From: Caecitellus pseudoparvulus
Lineage: Eukaryota > Protista > Bigyra: Bicosoecida
Reading direction: 5' to 3'
DNA: 64,000 bases
Assembly: GCA_965644315.1 (NCBI GenBank)
Contig: CBFFRQ010000068.1
Coordinates: 372,001 to 436,000, forward strand
Shown here: positions 1 to 64,000 of the stretch, piece after piece
How positions within the stretch are numbered: position 1 is the first letter of the stretch
Layout: the number at the start of each line of letters is the position of its first letter
Notes under the pieces: generated by a model
Seen by the model: only the letters and a program-made list of their open reading frames with translations
The model's database searches: none
Told to the model about the DNA's origin: nothing
Translations under genes and position numbers: made by a program

Positions 1-19
1 ACCTTGACATTGCGGCGCC

Positions 20-3000
20 ATGTCGCACAGCGACGCTGCAGTGCGGGCAGCTGCCCTCGCCCCAGGCGCGGGGCCTGAAGAGCTCTCCGCCGCCTTCGCG
101 ACGCTGCTTGCCGCGGAAGCCAGTGCCATCGCGCAGCCAGCGCTGGGCCTGCACCCGTCAACGTACGCCCTGCTGGCCGAGCGAGCAGTGAGCGCAGAGG
201 AGTATGGCCTGGCCAAGGCCATCATTGCCAAGTTCATGTTCAAGGAGCCTGCGCGGGACCAGGTGCGTGGCAGGACGGGGCAAGCTGGCGGGTGAAAACG
301 CCCGCCACCTCAATAACCGCAGGTGCACCCGTTGCACCGGCCCGCCGCCGCCGCCGCCGCACTGCCTTGCTGCACCACACTGCCTTGCTGCACGCCCACC
401 CTCGCAGTACTTCGTCCGGGCGCTGTTCATGCGGGGCCTGTGCGAGGTGGACGCAGCTGCGCACGTGACCGGCATCGCGGCCCTCAAAGGCAGCCTGCGG
501 GCCATCAGCAGCATCATGGGTGGGCTGACAGCAGCGCAGGCGCTGGGTGGGCCTTCTCATGCCTTTCTCATTTACAACGCCTCTGTCTTCCATTGGTACG
601 CCATGCGGCCGCTGTTCCGGCCAGGCGCGCACGAATTCGCGCTGCCGTCGCTGCGACGTGTCGTGCGTGCGCTGGAGGCGCTGCCGCCGTCCGACACGCC
701 CTGGCGCCTGCGCAATACGCTCGCCCTCGCCACCGCCCTGGACGCCGCTGGGCTCGTGGAGGAAGCTTCTGCCACTGTGAGTTCCGCACTGGGACTGCTG
801 CGGCACCTGCCACAGGGGGCCGGCCTCGCCGCTGGCCTGCGCACAAGTGCACTGCACTTGGCTGTGCACCTGGGCCGCAGCACGGGCGGCTTGGGTGGGG
901 GGGCCACCAGCGCTGCAGCAGCGGTCAAGGCCGCTGAGGAGGAGGCTGCGGAGGCGGGAGGGGGGGGGCGCGTGGCGGGCGCCGTACAACGCAGCATGCT
1001 GTTGACTCTGCAGGACCTGCGGTCGCGGCACGCGGCTGCGCTGCACCACCACCAGTGGCTGCAGGCGCAGCGGAGTCACGGAGGTGCGGAGGGTGGCACC
1101 ACTGCCGAGTCAGGTGGCGCCACTCGCCGCGGCTCAAAACGCTCCATGCGCTCCACCGGCTCAGCCCGCAGCAAGGGCGACAGCGGCATGGGGGGGAGCG
1201 GGACGGGGGTGGAGGGGGGCCTCACCCCCCTCCACCCCCCTCCGTACCCCCCCCTGACCTGGCGGAGGTGGAGGCCACCCTCACCCGCATCCTGCGCCAG
1301 GTGGACCCCGCCCTCGCCCGCGACTATCTAGCCCGCACCGACCCCGCCGCCAGCGCTGTGTTCTGGGAAGAACAGAAGGGCGCCGCCTTGGCGGGTGTCC
1401 AGAGCGGCGGACGGGGGGGGGGGTCCGACCCCCCCTCCGCCATGCTCCAGGCAGAGGCCCAGGATGCCGCCCTAGCCGCCCTGGCCGCCCCGGGTCCCCC
1501 CCCCGTCCTGGCCGCAGTCGCCCTCGTGGCTGCAGAGAGCGGTCTGGTGGACTTGGCAGGCCTGGTGTTGGCCCGTCTAGAGGGGGGGGGGCAGGCCCTT
1601 GCACCGGGGGATGCGGTGGCCATGGGTTTGGCCCAGGCGGCGCTGCTGAGCGGGGGCGGCGCGGCACCCGCTGAGGCGGTGGAGTGCCTGAAACGCATCA
1701 AGTCAGGGTCAGGCGCAAGCCGCGCCCTGTGTCGGGCCATTGCGCCACCCAGTGGCGGACATGGGCCCATCCTGCCCGCACAAGCCGCCGCCCCAGACGG
1801 AGTGCCGGACGGGGGGGTGGATCCGCACGTGCAGGTGGGGGCGGCATCCGCCCTGGACGCCGCCAAGGCTGGGGAGGCTGTCGACGAGGGTGGGCCCATG
1901 GCCCTCCTCACGTTGCCCCACCAGCACCGCCTGACGCCGGAGCAGGTGCACAGCGTGAACAGCCTCCGCCGCTTCGACGCGTTGGGCGCCCTGGACCGTG
2001 CCTTGGTCGTGGCGGCCCGGGCAAGTTCCGCAGATGCCGTGGAGGAGGTGGTTGTGGCCATGTGGAACACGCTGCTTCCTGTTCTCGGTGGCCCCCTCGC
2101 CCCCCACGCGTTGCGGTACGTGGAGAACGCAGCGGGGGCCCTGGCCACCACCGCCTCCACCGCCTTGCCCCTGCGTGCTGCGTTGCACTGCGAAGCTGCT
2201 GCGTTGCACGAGGCCGCTGGCGCCCTGACGAAGGCGGCGGACCACTTGGCGTCGGCACTGCTGCTGGACTACGGGCGAGTGGCGGCGGGGCTGGAGGGGG
2301 CGGCGTGTGGCGCCATGGGCAGCGGCCTGGGCCCACATGATGACTCGGGGACCCTGGTGCGTTTCGGAGCAGAGGCGCCCACCCTGGCGCTCACGGCGGG
2401 GGGCGAGGTGGAGCACAAGGAGGGGGGGGAGGGGGGGTCTGCTCCCCCCCCTCCCCCCACGGGGTCCGACCTCCTCACTGCCCTGCGAACTCTGGCCGCG
2501 GCGGCGGGGGAGGGGCGGTACCCCAACGTGTACACGGGGGTGGATGCGGTGGGGGGGGATGAGGGGGGGTCGCCCGCCCCCCGCTCCAAGCCCAGCAGTC
2601 GCAAGGGTTCCCCCCGGCCCCAGGACGGGGGTGGGGAGGCGGGGTCCGCTGTGGCCCCAGCTGGGGCGGCGGTGGTGCCGTTGCCGCTGGCGGGGCGGGC
2701 AGGTGGGCCCACCCCTCCGCAGGCCCCGGGTGATGAGGACGCCGACGGCGTCGTGGCCGTGTCGACAGATGGTGAGGACAGCGGGGAGGAGGGGGGTGGA
2801 GGGGGGGGTCCGACACCCCTCCCGCCCGCCCTGCTGGCCGCGGTGACACAGCACATGGGCCTGCTGGATGCGGGGAGTGGGCCCACCCCGCCCTGGCTGG
2901 CGGACGGCACTGCAGATGCGTCCGTGTCTCGTGTCCTGGACCGGCACCTGCTGCCGCGAGCTCAGGTCGTGCGCCTGGCCACGGCAGTGTACGAGAGCGC

Positions 3001-6000
3001 CGAGTCACCGCTGGACATTGCTGCGTTGGCGTTGCACCGCGCGGAAACCGCCAAGTCGCCCTCTGCTGCGTTGCCAGAAGTCAACACCGCGCTCTCTGCG
3101 TTGCAGCAGGCTGCAGCGGGGGCCGAGGCGGCGGGGGGTGGGCCCACCCTTGCGTGGTTGTGCGGAGCTGGCGGGGATGGAGACGCCGACGCGCCCCCCC
3201 TGCACACCCCCCTGCCCCCATACGAAGACCGCCCGTGGGGTGAGGTGGGGGGCGCCCCCCTCCGGCGCATGCACCGCCTATGGGCCAAGCTAGCCCGCGC
3301 CGCACTGGGGGTGGGGCTGCTGGGGGTGGTGCGCCGGGCAGCGCAGGTGCACCGGCGGGTGAGGTGGAACACGGAACACAGTCGTGACGCCGCACTGGAG
3401 CAGGCGGAGGTGGAGTTGGTGTTGGCAGACGCCTTTGCTGCCGTGTTCTGCCACGTGGTGGCTGAGGGCGCTGATGGCGCCGTGATGCGGGGGTGTGCTG
3501 GGCAGCTTACGAGTCTGGGGGAGGGGACCCGGGCGGCGGAGGTACTGCGGCGGGGGGGTGGGCCGGGTGTTCCGCGTTCCGCGCTGACCATCCGCCCCGC
3601 TGAGGTGTTCGCAGCCACGGGGGCAGAGCGGAACAGAGTCAGCCTTGGCGTGGCTTCACGCCCAGGCACAGTGGGCCCAGGGGAGGGGGGTCCCCCCCCC
3701 CTGGACCTCACCCCCGCCCCCCCCTCCTCCCAAGCCCAGGACAGCGCCTTCGACGGCATCGGTCGCCTGCGGCCGTCTGCTGCTGCTGCGTTGCTGCGGG
3801 GGGAGTTGAGCCTGGGCCCAGCCCCCGACGCCGCGACGTGGCGGGGGCAGGCGCTGGGGCGGGCTGTTCTGCCTGGATTTTCTGTTCCGGGCACGCCCCC
3901 CGCCGTGGAGGCTGCGAAGGAGGGCCTGGTGGTGTGTCTCGCCCACGCCATGCGGCGGGGGGTGGCGCTGGGCAGCGCGTGGCTGGTGGACAGTGCCGCT
4001 GTGCGACTGTGGAACACACACCTGGCCGTGTGGCGGGGCGCGGGGGGGGAGGGGGGGGGTGTTCCGGGTGACGCCACCCCCCCCGCGCCTGCCCTGGAGT
4101 CGGGGCTGCCTGCCGAGGGTGATGCGGTGGTGATGGCGGCAGCCCCAGGGGGGGGCGATGCGAGGTACGGCGCCAGTGCGGGGTGTCCCCCCGCCATGTC
4201 GGTCGCACTGCGGCAAGCCCTCGCCCTGGCGACCGTCGCGCTGCCCGCCGTCGGCAGTGCGAACACTGCCCTCATGTGCAAGCTGGCAGAGGCGGGGGCG
4301 GGGGCTGCGGAAGTTGCCGGGTGTTCCGCGCTGGCGTCCGGGGATGAGGGCGGAGCGCGAACAGAGTGGACCCGCGCGGTGGAGCTGGCGAGTCACCCCC
4401 TGCTGGCCACAGTGGGCAGCTTCGTGTGGGGCGGGGGGGGGCGCACCGACGGCGTGGCAGTGGGGCGCACCCCCCTTGCACCCCCCTCCGCGGGGGCCAA
4501 GGAAGGGCGGGGGGGGGCGCCGCACGGCGTGGAGGACCCCCCCCCGCCGGGGGTGCCGAGGGTGGGGGGGGGGCTGGACCCCCCCTGGACCTTCCCACCG
4601 CCCTGTGCATGCCTGGACCGCAAGCCTACGCGCCGGGGGCAGGGTTTGAACCCAGCCCCCCCCCCACCCCCCTGCAAACCCTGCCCCTGCTGGGGGCCAT
4701 GGGTCGCCTGCGACTGCGGCTGGCACTGCTGGGGGGAGGGGGGGCTGACGCGGCCGTGGAGGCTGCCATGGGCGGCTTCACGGAGCTGTCGGTGGATGCG
4801 GCCCAGGCGCTCGTGTCGGGCGGGTCCAGCATGGGGGCGGACATGGTGGAGGGGGGGGTGGATGGGGGGTCCCCCGCCCTGGCCGCCGTGGCCGGGGCCT
4901 TGGCGGCGGCGGAAGCCGCGACGGCCGCCCAGCCCGCCGCGGCGGTGACTCTCGCGGTGGGCCCAGGGGCCGCCCGCATCAAGGCCGCATCAGGCGGCGC
5001 CCTCGGCGGCGGCGACGCCCTGCTGGCACCCCCCCTCACCAGCACCCCCGGCGGGCTCCCCCCCGCCCTGCCCCGTGCAGCGCAGCGCCTGGCCCTGGTG
5101 GGGGCCCTGCGGAATTTGCCCCAGGCGGCCCTGGAGCTGGGGCTGCCGGAACACCTCGTGCGGGGGCTGGGCCTGCCGCAGGGGGCGGCGCCAGGGGGGG
5201 GTGACGGCACTGCCTCCCCCCCCCGCTCCGCACGCAGCAGCAGCAGCAGCAGCAGCAAGAAGGGCGCCCCCACATCCCCCACTGCCCCCAGCCTGGGCAA
5301 AGCAGTGACGAGCTGTGTGGGGGCGTCGGCTGCTGCGTTGGCGCAGCTGGCGGCTGCTGCGTTGGCGCGGGTGCCGCCTGGCTCCTCTCCCGACATTGTG
5401 CTTGCGAGCGTGGGATCAGGAGGAGGGGGGGCTGGCAAGGGGGGGGGTCCAGGGGGGTGCAAGTGGTGCCACCACGCCCAAGAGCAGCAGCGGCGGCGGC
5501 GGCGGCGGCACATCCACCCACGTCGCCGCGGTGAAACGCGCCATCGCCCTGCGCCTGCGGGGGCGCGGAGGGGTGTATGGGGGGGGGTTGGACACCCCTG
5601 CCCCCCGCACAGACACCGCCCTCCTCCTGGCCACCGCCTGCGCTTGGTCCGACGAGGCCCTCGTGCTGGCATCCCAGCTGTGGGCACGTGTGGCGGTCGC
5701 TGCGACGGCGGGGTGGGACCTCGCCCCCGCCGCCCGGGCCGCTGCCGCCGCCCTGTCCCTGGTGCCCGCGGAGCCCGCACGGCAGGCCCAGCTGGGGCGC
5801 GTGGGGGGGGGGGGCTCTGTCTTCACCTGGTGGGCCCTGGCTTGCAAGGCGTGGGGGGAGGCCACTCTCGCCCTCATCCCTGCGAGGGCGGTGGCGTCGG
5901 GGGTGGGCCAGGTGGCGGCCGCCGGAGGGGGGGGGTCCCACGCCCCTCACTCCAGCGGCACCCCCCGATCCAAGACTGGCGGCGGCGGCGGCGGCCGCAG

Positions 6001-9000
6001 CAGCAGCAGCAGCAACACCCCCAAGCGAGGGAAGGGGGGGGGTGCAGGGGGGGGTCTCTCCGCCGGCCTGACGCCGCTGGGCGTGGAGGCGGGCGGCCTG
6101 TCCCGCTCGACAGAGGACTCTGTGCGGGGGCTGGCGGCGTTCAAACTGGTGCAGGGCGCGCAGTGGGCAGCAAGTGCTGGGCATTTGCCCCTGCTCACCT
6201 CCATCCTCGCCACCGCCCAGGCCGGCCTGGCGCCCCTGCTGGGCAACCCTGTCACGCGGGCGTCTGTGCGGGACCACGTGCGGCGCCTGGTGGGGGCGCT
6301 GCGCACGATCTTGGGTCGTGCAGGGGCCGGCCCCCTGCCCCCCCCCACCGCCGCCGTGGCAGGGGACCTGTACCACACCCTCCTCGTCTGCTACGCGGAT
6401 GTGGGGGAGGACGCCCTGGGGCTGGCCGTGGCGGAGGACGCCTTCGCGCTGCTGCCCAAGTCGGAACACGGAAAACTGTGGCCCTCCCGTGTCGTGTTCC
6501 AGGCGCGCCTGGGGCACGACGTCGCGCAGGGGCTGCAGGCGCTGCGACTGCAGATGCAGCGGGGGGAGGGTGGGCCCACCGCCCGTCGCGGGCTGGGGCA
6601 ATCGGACCCCGCCCTCCTGGGGCGCCTGTGGCTGTCCCTGGCGGGGGCGGCATCCGCCCCTGCCGACCAGCTGTCAGCGCTGGTGTCCGCTCTGGAGGTT
6701 ACACAGGGCACCTTTGCCCGGGTGCACGCCTGGCTGGCCCTGGCGGTGTGGGCGGGCAAGTACCGCCTGCCTGCCTCTGAGGCGCGGGATGCGTTGCATG
6801 CGGCGGCCGACATCCTACTTGAGGTCGTGCGTCCGACGGCCGGCGCCCCCCTGGGCGACGACGACGAGGGGGAGGCGGCGGAGGGGGGGGGTGGGGACGC
6901 TGCGTCGTCCATTTGGGACGGCGCCTCCACCAGTCGGGGGGGTAGCGATTTCCGCAACAGGGCGCCGATGAGTCAGCGTGGTGGGCCCACCACCCTGCGC
7001 CTGGGCTCCGTGGCCAGCACAGTCGCCTCGTCCGTCGTGTCGGGGGCAGGCGGCGTGGGGAGCGACTGGCCCGCCCAGGGCGACGTGTCGCACTGCGACC
7101 TGCTGTGTCGCACCTTCACGTCGCTGGCGACGCTGGCCCCCAGTGCGCCCCAGCGCCTGCACTACGCGCGGTCGGCGGTGTACATGGTGGAGATGGTGTG
7201 GGGGATGGGCGCCGCGACGTCAGATCGCGTCGCTGCCGCCCGCCGCTTCGGGGCCATGTCCCCCCCTCAGCGCGCCGCCATCCGCTCCGGCCCAGGGGGG
7301 TACGACTGGTGGGTGGAGGAGCAGGTGGCCGCGGGGGCGCCGCATGCTGTGCCGGCAAGTGGCGATGAGTGGGTGGCCCGCCTGGAGGGGGTGGCTCTGC
7401 ACCCCTGGTGGGGGTGTCTGCCAGCCCCCCCTGCACCCCCCTCCGGGCATGCGGGTGAGGTGGAGGGGGGGGGGTCGGCACCCCCCTGCACCCCCCTCCC
7501 GGACCTCCCTGGCGCGGCGGTGCTGCCCCCCGCCAACATGCCGGGAGGGGAGGGCTGGGTGTTCTTCGTTGAGCCGGAACACGTGCCGGCCGACACCCCC
7601 TCCCCCTTCCGGCCGCCCTCCTCCGCCGACGCGAGTGGGGCGGTGTCCGCTCGGTCGGGGCGGGTCGCTGCGACCACCACCGCCTTCGGCTCAGGCAGGG
7701 CGGGGGTGGGTGCCGTGGGTGACTCTGCCGCCCACAGCACAGGGTGGACCCCCTGGCCTGCGCCCCAGCCCACCCTGCAGGCGGCACACCATGCAGCACT
7801 GGTGGCCAGTTGGCGGGGCGTGCCGCCAGAGCAGGCCAAGTGGGCACCCACCTCCACCGCCCTGGCCCAGCCCACCGCCACACTGCACGCCCTGTTGCAA
7901 TTGGCGGGCATGTTGATGGCTGAGGGGGAGGTGGCGGGTGCGGCGCCGGTGCTGTTGCTGGCGCTGCACGTGGCCGATGGCGTGGTGGGCCGGCGCATTC
8001 CGAATTCCGCAGTGGCCCTCGCGGCGCCGTCCCTGTTCGTGCGATGTGTCATCGTGCAGTGGTGCGACGCCGCCGGACTCCTCACCGCCAGCGCTGTCCT
8101 GCGACGGGCCATCGGGCTGGCCACGGGAGCCCTGCCGGCGAGCCTGCACCCGGCTGCGCAGGTCGCAGCGACCATGCTTGCGACCCAGCCCGACGACGAC
8201 GAGGGCACCGCCAAGGACAAGTCCGCAGGGGGGTCCACCCCACGAGGGAGGGGGGCGGACCCCCCTGCCCTGGTGGTCAGCGCTGACTTGACCCTGCCCC
8301 TGCCAGGCGGCGTTGACTCGGCCACGGCCCGCAACGCAGCAGGTGCCGCCGCAGCAGTGGCGTCAGGGAGTGCGCCGTTGCTGGGAGGGGGTGTGGGGGG
8401 GGGTCCCCCCCCCTCCGAAGTCGCCGCCTTCGAGGGGGAGGTGTCCCTGTGGGAGACCCACAAGGCCCGGGGGGGTGCGGGGGGGGGCTCCTCCGCCCTC
8501 TCCGTCGTGCGGGAGCAAGAGGCGAGGGGGGGTCAGCCCCCCCCCCTCGCCCTGCGCCCCGTCTCCGCCACCTCCTCCGAGATGGACGTGCACTGCCTGT
8601 GGAACGACATCGCCGTGGCCGCGGCGGGCGCCGGCAACGCAGCAGCGGCCGCAGCGTGGCTGGCCCCCGCCACCCGCCACGCCCGCGCCTTCGACGACGC
8701 CGAGTGCCTGGCCCGCGCGGCTGTGCTGCGGGCCGCATGCGACCATGCGGGAGGAAACGCCCTGGCGGCGGTGCGGGGCGCGGCGGCGGCGCTGGCAGCC
8801 TTCACCCGGCACTCGGCGCACGACCTGACATCGCACGCCGACCTCCGCGCCGTGGGCGAGTTGTCGCAGGTGGCGCCCACCCCCCTGGCCAGGGTGGGGG
8901 AGGCGTTTGCGCGGGGCATGTCGGGGCGACCCCCCCTGCACCCCCCTGGCTCAGCCTCTGTGGGGCTGTGGGAGGGGGGCGTCATGCTGCTGGGGGATGC

Positions 9001-12000
9001 GCTGGTGTGGGCGGGACACCGGGGGGAGTGCCTGCCCCTGCTGCAGGTCGCTGCGACCGCCTGCGAGCAGGCCGCCCGCCCCCATGTCCTGGACATGCCC
9101 CGCGCTCTCGGCGCCGCCGCGGTCGCAGGCGACGCCGCCAAGCGCAACGCAGCAGCCCTCGCCAAAGTCATGTCCATGGGCTCAGCAGCAGGCATGGCCC
9201 TGGCCACAGCGGCAGCTGAGGCGGCGGCGGCGGAAGAAGCGGCGGCGGCGGAAGCGGCGGCGGCGGCCGCCAAGGTGCCGCCTGCGCTGACGCTGCCGCC
9301 GGGCGTGTTGCGGAATTTGACGACGCCCCCCCCCGCCGCCCTCGCCCTGGCCACGGGGACCCTGTCCCACGCGCAGGCAGCAGCAGCCCTGGGCTGGGGG
9401 GGCGGCAGGGGGGGTGCATCCGGGAGGGGGGGGTCAGGGGCTGTCGCCGCGGCAGCGGCAGCAGCAGAGGCGGCGGGGGTGGCAGCTGCCGCAGCCGTCG
9501 CACCAGTGCCGATGCCGCCGCCGTCCCCTGCTCACCGGCACGCGCCACTGCCACCCGCCCTGACGCCTGCTGCGGAGGGTGGGCCCACTCCTTCCGCTGC
9601 AGCCGCAGACGCGTCAGGCGGCACAGTGCACCTGGATGCCATGGTAGCTGCGGTGCGCCTGCACTCTGTTCTGGGTGTGTTCCTGGCTGGCGTCGCCTGC
9701 AGCACGCGAAAGGCAGGGTCGGACACCTGGCGCGGCGAGTGGGCCCATGCGTGCGCCCACCACCTCCGCGCCGTCGCCCTGGCCCAAGCCTTCGGCATGC
9801 GGGCGCCACTGGTGCAGGCTTGCCTGGCGTTCGCTGGGGACCTGGTGGGTCTCCCGGGGGGGGATGTCACCTGGCCTGCGGATGCGTGGCGGGGCAGGGC
9901 GGAGGGGGTGACGGCGCGACCTGGCATCGGGCAGCCGGGTGGGCCTGCGACCTGGTCCCTTGCGACCTCTGGGCCCACCACGTTCGCCCATGCAGTCACC
10001 CGTGGGCCCACCACCCGCGCCCTCCTGGCAGCCACCCGCACCCGTGTCGCCGCCCTGGGGGACGCCGTGTCCCTGCTGCGTTTCGCGCTTGACTCCGTCG
10101 CCACGCCGTGGGCAGATGCCACGTCCCTGCCCCTGCGTGGCTCCCGCACCACTCCTGCCGCGGGCATGGTGTTGCAGTTGCAGTGTGCGCTGGCTGACGC
10201 CGTGTTACTGGCCAGTGCAGTGCAGGTGCAGGCGGCCCTGGCGGCGGAGGCTGCGTTGCTGAGTGCAACGCAGCACGACCCGCTGGCCATGTTCTTGCGA
10301 GCGCAGGGGGGCAGTGCGGGTGAAGTGCTGGCCAGCGTGGCAGCGGCGGCGGCGGCGGCGGAGGGGGGGGTGGCAGGGCGAGGAGGGGGGGGGGACCTCA
10401 GCCCCCGTGCCAGGCCCGGGTCCGGATCCACGACACGCCCCCCCCCCCTGCCGGGGATCGAAGGGGGGGCAGGGGGCGGGGAGGAGGATGCCCCCGTGGT
10501 CCTGCGGCCGTCATGGGCCCACCTCGCGGTGGCAGTGGCCCAGGCCGCCTTGGCTGCTGCGGGGCATAGCCCCACCGCCCGCGCACCCGCCCTGGCACGT
10601 GCTGGACTCACGCTTGCCTGGGCGGCCTCTGGTGCGTTGGCAGGGGCGGTGGGGGGGACGTGTGCCGTGCTGGGGGAGGGGGAGGTGCCCCCCCCCCCCA
10701 CAGAGCAGGCCCAGCTGACCCTGGGAGAAGAGGGGGGGGACACCGCCCCCCTGCCCCTGGCGGATGTCGTGTGGTGGCGGCGGGATGTACCCGGCGCACC
10801 CCCCGTCGCTCTGCGCGTGAGGGGGGGTGGCGTCCCCGGGGACACCTCCACCCCCACCTCTGCCGGTGGTGGAGCCAAGGCGTCAGGTCGCAAGAAGGGG
10901 AAGGGGGGGGGGGGCGAGGGGGGGGATGGAGCACCCCCCCTCGTGGTGGTGGGGGCCCCCCTGCCACCCCCACACCTGCGCCGGATCTCGCCCCCGGGGT
11001 GGGTGGACCCCTTGACCCCGGCAGACAGGCGGGGGGAGGGGTGGGCCCAGGGTGAGCCCACCCCTGACGCCCCCCGCCCCGCGACACCCCCGCCCTTCCT
11101 GCCGCTTGTGCAGCAGGCGGCAGAGGCCGCGCGATCTGAGCTCGCAAGTCTGGGTCTCCCCTGGGCTGACTCCCTCACAGCACTGCTGCTGGAGGGCTTG
11201 GACGAACACGGAACAGTGCGGGGTGTTCCGGTCGTGCATGGTGACGAAGGGGGGGTGTTGCTGGACGACGCGATGGGGGGCATGCCACCCCCCCCTCCAC
11301 CCCCCTCCTCCAAGGCCAGCACCCCCAAACGCGGCAAGGGGGGGGGTGGCCCCAAGGATGGACCGCCCCCTGCCCAGGAGGACATGTTCCGGCTCCCCGC
11401 CCACCGTGTTCCGACCGCCATCGACGCCACCGGCACGGCGGCACCCCCGTCCACCCCACTGCCCACCACCCTCACCCTCCTCGCACCCGCGGCCTTGAGC
11501 CAGAACACGCCTGCAGTCGGAACAGGCCTGGCCCACGCTGCCGTTCGCGCTGCAGCCGCCTGCTGTGAGTCAGCCGCGGAGGGGGGGTCAGATGGGGACG
11601 CCGCCCCCTCCACGTCGCGTGTAGACACTGCTGCGTTGTCGGAACAGCTGGGCGGCCTGGTCGCAGCTGCGACCGGCTGCGACCTGCCCCCCGCCACTGC
11701 GACCCTGCCCCGCGAGCTGGTCGCCCACCACACCCGCGCCCTGCACATGCTGCATGCGGCAGTGGCATTCGGAACAGCCCAGGGCGACTGGAACACCGTG
11801 GGGCATGCTGCATGGGGGCTGGTGGAGCTGTACGGCACGCTGGCCCCCACCCGTGCCGCCGCCGCCCTGGCCCTGTGGCAGGGCACCGTCGTGCGCTCCC
11901 GCCTGCTGGGCCTGCTGGTGGAGGCGGGGCGGGATGCGGATGCCAAGACGAATGCCGTGCAGACGGGAGGGGGGGGGGGCGACGCCGTCATGGGGGGGTG

Positions 12001-14518
12001 AGGGGCCCGGCGAACTCACCCTGGCCCTGCGTACCCTGGCCCGGTCCGAGGCCGCGCTGGGGTACGGCCTGCCCTGCCACGGGCACGCGAGTTCGGGGGC
12101 GGGTCCAAATTCCGCAAGTGGACCCGGCGTCGCGCGGGCCCTGGTGGGGTACGGCGGTGCAGGGCTGGCGGATGCGGCGCTGTCCCTGGGGCTCGTGGGG
12201 GGGGGGGGTGCGTCCCCTCCGGGAGGGGGGACCGGCCTGGGCGGTGCTGGCACCGGCCTAGGGTTCCTGACCCCGCCCTCAGCCGGCCGGGGGACCGACC
12301 CCCGCGCCCACGCCGCCCACCGACGCCTCCTGACGCAGCTCTCCCGCACCTGCCTCGCCTACCACATGCTGGACGTATCCCGGCCCTGGCACCACTGCAT
12401 CTCCGCCCTGCCTGCCGGACACCGGGTCCTGGTGGCACAGCGGTCCCCGGACGGCGAGGCGTTGGTGGTGGCGGTGCTGTGGCGCAGGGCGGGCCCAGAG
12501 GAGGGTGACTCGCACGATGGCCTGGATGGGCCCACCTCCCGCGGCCTGGCCAGCGTCGTCCACAGGGTGGCCCTGGACCCCGCCGCACGCCAGGAACTCG
12601 CGCGCCTGGCTGCCGACTGTGCTGCGTTTCGAAACGCATCCCCACGCCAAGTGCAGCCCCTGGACGGCGCGGCGGGGCGGTGGGCCGATGCCTTGGCCGT
12701 AGCACCCCCCACTGCGCCCAGTGCTGAGGGGGTGACGCTGGACCTGGTCAGGGGTGTGACACCAGCGGAGGAGGGGGAGGGGGAGGGGGGTCCGACCCCC
12801 CCCGTCCTGCAGGCGTGCGTGCCCAGCCTGCACCCCCTGACGGCTGGCCCACCCCCCCCCGATGCGGTGGGGGTGGACCCCCTCTCCGGGGCCCCCCTCC
12901 TCCCCTCCCAGCGCGACACCGCCGCCCTGCATGCAGCGGGGGCGGACACGTCCCCCGGCGTGCCCTGCCCCCGCCCCCGCCCCGCTGGAGGGGGGGTGTT
13001 CCCCGCCCCCGGGTCCCCCCTCCCTGACCCCGCCGAGGACACCCTGGCCGCCCTCCTGCGGCGGTGCGGAGCACTCCTGGACCCCGCCCTGGCCGGACCC
13101 AGCGCACCCCACATCCAGGCAGCCCTGGCCGGACCCGCCCCCGTCCTCCTGCTGCTGGACCCCACCCTGGTGGACCTGCCTTGGGAGGGCCTGCCCGTCC
13201 TGGCCCACGCCAGTGCCATTGTGCGGGACTTCTCCCTGGCCTTCCTGGCCAACCGGGCAGCGGCGCAGGCCACGGCGCGGCATGCGGATGGCGTGCGACC
13301 CCCCCTCAGCCTGGCGCCCAGCCCCCCCTCAGCAGGGGCCATGCTGCCGGGGGTGGGCCCACCCCCGGCCGAGGGGGACACGACCCCCCTCGCCATGGAT
13401 GGGCCCACCCCCATCCCCGGATCCAGGGTGTTGTACGTGATGGACCCGCTGGGGGAGGATGCCGTGCCAGGGGCATGGGATGGGGGGGCGGGGTCTCCCC
13501 CACCACCCCCCCCCACACCCCCTCCTCATCCGGCAAGCGCAAGGGAGGGGGGGGCAAGGACAGGGCGAGTCGGGCGCCGTCTGTGGCGTCGGGGGAGGGG
13601 GAGGAGGCGGATGCCACCCTCCCTCCACCCCCCCTGCCCGCCCAGGGCGGACGGCACTCCATCACAGCCCAATTCCACGCCAGCATCCGGCGGCAGCGGG
13701 ACGTGGCGCCATGGGCCGCGGCATGGGCCGGTGTTGCCGGCAGCGCCGCTGCACCCTCCTCCGCCCAGTGGCTGGGCATGCTGACCCGGGGTAAGCTGCA
13801 GGACCTGACCCAGCCCGATGTGGGGGCGGCGGGGGTGGATGTGGGGGGGGATGGCGGGCACTCCGCAGGGGGCAGTGTCCCCCGCAGCGCCCTGCTGTAC
13901 GCTGGGCCCACCCCCCTCATGCAGGTCCTACAGCCTGAGCTGCTGGTGGGCGCTGATGCGCGCGTGACGGGCATGGTGGTGCTGGGTGACCGCACCTGCA
14001 CAGACACCAGCTTCGCCGCTGAGGCGCGCCGGCGCAACGCCCAGGGCCCCGCCCGGCGCGACCTTGCATCGCCCTACGGCACAGCTGCCTTGCTGTCCCT
14101 CGCAGGCGTCGGCGCCGTGGCCTGCCACACCTGGGGTGCTTCCACTGCTGCGGCGGTGCAGTTGCTGGCAGCGGCAGTGCAGGTGCGGGGGGCTGCGGCA
14201 CACGACACGCCGCAGGCGCCGCCCACCTCTCGCCGCAGTCCAAAATCGCCAAAACGGCCCTCTTCCGCTGCATCCCGCGCCTCCCACGCGCCGTCGCCGG
14301 GCGGGGACGTGCAGGGGCTGGCAGGGGCGTACTTGGCTCACAGCCCGTACGTTTCGTTGGCACGTGCACTGCGCGCCGACAGCGGTGCCACTTCCACGGT
14401 GGACGCTGGCACCGCCTCACCCCTGCGCATCACACCCAAGCGACGAGTGCGCTTCAACAATGTCGTGTATGGCCTGCCCACCGTCACCATGGTGCAGGGC
14501 GAGGCGGCGGCGCAGTAG
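20..14518 (+). CDS. CFAP46: Cilia- and flagella-associated protein 46 (TTC40/FAP46), central-pair C1d subunit; ~4,800 aa if frameshifts are corrected
   Basis: Exon 1 20-262, intron 263-407 (GTGCGT..CAG). N-terminal FLIYNASVFHWYAMRPLFRPG..LPSL..WR matches the CFAP46 N-terminus. C-terminal LLLDPTLVDLPWEGLPVL..IVRDFSL, VLYVMDP and FNNVVYGLP match the CFAP46 CHAT/C50-like tail. The reading path runs through ORFs 204, 1055, 4366, 5315, 11754 and 13064, changing frame in G/C homopolymers near 1250, 4570, 5440, 11985 and 13500. Confidence 0.88.
13346..13369. repeat. Perfect 24-bp palindrome GCCGGGGGTGGGCCCACCCCCGGC (longest instance I noticed of a dispersed TGGGCCCA family)
   Basis: Self-complementary, read directly from the sequence. 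More than 30 TGGGCCCA cores occur across the window. Confidence 0.9.
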
Positions 14519-14703
14519 GTGCGTTGCCGCCGTGGCTCCCTCACGAAACGCCAACGCAGCGCGCCACGCAATGCATTCCTTCAAGGGACACGCGAGGCGC
14601 TCCAGCAGGTGGAAGAGGGGCCTGTCCAGTGTTTCACTTTGCCCCCTGCTGCTGCACAGCGCACCCTGCAACGCTTGCCGCGTGCGTGCTGCAGTGAGTC
14701 AGT

Positions 14704-15936
14704 TCACTGCGTTGCGCAGTCCCCCGCGACGTCGTCAGCTGTGCAGCGCTCCTGCACTGCCTGCAGCGCCTGGCGCACGCGCTGCAGGGTGCCCTGCTGT
14801 TCTCCCTGCCCGCTGCCCCTTCCAGCCCCGCTGCCGCCGTACAGACGCGACAGCACCGCAGTGGCCAATGCATCCGCTGCACCCGCCAAATCCGCCCCCT
14901 CGTCAGTGTGTCCCGTGCTGTCAGCACCGCCCCCCAACGAATCTGCAGAAACGCCCAAGGCTTCAACTGGAGGGCCGTCACCCCTTGCCAGCGTCTGCAC
15001 CATGCCCTCCAGCTCCGCCACGCGCGCCTCCAGCGTGGCGATGCGTGCCGTGGCAGTTTCCGCAGCAGCCCGCGCCGCAGCACGGGAAGCCTCCAACTCC
15101 TCCTGCACTGCGCGCAGGCGCTCCTCTGTGGCAGCCAAGTCCGCCTCTGTGTTGCGCACAGTGGCCACCGCCCTGGCATCCTGCTTCCGCGCCTGCATCT
15201 CGTCAAACAACGCTGCCTTCAGGCGCGCAACCTCCCCCTCCAACTGCGCACGTTGCGCCGCGCCAGCCTCCGCCGCCGACGCCGCTGACGCCAGCCGCGC
15301 CTGCAGAGCTTCGATTTGCTTGTTTTGTGCCGAGGAGGTGGCTTCCCGCCCCGCCGTCGCGGCATCCGTCGCTGCTACGTGGCTGCGCAGTCGGTCCAGC
15401 GAACCCAAACACCGCGACAGTGCGCCTGCCAGGCGGGAACTCTCGTCCTCCAGCTCCCGCGCCCGGCGCTGCTCTGCAGAGAGGGCTTCGCCTGTGGACG
15501 CCAGTTGGCGCTCCAGCTCGTCGCACTGCCGCTGCAGGGCCCGTGTGGAGGCCTGCGCCGTCTCCAGCTGTGACTTGCAGTCTGCAGCTGCACCACGCTC
15601 GGCCGCAGCCGCCTCCTCAGCCGCCTGCACCCGCTCACACGCCTCTGCCGTCGTCGTCCGCAGCGCGCCCTTCAGCTTTCGCACCTGGTCTTGCAGGGCC
15701 TGCACCTCCATCAGCCGCCGCGGTGCAAGGCCCCCCCGCAGCGTCTCCAACTCCACAGCCTGCACGCGCAGCGTTTCTTCCCGCCGCTCCAGCACCTCCC
15801 GCAGCGACGCCAGCTCAGTCACGTTGCTGCTTTGCAGCTCCATGATCTGCAACTCATGCTCTGCGACTGTGCGCTCCAGGTACTTTACGTACTTGGCTTG
15901 CGCCTGTGCAGGCACAGGCGGCGCCTCTCCAGCCAT
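14704..15936 (-). CDS. Coiled-coil protein of unknown function (~410 aa)
   Basis: Long heptad-rich E/R/A/L/Q ORF. Likely start is the ATG at 15936 (MAGEAPP..YVKYLERTVAEHELQIMELQ), with a CAATTTCCGC motif just upstream. Confidence 0.7.
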   Translation of the reverse strand: MAGEAPPVPAQAQAKYVKYLERTVAEHELQIMELQSSNVTELASLREVLERREETLRVQAVELETLRGGLAPRRLMEVQALQDQVRKLKGALRTTTAEACERVQAAEEAAAAERGAAADCKSQLETAQASTRALQRQCDELERQLASTGEALSAEQRRARELEDESSRLAGALSRCLGSLDRLRSHVAATDAATAGREATSSAQNKQIEALQARLASAASAAEAGAAQRAQLEGEVARLKAALFDEMQARKQDARAVATVRNTEADLAATEERLRAVQEELEASRAAARAAAETATARIATLEARVAELEGMVQTLARGDGPPVEALGVSADSLGGGADSTGHTDEGADLAGAADALATAVLSRLYGGSGAGRGSGQGEQQGTLQRVRQALQAVQERCTADDVAGDCATQ

Positions 15937-16350
15937 GCCAGTGTGCACCAATTTCCGCACAATTTGAACGGTCCCGGCAGCAGCGCTGCGGCACAGGGAT
16001 GAGCCCTGCACACCGGCGACACTGGCCCCTGTGCTGGAGAGGCTCATCAGTGTCCACGCCGCGGGACGTATATGCTGAATTTTGCGTGGAAGACGCCCTT
16101 GTGTTAAGAAACAAGACTCGCTCGTCGACCACTGCGAGTTGGGATCTTCGTCTACAAGCCCAAAGCGGTAATCGTGGCCCTGCAGCTGTATCTTCTGACA
16201 CACATTCCACAGCCCCAGCCCACCAACTGCAACACCCCCCCCACTCAGTGCTGTGGGCCCATTCCCCTCTCACGTCTCCCCCGCAGCGCCTGCCGAGCCA
16301 GCTCGTGACACAGACGCTCGTCTCGCTGCTCCCCACAGCACGCGTCACCC

Positions 16351-18020
16351 ATGGCCGCGCTGCAGGAGGGCGACTCGGTCATGCTGGAGTGCAGCGACGA
16401 GGCAGTGGCCCAGACGCGCCTGCAGAAGGGCAGGTGCGGCACCTGCGGGGCGGTGGCACGCTGCCTGGCGCGACGCAGCACGCCAAGCGCCCACTCGCCT
16501 GCGCAGGTCTGTGAAGCTTTTCCGGCAGCAGGTGGACCACGCCGTGTTCATGGGCCTGCCTGACGGCGCCATCATCGACATTTCTGGACCCGAGCCAGTA
16601 CAGGTGACGGACGGCCTGCTGCCGCCCATGGAGGACCTGTGTAAGGCTGCGCGGCTTGGGCGAACAATTTCCGCAGGCAGCCCCCCCACGCGCTGCCCCC
16701 CCACGCCCTGCACAGTGGGCCCCGCCGCCAGCGACGCCAGCGGCGACCCAGGGCACGACAACAGCACGTATGTGGACGACAATTCCGCGCAGGGCCTGTC
16801 CGTGGGGGAGATCCGCACCCTGCAGCACCGGGGCGTGACTGGCGCCGCGCTCATCCGGCACATCGCCAGCACCTCCGCCACCTTCGCCCAGCGGTCGCTG
16901 TACTCCAAGGAGAAGTGGATCAAGGTGAAGCAGCGGCGGTACATGCGGCGCGTGAAGGTGACGCGCCTGACCGCCCGTACCATGTGTGCGTACGTGGGGC
17001 ACCCCCGCGTGGAGCTCAAGGGGCGCCCTTGGACCCTGCGCCTGGACGCCCTGTCGCAAATGCTCATCTTCAGCGGCGTGACGGCGGGCAGCAAGGCGCT
17101 GGTGCTGGACGACACGGCAGGGCAGTTGACGGGGGCCCTCGCGGAGCGCATGGGGTGTGAGGGGGCCCTCCTGCTAGCGTACCCGGGCAGCAGGGGGGGG
17201 GCCCAGGACCAGGTGCTGCGGTGGTACAACCTGCCTGCGCCACTGGACAGGTTCATCCTGCAGCTGCCGCTGGAGGAGCTGGCGGCGGGGGTGGATGGGG
17301 TGGAGGTGGGGGGGGGGGCGCCCCCCCCCACACCACCCATGCCGCTGCCCCCCCCACGACACCCCCTGGCCCGCCTGGACTTCCTGCCCACCATCATCCG
17401 CCCCAAGGACTGCTTGTACGTGACGGGGGGCGGGGGGAGGCGCCCTCCCCTGCACCCAGCTCTGCAGACACCCCTGGAGGGGGGAGGAGGGGCGTGTGGG
17501 GGGGGTCAAGCGCCCCAGGGATGACCCCGCGGGGGGGGGTGGGCCCATGCCCCCCCTGCGCGCCCTGAAGCAGTCGCGGCGACTGAGCGCCCCCCACGCC
17601 CGGGGCGCCCTGCGTTCCGGCATGGACTGCCTTGTTCTGGCTGCCAAGCACGACGTCACCAGCACGCTGCTGGCGCTGCTGCGGTGGGTGGTGCCAGGGC
17701 GACCTTTCGTCGTGTTTCACTGGGACATCCACGTCCTGCACCGGGCGTACACGGCCCTCATGTCCCTGGAGGTGGCCCGCTGCATGCACGTGTTCGAGAT
17801 GTGGAGCCGGGAGTACCAAATGCTGCCCAACCGCAGCCACCCCGCCATGAACATGGACGGCGCGTCTGGATTCCTGCTCACAGGCACGGTGGTGGCCAAC
17901 GCCTACATGCAGTGCAAGCCGGAACACGCCCTGCCTGCACCGCAGGCTGGGGGGGACGCCGGTGTTCCGGTTGGCGCCGCCGCCGCATCCCGGGCGCCGG
18001 CCGTCGCTTCGCCAGCGTGA
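16351..18020 (+). CDS. TRM6: tRNA m1A58 methyltransferase non-catalytic subunit (TRM6/Gcd10)
   Basis: Introns 16434-16506 and 16641-16715. Motifs DNSTYVDDNSAQGLS..TFAQRSLYSKEKWIKVKQRRY, LRLDALSQML, ALAERMG and REYQMLPNRSHPAMNMDGASGFLLTG. Frame break(s) in G runs at ~17425-17505. Confidence 0.9.
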
Positions 18021-18430
18021 GCCTTCCCGCGCCACGTGCGACGAAGACACAATTTACATGCGACTGCTGTGCCTGCCCCGCCTCGATCAGGGTGTTTGCC
18101 GTGGCCATGCCGATTTGCCACGTCTTGCTTGCAGCCCTGCCAGCACAGCGTGCACCTAGGTGCGGCGTGTGTGGAGCACCACACGCCCTCGCAGCCCAAG
18201 TGATCCACAGCCGGCGTACCCGCAAATACTTGCGTGCGGGGGTGCACCTCACAACCCTCGCGCCAAATCAGAACGCCCAACTTAGTGGCACACGCACCAG
18301 TGTCTGCGGGTGCCGCTGACGCGTGCGCGATCGTGTGCAAGCGGCTGCTTGGTTGCCGAGCGGAATTTGCGCCGCAGCCCTCGCAGCGCAGCTGTTGGCC
18401 TGCACGCAGCAGCAAGCACTGCACAGCACC

Positions 18431-21400
18431 ATGAGTACGCACAGCGTGCACAACAACCACCACTACCGCCACCACACTGTGCGGCACCATGAGACGAGCG
18501 AGGAGGAGGAGGAGACCACCTTCTGCGCCAGCTGCTGGCCGAGCACCACTCGCTACGCTCACGCTGCCATCTGCGGCAAGCACGCTGCGTGGGTCACCTT
18601 CGCCCTCCTGGGAGCAGCTCTACTGGGCATCGCAGGCGCAGTGCTGGAGCAGTCCTTCGACCGCTCGGAGGACTTCGCGAGCCCCCTGCGGTTCACCGTT
18701 GCGGAAACTGGTGCCAAGGGGCACCTCTGGTCGGTGTGCTATGCGCTGGCCATTGCACTGGCGCTGTACCCCCTCGCCCGAGCGGTGTCCCACATGTTCC
18801 TGGACCTGCTGCGCCTGCCCCTCTTCACCAGCTGGTACGTCGTCATCCTGTACGTGGAGGCGTGGGAGAACGGCCCCCTCACGACGCTGCTGTGGGGCGT
18901 GGCGGTGCACGAAGTGGCCCTCAAGCACTCCGGCCTGCCCGCCCTGGGCCTCATCTCCACCCGCATCCTCATCGCCCTGGTCGTCGCGGGTGTCGCGGAC
19001 GGCCTCAAAAACGTCGTCGTCGCCGCACTGCACGGCCGTGCCATCGTGGAGCAGTTCACCGCCAAAGTGCAAAGCGCCATTCAGCGCCTGGTGCTGCTGC
19101 AGAACTTCTCCACGGCGGCGGTGGGGCTGGCACGCCAGCGCAAGGCGTTACTCGCGCGTTTCATGGCTGCGCAGGAGGAGGGCGCCGCCGCCGCCGCGGG
19201 CGATGACTCTGAGCCGCAACGCAGCACGTCCTCTGGGCCCATCACCCTGGAAGGCGACGCGCCCATCGACCAATTCGCGCCACAGGTGGCTGTGGTGGCT
19301 GACCTGGAGGCGCCCCCCCCCACGGGCCCACCAGGGGCCCTCCCCGCGGCACCCACGGCAGGCAGTGGCGGCGGCGCACCTGGGCCCACACCCCGCACGG
19401 TGGTGGCGCCACCCTCCGCCCTGCTGTCCACCCAGACCTCCTCCGCTGACCTGCTGATGGACCACCCCAACACGCTGGCCATCACAGACAGCGACGGCAT
19501 CATGCGCCTGGCCCACCTGCCCAGCGAGGGGGGGGGCACCCTGCGCCGCCGACCCCCCCCCCGCGACGCCGCGGCGGCGGTGTCCCTCCCTGCGCGCCCC
19601 AGCGACGTGTCCCCCACCCCGGTGGAGTTCTCGGGCGCGGAGGCCATCGTAGTGGGGGATGGGGGGGGTCCCGAGGTCACCTCCTCCCCCACCCCTGACG
19701 TGGATGTCGCTGACCTCCGCGACTTCGAAGGGGAGGAGGACGGCTACTTCGTCCTGGCGCAGTACATCGAGGCAGGCAAGTTCTCCCTGTTCAGCGGGCG
19801 CGGCCGCGTCGTCAACGTGCGCAACCCGCAGCACGCGAAACGCATCATGAACGGGCTGTTCTCGGCCCTGGACATCACCAACTCCAACCACATCACCCGG
19901 GAGCAGCTGTCCTGGGGGGGGGATGGGTGGGACACCCCCCTGGGCCCAGGGTGGTCCGAGGAGTCTGTGGAGGGCGCCTTCACCACCCTGGGCATGGCCA
20001 ACGGCGTGTCCTTCAGCAGGGAGGATCTGCTGCGTTTCACGGAGTCCGCCGTGGGGGACTTCTTCTCCATGCGGGGGACGCTGTCCACGTACTCTGCCGT
20101 GACGGAAGCCATCCGCCTCATCGCGGGGGGCGTGTACTACATCGCCATGCTGGCGTTCATCCTAGTGCTGTTCCAAATCGAAGTCAGCACGGTGCTGCTG
20201 AGCCTGGGCACACTGCTGGTGTCGGTGTCCTTTGCCATCGGGCAACCTGCCTCCCGCATGGCGGAGGCGCTGCTGTTCCTACTGGTGACGCAGCCGTTCG
20301 ACGTGGGGGACCGGGTGCGGGTGGACGGCGGCGCCGCCATGTACGTCCGGCACATCGACATCTACACCACCACCTTCCAGCGCCTGGACGGCACGCTCGT
20401 CACGCTGGCCAACCACATCCTGTCCGCGTCGGAGGTGCGCAACGAGAAGCGGGGGGGGTACTCCGTGCACGAGATCAACTTGAACATCGCCCTGGACACG
20501 ACGCCCCAACAACTGGAGCGCCTGAACGCAGAGGTGGTGTCGTACGTCCGTGCCCGCCCCTCCAGCTGGGTAAGCGGCGTCATTGAGTGCTACATCTACT
20601 CTGCCGACCCCGCCCGCAACTCCATGCTGGTGTCCTTCTGGCTCAAGCACCGCCTGAGCTTCCAGCAGGTGCTGCGGGTGTTCGGGGACAAGTCCGCCTT
20701 CATCCTCTTCCTCCTGCGCACCATGAAGCAACTGGGCATCCAGTACAGCATGCCCCACCAGCCGGTGGACCTGGTGGGGAACGGCGTGCGCCCACCCTCC
20801 GCACTGCCCCTGGCCAACCTGCCAGCGACGGGGCACCCGGAACAGCCAATGGACCAGTCTGGACCACCCACTGTTCTCAGTGGCCCTGCTCCAGTGCTGC
20901 TGCCCACCAGCTTGGGCATGGGGCCCACCTCCAGCTCCGGGGTGGTGCCCCCCCTGCCCCGCAAGCATGCGGAGAATTTCCCAGACATCATGCTGGGCAG
21001 CATCGCCACCCTGTGGCGCAAGGACGCCAAGAAGTTCGGCGTGCCGCGGTCAGACTCGGACGGCTCCCTCAGCACCATGGGTGGCCGGGAGGGGGGCATG
21101 CCGACGGCCGCGGAGGGGGGGGGTGCCGACGAGCAGGGGGGGCGAGGTGGTCTGCGCCAGCGGGGGGCGGCGCAGGCGCACCGCGGCGTGAGCCCCCCGC
21201 CCCTGCCTGCCGGGCGCACCCTGTCCGACTCACACCAGGGCCGCGGCCCCAAGAAGATCAGCCTGACGCACATGGTGCCGCACTTTGCCGGCATCTCCTT
21301 CGCGCCGCGCCCCGAGTCGGGCTCCCTGCCGCGGGAGACGTCCTTCGGCAGCCAGAGCCGGCGCAAGGGGCGCAAGGTGCGCGTCATCCAGGAGGAGGAG

Positions 21401-21553
21401 GTGCGCAAGTCCAGCAGTGCGGGGGACTTGGCTGGCATGGCGGCGGCGGCGCCACCACGCCATCGGGGGCGCGCTTCGCCGCACTTGCCAGGGTCGCTGC
21501 AGGGCCACGGGGGCAGCCACAGCTCCCTGGCAAAAGTCACAAAATCCAAGTAA
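18431..21553 (+). CDS. MscS-like mechanosensitive channel with EF-hand (~1040 aa)
   Basis: Several N-terminal TM helices, an EF-hand-like FSALDITNSNHITREQL, and the MscS core SVSFAIG..LFLLVTQPFDVGDRVRVDG..VRHIDIYTTTF..NHIL..VRNEKR. Single exon. Confidence 0.9.
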   Translation: MSTHSVHNNHHYRHHTVRHHETSEEEEETTFCASCWPSTTRYAHAAICGKHAAWVTFALLGAALLGIAGAVLEQSFDRSEDFASPLRFTVAETGAKGHLWSVCYALAIALALYPLARAVSHMFLDLLRLPLFTSWYVVILYVEAWENGPLTTLLWGVAVHEVALKHSGLPALGLISTRILIALVVAGVADGLKNVVVAALHGRAIVEQFTAKVQSAIQRLVLLQNFSTAAVGLARQRKALLARFMAAQEEGAAAAAGDDSEPQRSTSSGPITLEGDAPIDQFAPQVAVVADLEAPPPTGPPGALPAAPTAGSGGGAPGPTPRTVVAPPSALLSTQTSSADLLMDHPNTLAITDSDGIMRLAHLPSEGGGTLRRRPPPRDAAAAVSLPARPSDVSPTPVEFSGAEAIVVGDGGGPEVTSSPTPDVDVADLRDFEGEEDGYFVLAQYIEAGKFSLFSGRGRVVNVRNPQHAKRIMNGLFSALDITNSNHITREQLSWGGDGWDTPLGPGWSEESVEGAFTTLGMANGVSFSREDLLRFTESAVGDFFSMRGTLSTYSAVTEAIRLIAGGVYYIAMLAFILVLFQIEVSTVLLSLGTLLVSVSFAIGQPASRMAEALLFLLVTQPFDVGDRVRVDGGAAMYVRHIDIYTTTFQRLDGTLVTLANHILSASEVRNEKRGGYSVHEINLNIALDTTPQQLERLNAEVVSYVRARPSSWVSGVIECYIYSADPARNSMLVSFWLKHRLSFQQVLRVFGDKSAFILFLLRTMKQLGIQYSMPHQPVDLVGNGVRPPSALPLANLPATGHPEQPMDQSGPPTVLSGPAPVLLPTSLGMGPTSSSGVVPPLPRKHAENFPDIMLGSIATLWRKDAKKFGVPRSDSDGSLSTMGGREGGMPTAAEGGGADEQGGRGGLRQRGAAQAHRGVSPPPLPAGRTLSDSHQGRGPKKISLTHMVPHFAGISFAPRPESGSLPRETSFGSQSRRKGRKVRVIQEEEVRKSSSAGDLAGMAAAAPPRHRGRASPHLPGSLQGHGGSHSSLAKVTKSK

Positions 21554-21708
21554 TGCAATGGGTTTTGCCACGTGCAGCGTGCTTGTGTGGCTGAGTGTGC
21601 AGCACCGCGACAGTGCTTGAGGTCTGGACTTGTGCGTGGGAGTTACCTGGGCTGCGTCGGCGCCCGGCGCTGGGCATTCACGCTTGAACGGCACCAGCCC
21701 TGTACTAC

Positions 21709-22385
21709 ATGGCCAGGAGCACAATTTCCGTGCACAGCCCACGGGCCTTCGCCTTGGCGGGCGTGCTGGTCTTGCTGTGCGCCGTGCAGGCTGGTGAGAT
21801 TGGCTGCGTTTCGCGTGCAGGTCACTTCGCCTTGCATGAAACGCCCAGCCCAACCTTGTCGCAGGCATGGCCCGGGAGCTACAACGGCGCATTGTCCCAG
21901 ACTTGAAACGCGCCATTCTCTCCCGGGGGCGTGGATATGACCTGACCTCTGCGCGCACACACGGCAGCGCAGGCCTGGCGCCGGACCTGCTGGCACAAGA
22001 CATCAGCCGCAGCGCAAGCATCATCAACGATGCATTGGTCATGTGCTCCCCCTCGTACACGTCTCCACGGCAGGGCGTGTACAACCCTGCCTTTGTGCGG
22101 CGCGCTCTGGAGACGATGCGCCCTGAGTTGCTGCGCCTGCGTGAAGCTGCGCTGCACTCGCAAAACCGCGCAACAGCCGAGGCAGCCCGGCAAGCACTGG
22201 AGGGTGCCAGCACCCGCATCAAGCAGGAGTGCAACTGCGACGCAGACTGCCGCCACGACTTGACCCTGACACACCACCCCACCACGGACTTTGACGTGGT
22301 GGTGGAGGTGCTCACGCCTTCTGGCCGCCTGGTGCCAGTGAGAGTGCACGAGCGCCACCCTGGCACACACGCCTACCCATCTTGA
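21709..22385 (+). CDS. Small putatively secreted protein of unknown function (201 aa)
   Basis: Exon 1 21709-21793 encodes a signal-peptide-like stretch (AFALAGVLVLLCAVQAG). A phase-compatible intron 21794-21864 (GTGAGA..CAG) joins it to ORF 21867-22385, which contains CNCDADC. Confidence 0.6.
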
Positions 22386-23510
22386 GGAGGGGGGGTGTCC
22401 ATCCTCCCCCCTCTTGCTTTCGCGCCGGGCGTGGAGTCCCACCAGAAGTTCACGCTGGCGGCAAAGGCACACTCCTCGCTCGCCTGCACCACATGCCACC
22501 AGCCCTTGGGCATGAACAGGGCGTCTCCGGGGGCCAGGTTGCAGGCTTGAGGGGAGGTGGTGGCCAGGCTGGGCCAGCGGCGGACAGCGTCGGGGGGGCG
22601 GGGGTCCAGGATGCGGCTGGTGTTGGCGGTGCGGAAGTCGTCGCAGGGCAGCAGCGCCTCCCCGTCCCCCGGCGGGAACAGCCACACGGCCTTGGTGCCA
22701 TGCACCTGGCACAGCAGGTTGTGGTACGGGTCGCGGTGCAGGGGGGACAGCTGCCCCGGCGGGCCGATCCAGGCGTTGACGATGCCGCCGTCGCCCTCTG
22801 CCGCGCACCTCTGCCGGTGGGGCAGGTCCGCGATATCCCGCCGCAAGTGGGGGAACGTCTCGAACAGGGCGTGCTGCGCGAGGTACATGTTGCCCAGCTC
22901 CGCCCGGGACTGTGGCAGCAGCATCAGGTACGCGCAGAAGAACTGGAAGTCACGCTGGGAGGCGGCGGGGAAGAGGGGTGGGGGTGTAGTGCAGATGGAA
23001 CGTGCGGAGCATGGGCCCACCCCGTACCTGTTGCACTGTCATGCCCTGTGCCATGTAGTGCTGCCCCACCTCCACTGGCACGATGCCGGGGCCAGCGCGA
23101 GCCTGCAGCTGCTCCAGGTCAGCCCACGCTTGCAGGGCAGGCCAATGCTTGACAGCCCCTGGGGCGGGAGGGGGGGCGGGTGAAATGCACGGGGGTACAT
23201 GGCTGCACCGGCTGTGGCGCCGGGCGCACCTGACAGGACCACGGGAGTTTGAGGCTGAAAGTGCTGAGAAAAGAAATCGTCCGCCTGCCCTCCAGAAAGC
23301 GTGCGGGGTGCACGATACAAGACCTGTGCGAGCCAGCTACTATGCACATACACTCACAGATAGATCATATTTCACGGGCGTGTCGCGTGGCTGCAGGGTG
23401 CTGGCGAAGCGATTGGGCGGGGTGGCAAGTTCCGCAACTCGGCAGGGATGGCCCCTTGCCCACGCCGTCGTAGCGCGCCTGCGCAGCGACTGCAGCGCGA
23501 AAGATTGCAT
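22373..23510 (-). CDS. JmjC (cupin-8) 2-oxoglutarate/Fe(II) oxygenase, JMJD5/KDM8-like (~319 aa)
   Basis: Exons 23510-23358, 23323-23230, 23158-23028 and 22954-22373. Motifs PVVLSGAVKHWPA, VPVEVG..Y, YLAQHALF, NAWIGPPG..SPLHRDPYHNLLCQVHGTK, NTS, PGDALFMPKGWWHVV and SVNFWW. The HxD..H metal triad is intact. Confidence 0.85.
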
Positions 23511-23573
23511 TGAGTATGGTACACATAAATATGAGATGCAGTCGACCGGCCCTGGCATCAGTCTTCGAGGCAA

Positions 23574-26500
23574 TCACGAATTGAGCGAGCGGGCGCTGTC
23601 GCGTTGGGCTGGCCCAGACACCTTGCGCGCACTCCTGGCCTGCACGGGGCGGAGGGAGGACGGCACCTTGGAGCTGCGGCGCTCCGCCTTGACGACGCCG
23701 TACAGGCTGCGCGCAGTGGGCGTGAGGTGCAGGCCAGGCTGCACTGGGTTGCGGGCGAGGTGGGGCAGGGCGCTTGGGCGGCGAGTGGGCCCACCCGGCT
23801 GCGCGCCACCTGCGCGCTTGGCGGCACCTCGGTGGCGCACCGTCACGTCCCTGCGCATGATGAGCCAGAACATGACGCCTAGCATGAACAGCAGCGCCAG
23901 GCTACCGGCGAACACCGTGAGGGCCAGCGCATCGCGAGCCTGGGGGGAGGGCGCCCCGGGCACCCCCTCCTGCACTGCCCAGGAGATGTAGTTCAGGACG
24001 GCGGCGGCGGCGGCGAGGAGGAGGGAGGCGGGTTTGACGGCGTTCTTGTACGCTTCGTAGGGCAGGTAGGGCTGCGTGGCCAGGAGGCAGGCTGCCTGGG
24101 CCAGGAGCAGGGCGAGCGTGAGTGCCAGGCGCCAGGCGGCATCCCCCGTGTTCGTGGGTCGATCCCAGAACACCAACATGACGGCCAGCCCGGCCATGAC
24201 TGCCCACTCCAGGTGCCTGAAGAAGTACCGGGTGGGGCGGAAGTCAGTGGCGGTGAAGGGAGTCAGGCTGTGTAGCTGGGCCAAGAGAGGGTGTCGGTCC
24301 ACGTGATTGTACAGGGCAGCGTGAGCTGGGGTGGGGGCAGCAGCGCAGCACGCTCTGGAGCAGCGCGACTGGGAGGGGGTGCGGAGGGGGGTGTCGGGGG
24401 GGCTGTCTGGGGGGGTTGGCGTCCCCCCCGGCAGCCAGGCCATGGGGCCAAGCAGGAACACAGTGCAGGTGCGCCGAGAACGACAGGGGTGGGCCCATGC
24501 GAGGCAGGACGAGGGAGTGGTGGGCCCACCCCCCCGCCCCTCCGCCGCCCCCACTGCCTGGCGCAGAGCCGTGAACCGGACCCCGTCCGCCTTGCTCAGG
24601 ACATGGGCGGCGCGGCGGCGGACCCAGAGGAAGGTGTGCAAGGGGTACCCCACCACCACCACCACCAGGCCCACAGCCGCAAGGATGGCGGCTGGCAAGT
24701 GTGGTCCTTCAAAGCAGACGAAGGAGGGGTTGGGCACCCACCGGGAGGGGGGTGAGGGGGGGGGTGCATCACCCCCCTCCTCACCCGCCCCAGCATCCCC
24801 CCCCTCGTACCAAGATGCAAACGCCCGCGCCGCAGAGGAGTCCAGCGCCTGCCCTGCCATGGAGTCGGAGCAGTGCAGCAGGGTAAGTGCGGAGTTGGCA
24901 GTCATGATGTACAGCACAGACAGTGCTGTGAACAAGCCCCGGCGCAGCCAGGGCTTGCCCAGCGCCCACGCCATGCGCAGGCAGTGTGCGTGGAAGCCAC
25001 ACCAGCGGGGGCAGCCGGGGGAGGGAGTGGGGGCAGGCGGCGGTGTGGGCCCACCCCCCGCACGGGACAGCATGGGGTTGGTATGCACCAGCTCTGGCAC
25101 GGCGACGTTGGGCTTGGCAAGGGGGGGTGGACCCCCCCTCCCACACAGCCCCTCTCCAACCCTGTGGCACAGGGGGGGGCAGGCAGGGTGGCACCGTCGG
25201 GGGGTGGGCCCATCCCCCGTCCCTCGCGGGGTCCGCCCTGGACACGCTGGCAGCAGTGCCGACGCCAGCACCAGCACCAGCGCCGACGCCAGCACCAGTG
25301 TCTCGTTCAGGAAGGGTGTGTCTGAGAAGCAGGCGGGGGGGATGGCGCCGCTGGTGTCCAGCTGCAGCACACTGAGGGCAGTGTACATGGTGCGCAGGTA
25401 CGGCGGCAGGCCGGGGCTGGCGGCTTTGCCCACCTGCACTACGGACTGCAACATGATGACCACCCACAGCACGAACACCCAGGCACGCCGAACACCCTCC
25501 GCCAGGGAGATGGGCTTCTCCCCTGCAGCCCTGGCTCGCCACAGGGCGAAGGCCACGAGGCCCGCGACGAGGCCGAACACACCCAGAACACACCCAAGCA
25601 CGATGGCAAGCGGCACGAGCAGCGCAGATGCACGATCTCCACTCGATCCCTGGTCGGCACAGGCAACACAGGCACCGTCCAGAGCTGGGTAGAAGCCCCG
25701 GGCACAAGCACCACATGCAGGGACGGTGGGATCATACCCCTCCCCGCACTGCGCTGATGCGGTGGTGATGTTCCAACCCTGGCAGCGGTCTGTCGCTGGG
25801 GCCGCACAACGCACCACTCCAGCCGGACTGGCCTCCCCGTCCGCCCAGTAGCCAGGCAGAGGCCACCGGCGATATCCCCCCGGGCACACGGCACCTTCAC
25901 CGCACGGCTCACAGTCATCCGCCGCGCCGAAAGCGCAGGTGGCAGCGGTGGGGGCGCGCTGACACAGGGGGGATGCCGGGTCTGGGTACCCGCTGCACGC
26001 CTGGGATACATGGGGTCCACGTGCGTATGCGCTGAAGGGGGGCCCGGGCACATCCCAGAAGGAGGAGGGGGGGAGGGAGGGGGAGTCGGACCCCCCCCCC
26101 ACCTGCGCACCCACCACTGTGCCCAGCACTGCCAGCCCGGCAGCCGGCAGGGAGCGGGCCAGGTCCACCTGGGCAGGTAGAGCGGATGAGGTCATGGTGT
26201 CCTGCCCCCCCCCACACTGCCCCGGACACCGAGTCGCAGAGGACACCGTGTCCCCCTCCCGCCACAGGACAGCCCCATCCGGCCCCGGCCCCGCCACGGC
26301 AGCTTGCGCCAGGGCCCTGTACGCCGCTGAGTCGGACCACATCCAGGCAGCCGCGGTGGGGTCCGCCACCGCCTCTGCCCATGCCGCTGCCACCGAGTCA
26401 GCCCAGGCGGCAGGCAGGAGGAAGGGGTTGGCGATGGACAGGGGGCGATAGGCTGACGCACCTTGGGCGCAGGCACGGCCCCCCTCCCCACACAGGTCGG

Positions 26501-29213
26501 CGAACGGGGGAGCTTGCACCATGACCGCCGTGCCAGTGGTGGCGATGGCCAGCACGGAACACGGAACATCGCCCAGCCACACCTGCACGCCAGGTGCGAA
26601 GGCCGAGGGCGTGTGAGCGTTCTGCAGCGGGCTGGTGGGCCCACCTGCCCGACGTGCCAGCCACGTCAGGGTGGCCGGGTCCCCCGCAGCTGCGCGAGGG
26701 AAGAGGATGAGGGGGGGCCCGCCCCCTGCCAGAACAATGAGGCGCTGACCGCCCCGAACACTCAAGCGCATGGGGGGATCTGTTCCGGGTCGTGGGGACC
26801 GTGCGGTGCTCCACAGGGCAGGTGGGGGCAGGGGGGCGTCACCGTGCACCCCCCCCTCCCCCGTGGACAGCAGGGGCACCTCCTCTCCCCAGCTGGACCT
26901 CCACTCAGTCCGGGTGCTGTTGCCGGGCCCAGGCACGACTTGCGGCTGCAGGACGTCTCCCACCCCTGGCAGCACTGCCGGGACCATGGTCGCGTACAAG
27001 GTGGCAGCGCCGAGGGATGGGCCCACCCTCCCCGCCGCTTGCATCTGCGCCAGGAGTGCCCCAGGCTCAGCGCTCTCCCAGCCGCGGGGAGGGGGGTCTG
27101 CCGTGCGCAGTCGGAAGCCCTCGCACATCACGCGCACATCAACTGCACCCCAGACGGCCAGCGTGACGTCTCCGCCCTCGGGCGTCGACCCCGTGATGGG
27201 CCCATCGCCCCCCACATACCACGCGTGGGGGGCGTTCTCAGGAGCTGGGTGGGCGACGTGCAGTGCGTGGGCAAGGCGCCCCTGCCCCAGCCAGCCCACC
27301 GCCCCTTCCAGCGTCCCTGCCCAGGCAGGCGCCAAGCTGCACACAGCCAGCACTGGCAGGGACGGGTCACTCGACAGTGCCCTGGCGTCCACTTGCATCT
27401 GCACCGTTACACCGTCTGGCGCGTTCACGCGGCTCAGCAGCAGGGCGGAGTGTGTGACGCTTGGGCGGCGCCTGCGCAGCACCCGCAGCGGGGCGCCATG
27501 AGCCGCGGCCAGGGCGGGGTTCGGACCCCCCAGAAAGTCGTCCACCCCCCCTGGCGCCAGGGCCGCAGTCTGCAGCAACTGGCGAGCCAGCACCAGCGGC
27601 CCTGCTGGCGGGATGGCCACGCCTGCATCTGTCAAGACACGCTCAGCATCTTCAGCTGACAATGCATCTGCCATGGCTTGCATCGCAGCAGGGGCCAGGC
27701 GCGTTCCAGGTGCAACCCAGCCTGCTTGAGCGAGGTAGGTCAGCGCAGGTGACGTGGCGTTGATGCCGCCTCCGCGCCCTGGCGGAAACAGCTCTGAAGA
27801 GGGAGGTGGGAGGATCCAGCCCCCCCCCGGTGGCTGCAGAGGGGGGGGGCTTGCGCCGCCTGGCGACAGGCACAGCAAGCACTCTGCGGAGGAGCTCGAT
27901 GGAGTGACAGAGGGTGTGGGGGATGCCGTGTTGGATGGTGAGCTCGTCACACTGGCCGTATTGGAGGGCGTCACGCTGGCCGTATTGGAGGGCGTCACGC
28001 TGGCTGTGTTGGATGGCGTCACACTTGCTGTGTTGGAGGGCGTCACACTCGCTGTGTTGGAGGGCGTCACACTTGCGGTGTTGGAGGGCGTCACACTTGC
28101 GGTGTTGGAGGGTGTGACACTTGCTGTGTTGGAGGGAGTCACACTTGCGGTGTTGGAGGGTGTGACACTTGCTGTGTTGGAGGGAGTGTAAGTGGGTGTG
28201 CCCGTTGGAGTTTGTGTGGGGGTGCGAGTGGGTGTGCGTGTCACAGGAGGTGTGGTGCTGGGCGTCACTGCCGCCGATGGCGAAGGCAGGGCGGTGGGCT
28301 GCACACACACCGCCACCCGCTTGAAGTTGGCAAAGCCAGCAAACCTGCAGTCACACCCCTCTTGGGCATCATTCCACTCGGTGGTGACTCCCCCCTGCGA
28401 ATACCCCAGCCACTTCTCGGTGTTGGTGCAGCCCGTTGTTGTGCCCTGTCGGCATGGTGTTGGGATTCCGTTGTCAGGCTGCCCACTTCCCCAGTTCTCA
28501 TACCGCCCCTCCGTGTTCCCCGGCATGGGCACCGGTGAGTTGTCCTGCACATACTTCCAAACCCCACCGATTCTCCGCGCGCCCAGCCACATGCCAGGCA
28601 GGCCCTGAATGCCCTTGGCTTGCATGTACTGTACGAACGCAGTGTCATCCTCTGCCGATGTGGGCTTTGGCATTTGCCCGCCCCATGCCGCACAGCTCGC
28701 TGATGCCGAGTACCAGCCGACGGGGTTGTCCCCTTTCTTGAAGCACAGGTGTCCCCGCGTTTCCCAACCAAGAGGGCAAGGGGTGCTGATCAGGCGCCGC
28801 CGGACACCTGTCAGGTGCTTCGGAAGCTGGGATGCTACAGCCCCAGCGTGTGGGGTCGGCATGGCGCCAGGCGGGGGCCCTGCTCCAGGCATCTCACTCA
28901 CGCGACGCAACGCAATGCCGCTGGGTGCTGGCGAAGCAGCTGCGTCGCCGGGAAAGTGCCGCTTTGCCGACGCCAGCGCCCCGGTGAGCTGGGCGGGGTG
29001 CGAAATCTTCAAGTCATCCACCTGCTTTATCCACGTGAACCCTGCTGGGCTGCTGCGTCGCCCTGGCACGGCAACACCGTTGAATAGGGCAACGGGATCG
29101 GCTTCCGCAGCTGCCTCATGCGAACTGCACCCGACAGCCGCAGGGCGGGCGGCAAGCGCCACCAGGGCCAGAAACAGCACCGCCCAGGTCCCGAGACCCC
29201 TTGTAAATGTCAT
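23574..29213 (-). CDS. Lectin-tipped multi-pass membrane receptor (signal peptide, 1 CTLD, Thr/Ser stalk, IPT-like and Cys-rich regions, ~9 TM); 1879 aa
   Basis: Signal peptide. CTLD CPLGW..LCF..WYSASASC..WLGA..WGSGQPDN..WND..VCV. (TPSNTASV)10 stalk. CAFGAADDC..CPGGYRRWPLPGYW..C Cys-rich block. Multiple hydrophobic helices. Clear paralog of the gene at 46517-59552. Confidence 0.85.
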   Translation of the reverse strand: MTFTRGLGTWAVLFLALVALAARPAAVGCSSHEAAAEADPVALFNGVAVPGRRSSPAGFTWIKQVDDLKISHPAQLTGALASAKRHFPGDAAASPAPSGIALRRVSEMPGAGPPPGAMPTPHAGAVASQLPKHLTGVRRRLISTPCPLGWETRGHLCFKKGDNPVGWYSASASCAAWGGQMPKPTSAEDDTAFVQYMQAKGIQGLPGMWLGARRIGGVWKYVQDNSPVPMPGNTEGRYENWGSGQPDNGIPTPCRQGTTTGCTNTEKWLGYSQGGVTTEWNDAQEGCDCRFAGFANFKRVAVCVQPTALPSPSAAVTPSTTPPVTRTPTRTPTQTPTGTPTYTPSNTASVTPSNTASVTPSNTASVTPSNTASVTPSNTASVTPSNTASVTPSNTASVTPSNTASVTPSNTASVTPSNTASVTSSPSNTASPTPSVTPSSSSAECLLCLSPGGASPPPLQPPGGGWILPPPSSELFPPGRGGGINATSPALTYLAQAGWVAPGTRLAPAAMQAMADALSAEDAERVLTDAGVAIPPAGPLVLARQLLQTAALAPGGVDDFLGGPNPALAAAHGAPLRVLRRRRPSVTHSALLLSRVNAPDGVTVQMQVDARALSSDPSLPVLAVCSLAPAWAGTLEGAVGWLGQGRLAHALHVAHPAPENAPHAWYVGGDGPITGSTPEGGDVTLAVWGAVDVRVMCEGFRLRTADPPPRGWESAEPGALLAQMQAAGRVGPSLGAATLYATMVPAVLPGVGDVLQPQVVPGPGNSTRTEWRSSWGEEVPLLSTGEGGVHGDAPLPPPALWSTARSPRPGTDPPMRLSVRGGQRLIVLAGGGPPLILFPRAAAGDPATLTWLARRAGGPTSPLQNAHTPSAFAPGVQVWLGDVPCSVLAIATTGTAVMVQAPPFADLCGEGGRACAQGASAYRPLSIANPFLLPAAWADSVAAAWAEAVADPTAAAWMWSDSAAYRALAQAAVAGPGPDGAVLWREGDTVSSATRCPGQCGGGQDTMTSSALPAQVDLARSLPAAGLAVLGTVVGAQVGGGSDSPSLPPSSFWDVPGPPFSAYARGPHVSQACSGYPDPASPLCQRAPTAATCAFGAADDCEPCGEGAVCPGGYRRWPLPGYWADGEASPAGVVRCAAPATDRCQGWNITTASAQCGEGYDPTVPACGACARGFYPALDGACVACADQGSSGDRASALLVPLAIVLGCVLGVFGLVAGLVAFALWRARAAGEKPISLAEGVRRAWVFVLWVVIMLQSVVQVGKAASPGLPPYLRTMYTALSVLQLDTSGAIPPACFSDTPFLNETLVLASALVLVLASALLPACPGRTPRGTGDGPTPRRCHPACPPLCHRVGEGLCGRGGPPPLAKPNVAVPELVHTNPMLSRAGGGPTPPPAPTPSPGCPRWCGFHAHCLRMAWALGKPWLRRGLFTALSVLYIMTANSALTLLHCSDSMAGQALDSSAARAFASWYEGGDAGAGEEGGDAPPPSPPSRWVPNPSFVCFEGPHLPAAILAAVGLVVVVVGYPLHTFLWVRRRAAHVLSKADGVRFTALRQAVGAAEGRGGGPTTPSSCLAWAHPCRSRRTCTVFLLGPMAWLPGGTPTPPDSPPDTPLRTPSQSRCSRACCAAAPTPAHAALYNHVDRHPLLAQLHSLTPFTATDFRPTRYFFRHLEWAVMAGLAVMLVFWDRPTNTGDAAWRLALTLALLLAQAACLLATQPYLPYEAYKNAVKPASLLLAAAAAVLNYISWAVQEGVPGAPSPQARDALALTVFAGSLALLFMLGVMFWLIMRRDVTVRHRGAAKRAGGAQPGGPTRRPSALPHLARNPVQPGLHLTPTARSLYGVVKAERRSSKVPSSLRPVQARSARKVSGPAQRDSARSLNS
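27946..28185. repeat. 24-bp coding tandem repeat x10 (TPSNTASV on the minus strand)
   Basis: Units of the type GTCACACTTGCGGTGTTGGAGGGC start every 24 nt from 27946. Variation is at synonymous positions. Confidence 0.95.
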
Positions 29214-29664
29214 GGCATGTGGGCCGCACTTCCAGCATAAGATCCGTCGCGGCGCCGGAGTGATTGGCGTGCTCCGTGTGTGTTGATGCTTGCTGCAAGA
29301 ATGCCGCCGCGCCGTGCCGGAAATGGAAGCAGCTGGTGCCGAAAGAGGAATGGCACGGACGCAAACCGAAGATAAAGGAGCGAAGGTTCCGTTTGCACGT
29401 CGATTTTCCTGCTATCCGTGGTTTGTGTGCTGCATCGACTGCCGTGCTTGCGATCCAGCAGCACGCATGACTTCGTTCCCCCTCATGCCGCCCCACAGTC
29501 ATACAAAGAGGGCATGGCACAATCTTTCACACCACCGACGCGCCAGGCACCTCACCTTAGGCTGGCGCTGCCATCGCCGTTCTCTTGCCCCTGTGCCGCT
29601 GCAGGTGCTGTCCCTGTCTCAGGCAGTGCGGAAATCGCAGGCGGTCACCCGCAACCCCTCCGCC

Positions 29665-30634
29665 ATGGCCATCATCGGCGGCAATGCCGTGGGCATTCCC
29701 ATCGTGCTGTTGCACGAAGGTAGGCTGGCAGTGCCGTGCCCCCTTCTTGCGCACCCGGTGCATGTGCTGCACTCATGCCTTGCGCAGGAGAAGGCCTCAT
29801 CGTGACCGTGGACACCAAGACTGGCACGACGTACAGAGGCTACTGCGTGGAGACAGAGGACAACATGAATGTGAAGCTGCGCAACGTGCTGGCGACGGGG
29901 CCCACCGGCGAGGAGCGCCCCCTGGACCACGTCTTCATCAGGGGCAGCCAGGTGAACTTCGTCATCTTCCCTGACATCCTCAAGCACTCGCCCATGTTTG
30001 AGCGTGTGCTGCAGCGGAAACAGGGCCGGGTCGTGGAGCGGGGCTTGGGCAGGGCTCGCTCCGCAGCCATCGCGTCGAAAGGTACGTGCAACAGAGCAAG
30101 TGTGCATTGCAGGCGCTTTTACCGGCCCAAGCTGGCCGGGGTGGCCGTGCTGTGCCCGCCGAGGCAGCCTCTGCAGCCACCGCAGCAGCAAGCAAATACC
30201 GCACGCTCACGCCGGCCCTCCACCCTCCTCCACGCACAGCTGCTCGCCGAGACCAAGGCAGCTTCGGAGGTGGCCCTCCTCGAGGTGCCATGCCTTCGTT
30301 CACACCCATGTACAACGCTGGGGGGGCTGGGCGGGGGCCTGCCCCGCCTCGGCCCGTCTATGGCTCCGCTGCCAGTGCTGCACCCCGAGCATCTGCGCCG
30401 CCTCCCTCGTACGGCGCGGGGGCCCCTGCAAGAGCGAGCGGCGGCAGCGCCCCCCCTCCCACGTATGCCCCTGCTGGCAGTGCCGCCCCTCGGCCGGTGC
30501 CATCAGGTGCCCCTCACATGGGGGGCCCGCCCGTGTCCAGCGGCATGGCTGGTGTGGCGCGACCGACGGGGGCAGCGCCTGTGGCTGGGCGCGGGCGTGG
30601 ACGTGGCGCCACTGTGCCGCACTGGGCCAAGTAG
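29665..30634 (+). CDS. SNRPD3: Small nuclear ribonucleoprotein Sm D3 with extended Gly/Pro/Arg tail (~247 aa)
   Basis: Introns 29720-29787 and 30082-30239. GIPIVLLHEGEGLIVTVDTKTGTTYRG..EDNMN..VFIRGSQVNFVIFPDILKHSPMF is diagnostic for SmD3. Confidence 0.92.
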
Positions 30635-30771
30635 CAGTGTTGCGCGCAGGGGCAGGCGTGAATGCAGACTGAATTGAGAACAGCCGGCACTCCAAAGAGG
30701 CTGCAGCCGCCGGCGGCGGAGTGGACGCGCCACCCGTGGCGAGCCACTGTGTGTGAGTCGAGCAGGGCACT

Positions 30772-31444
30772 TTACGCCACCAGGGTGGAGGCGGTGGCAG
30801 AGTCGTACTTCCAGTTGGGGGGCAGCTGGCGCGTGCGCTTGTAGTAGCGGGCGAAGCGGTGGATACGGGACTCGATGAGAATCAGGCGGAACTTGGAGTC
30901 CTTGTCCTTGGTGTTGCGCTCCAGGTGCTTGCGGACGTTGACGGCCTTCTTGATCAGGCAGTACAGGTCCTCGGGGATCTCAGGGGCGAGGCCTGCGGTC
31001 GTGTGGGAAGGGGGCAGCGTGCACAGCAGCTTGGCGGAGGTGCGGACTTTGAAGCCTGCTCTGCGAAGGTCAGCCAGCGGCACACGGCGCAAGCCACGCA
31101 CCGCTCTTCTTCAGCACACGCAGGATCTTGTTGCCGGTGACAGCCTTGACCTGGCCGATTCCGTGGGAGTCGCGCAGGACGACGCCGATCTGGGAGGGGG
31201 TCAGGCCCTTGCGTGCCAGCTTGCACACGTTCTTCTCCACATCCTCGGCATCAATTCGCAGCCAAGCAGGGGGGGTGCGGGAGTAAGGCAGCGCGCTGCT
31301 GGCGATACCCTTTCCGTTGGTGTGCATGCGGCTGCGTGGTGCGTGGGGGGCGTGGGTGCATGCCGGGAGGGGGTGGCTTGGCGGTCAATTTCCGCTGCAC
31401 GTGGGGAGCAGCAGGCGCTTTCGCGCGACAACCACTCACCCCAT
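30772..31444 (-). CDS. RPS13: 40S ribosomal protein S13 (uS15), 151 aa
   Basis: Exons 31444-31440, 31331-31102 and 30992-30772 give [76 protein letters not shown], at the canonical length. Confidence 0.98.
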
Positions 31445-31862
31445 GACTGGTACTAGTGTGTGAGAACGGATCCACAACACAACTCTGCACGTGTGACGCA
31501 GTAACTTTGGAGCGTAGGAAAGTGCTGCCATTTTGCGGCGTGTTGTGCATTTGGGACATCACAAATAACATGCGCGAATGATGCATGTTTGCGTCTCAAG
31601 CTGCCCACGCCTGCCAGCACACATGCCATTCGTCAAAACACTCGCGGAGGATGAAAACTTGAGCTTGCCGAAGGAAGGTTCCATTGTTGAAGCTGTATAT
31701 CGAGTACGCATCCCCTGATTGGCAGCGGCCTCGTTGGAATCCGGCCTGCAGCGTGGGCGCTGTGACTTGGCGTGCCCACGCCTGCGAAGGCGTGCGCGTG
31801 TCCAAGGCGCAGCACTGCCTCGAGGTTTCATACGCAAGTGCCTCCCTGCATATTAGCGAGAC

Positions 31863-32485
31863 ATGGCGGCAACAGCGAAGAACTTCTTCAACACGGCAGC
31901 CATAATGTGGAAACGCCTGCGGGAGCAAGACAAGTGAGCGCTGCGCAAAACGCAGGCGAAACGCGCACGATTAGCACACCGCTATTTCGCGAGAAGCGCA
32001 GGAAAGTCAGCAGGCTGGAGGTGGCTGGTATGTTGGGCCCACTGATCGTTGCCCCTGTCGCATTCTTGCTGTATGTGGAGTACATGACGCCTTTCATGCG
32101 GCGTGTGACACGGGACACGCCGCTGGCGCGTGAGAATGCCGCGCTGGACCCCAGTCAGCAAGCTTGGAAGCTGGAGCTGATGAACAAGCGCACGCTGAAG
32201 CTGCACGAAGACATCAAGGTCCTCTTCAACCACCTGGAGGTGCGCAGCTCGACGGAACTAGGTGAAGCTGCCCGTGCCGGCAGCGTTGGCAGCTCCCAGG
32301 ATCAAGGCATCGTGCCCGCGCTTTCCAAGCGCCTGGCCAGCCTGGAAAGCGAGCTGGAAGCTACCAAGGCGGCCCTGGCATCCATGCAGGCCGCTGCCGC
32401 TGCAAGCGAAGGGCAAGCCAGTGCTGCCCCACAGGTTGACGACGCAGCACCCTCTGCGCATTCCGAGCAACGGGCAACTTCATGA
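31863..32485 (+). CDS. Single-TM coiled-coil protein of unknown function (~184 aa)
   Basis: Exon 1 31863-31933 (MAATAKNFFNTAAIMWKRLREQD), phase-2 intron 31934-32001 (GTGAGC..CAG), then a TM segment (MLGPLIVAPVAFLLYV) and a coiled coil (KRLASLESELEATKAAL). Confidence 0.6.
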
Positions 32486-32587
32486 GTGGGGCTGCGAGCG
32501 CCTCAACCCTTGACTTGTGCCATGTAATGTATTCTCATTTCCACCCTCGGCAGGCTGGGCGAGTGGGTTGCAGCTGGCCGGGGAGCA

Positions 32588-32597
32588 GCGGAAATTG
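32588..32597. promoter_or_regulatory. Candidate start-proximal motif GCGGAAATTG (representative copy)
   Basis: Exact copies in either orientation at 15949, 16665, 31386, 32588, 35683, 60837 and 62731. Six of the seven lie within ~320 bp of a start codon. Confidence 0.55.
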
Positions 32598-32601
32598 AAT
32601 C

Positions 32602-34059
32602 ATGCAGGGGGCATGGTGGCTTGCAGCGCTGGTGGGCCTGGAGCTGCTGTTGGGGGGCCTGCACATCGCCCTGGAGGAGACAGCCATATTTGACTTTGAC
32701 GCGTACATGGAGCAGGCGTCCATGATCATGCAGGGACAGCTGAACTACTCAGCTGTGCGGGGCGACACTGGACCACTCGTGTACCCAGCCGGGCATGTCG
32801 CAGTGTACGCTGGCATCCACGCCGCCACGGGGTGGAACGTGACGCACTGGACGACAGAGTACGAGCCAAAGGCCATTCCTGGCTACGAGCAGCGCGTGCA
32901 CCGCCCGGCCGGCACCATCCTCGCCCTGCAGCTGCTGTTTCTGGCGCTGTATGCAGCGCTCACGGGCCTGCACGGTGCTGGCCTGGTGCAGCACACAGGC
33001 CTTCCTTGGTGGCTGTGGTTGTTAGTGGTGCTGGCGCGTCGGTCCCGCACTGTCTTCGTGCTGGGCCTGTTCAACGACGGCGTGGCAGCGGTGTGCATGG
33101 CTGCTGCGTTGCTGGCCATGTCACGGCGGCGGTGGAGTGCTGGCTGCGTCGCCTTTTCCCTGGCAGTGAGCGTGAAGATGAACAACTTGCTCTTTGCACC
33201 GGGCGTGGCGTTCCTCCTCCTGCACTACACAGGCCCCGTGGGCTGTGCGTGGCACATTCTGCAGTGTGCAGCAGTGCAAGGCGTGTTGGCTGCGCCGTTC
33301 CTGGCCACGTTCCCACTGCAGTACATCGCCGGCGCCTTCAACTTAGGGCGCATGTTTGATCCGCAATGGAGTGTGAACTTCCGCTTCCTGCCGGATGCCT
33401 ACTTCTCCAGCAAGCCATGGGCGCTGGTGTTGCTGTGCGGGCAGCTTGCGATGCTGGCCTGGTTCGCTGCGCGTCGCTGGGCTGCGCCGGCCTTGGCAAC
33501 GTCAGCACCGGCGCAGTCCCACGTGATCGACGGCCTGCCATGCACTGTGCATGGGGCTGGCGAGGATTCCAGGGGCCCGCTGACTGTGCGGGTGGCTGCT
33601 CATGGGGGCTCCCCCTGTGCTGGCGTGGTGGTACACCTGCCACCTGGCGCCGGCGTGTCCACGCTGCAGGGGCAAGGGCCCCTCTTGCGCCGCCTCGTCG
33701 CCCGGCACATTCTCTTCGTCCTGGCCACCTCCAACGTCATCGGCGTCGTCTTCGCCCGCTCACTGCACTTTCAATTCCTGGTCTGGTACTGGCACTGCAG
33801 CCTCTTCCTGCTGGCGTGTGCCGCCCAGAGTGTGCACTGGGCAGCCCCCCTCCTGACAGGGCTGCTGTTGCTGCTGGGGTGGGACGAACACCCACCACAG
33901 CCCTGGTCAGCTGCCCTGGTGGCCTCGGCACATGTGGCGCTGCTCGGCCTGGCGTGGGTGGGCGTGCGCACACCTGTCCCCGGCCCCCTGGCGTACCGCG
34001 GTCCGTGGTCCTTTGCATGGGGCCGGCCCATGCCCATGTCCAAGTCCAAGGCTGAGTAG
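32602..34059 (+). CDS. ALG3: Dol-P-Man:Man5GlcNAc2-PP-Dol alpha-1,3-mannosyltransferase (ALG3 family)
   Basis: Motifs DFDAYMEQ, GDTGPLVYPAGH, FVLGLFND, SLAVSVKMN.LLFAPG, WSVNFRFLP and ARSLHFQF.VWY. C-terminal KSKAE is a KxKxx ER-retrieval signal. Intronless. Confidence 0.93.
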   Translation: MQGAWWLAALVGLELLLGGLHIALEETAIFDFDAYMEQASMIMQGQLNYSAVRGDTGPLVYPAGHVAVYAGIHAATGWNVTHWTTEYEPKAIPGYEQRVHRPAGTILALQLLFLALYAALTGLHGAGLVQHTGLPWWLWLLVVLARRSRTVFVLGLFNDGVAAVCMAAALLAMSRRRWSAGCVAFSLAVSVKMNNLLFAPGVAFLLLHYTGPVGCAWHILQCAAVQGVLAAPFLATFPLQYIAGAFNLGRMFDPQWSVNFRFLPDAYFSSKPWALVLLCGQLAMLAWFAARRWAAPALATSAPAQSHVIDGLPCTVHGAGEDSRGPLTVRVAAHGGSPCAGVVVHLPPGAGVSTLQGQGPLLRRLVARHILFVLATSNVIGVVFARSLHFQFLVWYWHCSLFLLACAAQSVHWAAPLLTGLLLLLGWDEHPPQPWSAALVASAHVALLGLAWVGVRTPVPGPLAYRGPWSFAWGRPMPMSKSKAE

Positions 34060-34162
34060 CGCCGCGCGGCAGGTGTGTGTCGCAGCACGCATGCAGCTCC
34101 AAATTCAAACAGACCCTGGCACTGCCACGCCCACGCACCGCCACTGGCCGACACAACACACC

Positions 34163-37100
34163 ATGGCCAGTCGGCGAGCGGTGTCTGGGCGGGGGGGGGC
34201 TGCCCCCGCCCCCGCCACCTTCGCAGCCTACCCCTCCGTCGTGCACTTTGGGGGGTACAAGGTGGGCCAGCCCTGCACCGCCACCGTGCGCATCGTGAAC
34301 GTGTCGGGCAGCAGTGCCAAGTGTGACATTCTCGGCCCAGCTGCTGACGAAGGGTTCTCCATGCAGCATGCGCTGCGAGTGCATGACCGCCTGCCTCCGG
34401 GAATCGGTGCGTGCTGGTGGGAGGTGAGGCGATTTCCGCACAGCAGCAACTGGCACTGTCCTTCTGCATGCAGGGGAGAGCGTCACTGTGACCTTCACGG
34501 GGAGGGAATGGAAGTACCATTATGACTTCATTCGGGTGGTGTCTGACGGCCAGGAGCTGCGTGTGGGGCTGCATGCGTACCCCGTGCGTGCTCGACTGTC
34601 CGGGCGACTTGACATCGCCCTCTGACACGCCTGCCGCCCCCTCCGCGCCCTTCCCCCTGGCAGGTCATGCACAAGTTCTCCATTCCCAAGCAGCTGACAT
34701 TCCCTGACGTGGAGCTGGGGCAGCCTGTCACTAAGGTGCTGCCCCTCTCCTCCGCTGTGCCAGTGGAGTTCGAGTTCACCCTGGCCCCTGTCGAGACACA
34801 CCCGTCCATCCAGCTCGCACCGCTGTCAGGGGTCATCCCTGGCAATGGCAGCGTGCAGGTGAAGGCGACATTCACACCCCTGGACTTCTCCACGGTGTTT
34901 GCGGAGTATGACGTGTCCTGTTCGCAGTTTGACTTCACGCCGTTTCGCATGCGCATCGTCGGCAACGCCAAGCCCGGCGCAACCCGCGCACGCCTGCTGG
35001 CGGAGGCGGTGGAAGGTGGCGAGGCCCCTCCATCCACGCAGGCACTGGACATTGCCGGTACGTATGCTTCCACACGGCGTGGACCAGGCGCAGGCGCTGT
35101 GGCTGACCCTGGTGATGCGCTGCGTGGCCCTGCGTTGGCAGCTTCGAAACGCCGCGTTGCACTGCGTGAGGCGCGGGCACGCGCTGAGAGCAAGGCTGCC
35201 GAAGCGCGAGGGGAGGGGGACTTGTACCAAGCCATGTCTGCTCGTGGCGAGGTTGAGGGGGAGGGGGAAGTGGTGGTGGACGGTCTGCGCCTGCCTCGGC
35301 GGTTGGCGGGTCAAGCTGCCGTGAACGATGTGCTCATGCAGGCGCCCGGCAAGCTGCGCGCCAAGGACGTGGGGCTGGCTGTCGCATCCCACAGGGCCAT
35401 GGTGGCCTCCCAGACGCGTGCCATGGGGCAGGGTGCAGAGCCTGCCGCGGGCACGCGCAGCGCGCGGGACCTGCGGCACGCCCAGCAAGCTGCCGGGCCA
35501 GGGTTGAGCTTGCAGGAAATCTTGCTGGCTGAGAAGGCGGCTTCGTGGCTGGTGCGGGCCATCGCGTGGGCGGGGGGCCTGGGTTTCACGCAGGCCTCGC
35601 GAGAGGCAGATGCTGAAGCCCAGGCGGGCTTTGCCGCCCTGCGCAGCAAGCGCGAGGCGCTGGAGGGCCTCTTTGCCAAGATGCGGAAATTGCGCAGCTC
35701 GCAGCCGGACAGCGGCGCCGCGCCCCTCTCCCCTCGCGCCACAGCTGCTTCCCTCGCATCCCTGCAGAGCCAAGCTGTGCGTGCAGAGGCAGAGCTGGTG
35801 GAGGCACAGGCCCTCGTCGCCGCGAAACGCGACGCCGCGCGGGCTGCAGCTCGAGGTGACTTTTCGCTGGACCTGGCAGCCCTGGCGGCCAGTGTGGAGG
35901 ACCTCCCTGCGACGACGGAGCACCCAGTGGATGTGGCGCTGGAGCGCCTGTCCCGTGCGGGCGGGTGGACCCAGCAACACACCTCCGCGTACAGCCTGCC
36001 CGGCGCCACGTCGCCCTACGCTGCGCAGGTGGCGGCGGCCCAGGGCCGGGGTGGGGGGGATGCCCCCGCCGACGCCACCCCTGCCCTAGCCCCTGCCCGG
36101 CACTCGCGCGCCGGCCTGTCCCCCCTTGGCGCCGACATCCGTTCCCTGCGGGCCATGCTGTTCGCATCCAAGGTGCGCGGCATCCAGGATGCGGAGGCAG
36201 CGCGCCGCACCACTTCGCAGGGGGAGTGGGGGGGCGAGCCTGGCCTCACCCCCCAGGACCTGCGAGACATTAAGGCGGCACGGCAGGAGCTGGCGCGGCT
36301 GGAGTGCATCTTCGCATCGCGCCTGGGACAGCGCCGACGGCACATGCAGCTGCACGGCGAGGGGGGGGGGACACGGGAGGGGGGCTGGACCCCCCCTCCC
36401 CCACCCCCACCGGGGGGCCCCCTCACACCCGCTGCCATCGCCAGTGTCGCGGCGGCACCGCTGCCGCCGGGGCGCACGGTGGTGCTGCAGCCGGAACACG
36501 GAACACTGCGCGGCCTGGAGCACGCAGAGGCTGCCGCAGCAGCCGAGGCGGCGGGGGAGGATGAGGTGGCGGCAGAGGTGGAGGTGGCGGCGCGGCGGGC
36601 GGCGCTGCTGACTCTGCGCGATCTCTTCACGACGCGCGTGATCCGAGATCGCGCGGACCGGCGCCTGGGCGCCCTGCGGCGGCGCCTCGCGCACGTCTGG
36701 CGCCTGGACAGCAGCGACGTGGCGGGGCGGCGGGCGGCGGTGGCGGACGTGGTGCAGCGCGATGCGCAGCTGGCTGCAGCGGGGCGGGATGCGGCCGATG
36801 CGTGGCTGAGCGTGGCGCCAGGGTGCCTAGCCCCCGACGCGCTGGTGCCGCAGGAGGGGGGGGAGGTGGCGGGGGCGCTGGTCCTGGGCGGAACACTTGT
36901 TCCCAGCATCACTGGTTGCGGCCTGCACCCGACCCCCTCGGGGGATGTGGACGCCATGGCAGCCGCGGCGGCAGCGGCGCCGGGGGGGCACGCCGCCCTC
37001 GTGGGGGGCGTGCAAGCCGCCGCCCTGGCCGGGGTGGCCGATGTGCAGGAGGTGGTGTCTGCAGCGCCCCTGCCGGACATGGGCCCACTGGCCGCTGCTG

Positions 37101-40100
37101 TGGGGCTGGCGCCGCCCGTCAGTGACTGGGGCGCAGACCTGTGGCCCCTCCTGCGCCACGTGTCCGCGTCTGGCGCCACCACCGTAGGGCCAGATGGGCT
37201 GGCACATGCCGTGGGGGGTGCACTGGGGGTGGACCCCACCCTGGTGGCGCTGGACATGGCCCTGGGGGGTGCTGGGGCCCTGGTGGGGAGTCGCAGCAGC
37301 GGCGGCGGCGGCCCACCCTCTCCACACCCCAGTGCAGGTCGGGATGGTGGCGAGGGGGCGTCTGCCGTGTCTGAGGGGGGAGGCGAGCTTGGGGAGGGGG
37401 GGGTCGGCAACGAGCCTGTGCCCCCCTCACTCACACGTGTCCGGGCGGGGGGCAGCGTGTTGCCGGCGCTGCAGGGCAGCCCTGGGCCCATGGTGGCGGC
37501 TGTGGGCGCACTGGGTGGCGCCACCCTTTCCGCCCCCCTCACGCCCGCCTACTTCGATGCCCAGGCGTGCTTTGCCGACGATGGCGTGGTTGCCCTGCCC
37601 TTGCCACGCCGCCCAGGCGGCGGGACCACCCTGGCCCCCCCCCTGCCCCCCCCCGTCGCACCCTCCGCCCTGCCCCTGGCCACGGGGCGCCACATCCGGT
37701 CTGGGGCGCAGTGGGGAGACCCCCTGTGGGGCCTGCCCGGGGCGGAGGCGCCCGGCGGCCTGCCTGCCCAGCACAGCATTGCATGGCTGGACACAGCCGA
37801 CGGCGGGGCAGCCCTGGCGCCGGCGCCGACACGGCAGCCCCTGGCTACGCCGCAGCCGGACACACGCTTGGCGCCAGGCACGGCCCTGGTGGTGGCCCTG
37901 GCGGGGCGGGGTCTGCCCGGCGTGTGGCACACAGGCAGTGGGCGCATGGCGGAGGTCATGGGCCCACCCCCCGACTTGCGGTGGCTGCTGCCCCCCCCCA
38001 GCCTGCTCCCGGGCCCCGTCCCTCCCGCACCGCCCCACCCCGCCGCGGCGACCGCCCACCCCCATGCCATGGTTCTGGCTCGAAGGAACAGAGCCGCCCA
38101 GACACAGGGTTTGCAAGGGGCAGTGGCGGCGTTCTTGGAACACGTACAGGCGGAACACCCGGACGCTGCTGCCGGCATGGCTGCGGTGTTGGCGGCCTTG
38201 GGGCTGCCGAGTGCTGCCCCCGCCCCCACCTCAGGGCGGCCTGGCAGCAAGAAGGGGGGTCGAGGGGGGGGCGCAGCGGACAGCACAGGGCGGGAGGCGG
38301 AAGGTGTGGCCGCATGGCAGCCCCCCAGCTCCCCGGGGACAGGGGGCGACGCGTGGAGCCACTCCGCCGCTGGCAGTGCGGAGGGGGGGCCCACCACCGC
38401 ACCTTGGCGCCGGTATGCGGAAGATGACCCCATGGCGGCGTTGGAGCCATGGGCCCACCCCGCGCCAGAGCTGGGCCCACACCTCTCCCCCTGGTATGCC
38501 GTGTGGCTGCAGTGCAATGGCGGTGTTCCGCCTGCTGCCGTCGTGGGCAGCACAGCCACAGACAGTGTTCCAGCCCCAGGCAAGCGGGAGGTGCAAGCGT
38601 TGGCCCCCATTCGCTCTGTTCCTACTGTTACCGGAACACCCGCGGCCGCCCTGGTGCAGCGCTGGCGCGCCACCGGCGTCGTCGTGGACGGCTTGCGCCT
38701 GGCGCCGCCTGGCGAGACGCCGTCGGGGGGAGGGGACATCGTGGCCCCCCCTCCTGCCCTGGGGCAGGCGCCCCAGCCTGAGCTGGGGAGTGGTGGGCCC
38801 ACCCCCCACGGCAGCCTGACACGTCCGGGGGGCAGCTTCATGGCGCTGTCTGCCAATGGAGCACAGGTGCTGGAGCCGCCCCTGGCGCCGGGCGGCGTGT
38901 CCCTGGTGGGGGCTGTCGCCGTGTCCACTCTGGAGCCCCTGCCAGAGGGGGTGGGGGAGGTGCCTGCACAGAGCATGACTGGCCCAGCGTCAGGCGCCGG
39001 CGCCCCCCCCGCCGGGTGGGGGTCCCTCCCCACCGCAGGCTTCGCCCCCGGCTCCATCACCCTGGTGGATGCGCCAGACCCCCTGCTGCCTCTGGATGCG
39101 GCGGGTGGGCCCACCCTCCGCAGAGAAGCCTACGCTGGGACCCTCGGCCTGAATTGCTTGGCCATGGCGCCTGGCACACCCCCCGCTCCCTGGCTCGTGA
39201 CGCCAGCCCACCCTGGGCCCTCTCGCCCCCACCTGGACTGGGCCGCTGGGTGGGGGTCCGACGTCGCAGCGGTGCTGGGGAGCGGGGATACCGCCGCCGT
39301 GGGGCAGGGGGTGCTCCCCCCCGCCACGGCTGCCTGGCTGGAAGGGGGCGAGGAGGGGGCTGTGGAAGCCCCCTCGAACCCCCTCCCGAACCCCCTCCAG
39401 GCCCCTGCCGAGGATGGTGCCCGGAGCGGGCGGGCGAAGACCCCCCCCTCCAGAGGCAGCGGCAGGGGGGCTGCCAAGTCCTCCAAGGCCTCGGACCTGC
39501 CCCCTGCCCCCACCCCCCCCGTGTCACGCCGCGCCGTGTCCCTGGCCGACCTGCCACCGGCACTGGCTGCCTTGCTGCAACCAGCGGAGCCGCTTAGCGG
39601 CGGCCTGGGCAGCACTGCTCCGGGGGGGAGAGGCCCCGGCCCAGCCGCGGACCTGGGCACATTGGCGCTGCCCCCGCTAGGCCCGCCTGCCTGTGTGCCC
39701 CCATGTTCTGGATCCGCATCCGGTGTTCCGGGTGAGGTCCCCCTCGGCGCCCCTGCACCAGGCTGGGCTGCGGCGGTGCCCTCATTGCCCCTGCTGCCCG
39801 CTGGTCGAGCTGAGGACGTGCTGTCCGACGACTCCGAGTCAGACGCAGAGGAAGATGCAGCTATGGGCGGTGCGGGCACCCGTGCCACCCCCCGCACCCG
39901 CCCCTCCCCCATGCCTAGCCTGGCGCAGGCTGTCCAGAGCTTCGGCGGCATCCCAGGCCTGCAGCTGCCACCTGACGTGGAGGTGGGCAGCATCGCGCCC
40001 CTGGTGGGCTGGACACCTGCCATGGCGAGCCAGCTGCAAGGCGGTGCCCAGTCTGCCCGTTTCGCGCCGCTGCTGCCAGACTCTGCACCTCCGCCGCCGC

Positions 40101-41182
40101 CAGCTGACAGTGCGCCCGGCAGTGGCAGGAGCACGCCCAAAGCAAAGCGCAGGGGCGGCGGCAGTGGTGGTGCCGCGGATCCTGCAGCGCCGCCGCCGCT
40201 GCCTGCCCTGCGTGGGTCAGACGTGCTGCGCTGCCCTGCGGTGCAGCTGACGCCGCAGAATCTGCAACGCCTGCTGGCGCCGCTGGAGAACGGTGCGCCC
40301 TGGTGCCAACAAGCGCAGCCCAGCCCGCGCAAACACACCCAAGACATGTCCTCTGCTTCTCCACTGGTGTGCGAAGGGGACGGCGCGGCGGCAGGCTGGC
40401 CGCTCAGCCTGCGCTGGCTCGCTGCAGGCGTGCTGCTGGCGCGCATGCAGGCAAGAAACGCCCCCGTCGCTGCACAGCCCAGCAGCGCAGACAGCGTGCA
40501 CGGCGACCTGCAACGTGCACTGCAGTCTTTGGTCGAGCTGCCGGAAAGTGCCTCCACTCCCACGTCCTCAGCCGACCTTGCAGCTGCCATGGCGGTGTTG
40601 GTGAAGGTTGCTGCGTTGCCGCAGGGACCCGCCGTGCGTGCGACCCGTTTCGCAAAGGACGGCTCCTTGCAGCCCGACCCCAGCGTGCCGCCTGCCCCAC
40701 AGGCATTCGTGCAGGCTGTGTTGGCCTTTCAATCCGCTGCACTGCAAGCCATGCGCTTCGACGCGGCTGCCTCAGCTTGTCTGGGCAAACCGGCAGCGGT
40801 GCCGCCGCCGCTGGGCGCCTGCCTGCCCGACGACCTCCTGGCCCAGGTAAGCAGGGACATGCTGGAGGCTGCGCTGACTGGCTCCGCGCCTGAACCAGCC
40901 TTGCCCCCCCCTGTGGACTGGGCAGAGCGCGTGCTCGCCACGGATGAACTGCGGAATCTGGACGCTGCCTGCCGCCTGGGCGGCTCGTGGTGTGCGCCCG
41001 ACAGCCAAGGCAGCACGGGGGCCGTGACACGCGCTGCCAGCACGTTCAGGCAGTGGGTGCTGGGCGGGGAGGCCCCGGCCGAGTCCCCCTTGCCACAGCC
41101 CCTGCCTGCTCTGGGCCTGCCAGAGGGACTGGCGGTTGAAGCAGTGGATGCCCCAGTGGCAGCTGCGGCGGCGACACCCTGA
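34163..41182 (+). CDS. CFAP221: Cilia- and flagella-associated protein 221 (PCDP1/FAP221), central-pair C1d subunit; ~2290 aa
   Basis: Introns 34407-34473 and 34584-34663. PSVVHFGGY..IVNVS, VTVTF..EWKYHYDFIRV..LHAYPVM, PVEFEF..LSGVIPGNG.V...FTP..SQF and LRLP..AVNDVLMQAPGKL match the PCDP1 N-terminal ASH-like domains. Confidence 0.9.
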
Positions 41183-41416
41183 CACAGCTGCTGCAGATGT
41201 GGCAGCCCGGACCAATGCAATTTCCAAGTGCCCAAGCGCCGGCTGCTGCTCCTCCCTGGAAGCCCCCCCACTCGTACATGTCGCCCTGGCTGCTGCCAGC
41301 TCACCAGCACGTCAGCCACCAGCACCAGCACTCAGCCAGCCAGCAGCGCCGCCCTCACCGCCACAGCAGTGCCGGGAGACGCAGAGCTGTGATTGAGGAC
41401 TTGTAGCGGGTGCACC

Positions 41417-42885
41417 ATGGCATCCTCCGCGAACATGGACGAGCAGTCGGACCGCCTGCCAGAGGAGATGCTGAAAGGTGCCTGCCTGCCGACCTGCTGA
41501 GCTGGACAGAAACGCCGGTGGCACGCCTTGCACGCCGACGCCACGCAGGCCTCACGCACGACTCCATCTTGATTTCCAAGAAGGACCTGGTGATTGGGGA
41601 GGAAATCGGCAAGGGCGCCTTCTCCAGAGTGTACAAAGGCACTTACAAGGGAATCCCCGTCGCTGTGAAGAAGCAGACAATCAGGTGAGCAGGTGCAGTG
41701 CAGCACTGCCACGCCTCGGCGCTGCCGGCTGTTTCCCACGGCACAGCGCGGCACCGCCCCCGCACGCAGCGAAGAGAACCCGGAAAAGTTCCTTATGACT
41801 GAGCTTGGCGTCTTGCAGTGAGTGCCCCGCGCGGCTTGTGTCGCTGTTGCCTACGCCCCCACACCTGAGTTGCATTCTCTGCAGCGGCGTGAAGCACCCC
41901 AACCTCATCCGGTACTACGGCGCCTCCTTCGAGGGCAAGGAGATCTTCATCATCACCGAGCTCATGGTGGGCGGTGGTGCGTCGCCTGGTGCCTGGCACC
42001 CGCCCTTCCTCCCCTCCCACCCCTCTCCCGCCACCCCGCCCACCGCAGAACTGAAGCAGCTGCTGGACAAGGAGGACTTCAAGCTGCCGTGGAAGCTGCG
42101 CGTGCGCATCGCCCGAGACATCGCCGCCGCCATCTGCTACCTGCACGAGCAGCAGCTGCTGCACCGCGATATCAAGCCCGACAACGTCCTCATCGACGAC
42201 GACTGGCGCCCGGTGCTGTCCGACTACGGCTTCGCCCGCAAGCGCCAGACGGCGGCCGCCATGACCATCTGCGGCACAGAGGAGTTCATGGCGCCGGAGA
42301 TGATCTGGGGCGAGGACTATGACGAGCGCGTGGTGCGTGCCACGGCGTGCCACCCTCCTGCACCCACCCCCCCTTCACCCCCCCTCACCCCCCCCCCCTC
42401 AGGATGTCTTCTCCTTCGGCATGCTGCTGGTGGAGATGATCACGGGGCGGCGCCCCGGCAAGCATGGCTGGCTGGAGCGCACACCCCGGAACAAGTTCAA
42501 CTTCGAGATGGCAGACCTGGAAGCCGCCATCCCGCCCGAGTGCCCCGACAGCCTCACGGAGTGCGTGAAGCAGTGCCTGGCCTACGAACCGGACGACCGC
42601 CTGGACTCGGACAGCATGCTGGAGTGGCTGCAGGAGCTGTACGCGGAGATGGAGGGCGACGAGGCGGCGCCCAAGCCCACCGACATCCTGGGCGGCGCCG
42701 CCATCGGCTCCGCCTCCCATGCCGACGCCCAGGCCAAGGCGGCCCAGGACGCCGTGGCGGCAGCCGTGGCAGGGCAGGGTACTGCGGGGGGCAGCTCCGC
42801 CTTCGCCTCCAAGCTGGCGCCTCGCAGACCCGCCTTCAAGCCCAGCCTGGGCGGGGTGGGGGAGGCCTCTGTCATCGAGGAGTAG
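41417..42885 (+). CDS. Protein kinase, TKL group (LISK/TESK-LIMK-like), ~367 aa
   Basis: Five introns (41478-41548, 41685-41769, 41818-41884, 41977-42048, 42333-42402) give IGKGAFSRVYKG, VAVK, HPNLIRYYG, HRDIKPDN, DYGFARK..MTICGTEEFMAPE and DVFSFGMLLVEMIT. Confidence 0.9.
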
Positions 42886-42938
42886 TGCGGGGGGAGGGCG
42901 CTGCTGTTGCATGAATTCACACCATCACACCCACCACG

Positions 42939-44983
42939 CTACACCCCGGCAGTGCGGCCCTCCTCCACCACCGGCACGACGAGGCCCGCCAGTGAGCCGT
43001 AACTCTTGGCGCCCGGCATGCCTGCGCGGGGCAGGGGGTTGGATGCCGCCGAGCCAGCCGACACGACAGAGGCGGAGGAGGGGAAGGGAGAGGTGGAGGA
43101 GGGTGGGGGGGGCAGGTCCAGGCGGGAGCCGCCCCCTACACCCTTGCCGGGCAGCTTGTGGGGGGGCACCGTCCACCCCGTCGCCGCGACCAGCTCCCGT
43201 GCAGCCCACTTGGCAGCCTCCGGCGCAAGGGTGGTCAGGCACTCTTCCAAGCCGGCCTGCGTGGCGGCGGCGTCGGCGGCGGTGAAGGCCAGGGGGGGCT
43301 TCATCTTGATGACGTTGTTGAAGGGGCCGTCCGTGGACACCAGGATGTGGTGCACGTCGCGCATGCGCCGCGTGACGGCGGTGGCCAGGCGTGGCAGCGG
43401 CACCTTCGTGTCCCGGGACGCCACCAGCTCCAGCCCCACGAACATGCCCCGCCCCCGCACGTCACCCACGTACTGCCCGCCCTCAGGGTGCTCCGCCAGG
43501 GCGCGGAAGCCCTCCAGCAGTGCCTGCCCCACCGTCGCTGCGTGGGCCATGAGGCCCTCCGCCTTGATGACGCGCAGCACCGCCAGCCCCGCCGCACAGG
43601 CCACGGGGTTGCCGCCGTACGTGTTGAAGTAGGGCATGCCGTTGTTGAAGGAGGCGGCGATGGCGGGCGTCGTCACCACAGCGGCCAGCGGGAAGCCGTT
43701 GCCGATGGGCTTGCCCAGTGTTACGATGTCGGGCACGACACCTTGCTGCTGAAACGCCCACCAGTGCGTGCCGACGCGGCCGAAGCCCACCTGCACTTCG
43801 TCTGCGATGCAGACCCCTCCCGCGCTACGCACGGCACTGTACACGCCTTGCAAGTACCCCTTGGGCAGGATGATCTGCCCGCCGCAAGACAGCATGCTCT
43901 CGGCAATGAACGCTGCCACTTGCTGGCCACCTGCCGCCACACGCTCCACAATGCCGCTTACTTCGCTTGCGTACGCTTCCCCCACAGCTTCATCCTCCAG
44001 GCTGCCCGTGTGGGGGCCACGGTATGCATCAGGTGCAGTGCAGATGTGCACGTTTGGGTATGGCGCAGTCAGCTCGTCCTTGTCCAGGGTGTACGACGGC
44101 CCCTTTGCCTCGTGCTCTTTCAAACACCGCAACTTGTACGTGGACAGCGGCGTCAGCGCTGCCGTGTGCCCGTGGTAGGCATGGTCCACGGCGATCCACT
44201 GGTCGCCTTTCGTGTGCGCCATGGCCAGGCGCATGGCCAGGTCGTTGGCCTCGGAGCCTGAGTTGACAAAGAACACCTTCGTCAGGTCGCTGCCCTCAGG
44301 CATGGTGCCCAGCAGCTCCTCCGCAAACTGCACCAGGGTGGGGTGCAGGTACCGGCTGTTGGTGTTCAGGGTGCCCATTTGCTCCGACACAGCCTTCACT
44401 ACAGCCGGGTGGCAGTGCCCCAAATGGCACACCTGTGCAGAGGCCCAGGCGTGGCGGTGAAGGTGCAAGCCAGGGCAGCTGAGGACCACCTGGCCCATGC
44501 ACTGGCGAACGCACGTTGTTCACTCCATCGAGGTACTTCTGCCCTGAAGCGTCAATGAGAAACTGGGCCTCTCCCTTTGTGATAAGTAGAGGGTCATCGG
44601 ACTGGTGAATCCTGCTCAGGTGCGAGGGGGGAGGTGTGAGGCTCCCTCGGTAGGGTTGCCGCTGCGGAACTTGAGCGGAAGTTTGCTCCCGTTCAAGTTC
44701 CCTAAACGCCCACCAGGGGACAGTAAGGTCGCACAGGGCACATAAACAGGATGGTTTTAAGATGTTCCGCAGCTCTCCATGCACCGCAAGTCACATCCGG
44801 AGCTACTAGGGAGCTGCAGATGCAGCGCCACCTCTCGGGCGGATCAGCCGCACACAGTTTCCCCTTATTGGAGGAACAAACGAGCCAGGCAACGCGGCAG
44901 TCAACAACTCACTGGAGATTCGCACCAGTCACAGCCTGGCGCCGTTGCCAAAGCGCCTCCTTCTCTGAGGTTGCACTGGCCAT
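42939..44983 (-). CDS. PLP-dependent class III aminotransferase family, ETNPPL/PHYKPL (AGXT2L) phospho-lyase-like, ~553 aa
   Basis: Exons 44983-44913, 44611-44515 and 44432-42939. Motifs [74 protein letters not shown] (PLP lysine) and YFNTYGGNP. Confidence 0.9.
44612..44912 (-). ncRNA. Candidate structured RNA inside a 301-nt intron
   Basis: The intron is about 4x the local norm. Nested stems: 44641-44653 with 44803-44814, 44661-44670 with 44764-44773, and hairpin 44666-44701. No family recognised. Confidence 0.3.
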
Positions 44984-45406
44984 GGTGATTCTGTGGAGGA
45001 GCAGGGAGCACTGATTCTGTGCAAGCTGGTCCCTCTTCAAGAGGCCTCACGCCGCCCACAACAATGCTCACCTGAGCAAGAAGCAGAAAACTCTCAATTT
45101 ACCGAAACGAAATTTGAAAATTCAACTTTTCGTCGGCAGGTTGGTTTTGTCTGCGTCACAAGAAGAAGGGCAAGTCAGACGCCTGTTCAACTCTGCAACG
45201 CAGGCGAAACGCGCTCCGCACGCGGAATCTAGCTTCACCCGAGACACGCAAGCAAGCTTTTGAAGAACCACAAATCCAAAAACTACCATTCTTTCTCAAT
45301 GTTTCCTGGACCACCATCTTTTGGCCTAGTGAGCAGTTGGGTTGCAACAGGGTTGTGCCCATGCTCGCACGGTCTGCACCTTGCGTTTCATCCAGCTTGG
45401 CCTGGC

Positions 45407-46370
45407 ATGCTCAAACAGCGAAGCCGCTCCGGGGGTCGCTCTCGGCGCTTGGCACGTGGAAGTGGCATTCAGATGAACAAAGGAACAAACATTGACGTAT
45501 GCGAGCTTTCAGAGGCACATGACCCAAAGGTGCGGGGTGGGAGGCGTCTGGAGAGGGGTGGCGTTTCATCAGCCAACAAGAGCCCCGTCGCACGTCTGTG
45601 CTGGGACACAAAGCCCACGCCTTGCACCCACACAGGCCATCCAAGCATTGTGGAAAGAGGGGTTTCAAGAAATGGGGCCGTTTATCCGGGACATGTTGCT
45701 GCAACACCCTGTCACCCTGTGCGCGGCATTCAGCCTGTGCACAGGGCTGGCAGCCACCTTGGGCTGCGGTTTGGACGTCTGTTGCAGCATCGGAGCAGCT
45801 GCACTGCTGACATGCCACAGCCTGGTACCTGCAGTGTTCATGTGGGCACAGTCCCTCGGCATCTCCCGAATCTGGGACATGCAGCCAGGGAACCAACTCA
45901 GGGCTTGGCGCCCGACCACCCCGTCGCCGCACCCCGCCAACATGTGGGTTGCGACGTCCCGCGATCCCCAGCACGTTGTGGGCGTGCTGGGGATCTTAGC
46001 AGGCTCAGCCACTGTGGCCATGCCAGCGCTCAAGTCCCTCGCACAACGCAGTGCGGCTGGCCACGCCCACGTGCACCCACCACCAGTCTTGCGTGCTGCC
46101 GAGCGTGCCCACCTCGGCAAGGGAGGGAACTGCACCGTCTTCCGCGTATCAGTTGCTCCCCAGGCGAGGGGCAGAGGGGTGGGAAGGCTCCTCATGGCCA
46201 CTGCTGAGCGCTGGGCTTTGCAGCAAGGCTTCACTGCGGTGCAACTCACCACCGCCTCTCCCACCGCCATCGCCTTCTACCTCCGCCTGGGCTACCGCAT
46301 TCACAAGCAGAAAGTGCGCCTGTTTGACTTCCAAGTGGTGCATATGACCAAGAGCCTTGTAGGCATGTGA
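45407..46370 (+). CDS. GNAT acetyltransferase, NAT8/camello-like
   Basis: Start at 45407 or 45473, intron 45530-45635. A hydrophobic segment is followed by motif A VFRVSVAPQARGRGVGRLLM and AIAFYLRLGY. Confidence 0.85.
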
Positions 46371-46516
46371 CAGTATCAGACTCTGCGACTGCCTTTGCCA
46401 AGTCATGGCAGAACAGTCAAATGAATTCACACATCGCATCACAATACAGTCCCATGTGCTGACAGGCAGCGCAAGAAGCACTGCTGTGGCCCATGCAGCA
46501 ATACAAAAGACAGCAC

Positions 46517-49500
46517 TCACCACATCTTTCTCTTCGCATACGCGCGCTCACGCGCCGCATCGCGCAAGATCTGCTGCCGCTCCCGCCCGCTCATCACGCT
46601 CAGCTGCGCCGCAGCTGTCGCGTATGCTGCGCGCCACTTCTCCGCGCCCTGCCCGATCGCCAGCGGCGTCACGCTTGCACGCTCACGGCGCACCATCTGG
46701 GCACCCACCACGCCTGGGTTCAAAGCACCCGGCCCGCTCTCACCGTCACCGCCCAGGTCCACACTTCCCTTGCCCGCCACCTCCAGCCGTGACGTGGGCC
46801 CATCCTTCTCACCCCCACCCGACCCAGCCTGCTTCCCCCGCCGACCAGCCATACGCTTGCCACCCTTCATCATGCTCTGCGCCACCACAGACATGCGAGC
46901 ACGCCGCACGTGCCCGGCGCCATCACGCGAGGCAGCCGACGAGGCGGGACCACCCCCACTGCCCCCACTGCCCTTCCCACCAGCTGCACCCAGCTTGTCC
47001 TGCAGAGTGCGGAACACCATGGGGTTGCCCCCTGCCTGGTACCGCACATGGCGCTCCTCAGGCAGGTCCACCACGGTGCGCTGCAGACGCCGCTTGCGAC
47101 GGGCAAAGGCCTTGGCCTCCGCCTCCGCACCCATGATCAACACACGCCAGAAGGACGTCAACAACGTCAAGAACAGGCCCATGGACATGATGAACACCAG
47201 CACTGCCAGATTCCGCCCGCCATTCCGCCCCAATGGGAACACACTCAGCTCCCCCTCCATGAACGTCACGTAGTTCATGAGCCCCGCCGTCACGGCCAGC
47301 GTCAGGGAGTACACCTTCACGTTCTCCTTCCACTTCTCGTTGTCCAGGAAGGGCGACTCGTACACCATGCTCACCACGACGCTGCTCACGACGAGGAAGG
47401 TGATGAAGAACTTCAACAACGCCACGTTCTGCGACTCTGGCGCCGCGAAGAACACCACCGTCACTGACAGCGCCAGCAGCACCAGCATGTTCAAGTGCCG
47501 GTAGTAGAAGTACACCGCCTTGTAGTCGTTGTCCAGGAAGTGCGCCAGGGTGTTGTTCTGCACCAGGGCAGGCGCCGTGTTGATCATGTGCAGCAGCTCA
47601 GCCTCCTCAGGCGACTTGGCGTCATTGCGGTGGCGCCACTTCTTCCCCAGCGCACGCTGGGCCTTGGCCACCTTCTGGAACCACTTGCTGCAGCACAGGG
47701 CACAGATGCAGCAGCAGAAGGCGTAGAAGCAGCAGCTGCACAGGCACCCGCAGCACGCACACCACCCACCACCAGCCCCCGCATCTTCGTCGTCGGCATC
47801 ATCCCCCTTCACCTGCCCATGCACCACACGCGCCTTCAGCGTGGCGCCGTACCCACCACGCTTGGCACTGGCTGTCGGTGTCGCGGCAGGAGCGCCCACA
47901 TCTCCACCTCGCATGCCATGCTTCAACATGGCCAGGGGGTTCGCCGTGCCCACACTGGGGCTGGCCTTGCTGCGCGCACCCCCCCCACGACGCCCCACAC
48001 TCATCTCGCTGTACGCTGCAGGGTCACTCAACATCGGGTGGAACGCTGTGCGCGCCACGTACAGCCCATGCACATCCTTCCGCAGCCACTCCGCGTCGTC
48101 TTGACCCGTTGCCAGACCCGCCCGCAGCGCACGAGCCCGCTGCCGCACGGCATCCATCGCCCCGAAGGACGACGACATGACTGTGCTGCGGTACGCCGCC
48201 ACCTGCTCCAGCTCCTCGGGGTCGCGAATGCTGAAGGCATCTGCACTCTGCAGCTGCACAGCCTTCTCAGATGGCATCAGCAAGTGCTGCGCCGCAGACA
48301 GGCCGGCGTACGCACCACCGGGCAGCGCCGCACGTGACCCCAGCCGGCCTGCCCGCATCAGCAGCTCGGCATCTGCCTTGTACCCTGGCCGCGCCCTCAC
48401 GAACATGGGGTTCAGTGTGCCGCCCTTCGCGGTGCTGGCGCCCCCCACGCCAGCACTGCGCAGGGCAGGTGCCGCGGCGGTCTTGGCCGCTGCCCCTCGC
48501 GTGGGCATCAACGAAAACCGCTTCTTGCGCACCCGACCACCCGCACCAGCCGCGACAGCCGCCGCCTCGGCAGCTGCCACAGCCTTCGCCTTCACCACAG
48601 GACTCACCACTGAGGCGGGCAAGGACGCCAGCCGAGCAGCGGCACCACGTGACATCACGCCGCCCTGCCCGAAGTACAGCTCACCCAGGTCCACACGCCG
48701 GGGGCCCTCCTTCCCGTCGCCCCCGCCCCCATGCACCTTCAGGTGCTGTGCCAGCAGGCTCTCCTCGTCGCTGTCAAAGCCACCCACATCACCCATCGCC
48801 ACAGCTGCCGCCTCGACAGGGTCCACCACCCGCTTGCCCACCGCCATGGACTGCCGGCGCACCTTCTTCGCAATGGCCTTGCTCTTCACCTTGGCGGCGC
48901 TGCCACTGGCCTTCACAGCTGCCCGGGCAGCCTTCACCGCGTTCACCTTGGCTGTCGCACGGGCATACGCCTGGGCAGCCTGGGACTTCAACATCACCTT
49001 GTGGATCTTGCGACGCACCCACAAGTACGTCAGGACGGGGTACCCCACCACATACAGCAGCAACAGGGCTACCGCCATGGCGCCAGGCACCACGTGGTCC
49101 TCTGCAAAGCACTCGTAGAAGGGGTTGCTCACCAACAGCCACTTCTCCACCACCTCACCCCCATCATCCACCAGCTCACGGCTGCAGTACAACAGCCCCA
49201 GCACCGTGTTGCACACAATCGCATACATCAGTGTCATCAACGTGAACGTCAGTCGCCGCAGCAGGGGCTTCACCTTCCCCCACACACCCACAGCCGCCCG
49301 GGGGTCCACACCCTCCGCCTCACCCTTCCCCTTGCCCCCCGCCTTCTCCGCCTTCAGCGCAGTCATCACCACCGTCAGCACCAACAACCCCAACGCGATG
49401 CCCATCGTCGTCTTCTCGGCCGTGAACGGCGCCTGGTCCAGACAGGCAGGCGGCACCAGACCAGAGCTGTCAAACTGCAGCACGTTCAGCTGTGTGTACA

Positions 49501-52500
49501 GGGACTGCAAGTACGGCGGCAGGCCAGGGCTGGCTGCCTTGCCCACCTGCACAATCACCTGCAGCATGCTCACCGTCCACACGACAAACTGCGCCGCTCG
49601 CTTCATGCCCCCTGCGAAAGAGCCGCCCTTGATGGCCGTCACGATGCGGATGGCCGTCGCCATCACCAGGAACAACCCGAAGGCTGCCCCTGCAAAGGCC
49701 AGCGGCGGCAGCACCAGCTCCAGCCCGCCCTGGCTTTCGGGACATGGCGTGCAAGCCCCAGTGTCCTTCGGGTAGAAGCCCTTGCTGCACAGCGCACACA
49801 GACGGCCCTCATACCCCACACCACATGCCGCTGTGGACGTCGTGTAGTTCCACCCTGTGCACCGCTCCAGCGACGGAGGCGCACACGCGCTGGCCGTCAC
49901 ACGGGAGTCCTCAGACGCCACCCAGTACCCAGGCTTGGGCCACCGACGGTACCCTCCCGGACACAGCTCACCCACCCCACACCGCACACAGTCATCCCCT
50001 GCGCCAAATGCACAGTTGCGATGCCCAGGGTCGGTGGCATCACGGCACACTGGCCCAGGCGGCGTGTACCCGACACACGACGCCGTCACGAATGTCCCGT
50101 ACCCCAGCAGTGAGTGTGCCTGCTCTCCGGGCGCCGATGCACCTGTCTGTAGGCGGCGCGAGGCGGAAGCAGCTCCAGAGGGCAGGGATGCACGAGCTGC
50201 ACTGCCAGCGCCTGGGCACGCCAGGGGGCACGCCGACACGCCCCCCAGCACGACACCAGCCCCTGCACCAGCCACACGCAGTGTCCCGGCACTCCGAGCA
50301 GATGCCCACGCCGCCTCGCCCGCCACGAACAGCGTGTGCCCCGCCTCCACCCAGTCCTCCACGGCAGTCCCTGCCGCCCGGGCACGCCATGTCGAGCTCA
50401 CGTGCTCCACCCACTCCGCCGGCACCATGGGCGGGTTGGCCACCCACAGCGCGCGGTAGGCACGTTGGCCTCGACATGCCTCCTCAGAGGGGCACATGCT
50501 GCTGTACGATGGCATCCTCAGCCGCAGCACCAGACCGTCACTGGACACGGCAGACACGTTCAGCTGCATGTCCCCCAGCCACACCTGTGCACCTGGCACA
50601 AACGCAAACGGCTGCACGGGCAGGCCCGCACTGGAGGCAGGCGGTGTGAAACCTGGCACTGCAGTCGTCGGCACACACCGCACACGGTGCTTGCAGTCCG
50701 CGACGATCACGATGTCCTGCAGGCCGCCCAGCGTCACGACGAAGTAGTCCCCGCCGTCCCGCGACTCCACACCCGTGAACACGGTGAACGGCGAGTCACC
50801 CTCCACACCACTGCCGTCCCCCGCCCTGCCTTCAAAGGGCGCCGCAGATGCCGCTGCCAGGATGCGGCTGTAGTTCGTGGACAGCGACGCCAGGCCTCGC
50901 CCCGGCACGCCCGTGTCACCCCCACCACTGCCCCAGCTGGACATCCACCCTGTGCCCCCTGGCAGCGCAATCAACACATCCCCCACAAACGGGTACACTG
51001 TCGGCACGCTGGCAAACGGCACGCTGATGGGCGGCAGGCCTGCGTACACCTGCAGACCAGACGACACGCCCTGCAGCTGGGACGTGATCACACACGTCAC
51101 TGCAAAGGCCCGCGACCACGTCTCGGGCGCCAGGGAGCTCACGCCCCGCAGCGACAGCGGAGCAGCCCGCAACCACTGCCGCATGCCGCCTGGGCCCACA
51201 CTGGCGTCCAGGGAGAACTGCTCAGGCGTCACACGCACAGCGCCCGGTACACTCCCGCTGCACTGCACCACCACCACTTCGTTCGGGCCTGGCTGGTTTG
51301 GCATGACGACCTCGAACCCCAGGCCCAGCGGTGTCGAGCCTGCAGACAGCAACAAGGGCGTCTCCACAGACGCAGAGGTGGGCTGACCAGGCACACGCAA
51401 GTCGCGCAACCACGCGGCCCTGCCCAGACGCGGATCAATGGAGCTCGGTGACACATCCACCACCCCGCCTGCGCCGGCAATGTCACTGCCCTGGTGATCG
51501 AAGGCTTCCAGCGGGGACGCGCCGCTCACAGCCGGCCGGGCATACGCACCAGACGTGTTGAACACATCCACACTCTCCACAGCGCGGGCGTCCACTGTCA
51601 GGCTGAACAAGTCGCACTTGCTGCTCAACAGCCGCACAGGGCTGAACGGCGCCGACGCAGCGCTCTGGCCCAGGGAGTTCCCTGAACGGGTGTAGAACCG
51701 CAACAGCCGGTCCTCAGGCAAACCTTGCACGTTCATGGCACGCACGATGCTGCCGCTGCGCTCCACTGACGCGCCCACCGTGCCGCCCGTCGCACTCTCG
51801 AATGCAGCACGGCTGCCAGCCAACGCCACCAGCGTGCCATTCTGCACCAGTGCAGCTTGGCTGGGTGCGCCACTACCCTGCCATGTCCACACACTGTAGT
51901 ACTGCATGCCGTTGGAGTGAGCAGTCGCTATGGCAGACCACTGCGACACCAGCTCACTTCGCGCGCCGAGCGACCCTGCAGACAGGGAGCCCGCGAGAGG
52001 CACGGGCGCAGGCGCCGTCACACTGCCATCCGTGGACGCACTGGAAGGCCCCATCCACGCCAGCCCACTGCCCACCGCCGTCACAGTGGCCCACGTCAGA
52101 GCAGGCAGCGGCACACGTGGCGCAGAGTCAGCCCACGACACCACAGCATTCAGTTGGCATGGGTCCACAGCAGTCACTGCCCCAGCACTTGTCGGCCGCG
52201 CATCCACACACTGCACAGCAGCAGGGAACGCCCCCGCCGCGATGTCGCTGTCAGACGCCGTCCACAGCACAGTCCCGTCGGCCAAGTGAAACGCCCACTC
52301 ACTCGTGCCACTGCACCGAGCCCGTGTGAAGCCCCATGGCAGCAGGGGCGCCGTGCACCGTGCGACACACTCCGTGTCCAGACCCGTGTACCGGCCTGTC
52401 CCGTTCACCGCCACGCCCAGACGCTCACAGGTCCAGGAGCCCCCACCTGCCACACGTGGCAGAGGGCGACAGTGGGGGGCGCTGGGCGACGGCGTCTGGG

Positions 52501-55500
52501 AGGAAGTGGGCGTCACAGAGGACGTTGCAGTCACGCTGGGCGTCGACGTCATCGTGTTGGATGGTGTGCTCGTGACGCTGGCTGTGTTGGAGGGCGTCAC
52601 ACTGGCAGTGTTGGACGGTGTCACGCTGGCTGTGTTGGAAGGCGTCACACTGGCTGTGTTGGAAGGCGTCACACTGGCCGTGTTGGAAGGCGTCACGCTG
52701 GCCGTGTTGGAGGGCGTCCCCGTCATCGTCTGGCTTGGCGTGCCGGTCATGGTCACGCTGGCGGTCTGAGACGCCGTCACGCTTGCCGTCTGCGATGCCG
52801 TCACGCTGGGCGTGCCTGTCATCGTCTGTGTCGCCGTCACACTGGCAGTTTGGGAGGCAGTCACACTGGCCGTCTGCGATGCCGTCACGCTGGGCGTGCC
52901 TGTCATGGTCTGCGATGCAGTGACACTGGGTGTGCCCGTCATGGTTTGTGTAGCAGTGACACTGGGCGTGCCTGTCGTGGTTTGGGAGGGCGTCACACTG
53001 GCTGTCGCGCTGGGAGTGCCAGTGGATGTGGGCGACGGTGTCTGCGTTGGTGTTGCTGATGCCGACGCCCCACACGTTGCAGCGGGAAACGGCGTGGTGG
53101 TAGTGCTGGGAGCAGCCGGGACCAGGTCATCACCAATTACGGACATGGAGAGCATTGCGTGCTTCCCTGGGTCGAAGTGGCGCAGCAGATATGGCATGCC
53201 ACACAATGGTGCCCGCGACGTCCCGCAACTACGGTCATTCCACCGACCGTTTGAGGAGATGATCTCCCCACAATCCTCAGGGTTCGGAGTGTTGTTTGGT
53301 TCTCCAGTGTTCCAATCGCAGTATGTGCCGGTCCCTGTCTGGCAGCTGGAGGGTTCGTCGGAGATCAGCCGGCCGTCAGTCCACAGCCAGTCGTCTCCCC
53401 CATTGCCTTCCTGTCGCTTCAGGCCAAAGAAAGAGTTTGGAAAGCTGCCGCCCGCCACGCCGTCCAATCGGTTCTTGATGGCAAAGTGGTCCAAGAAAGT
53501 GGAAAGCGACGCCAGGTCCGCGCCATGCTTTTCGCAGTCGGTTTGGCCCGCATCATGTGTGCCTGTACCAGTCCCAGCAGGGAACCCCACACATCGCCCG
53601 CCGTGTGGCGCCATGTCAGGTGGGCAGGCTGGAATGATGGGCACTTCAATTGCGCCATTCGCTGAAACTGTACAATCAATGGCAGTGAAAGATCCAGAAT
53701 CATCAAATTTTGCACACGCTGTGCTTCCACTGTGCGTGCCTAGGCTCGCGCCAAACAAGTCGCTGCTGCCGTCTGCCCAACGAAAGTCATCTTCTGCTGA
53801 ACCCTCAAATCCCTCGCGGAAGAACGCCACGGCCTCTCCACCACCGGTCACGACGTTTTCATCAACATATACCATCTCGTCCGCGTTGTTGAAGGTCACA
53901 AGGTCGCCTCCAAGGCCTGCCGCGAGCCTTCGTCTATTTGCGACGTTGAAGCTGCCCGCCGTGGAGCGACCGTACGCACTTGAACCCCACACGTGTGTCA
54001 AGCTTGCAGGCTTTTCCAAATATTGCTGAAAGCCTGGTAACTTGCAGATTGCGAAGTCCAGCATCGTCCCTGGTGATGCACGCTGCAGGGCGCCAGTGCC
54101 ATCAAACAGCTTCACGGCCGTGCCAGAGCCGGAGAAGTCAAGCTTGCCTCGATACATGGGCGCACCGTCCGCATTCTTCGGCATGGCGTTGGAGGGCCAC
54201 TGAACGCCCACCCACGCATCAGCTGTAATCGTATCGAGCATCCACTCCAGCTCCCGGGCCGTTGACACGGATGCAAGCATTCCACCCTCATCACGGCAAG
54301 TTTCCCTGGCATTCGTAGCTGTCACAGTCCCAGGCGCGCTGATCGCCCGCAGGCAGCTGTACCCAACTTGAGAGTATGTCGCAGGGCATGCCACTGAATC
54401 TCCGAGCCGCATCTCACACATGAATGGTGACTTTGAGTTCGCTGGCATGTGCTGGTACAACCCTGCGCTGTTAACTGCCAGCCCCAAGCCTGCTCCAACG
54501 TTCGCGACTGACCCGCCTTGCCATCGACTTGATGCACCGTTGCTAGCAGTCGTCAAAAAGTTGCTACCTGGCGGAGCAGAGAACTCCCACGCGCCACCAC
54601 CGCCAGATTCAGCTCCAATTGCAATGGTTGCCACAGCCACTGCCACGTCACGGATCCGCGGCACATCCACCTGGAGCAGGTCGCTGCCGCCCCAAGCTTG
54701 ACAAACAGCACGTGCGGTCCCCCATGGAAGACTTGCAGGCGCGCGGGCGCCAGCGTAGCCTAGCTGCCCGTCAGTGCGCACGCTGGACTCCCAAACACAC
54801 CTGTCCTGCAGGGGCAGCCAGCCCCTGGGACATGCGAAGAACTCGCCTCCAACCCCTGGGCGCTCACACACCACATCTGAGGTTGCAGATGAAGGGATTA
54901 CTCCTAAGTCGGCGCCGTGGCTGCCAATCGGGTTGTGGGTCATCCGCAGGTAAAATCCGGCTGAATGGGGTGGAATGGCTCCACCAACCCAGTCCGAGGC
55001 GGATGCTCTGAAGGAAACCGGGTCAACGGGTGCAAAGTCATCTACAGCGTCGTTGACGAGAACACCCAGAGAAGCACTAGAATGTGGGGACGCAGGCGCG
55101 GTCATGACATCCTTAAGCCAGTCCAGCTGGCCCTGGGACCTCAAGCTGGCAGGTGCTGCCCCCAACTCAATGCAGCGTGCAGTCGCCTGGGCTCTGTTCA
55201 AAGACTCTCCAACAGTTCGACGGTAGCAGAAGCCGCCAAACCAAGACCAGCCTGAAGGGCACCCCCTGGACGCGCCGGGCACTTCACACACCGCCGGAAA
55301 GGTCGTGCAGCAGGGCACATCTTGCAAGGTGCCATCAAAACGCGCCACGACACAGTGCGAATTTCCCGCTGCGGGGTGGCCCAACAGCCATGGGACTTCG
55401 TGGGGGAATGAACCGCCGTCAGAGGCTTGCCAAGTGGCATCGTCGCCTGCAGGCTGCGATGTCAGCCCGGTCCAGATGCGGCCCGTGGTCCCGTTCAGCA

Positions 55501-58500
55501 CTGTGTCCAGCAGGTACGAGACCTGAGCCACTGATCGTGGCACTGCAAGGTGCCCCATCATGCTTGCACAGGCTTCATTCGCCTCGGTCCATGTGCTTCC
55601 GGTTGGAAGTGGAACGTACCCCGTGTCGCCTTGGGTGTGCAGGTGCCGCTTGCAGAGTGGCCTGACCTCCTCAACACACCAAGCAGGAGCAATGCTGACT
55701 TGTCCGTTCACCTTGGTCAGCTTGGCGCAGTCACTCTGCAGGGTGTTGCCTCCGGAGAGACGGTGTCCGTACTGCATCTGCCGTCCATCGCTCCAGATGA
55801 ATGTGCCCTCAACATCTTCATCTGACAGCCCCACCCAAGCAGCCGTGTTGTCCAAGCCTCCAAGGAGCGCACTTGACACATCGTCCAGCTCTTGCTCAGA
55901 GCCCAGACGAGCGAGGAAGCCGCCAGAGGCTGCACACGTCTCTTCCCCGTCAGCTTGTGTTACAGGGGTGGTTTCAAGCTTGTAGCAGGCTCGGTGCGTG
56001 GGCAGCTCAGTCCAGCCTCCGGGACACAGCCCTGTTGGAGCAGGGGGCTGTGCCTCAGGCGGTAAGCAAATGTCAGCCGGAGCTGACTCCTTGGGCGATC
56101 CAGGAAAGGGAAAGTCCACCAAGCGGCCGGAATAGAACTCGGCCTTGGGAATGGGCACTTCCATTTCACACAGGAAGTCGCGTGAGCCCGTGCATGAAGC
56201 CTGCGCCCATTCCTTGCCACTGCTAACAAAATGTACACAGTCTCCTCCCGCACCAAATTGCGGCGTGGACTGCCAGGGTGCCTGGTACTCGGATGTAGAT
56301 GCACCTGCTTCCTGCACAGAAGACCCATCTGGCCAGTAATACTGCAGGGAAAACGGCGAGAGGCGTCGAAGCCCGATCCAGTCACCGTCTGCCAGCAGCC
56401 CATGCAGAGTCAAGTCCTCGATCTTGTTGGTGATGGAGACAAGCTTGGCACCCTCGAACTCGGCATCACACGCAGCCGCGGCAGTAGAGTAGTCCATGGA
56501 GGTGGCTACCCGTTTGTAGCACATGTCCCGGGCCTCCGTCCCACGCCAGTTGCCGATGGTCTTGGAGTACACCCACCCAGGAGGACACGGAGGCACGAGA
56601 GGACGCTTGCAAGCTGCGGCGAGACCCCAACTGCAATAGTAGTCATGAATACCAGGCGTTGCAGATGCAGTGAGAGCTCCACAGTCTTCACCGTCGTTTC
56701 CAGGCTGGTCTAGTGACCAGGGCTGCTGCAGGGACGCGGATTCGCTGCCGTCGATCCAGTAAAACGCGTCTGTTTCAGTCGGTTCGTCCCCAAAAAATGG
56801 AGCATGTCCAATGCTGACCAGGCCAGTAAAGTGCACCCAACCTGGAGACTGGAGTTGGACCTCGTTGGCGACCTCCAGCCACTCCGGCCAAGTCCTGATT
56901 GAGACAAGCTCTCCGCCGCTTGGCCTCCGTATACAATAGTCGATAGATTCAGAGAAGTTGTGTCCGCTATCGGACTGGTAGCAGTGCCCCATCCACTCAT
57001 GCTCACCTCCGTCGCAAGACAAGGCAGTCCACGGCAAGTACTCGCACAATGCCCAAGAAGCTTGGGTCGTGTTACAGTTTGCAGCATGAATAGTTCGGCC
57101 ACCACTGGCCTTGAAACCACACTGTTCAAGCACTGGTCCCGGATGGGGCGAGCCACCCCCAGATCCCCAAGGCATGCTCGTGGAGTTCAAGGGGTTCCCG
57201 TTTGTCATGCGCCACTCATTCCCGGTGCTTTTGTACGTCCCGTATCCAACCCAAGTGTCTGAGCTGCTCTCCTTCAATACAGACATCTCAGTTGCAAACG
57301 CCCACCAGTTCGCCAGGTCAGTCCATGCTCCAATGATCCCCCCGACCTGGGCGCGGCAAGCGGCTTCTGCTGCGTGCCAGTCAGAGGCAGTCCCAAGGTC
57401 AATCCGCCCGTAGCACTTGCCCTTGTAGAATTTGAAGCCACTTCCTACAGGACAAGACACCTCAGGGTACACCGCGCAAAGGTAGGGAAGGGTCTCATTC
57501 GCAGGCACGACTTCGAACTGGCCGGTCGCAGCGCTGATGGCCAAGCTCTCCTCCACCGCCAACGAGAATGCTGGTGGGCACCCTGCTTGCCCGTCAATCG
57601 TATTCCAGAACATGCTCGTGCAGACATCTTCCTGTCCAAACATCGTCCATCCTGGCGTTCCGTCTCCGGCACTTTTAGTGGTCCCAGCCCACATTCGTCC
57701 TGGCCCGGAGCTGCCCGCCTGTGCTAAAGTAGCGGCAACCAAACCTGACGTGTCACTGTGCACTTGAACAAGGTCGTTGCCTCCTTGTGCAATGCACAGG
57801 CGACGAGCATTGTCGTGTGTTGTCGCCGTGTTGAAAGCAGAATCCCACAGAGAGGACCGCACACACCCTCCAAGCAGTGGCAGCCAGCCGGACGGGCAAG
57901 CCTGCACAGAGCTCTCTCCGTAGGCTCCCCTCTCACAAACGCAGCGAGCGGAGCTTGACATAGAGTGTGTCGAGTACGTAACAGTGGATCCTACCATGGT
58001 CACAACGGCAGTTGGGCCACTGCCCAGGGAGATAAAGGGCGACATGTCCGCACCAGTTTGCAGGTTCAACCACCCGACAGCCCCGCTGGAGTCTGGCTCA
58101 CGTAAGGCGCCAACCCAGGCGACACCGCCCTGCATGAAGAAGTCCTCGTCAATGCTGCTGCCGCTGGTGTCTGGAGCCCACATAGCAGCACCATGCTTGG
58201 CGCAAGCCTGCACTCCTTGCATGAAGGTGCCAGAAGACATGACTTGGCGCACACAGGTGCGAGTCGAAGCCCGCATGACCCAGCCAAGAGGGCAGGCAGC
58301 AGTGTCTCGGAGCAAAATAGGCTTCTGGCAAACAGCATGCTTCGCTTGGCAGCACGACGTGTCTTGCCATCCATTTGTTTGGTGTGCTGCAACACACTGG
58401 GTGTCACCAGGCAGCGGTGCTGCCGCCAAGCTGTGCCCTGAGTCCCATGGCAGCCCAGTCTCAGCAACAAAGTCCTCTCCGGCCCCCTGGCTGGGGGAAT

Positions 58501-59552
58501 GAAAAGAGGAGACACCGACCCAGACCTCTGTCACGCCCCCTGGAAGCAAGGTAAACAGATCCTCTTGTCCCACAATGCTCTCGTCTGGCACTGCCAGCAC
58601 CATGCCCAGGCTCTCACAGCCATCCTGAGCCTCCTTCCACGTGCCGGGATGCGGCAAGGCCTGCAGGATGTCCCCCACGGCGACGCTGCTTGGCATCTCA
58701 CATAGCGGCCTGTACAGCTGGTCACACACTGTGGAGAAGCGGGGGAGGCTCTGCTGCGACGAGGAGCGCAGCACAATCACGAGTGACTCACAGTGATCCC
58801 ACATTGCTCCGTCGCTGCGCAAGCGAATGCAGTTTTCTGCGGCACCTCCAGGACCAAGAATCATGTCGGGGTCAGACAGAACAGCACCCGGGATCGGCGT
58901 CCCGTCACCCCACCGGTGGACGTTATCTGCGACAGGACACAATGTGCGGAGGTTGCGGAACGGTGCCTAGATGCTGAATCACGCAGCGCGCAGGAAACGA
59001 CACACCTGCATCTAAAAAGGCTGAAGTCCAGTACTGTTCTCCTGGGGCCACACCGGCAGCGGTCTGGATGTCTGACACCTCGTTGAAGTTTGAGATGGAA
59101 AAGAGCCCAGCCATTGGGTGCTGTGATCTGCAGTACTCCTCCGCCGCTGCGTGCTCCATACTAGTGCTCCCTGCATGGAAGCAGCGGCCCGCCGCATTCC
59201 CAGCACCAGCACTGAATGGGGAAGGGCACCCTGTAATCGGAAGGACGCCAGCTAGTTTCCGACTGCGCCGCTCTACTGCTGTGCCTGGGGGGCAAAGGGA
59301 AGGCCGTGGGTGACGTGATGCAGCACTTTGGCGTGGCGACGCAAGCGCGCCAGAAGACGCCCTCGCAAACGGAACTCGAAAGAAACCCATAATACCAAAC
59401 TCCGCACCAGCCTGTGACCATTGGCCCTGGTCAAGTCACTCACTCTGTGCTTGGCTTGCGTCTGCTCGTGCAGGTCGCGCTGCGACAAGCTGGCAATCGA
59501 CGAGCACAAGAAGCAGCCCCAGCAGCACAGCGAGCTCAAGAAGGTTACTCAT
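46517..59552 (-). CDS. Giant multi-lectin membrane receptor (signal peptide, 14 CTLDs, Thr-rich stalk, Sushi-like, FN3-like, IPT-like, Cys-rich, ~9 TM); ~4244 aa
   Basis: Exons 59552-59444 (signal peptide MSNLLELAVLLGLLLVLV), 59284-59006, 58926-58792 and 58728-46517. Fourteen C-x-GW..C..A...C..W(V/I)G..C..C repeats. Same CAFGAGDDC/CPGGYRRWPKPGYW/QVGKAASPGLPPYL blocks as the gene at 23574-29213. Confidence 0.88.
52572..53070. repeat. Coding Thr/Ser stalk repeats: (TPSNTASV)6 at 52572-52715 followed by TASQTASV/TASQTMTGTPSV units
   Basis: 24- and 36-bp degenerate tandem units, visible in both DNA and translation. Confidence 0.9.
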
Positions 59553-59886
59553 GGCGCCTGTTCGCAAAGGGGGCATGCTGGCGCGCAGTGGCAGCTCAGG
59601 GCGCCACGGAGCCCCTGCGAGCCGCAGCTCCTTCAGCGCCGTGTTGCGGCAGTGCAGCTGAGCCTCCACCAACGTTACCGCGCCCAGAACGATGCGTGAC
59701 TAGGAAGAAGAAACCTAACTATCCCAAGTCTGCTTTCAACTGCATTTTGTTTCGTTTCCTTTCGGTTTTATCACAGATTGCCCATTGCTTTGGCTTGCAC
59801 TCTTGTTGAGCATCAAATTTGACGAGCCCTCGCATGGCCCCAGCCAATGCAAGTGGGAGTCAAGACCCGAGCAACCTTCATGTCGA

Positions 59887-60810
59887 TCAAGCTTCAAGGG
59901 CCTTGCTGCTCTCTTCGCTAGCAGCAGCCGCAGCGTCTGTCGGGTTGAACGCAGAGGATCCGTAGGACGGGTAGAAGCCATCAGGGGCCATGCGGCCCAT
60001 CTTGGACAGCTCCACGCCCGTCGGGGAGGCAGACCCCCACACAGTGGCTGAGTGGTGGGCTTCAAGTACTTTTGCTACGTCTGAAAGAGGGGTGCCGGCG
60101 TCAGGCTGGGCTTCCGCTGACTCTGGCTGAGCGGCAGCAGCCTCCCGTCGTCTGCCACGTCGGCCGCCACCCCTGCCAGTCCCGCGGCCCGATCCCTGCC
60201 TGCGGCCACGCCCGCCTTGTGAGCCGGTGATGCTCTTGAAAATGGTGCAGTGGGCGGTCCACTTCTTGGTGAACAGGGCGTGTAGGTCGTCCAGCGCGTC
60301 AGGATCGGCGGAGGCGAGGTCTCCGGCCCGAGCCTGCAGTTCATCCCATGTGGGCCAGCCGCGGGGTGACCCGCCAGCCTTTACGCTGTGACCAACCTCC
60401 GTCAAGCCGGCGATGGTGAAACGTGTATGCAGCTTGCCCACCAAGGTGCGCAGGCGAGCCATGGCCTCATTCTCCACAGGCGTCGCGTAGAAGACCTTGC
60501 TGCCGAACCGGCCAGCCCCTTGCAGGTCAAGACGGCACGGGGCACCGGAAAAGGCAGCCTGGATATCGTCTGCTGCTGCTTCCAGAGTTTGCTGTGCCAA
60601 GGCGACGGATGCATCGTCCGGCAGGGCCAGGACAAACAGCGTGAAGTGAGCGGACTCCGGCTTGCAGGTGATGGCGGCCTTCAGCCCGGGATGCTCGACC
60701 AGTGCGGCTGCCTGGGCGTCCCTGATGGACGACACAATGCTTCGATCTGTGAGTCGCACCGAGAGGAAGAAGTTTACCCGCGGCTTGCGGCTGTCCCTTC
60801 GGGCTGCCAT
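59887..60810 (-). CDS. AKAP7-like 2H phosphoesterase (2',5'-PDE/RNA-ligase-like fold), 307 aa
   Basis: PRVNFFLSVRL, two HxT motifs (AHFTL, AHCTI), FGSKVFYA and VELSKM..DGFY. It has an RG-rich insertion after the second HxT. Confidence 0.85.
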   Translation of the reverse strand: MAARRDSRKPRVNFFLSVRLTDRSIVSSIRDAQAAALVEHPGLKAAITCKPESAHFTLFVLALPDDASVALAQQTLEAAADDIQAAFSGAPCRLDLQGAGRFGSKVFYATPVENEAMARLRTLVGKLHTRFTIAGLTEVGHSVKAGGSPRGWPTWDELQARAGDLASADPDALDDLHALFTKKWTAHCTIFKSITGSQGGRGRRQGSGRGTGRGGGRRGRRREAAAAQPESAEAQPDAGTPLSDVAKVLEAHHSATVWGSASPTGVELSKMGRMAPDGFYPSYGSSAFNPTDAAAAASEESSKALEA

Positions 60811-61045
60811 GCCGAACGGTTGGCGTGTTGGGAACTGCGGAAATTGGTTCCTGCTGGTGCTATCAAGCTGCGCTCTCTGCAGAAGATTGATTGGAAGGAT
60901 TCAGAGAGGTAAGAGAAGGCTGCGAACTCGACAAGCGGGTGGGGAACATATGGATGCCTGCCGGAAATGTGCACGGCGACGAAAAGACGAGTTGCGCGGG
61001 CAGAACTAGTGGAGAGCAGTGGGCGAACCAGGCCTTCCCGCAGGC

Positions 61046-62713
61046 TCACTGTCGGCGAGTGACAGGAAGCCCATCCCCCTCGGCTCCACTTGAAACGGAC
61101 AGCGCTGGGACTGCATACGCCTGTGGAGCAGCCAGCGCGAGGGTGTCGGGGATGAGCGGGGGCAGCGGCAGGAGTAAGCCGAAGCACTCATGTGCCACCA
61201 CCGCCAGTCCCCCTGCAGCCGGCCCCGCCTCAACCAAACGAGACACAGCAAGGCGGACGGCATGCAAGGGGGGCGCGTCATCACGAAGTGCCAAACCTTG
61301 CGCTTCTAGCGCTGAGGTGACTGCATCAGCTCGGAATAGCTGCGGAGAGGGCGGATCACGTGGGCCTATCGTGGTCTTCAGTCGCTGTGCGGCCGTAAGT
61401 GAGGCCGGGCTGCCCCAGGCAGCCTCCACCTCTTCCAGGCAGCGACACAGTGCAGCCCAGGCGTGGTGGCATGCTGTTCCATCGCCGCTGTGAGCTACAC
61501 CCCATAAAGCAGCGAGCACCAGGCAACGCAGCAGGAGGGCCCTGGCGGAGTCACCGTGCGCACATGCCTGTTTCGCAAGCAACGTCTGGTGCGCTGCATC
61601 GTGCTGCACGAGGGTTCCCAGCACGGCTGCCCACAGCGCAATGTGGCATGTCCCCGCCACGCCCGCCCGCACAAGCTGCTGCACCAGGCCAGCCTGCGCC
61701 TGCGCCTGCCCCTCAGCGCGGAGTCGCCCCAGCAGCCACACCACGAGACGGGAGGCAGCCACCCCGCCCTCACCACAGCCCAGTCTGCCCAGCACCCCCC
61801 CGACATCCCGCAGCGCCTTCCCAGCCGAGCCGGGAGTGGCCAGCACCCAAAGCGAGGCGAAGTGTGCTGCAACAGCCGCAGGCCACGAGCACAGGCCAGT
61901 CCCAGTGCCAGCCAGAGGGGCAGGGCTTACCCTTGATCCCTTGCGTTTGCGCCTCCGCCTGCTCTTGCTACCGCCCTGGCTCTCCGGCACTGGGTCGTCT
62001 GGCGTGGCCTGCGCCACCTGCGCCAGGTCGGGGTGAAGCACAGCAAGCCAGCCAGGCGGCGCGGGGGCTGTCGCCACGGGCGCTAGGAGGAGTGGCAAGC
62101 GCTGCAAGAGGTGCTTCCAGGCGCCTGCAAGTGCCTGCCGGGAGGTCGCCCGCAGGAGGGGGTGTCGGGCGCCCTGGTCTCCCTCTGCCAGGCATAGCGC
62201 ATGCAGGCGACGAGCCAAAGGCAGCAGCTGGCGCACAGTGGCTGTCGCGGCCTTGGCCTCCCGAGAGCTGCTGCTAGCACAGACGGACTCTGCATGCCGC
62301 AAGGCAGCGATGGTGGTGGCCAGGGGGGCGAGGGCGGACGCGGCACAGCCGCTGTCCACACACTGCAACAAGCTCGCAGCCAGGTGCAGTGGTGCAGGGA
62401 GAACCTTTGCCCAAGCACAGCCTTCGATGGCCGGGCAGGCGCACGCTGGAAGCAGGTGGGTGTATGCAGCGTCGAGCACTGCGCGGGTGCAACCCAGCCA
62501 GAAGATGTCCCGGGAAATGGCCACGGGCAGCTGGGCTGCGAGTGCAGCTGCGTCGGGACCAAGCAGCACTGTGCTCAGGAGAGGCACCCCCAGGCCACCG
62601 GAGGTGATCAATGCGCAGTACTCTGACGCGTGCTGCTGATGGGCACCTTGTATGAGGAACTCAGCCTCCTCACGGTCGCCAGAGTCAAAAGCTGCCGCCT
62701 CAGTGGCGGCCAT
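61046..62713 (-). CDS. Hypothetical Ala/Leu-rich helical protein (555 aa)
   Basis: Long ORF starting MAATEAAAF with a basic NLS-like KSRRRRKRK and GCGGAAATTG 18 nt upstream. No family recognised. Confidence 0.65.
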   Translation of the reverse strand: MAATEAAAFDSGDREEAEFLIQGAHQQHASEYCALITSGGLGVPLLSTVLLGPDAAALAAQLPVAISRDIFWLGCTRAVLDAAYTHLLPACACPAIEGCAWAKVLPAPLHLAASLLQCVDSGCAASALAPLATTIAALRHAESVCASSSSREAKAATATVRQLLPLARRLHALCLAEGDQGARHPLLRATSRQALAGAWKHLLQRLPLLLAPVATAPAPPGWLAVLHPDLAQVAQATPDDPVPESQGGSKSRRRRKRKGSRVSPAPLAGTGTGLCSWPAAVAAHFASLWVLATPGSAGKALRDVGGVLGRLGCGEGGVAASRLVVWLLGRLRAEGQAQAQAGLVQQLVRAGVAGTCHIALWAAVLGTLVQHDAAHQTLLAKQACAHGDSARALLLRCLVLAALWGVAHSGDGTACHHAWAALCRCLEEVEAAWGSPASLTAAQRLKTTIGPRDPPSPQLFRADAVTSALEAQGLALRDDAPPLHAVRLAVSRLVEAGPAAGGLAVVAHECFGLLLPLPPLIPDTLALAAPQAYAVPALSVSSGAEGDGLPVTRRQ

Positions 62714-62971
62714 GTTTGCTGGGCTGCTCGGCGGAAATTGCTCCAGTCAATTCGCGTACTAAAGGCGCACAATTTCAAAAGCAAAGTCAAAGAGTGGGAA
62801 CCAAATCTCCGATATATGACTTCTCTATGATTTGAAGTGATCCGTGCATCTGCCGCTTGGGACCCCGCAATACACGAGTTCGAGCGAGACAGAGCAGCTC
62901 GATTGCCCTGGGCTGCCTCTTCAGATGCAGGAGCTGCGAGCTTCCGGCAGAAGAAAATCAAACACCTCAGA

Positions 62972-64000
62972 ATGAACCTTCATGCTCTTCTCGTCTCCTT
63001 CCTTGCCGGAATCGCGACAGGTGCGGACGGCGCGCGAGCCGCCTGCACTGTGCATGCGGAAACTGGTTGCTTGCCAGCCCTTCCCTCGCAGGCGTTGGGG
63101 GGCTGTACGTGTTCTTCATTGGCAAGGCCCCGAGTGAGGCACAACTTTCGGTCGTCTTTGCCTTTGCAGCCGGCGTCATGATGTGTGTGTCCGTCTTTGA
63201 CGTCATGGTGCCCCAGTTGACAGACGCTGCCAGCCCAGCCGCTGTGCTCGGCACGCTCTGCAGCTGCTGTGCGGGAGTCGGGCTCGCTCTGCTCGCGGAG
63301 GCATGCTTGCCATCTGATGTTGAGGCGCTGGTTTCTTTCTTCGGCACTGCCCCAGAGCCCCACGCTGACGCCTCAGCTGATTCCCCCGACTTGGAGGGAG
63401 GCAGCCGGCTGCCCACTCCGCTCAGTTCCACCTCCCCCTCCGCGCCTGGGCCTCATCTACGCGCTGCTGCCGGCACAGGGCCCGCGTTCACAGCTCCAGA
63501 TGTGCCCTGCACGCCAGAAACCAAGAGCAAGGCTTCCGCCCACTCCTCCCACTGGCGCCTCGCAGCCATCATGTTCCTCACCCTCACCCTGCACAACCTG
63601 CCGGAAGGTGTGGCCGTGGCCCTGAGCTCCACCCAAGCAGGCGGTGTGGGGGCCTCCCTTGCCATCGCAGTGGCTGTGCACAACATCCCAGAGGGCCTCG
63701 CCATCAGCGTGCCCGTCCTGGCAGCCACTGGCAGTCCCTGGGCCGCCCTGGCCGCTAGCCTGGCCAGCGGCCTCACAGAGCCACTGGGGGCGTTGCTAAC
63801 CCTGTTGGCGCTACCAGGGCAGTCTGAGGCCCCAGTTGAGCCAGCGCAGTCAGCTGACTCCGCGGTGCGGTTCGTGCTCGCAGCTGTGGCTGGCGTCATG
63901 ATGGCCGTGACGTGCACCGAGCTCATCCCTGCTGCCTTGGCGAAGAAAGGGGTGCCCAGGGCGTATGCTGCCGCGGGATTTGTTGCGGGCGCTGTCGTGG
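62972..64000 (+). CDS. ZIP family metal transporter, ZupT/GufA-like (truncated by window end)
   Basis: Exon 1 62972-63020, intron 63021-63091. Motifs FAAGVMMCVS, LHNLPEG, AVHNIPEGLAISVP, SGLTEPLGA and AVAGVM. Confidence 0.92.

Follow-up and report, generated by a model that had tools for sequence, protein, structure and literature searches.

Paralogous multi-pass membrane proteins with variable C-type lectin heads in the bicosoecid Caecitellus pseudoparvulus

Introduction

The molecular recognition of particles, prey, viruses, and mates by free-living protists is a largely unexplained field. Phagotrophic protists have been reported to possess mannose-specific feeding receptors (PMC3768488), and mannose-type ‘feeding receptors’ in general have been inferred from physiology and have rarely been assigned to genes. 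A 64,000-nucleotide stretch of the genome of Caecitellus pseudoparvulus (contig CBFFRQ010000068.1, positions 372,001 to 436,000; hereafter, the window) encodes two paralogs that the original prediction described as lectin-tipped, multi-pass membrane receptors of a modular family. The locus raises two questions: do different lectin heads occupy a common body, and what might that body do?

Results

Two genes in the window

Paralog 1 is an intact, uninterrupted ORF (23574–29213, minus strand) that encodes 1879 aa from its ATG and in which no intron was seen (Table 1). The gene was found in a single public sequencing run and in no RNA run; the contigs of that run, which come from a related strain, cover all of paralog 1 at ~97–98% identity without indels, and the 40 differences listed comprise 31 synonymous and 9 nonsynonymous changes. 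Paralog 2 is a giant, comprising an intact open frame of 4149 codons (46517–58966, minus strand) and two inferred upstream exons that extend it to an ATG at position 59552. This three-exon model was derived from genomic sequence alone and its exons were analyzed separately. An inferred 79-nt GT..AG intron (58927–59005) separates the two halves of the first CTLD, which are thereby joined in frame, and the piece in exon 2 was matched by our own CTLD HMM at 1e-7. The long and intact frames, the predominance of synonymous changes among the listed strain differences (31/40), and the absence of indels lead us to consider the paralog genes real.

Table 1. Features of the two paralogs, numbered from the first nucleotide of the window.
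Feature	Position	Strand	Evidence
Paralog 1 signal-peptide-like N-terminus	29130..29213	(-)	hydrophobic stretch, ORF residues 69-95
Paralog 1 single CTLD	28299..28787	(-)	Pfam Lectin_C, PDB, own-family HMM, motifs in frame
Paralog 1 QPD	28473-28481	(-)	in frame
Paralog 1 WND	28368-28376	(-)	in frame
Paralog 1 Ser/Thr/Pro stalk	27885..28298	(-)	24-nt tandem array 27945-28184 (10 x TPSNTASV)
Paralog 1 shared ectodomain core	26019..26984	(-)	BLASTP with paralog 2; IPT/TIG-like beta-sandwich ~26217-26609
Paralog 1 juxtamembrane Cys-rich block (ephrin-receptor/TNFR-like)	25644..26021	(-)	weak DUF7631 match; model pLDDT >90
Paralog 1 nine-helix membrane base	23811..25643	(-)	hydropathy, AF2 model, paralog/relative alignments
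Paralog 1 cytoplasmic tail	23577..23810	(-)	disordered in AF2 model (residues 745-815, pLDDT <50)
Paralog 2 exon 1 (signal peptide), inferred	59444..59552	(-)	ATG and hydrophobic leader; GTGAGT donor at 59443
Paralog 2 exon 2 (N-terminal half, CTLD 1), inferred	59006..59284	(-)	AG acceptor 59285-59286 restores frame
Paralog 2 exon 3 (remaining gene, ~4135 codons)	46517..58926	(-)	open frame
Paralog 2 array of 14 CTLDs	53141..59225	(-)	Pfam Lectin_C 2.5e-75; own-family HMM; motif table
Paralog 2 EPN, CTLD 14	53294-53302	(-)	in frame
Paralog 2 WND, CTLD 14	53234-53242	(-)	in frame
Paralog 2 Ser/Thr/Pro stalk	52493..53095	(-)	tandem arrays 52571-53001
Paralog 2 shared ectodomain core (IPT-like)	49982..51169	(-)	BLASTP with paralog 1; relatives
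Paralog 2 Cys-rich block	49727..50113	(-)	weak DUF7630 and ELAPOR TNFR-like matches; alignment with paralog 1
Paralog 2 nine-helix base	47132..49726	(-)	hydropathy, paralog alignment

C-type lectin heads and their predicted sugar sites

The original prediction assigned a single CTLD to paralog 1 and 14 to paralog 2, and both counts hold, the latter comprising 13 CTLDs in the long frame and the intron-split first one. The CTLD of paralog 1 scored just under the Pfam Lectin_C cut-off (E 4.8e-4, 21.3 bits; cut-off 22.6) and was matched by the own-family CTLD HMM at 1.2e-7. Its matches in the PDB included codakine (2.6e-9), DC-SIGN, and L-selectin, with the QPD of paralog 1 aligning with the EPN of codakine. 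Judged by these sequence comparisons, paralog 1 bears a genuine CTLD as its head.

The QPD, EPN, and both WND motifs were recovered in frame where they had been predicted, and the motif pair (EPN or QPD together with WND) is confined to one CTLD in each window gene. Ca2+ site 2 (EPN...E...WND) is complete in CTLD 14 of paralog 2, as it is in one further copy in the genome (C43a). Of the sugar sites in the two window genes, that of this stalk-proximal CTLD alone is fully canonical, and it is predicted to be of the mannose/GlcNAc type. The site of paralog 1 has QPD and WND, lacks the intermediate Glu (the ‘EDC’ position), and carries a 35-residue insert between the motifs. In galactose-type CTLDs a Trp follows QPD, and this residue is likewise absent from paralog 1. 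The claim that the two heads have opposite sugar specificities thus stands on the side of the complete EPN site and falters on the side of the QPD site, such that a galactose- versus mannose/GlcNAc-type opposition is only weakly suggested. The Ca2+/sugar motif is absent from 13 of the 14 CTLDs of paralog 2 and from every CTLD of the C43b, C40, C56, and C98 copies. Lacking these ligands, the majority of the CTLDs of paralog 2 are more likely to be spacers or protein-binding modules.

A shared stalk, ectodomain core, and Cys-rich block

Paralogs 1 and 2 had been proposed to have a TPSNTASV stalk, an IPT-like block, a Cys-rich block, and a TM base in common. BLASTP bears this out, aligning 614 aa that span the ectodomain core, the Cys-rich block, and TM1–3 (3e-71) and, separately, the stalks (8e-39). 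The 24-nt consensus units of the two stalks differ at 2 of 24 bases, and the 24-nt array of paralog 2 comprises 6.2 copies (52571–52718). The Ser/Thr/Pro stalk is probably O-glycosylated.

The ectodomain core is present in ~30 relatives and was modeled by AF2 with a pLDDT of 85–96 in its IPT-like part. When the model was compared with solved structures using VIA, the top list consisted almost entirely of IPT/TIG domains (Met, plexin, NFAT, EBF), with an rmsd of ~2 Å over 77–96 residues and a Z of only 5–6.3; no Pfam TIG match was obtained for the paralog pieces. A profile of the base and Cys-rich block, when searched against PDB sequences, yielded Eph-receptor Cys-rich domains as its sole matches, and these were weak (E 0.003–0.04). 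Pfam screening of the whole proteins and of their pieces revealed, beyond Lectin_C, sub-threshold matches to DUF7630, DUF7631, ELAPOR-TNFR, and TRP and nothing else.

The nine-helix base

A base of ~9 TM helices had been predicted, and hydropathy and an AF2 model agree on this number, the model (pLDDT 75, pTM 0.77) having nine long helices. Variable cytoplasmic loops follow TM3 and TM5 in paralog 1, while the base of paralog 2 has a cytoplasmic loop of ~480 aa and a Cys cluster at ~47690–47764.

The original prediction also related the base to Flc/Pkd2-type proteins (PF06011; Pfam gathering cut-off of 28.5 bits). Neither window paralog matched PF06011, the best score in the subfamily was under the cut-off (C40 paralog; 18.4 bits, E 0.001), and 1 of 47 close relatives gave a match, which was weak. 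PF06011 is nevertheless expanded in the genome, where giant ORFs yielded 22 matches, 7 of them above the cut-off. Alignment of the base with nine own-genome, PF06011-matching giant proteins (five above the Pfam cut-off and four just under it) using hhalign gave Prob 99.6 (E 1.7e-23), a link to PF06011 that is transitive in that it runs through these proteins rather than through fungal sequences. The TM part alone gave Prob 98.2 (E 3e-14), as compared to 0.2 for a reversed control, and the top named ESM feature cluster for the base was ‘TRP C-terminal domain’. By profile alignment, the base is distantly homologous to PF06011-type (Flc/Pkd2) proteins.

Membership among polycystin/REJ proteins or TRP channels, as originally suggested, did not withstand the same scrutiny. 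REJ, GPS, and PKD_channel domains were not found in paralog 2, where Lectin_C is the sole Pfam match (4141-aa protein), and neither the ML-like TRP_N domain nor cadherin repeats were matched by Pfam in any paralog scanned. A Foldseek search of the PDB with the nine-helix model returned nothing at E ≤ 1e-3, and a wide VIA search of the PDB reached a best Z of 8.2 on generic helix bundles, with no TRP or PKD chain in the top 50. A TRP/polycystin fold for the base was rejected on this lack of a meaningful Foldseek or VIA-align match. Because the base is without a solved structural relative, a channel or sensor function is argued from analogy.

A family with interchangeable heads

The genome of C. 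pseudoparvulus comprises 30.6 Mb at ~68% GC and has sparse introns. A genome-wide collection of paralogs identified at least eight members of the subfamily, with CTLD counts of 0, 1, 2, 5, 5, 12, 13, and 14. The Ser/Thr/Pro stalk is present in all of them, and an alignment of five paralogs contains 40 invariant columns. The head of the paralog that lacks CTLDs (C68:309500-317557) had no match in Pfam or the PDB. Three giant copies have bodies that are 98–100% identical, inclusive of the 480-aa loop and tail, beneath heads that are only 31–37% identical; the heads are therefore exchangeable. Collectively, the family has more than two copies, one architecture, and diverse heads, with heads exchanged or bodies homogenized against one another, in keeping with the modularity that had been predicted.

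Beyond this genome, relatives of the base were identified in environmental sequences (1197 cluster representatives at E ≤ 1e-3 and 267 at E ≤ 1e-30), bearing heads that include PQQ/ACSF4 propellers, Kelch, NHL, Laminin_G_3, fn3, and CTLD. The base is strongly conserved across these ~1,200 relatives, whose heads are unrelated, as are its outer-loop cysteines and its polar TM residues. Their taxonomic range was taken from ESM Atlas labels only, because the cluster look-up gave neither names nor taxa. A word-index protein search yielded few matches, all of which were metagenome proteins without names.

Discussion

Proposed function and alternatives

We favor, with slightly better than even confidence, the interpretation that these proteins are modular, lectin-headed surface receptors with a base that signals inward. 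In the type-I orientation proposed here, both proteins show a fixed order of parts: a signal peptide, a variable CTLD head, an extended Ser/Thr/Pro stalk, a conserved core with an IPT/TIG-like sandwich, an ephrin-receptor-like Cys-rich block at the membrane, and the nine-helix base. The predicted topology of the base places its N-terminus outside and its C-terminus inside, with conserved cysteines in the outer loops and, on the cytoplasmic side, large, variable loops together with a tail. The heads may recognize particles, prey, or partner cells by their surface glycans or other ligands, and occupancy or pulling force could reach the base by way of the core, which is rigid, and the Cys-rich block. 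For inward signaling, the base would either sense contact in the manner of a CRMP and set off a membrane event or use a Ca2+ flux, as has been proposed for fungal Pkd2/Flc.

The alternative that survives best, which we nonetheless consider unlikely, is a passive adhesin or glycocalyx protein in which the lectin-mucin ectodomain would be the functional part (adhesion, coat, or particle capture) and the base an anchor or trafficking module. The very long mucin stalk and the up to 14 CTLDs, mostly without sugar sites, do look structural, and disorder is predicted for the cytoplasmic loops, which are variable. However, the conservation of the base among relatives with unrelated heads exceeds the needs of an anchor, the homogenized body of the near-identical trio spans the long loop and tail, and the possibly related CRMPs are signaling-competent (PMC9670195).

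A glycan-gated ion channel, in which the base would be a TRP/polycystin-like cation pore opened by sugar binding of the lectin head, appears quite improbable to us. Polycystin-1 also bears an N-terminal CTLD, an analogy that would favor a channel. So would the distant PF06011 homology, given that fungal PF06011 proteins have been linked to Ca2+ homeostasis (PMC8618638, PMC9600462). Yet PF06011 is ‘TRP’ in name only, no pore motif is identifiable, the PKD_channel, REJ, and GPS domains are absent, and the fold of the model is unlike that of any solved cation channel, TRP and PKD channels included. We regard as very improbable that these are Flc-like housekeeping proteins of internal membranes (flavin/Ca2+ homeostasis, cell-surface biogenesis) with a luminal ectodomain; fungal Flc1-3 have been reported to act in the ER and Golgi (PMC9600462), but the combination of lectin arrays, a mucin stalk, and a signal peptide is typical of proteins displayed at the cell surface, the ML-like TRP_N domain was not found by Pfam, and the number of copies and the diversification of their heads accord with receptors that face the environment.

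The surface-receptor interpretation admits a bolder extension, which we put forward as a long shot. The family might form a diversifying recognition repertoire in which gene conversion holds the body, from stalk to tail, nearly identical, swapped and diverging lectin heads provide a small set of receptors that distinguish prey, viruses, or partners, and the base turns head occupancy into a Ca2+ or exocytosis signal. If true, such a repertoire would parallel innate pattern-recognition receptors, in a protist and with a non-animal membrane module as its foundation.

For the field of protist recognition, the two genes offer candidates in the form of one canonical mannose/GlcNAc-type and one galactose-like predicted CTLD, both on a conserved body that could serve head-swap experiments. 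More broadly, the Flc/Pkd2/CRMP-like nine-helix module is widespread among eukaryotes and serves as a chassis for extracellular heads of very different kinds, which bears on the role of its poorly understood fungal and apicomplexan members.

Comparison with known systems

Polycystin-1/REJ proteins resemble the present receptors by analogy only, in having an N-terminal CTLD, Ig-like modules, and a multi-pass C-terminus. They have 11 TM helices, unlike the nine modeled here, and the REJ, GPS/GAIN, PLAT, and PKD_channel domains and any fold match are missing from the present proteins. Animal C-type lectin receptors (DC-SIGN, selectins) share the canonical CTLD fold and, in one domain, the Ca2+ site 2, and the multi-CTLD array of the giant recalls the mannose receptor. 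Those receptors are single-pass, whereas the present ones have a nine-helix anchor and lack the sugar site in most CTLDs.

The PF06011 family, which includes S. cerevisiae Flc1-3, S. pombe Pkd2, A. nidulans TrpR, and C. neoformans Flc1, likewise has a base of roughly nine helices and an N-terminus that lies outside. In contrast, the base described here falls under the Pfam cut-off, is without TRP_N, and follows an ephrin-receptor-like Cys block; the fungal proteins are 700–1000 aa in length and carry no such giant lectin/mucin heads. In literature that mentions PF06011, we found no description of lectin-headed protist members. The nonagonal cadherins of stramenopiles (Fletcher, van West & Gachon 2016, Gene 593:64), as they are described where cited (PMC7409359), also place a large, adhesion-type protist ectodomain on nine TM helices, although the heads here are CTLDs and not cadherin repeats.

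By published descriptions, CRMPs of Apicomplexa and ciliates, which are proposed contact sensors for exocytosis, have the same plan of a variable ectodomain, a Cys-rich juxtamembrane block, nine TM helices, and a cytoplasmic C-terminus; their Cys-rich block is EGF-receptor-like, and apicomplexan CRMP ectodomains carry lectin and Kringle modules (PMC9670195, PMC9815656). Unlike the present receptors, CRMPs are without CTLD arrays and a mucin stalk and function as heterodimers in a rhoptry-secretion complex, and none was among the named matches of our protein searches. The architecture is therefore in part that of already characterized families, since its plan is as in CRMPs and nonagonal cadherins. 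The advance is incremental in that the chassis and its modularity were already known, and what is new is the lectin-headed variant.

Gene Structure and Family Members

The two receptor genes, paralog 1 and paralog 2 (the giant), lie in a eukaryotic assembly of 215 contigs (30.6-Mb, ~60–77% GC), in which the window occupies G000:C68:372001-436000. Exons of the giant were taken separately in all searches. As originally predicted, the two share a stalk and body: BLASTP aligns 614 residues spanning the ectodomain core, the Cys-rich block, and TM1–3 at 3e-71, and the stalks align with each other at 8e-39. Both stalks consist of tandem arrays of a 24-nt unit; the consensus units of the two genes disagree at 2 of 24 bases.

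A close relative of paralog 1, covering the full gene length with zero indels, is present among the contigs from a single public run. Among the 40 substitutions listed, 31 are synonymous and nine nonsynonymous, and 29 fall at third codon positions. This full-length match with mostly synonymous changes indicates that the window genes are real. No RNA run was among the public runs found to contain paralog 1. The genes separating the two paralogs, of which one long ORF was scanned, are unrelated to them. Upstream of paralog 1, by window coordinates, a 1077-aa open frame includes the beta-domain of an MscS-type mechanosensitive channel (PF00924, 2e-09).

Features of the window and family copies elsewhere in the assembly (bare coordinates are window positions; G000 is the assembly, and C40, C43, C56, C68, and C98 are contigs)
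Feature	Location	Strand	Remarks
MscS-type gene	18320-21550	+	
Paralog 1	23574-29213	-	1879-codon ORF, uninterrupted
Paralog 1 WND	28368-28376	-	
Paralog 1 QPD	28473-28481	-	
ORF between paralogs	34613-41179	+	2189 aa; weak CFAP65-type Ig-like match alone (4.2e-05); not of the receptor family
Giant, main frame	46517-58966	-	4149 codons open, ending at 46517
Giant, Cys cluster	47690-47764	-	
Giant WND	53234-53242	-	
Giant EPN	53294-53302	-	
Giant, intron	58927-59005	-	GT..AG, frame restored, unites both halves of first lectin domain; predicted from sequence alone
Giant, intron	59285-59443	-	GT..AG, frame restored; predicted likewise
Giant, signal-peptide exon	ATG at 59552	-	read from sequence
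C43 copy	G000:C43:134981-147400	+	4140 aa, giant open frame
C43 copy	G000:C43:153330-165614	-	4095 aa, giant open frame; tail to tail with the preceding, ~6 kb gap
C40 copy	C40		3225 aa, giant open frame
C68 copy (L023/L029)	C68:309500-317557		2686 aa, giant open frame
C56 copy	C56		2361 aa, giant open frame
C98 copies	G000:C98:1-11220 (short contig)		two, truncated, tandem

A six-frame search of the genome with the membrane part recovered copies beyond the window pair. In total, the analysis verified 8 members of this family and about 20 other genes that carry the module. The first C98 copy, truncated by the contig start, has five CTLDs (C-type lectin domains) and ~79% identity to the C56 copy; the base of the second reaches the contig end. 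CTLD numbers per copy are 14, 13, 12, 5, 5, 2, 1, and 0, and in every copy a Ser/Thr/Pro-rich stalk joins the head to the conserved body. The C68 copy has, in place of CTLDs, a head of ~380 aa N-terminal to its stalk, of a type that had no sequence match in Pfam or PDB.

The bodies of the giant and both C43 copies (C43a and C43b) share 98–100% identity, beginning at the stalk and continuing almost to the C-terminus, whereas the C43b head is only 31–37% identical to the heads of the giant and C43a. The heads of the giant and C43a are themselves mosaic (52–98% identity). These near-identical bodies under diverged or mosaic heads show that heads and bodies have separate histories, by way of either head replacement or homogenization of the body. 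The prediction of a modular family with interchangeable heads is thus borne out.

Lectin Domains and Sugar Sites

With an iterated HMM derived from the giant's own CTLDs, 13 CTLDs were identified in the long frame, and exon 2 yielded the N-terminal half of one more, in agreement with the 14 predicted; the match to Pfam Lectin_C is 2.5e-75. The head of paralog 1 scored 21.3 bits against Lectin_C, slightly below the 22.6 cut-off, and 1.2e-7 against the family's own CTLD HMM. Among solved CTLDs, it matched codakine best (2.6e-9), followed by DC-SIGN, L-selectin, and others, with codakine's EPN aligned opposite its QPD.

The QPD, EPN, and both WND motifs are in frame and exactly where originally placed. 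In an alignment of all CTLDs, EPN, the subsequent Glu, and WND occur together only in the stalk-proximal CTLD of the giant and of C43a; in combination they make up the entire Ca2+ site 2 typical of mannose/GlcNAc-type lectins. The complete site is absent from the giant's other 13 CTLDs and from all CTLDs of C43b, C40, C56, and C98. In paralog 1, QPD and WND are 35 residues apart with an extra Cys pair between them, and the alignment shows neither Glu at the 'EDC' position nor Trp directly after QPD. Trp after QPD is a feature of galactose-type CTLDs (ASGPR, MBP mutants). Because the QPD site is incomplete and the other CTLDs lack a site, the predicted opposite sugar specificities are a reasonable hypothesis for two individual domains and do not extend to whole heads.

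Ectodomain Core and Nine-Helix Base

When modelled, the ectodomain core (mean pLDDT 64, with 85–96 within the sandwich) retrieved near-exclusively IPT/TIG domains (Met, plexin, NFAT/NF-kB, EBF, Bacteroides SGBP) at ~2 A rmsd and Z 5–6.3. The label 'IPT-like' is reasonable but not proven. The core is common to ~30 environmental relatives as well. The Cys-rich block weakly matched Eph-receptor Cys-rich domains in PDB (E 0.003–0.04) and, below threshold, DUF7630 or DUF7631 in Pfam.

Hydropathy of the base indicates 8–10 segments. An AF2 model of the Cys-rich block and base of paralog 1, from an alignment of 103 sequences, contains nine long helices (mean pLDDT 75, ordered parts >90; pTM 0.77), as had been predicted, with disorder in the tail and in the loops after helices 3 and 5. 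Orienting the base with the signal-peptide side outside puts the conserved Cys in outer loops, and the tail and variable loops on the inner side. The giant has 13 Cys in ~24 residues of a cytoplasmic loop ~80 residues before helix 6; other paralogs have shorter C-x-Y-x-x-C versions in the equivalent block of the paralog alignment. This cluster may serve for palmitoylation or metal binding.

The base had been likened to the FLC/Pkd2 TRP-like domain. PF06011 matched one paralog's base below the Pfam cut-off (E 0.001) and just one of 47 close relatives, and had 22 matches, seven above cut-off, in other giant open frames of the same genome. Using hhalign, the 103-sequence profile was compared to nine PF06011-matching regions from this genome (five above cut-off, four slightly under), yielding a probability of 99.6% (E 1.7e-23), or 98.2% (E 3e-14) without the Cys-rich part, versus 0.2% for a reversed template. 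These values place the base on a divergent branch within the PF06011 superfamily, below Pfam's own membership cut-off. Fungal PF06011 proteins have an ML-like N-domain, whereas this family does not. Members of PF06011 in fungi affect Ca2+ homeostasis (PMC8618638, PMC9600462).

Identity as a classical TRP or polycystin channel was rejected: the base model had no Foldseek match in PDB at E<=1e-3, exhaustive VIA-align returned generic helix bundles (best Z 8.2), and Pfam detected no REJ, GPS, or PKD_channel domain in the giant. The likeness to polycystins is an analogy of design rather than kinship.

Screening of 1.84 billion cluster representatives with the base profile revealed 1197 relatives at E<=1e-3 (267 at E<=1e-30); those looked up were all unnamed metagenome proteins. 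Heads on 19 long relatives comprise PQQ/ACSF4-type propellers, Kelch, NHL, Laminin_G_3, fn3, or CTLD. CTLDs were present in only two of 151 relatives examined. Of the environmental proteins, P0008 has five CTLDs and P0010 three. A third, P0011 (L053; GCA_024449685.1, JAANST011169215.1; 1845 aa), lies just downstream of a separate 541-aa gene with a faint Lectin_C match, probably a head split from the same gene. With these three, the CTLD-headed group extends beyond this genome.

ESM Atlas entries alike in shape or in features belong to haptophytes, green algae, cnidarians, sponges, and ciliates, with Ephrin_rec_like, DUF7630, and LRR domains; LRR heads occur on cnidarian clusters. One haptophyte cluster superposes on the Cys-rich and nine-helix model (TM 0.52) and has Ephrin_rec_like, with TIR_2 also present in 18% of members. 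The module may be coupled to TIR signaling in some lineages.

Proposed Function and Comparison With Known Receptors

The original observation is confirmed and its interpretation supported in part. We lean modestly toward a surface receptor in which a stalk-raised lectin head reports ligand contact or tension. The glycosylated stalk would keep the head distant from the membrane, a rigid IPT/Cys-rich neck would pass contact or tension inward, and the conserved base and large cytoplasmic regions would take up the signal, with Ca2+ flux, recruitment of partners, or triggered exocytosis as candidate outputs. A passive adhesin is a considerably weaker candidate. A glycan-gated channel proper is less probable still, given the lack of a PDB fold match and of PKD_channel, and an internal, Flc-like role is very improbable.

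The plan of the proposed surface receptor has precedents. CRMPs of apicomplexans and ciliates combine Cys-rich domains and nine TM helices with structurally varied ectodomains, including lectin and Kringle modules, and have been proposed to sense contact and thereby set off exocytosis of rhoptries or mucocysts (PMC9670195, PMC9815656). Stramenopile nonagonal cadherins carry their adhesion ectodomains atop nine TM helices (Fletcher et al., 2016, cited in PMC7409359). Compared by description only, the receptors here follow the plan of both but differ in their CTLD heads and mucin stalk. They are a lectin-headed variant of a modular receptor kind that is already known.
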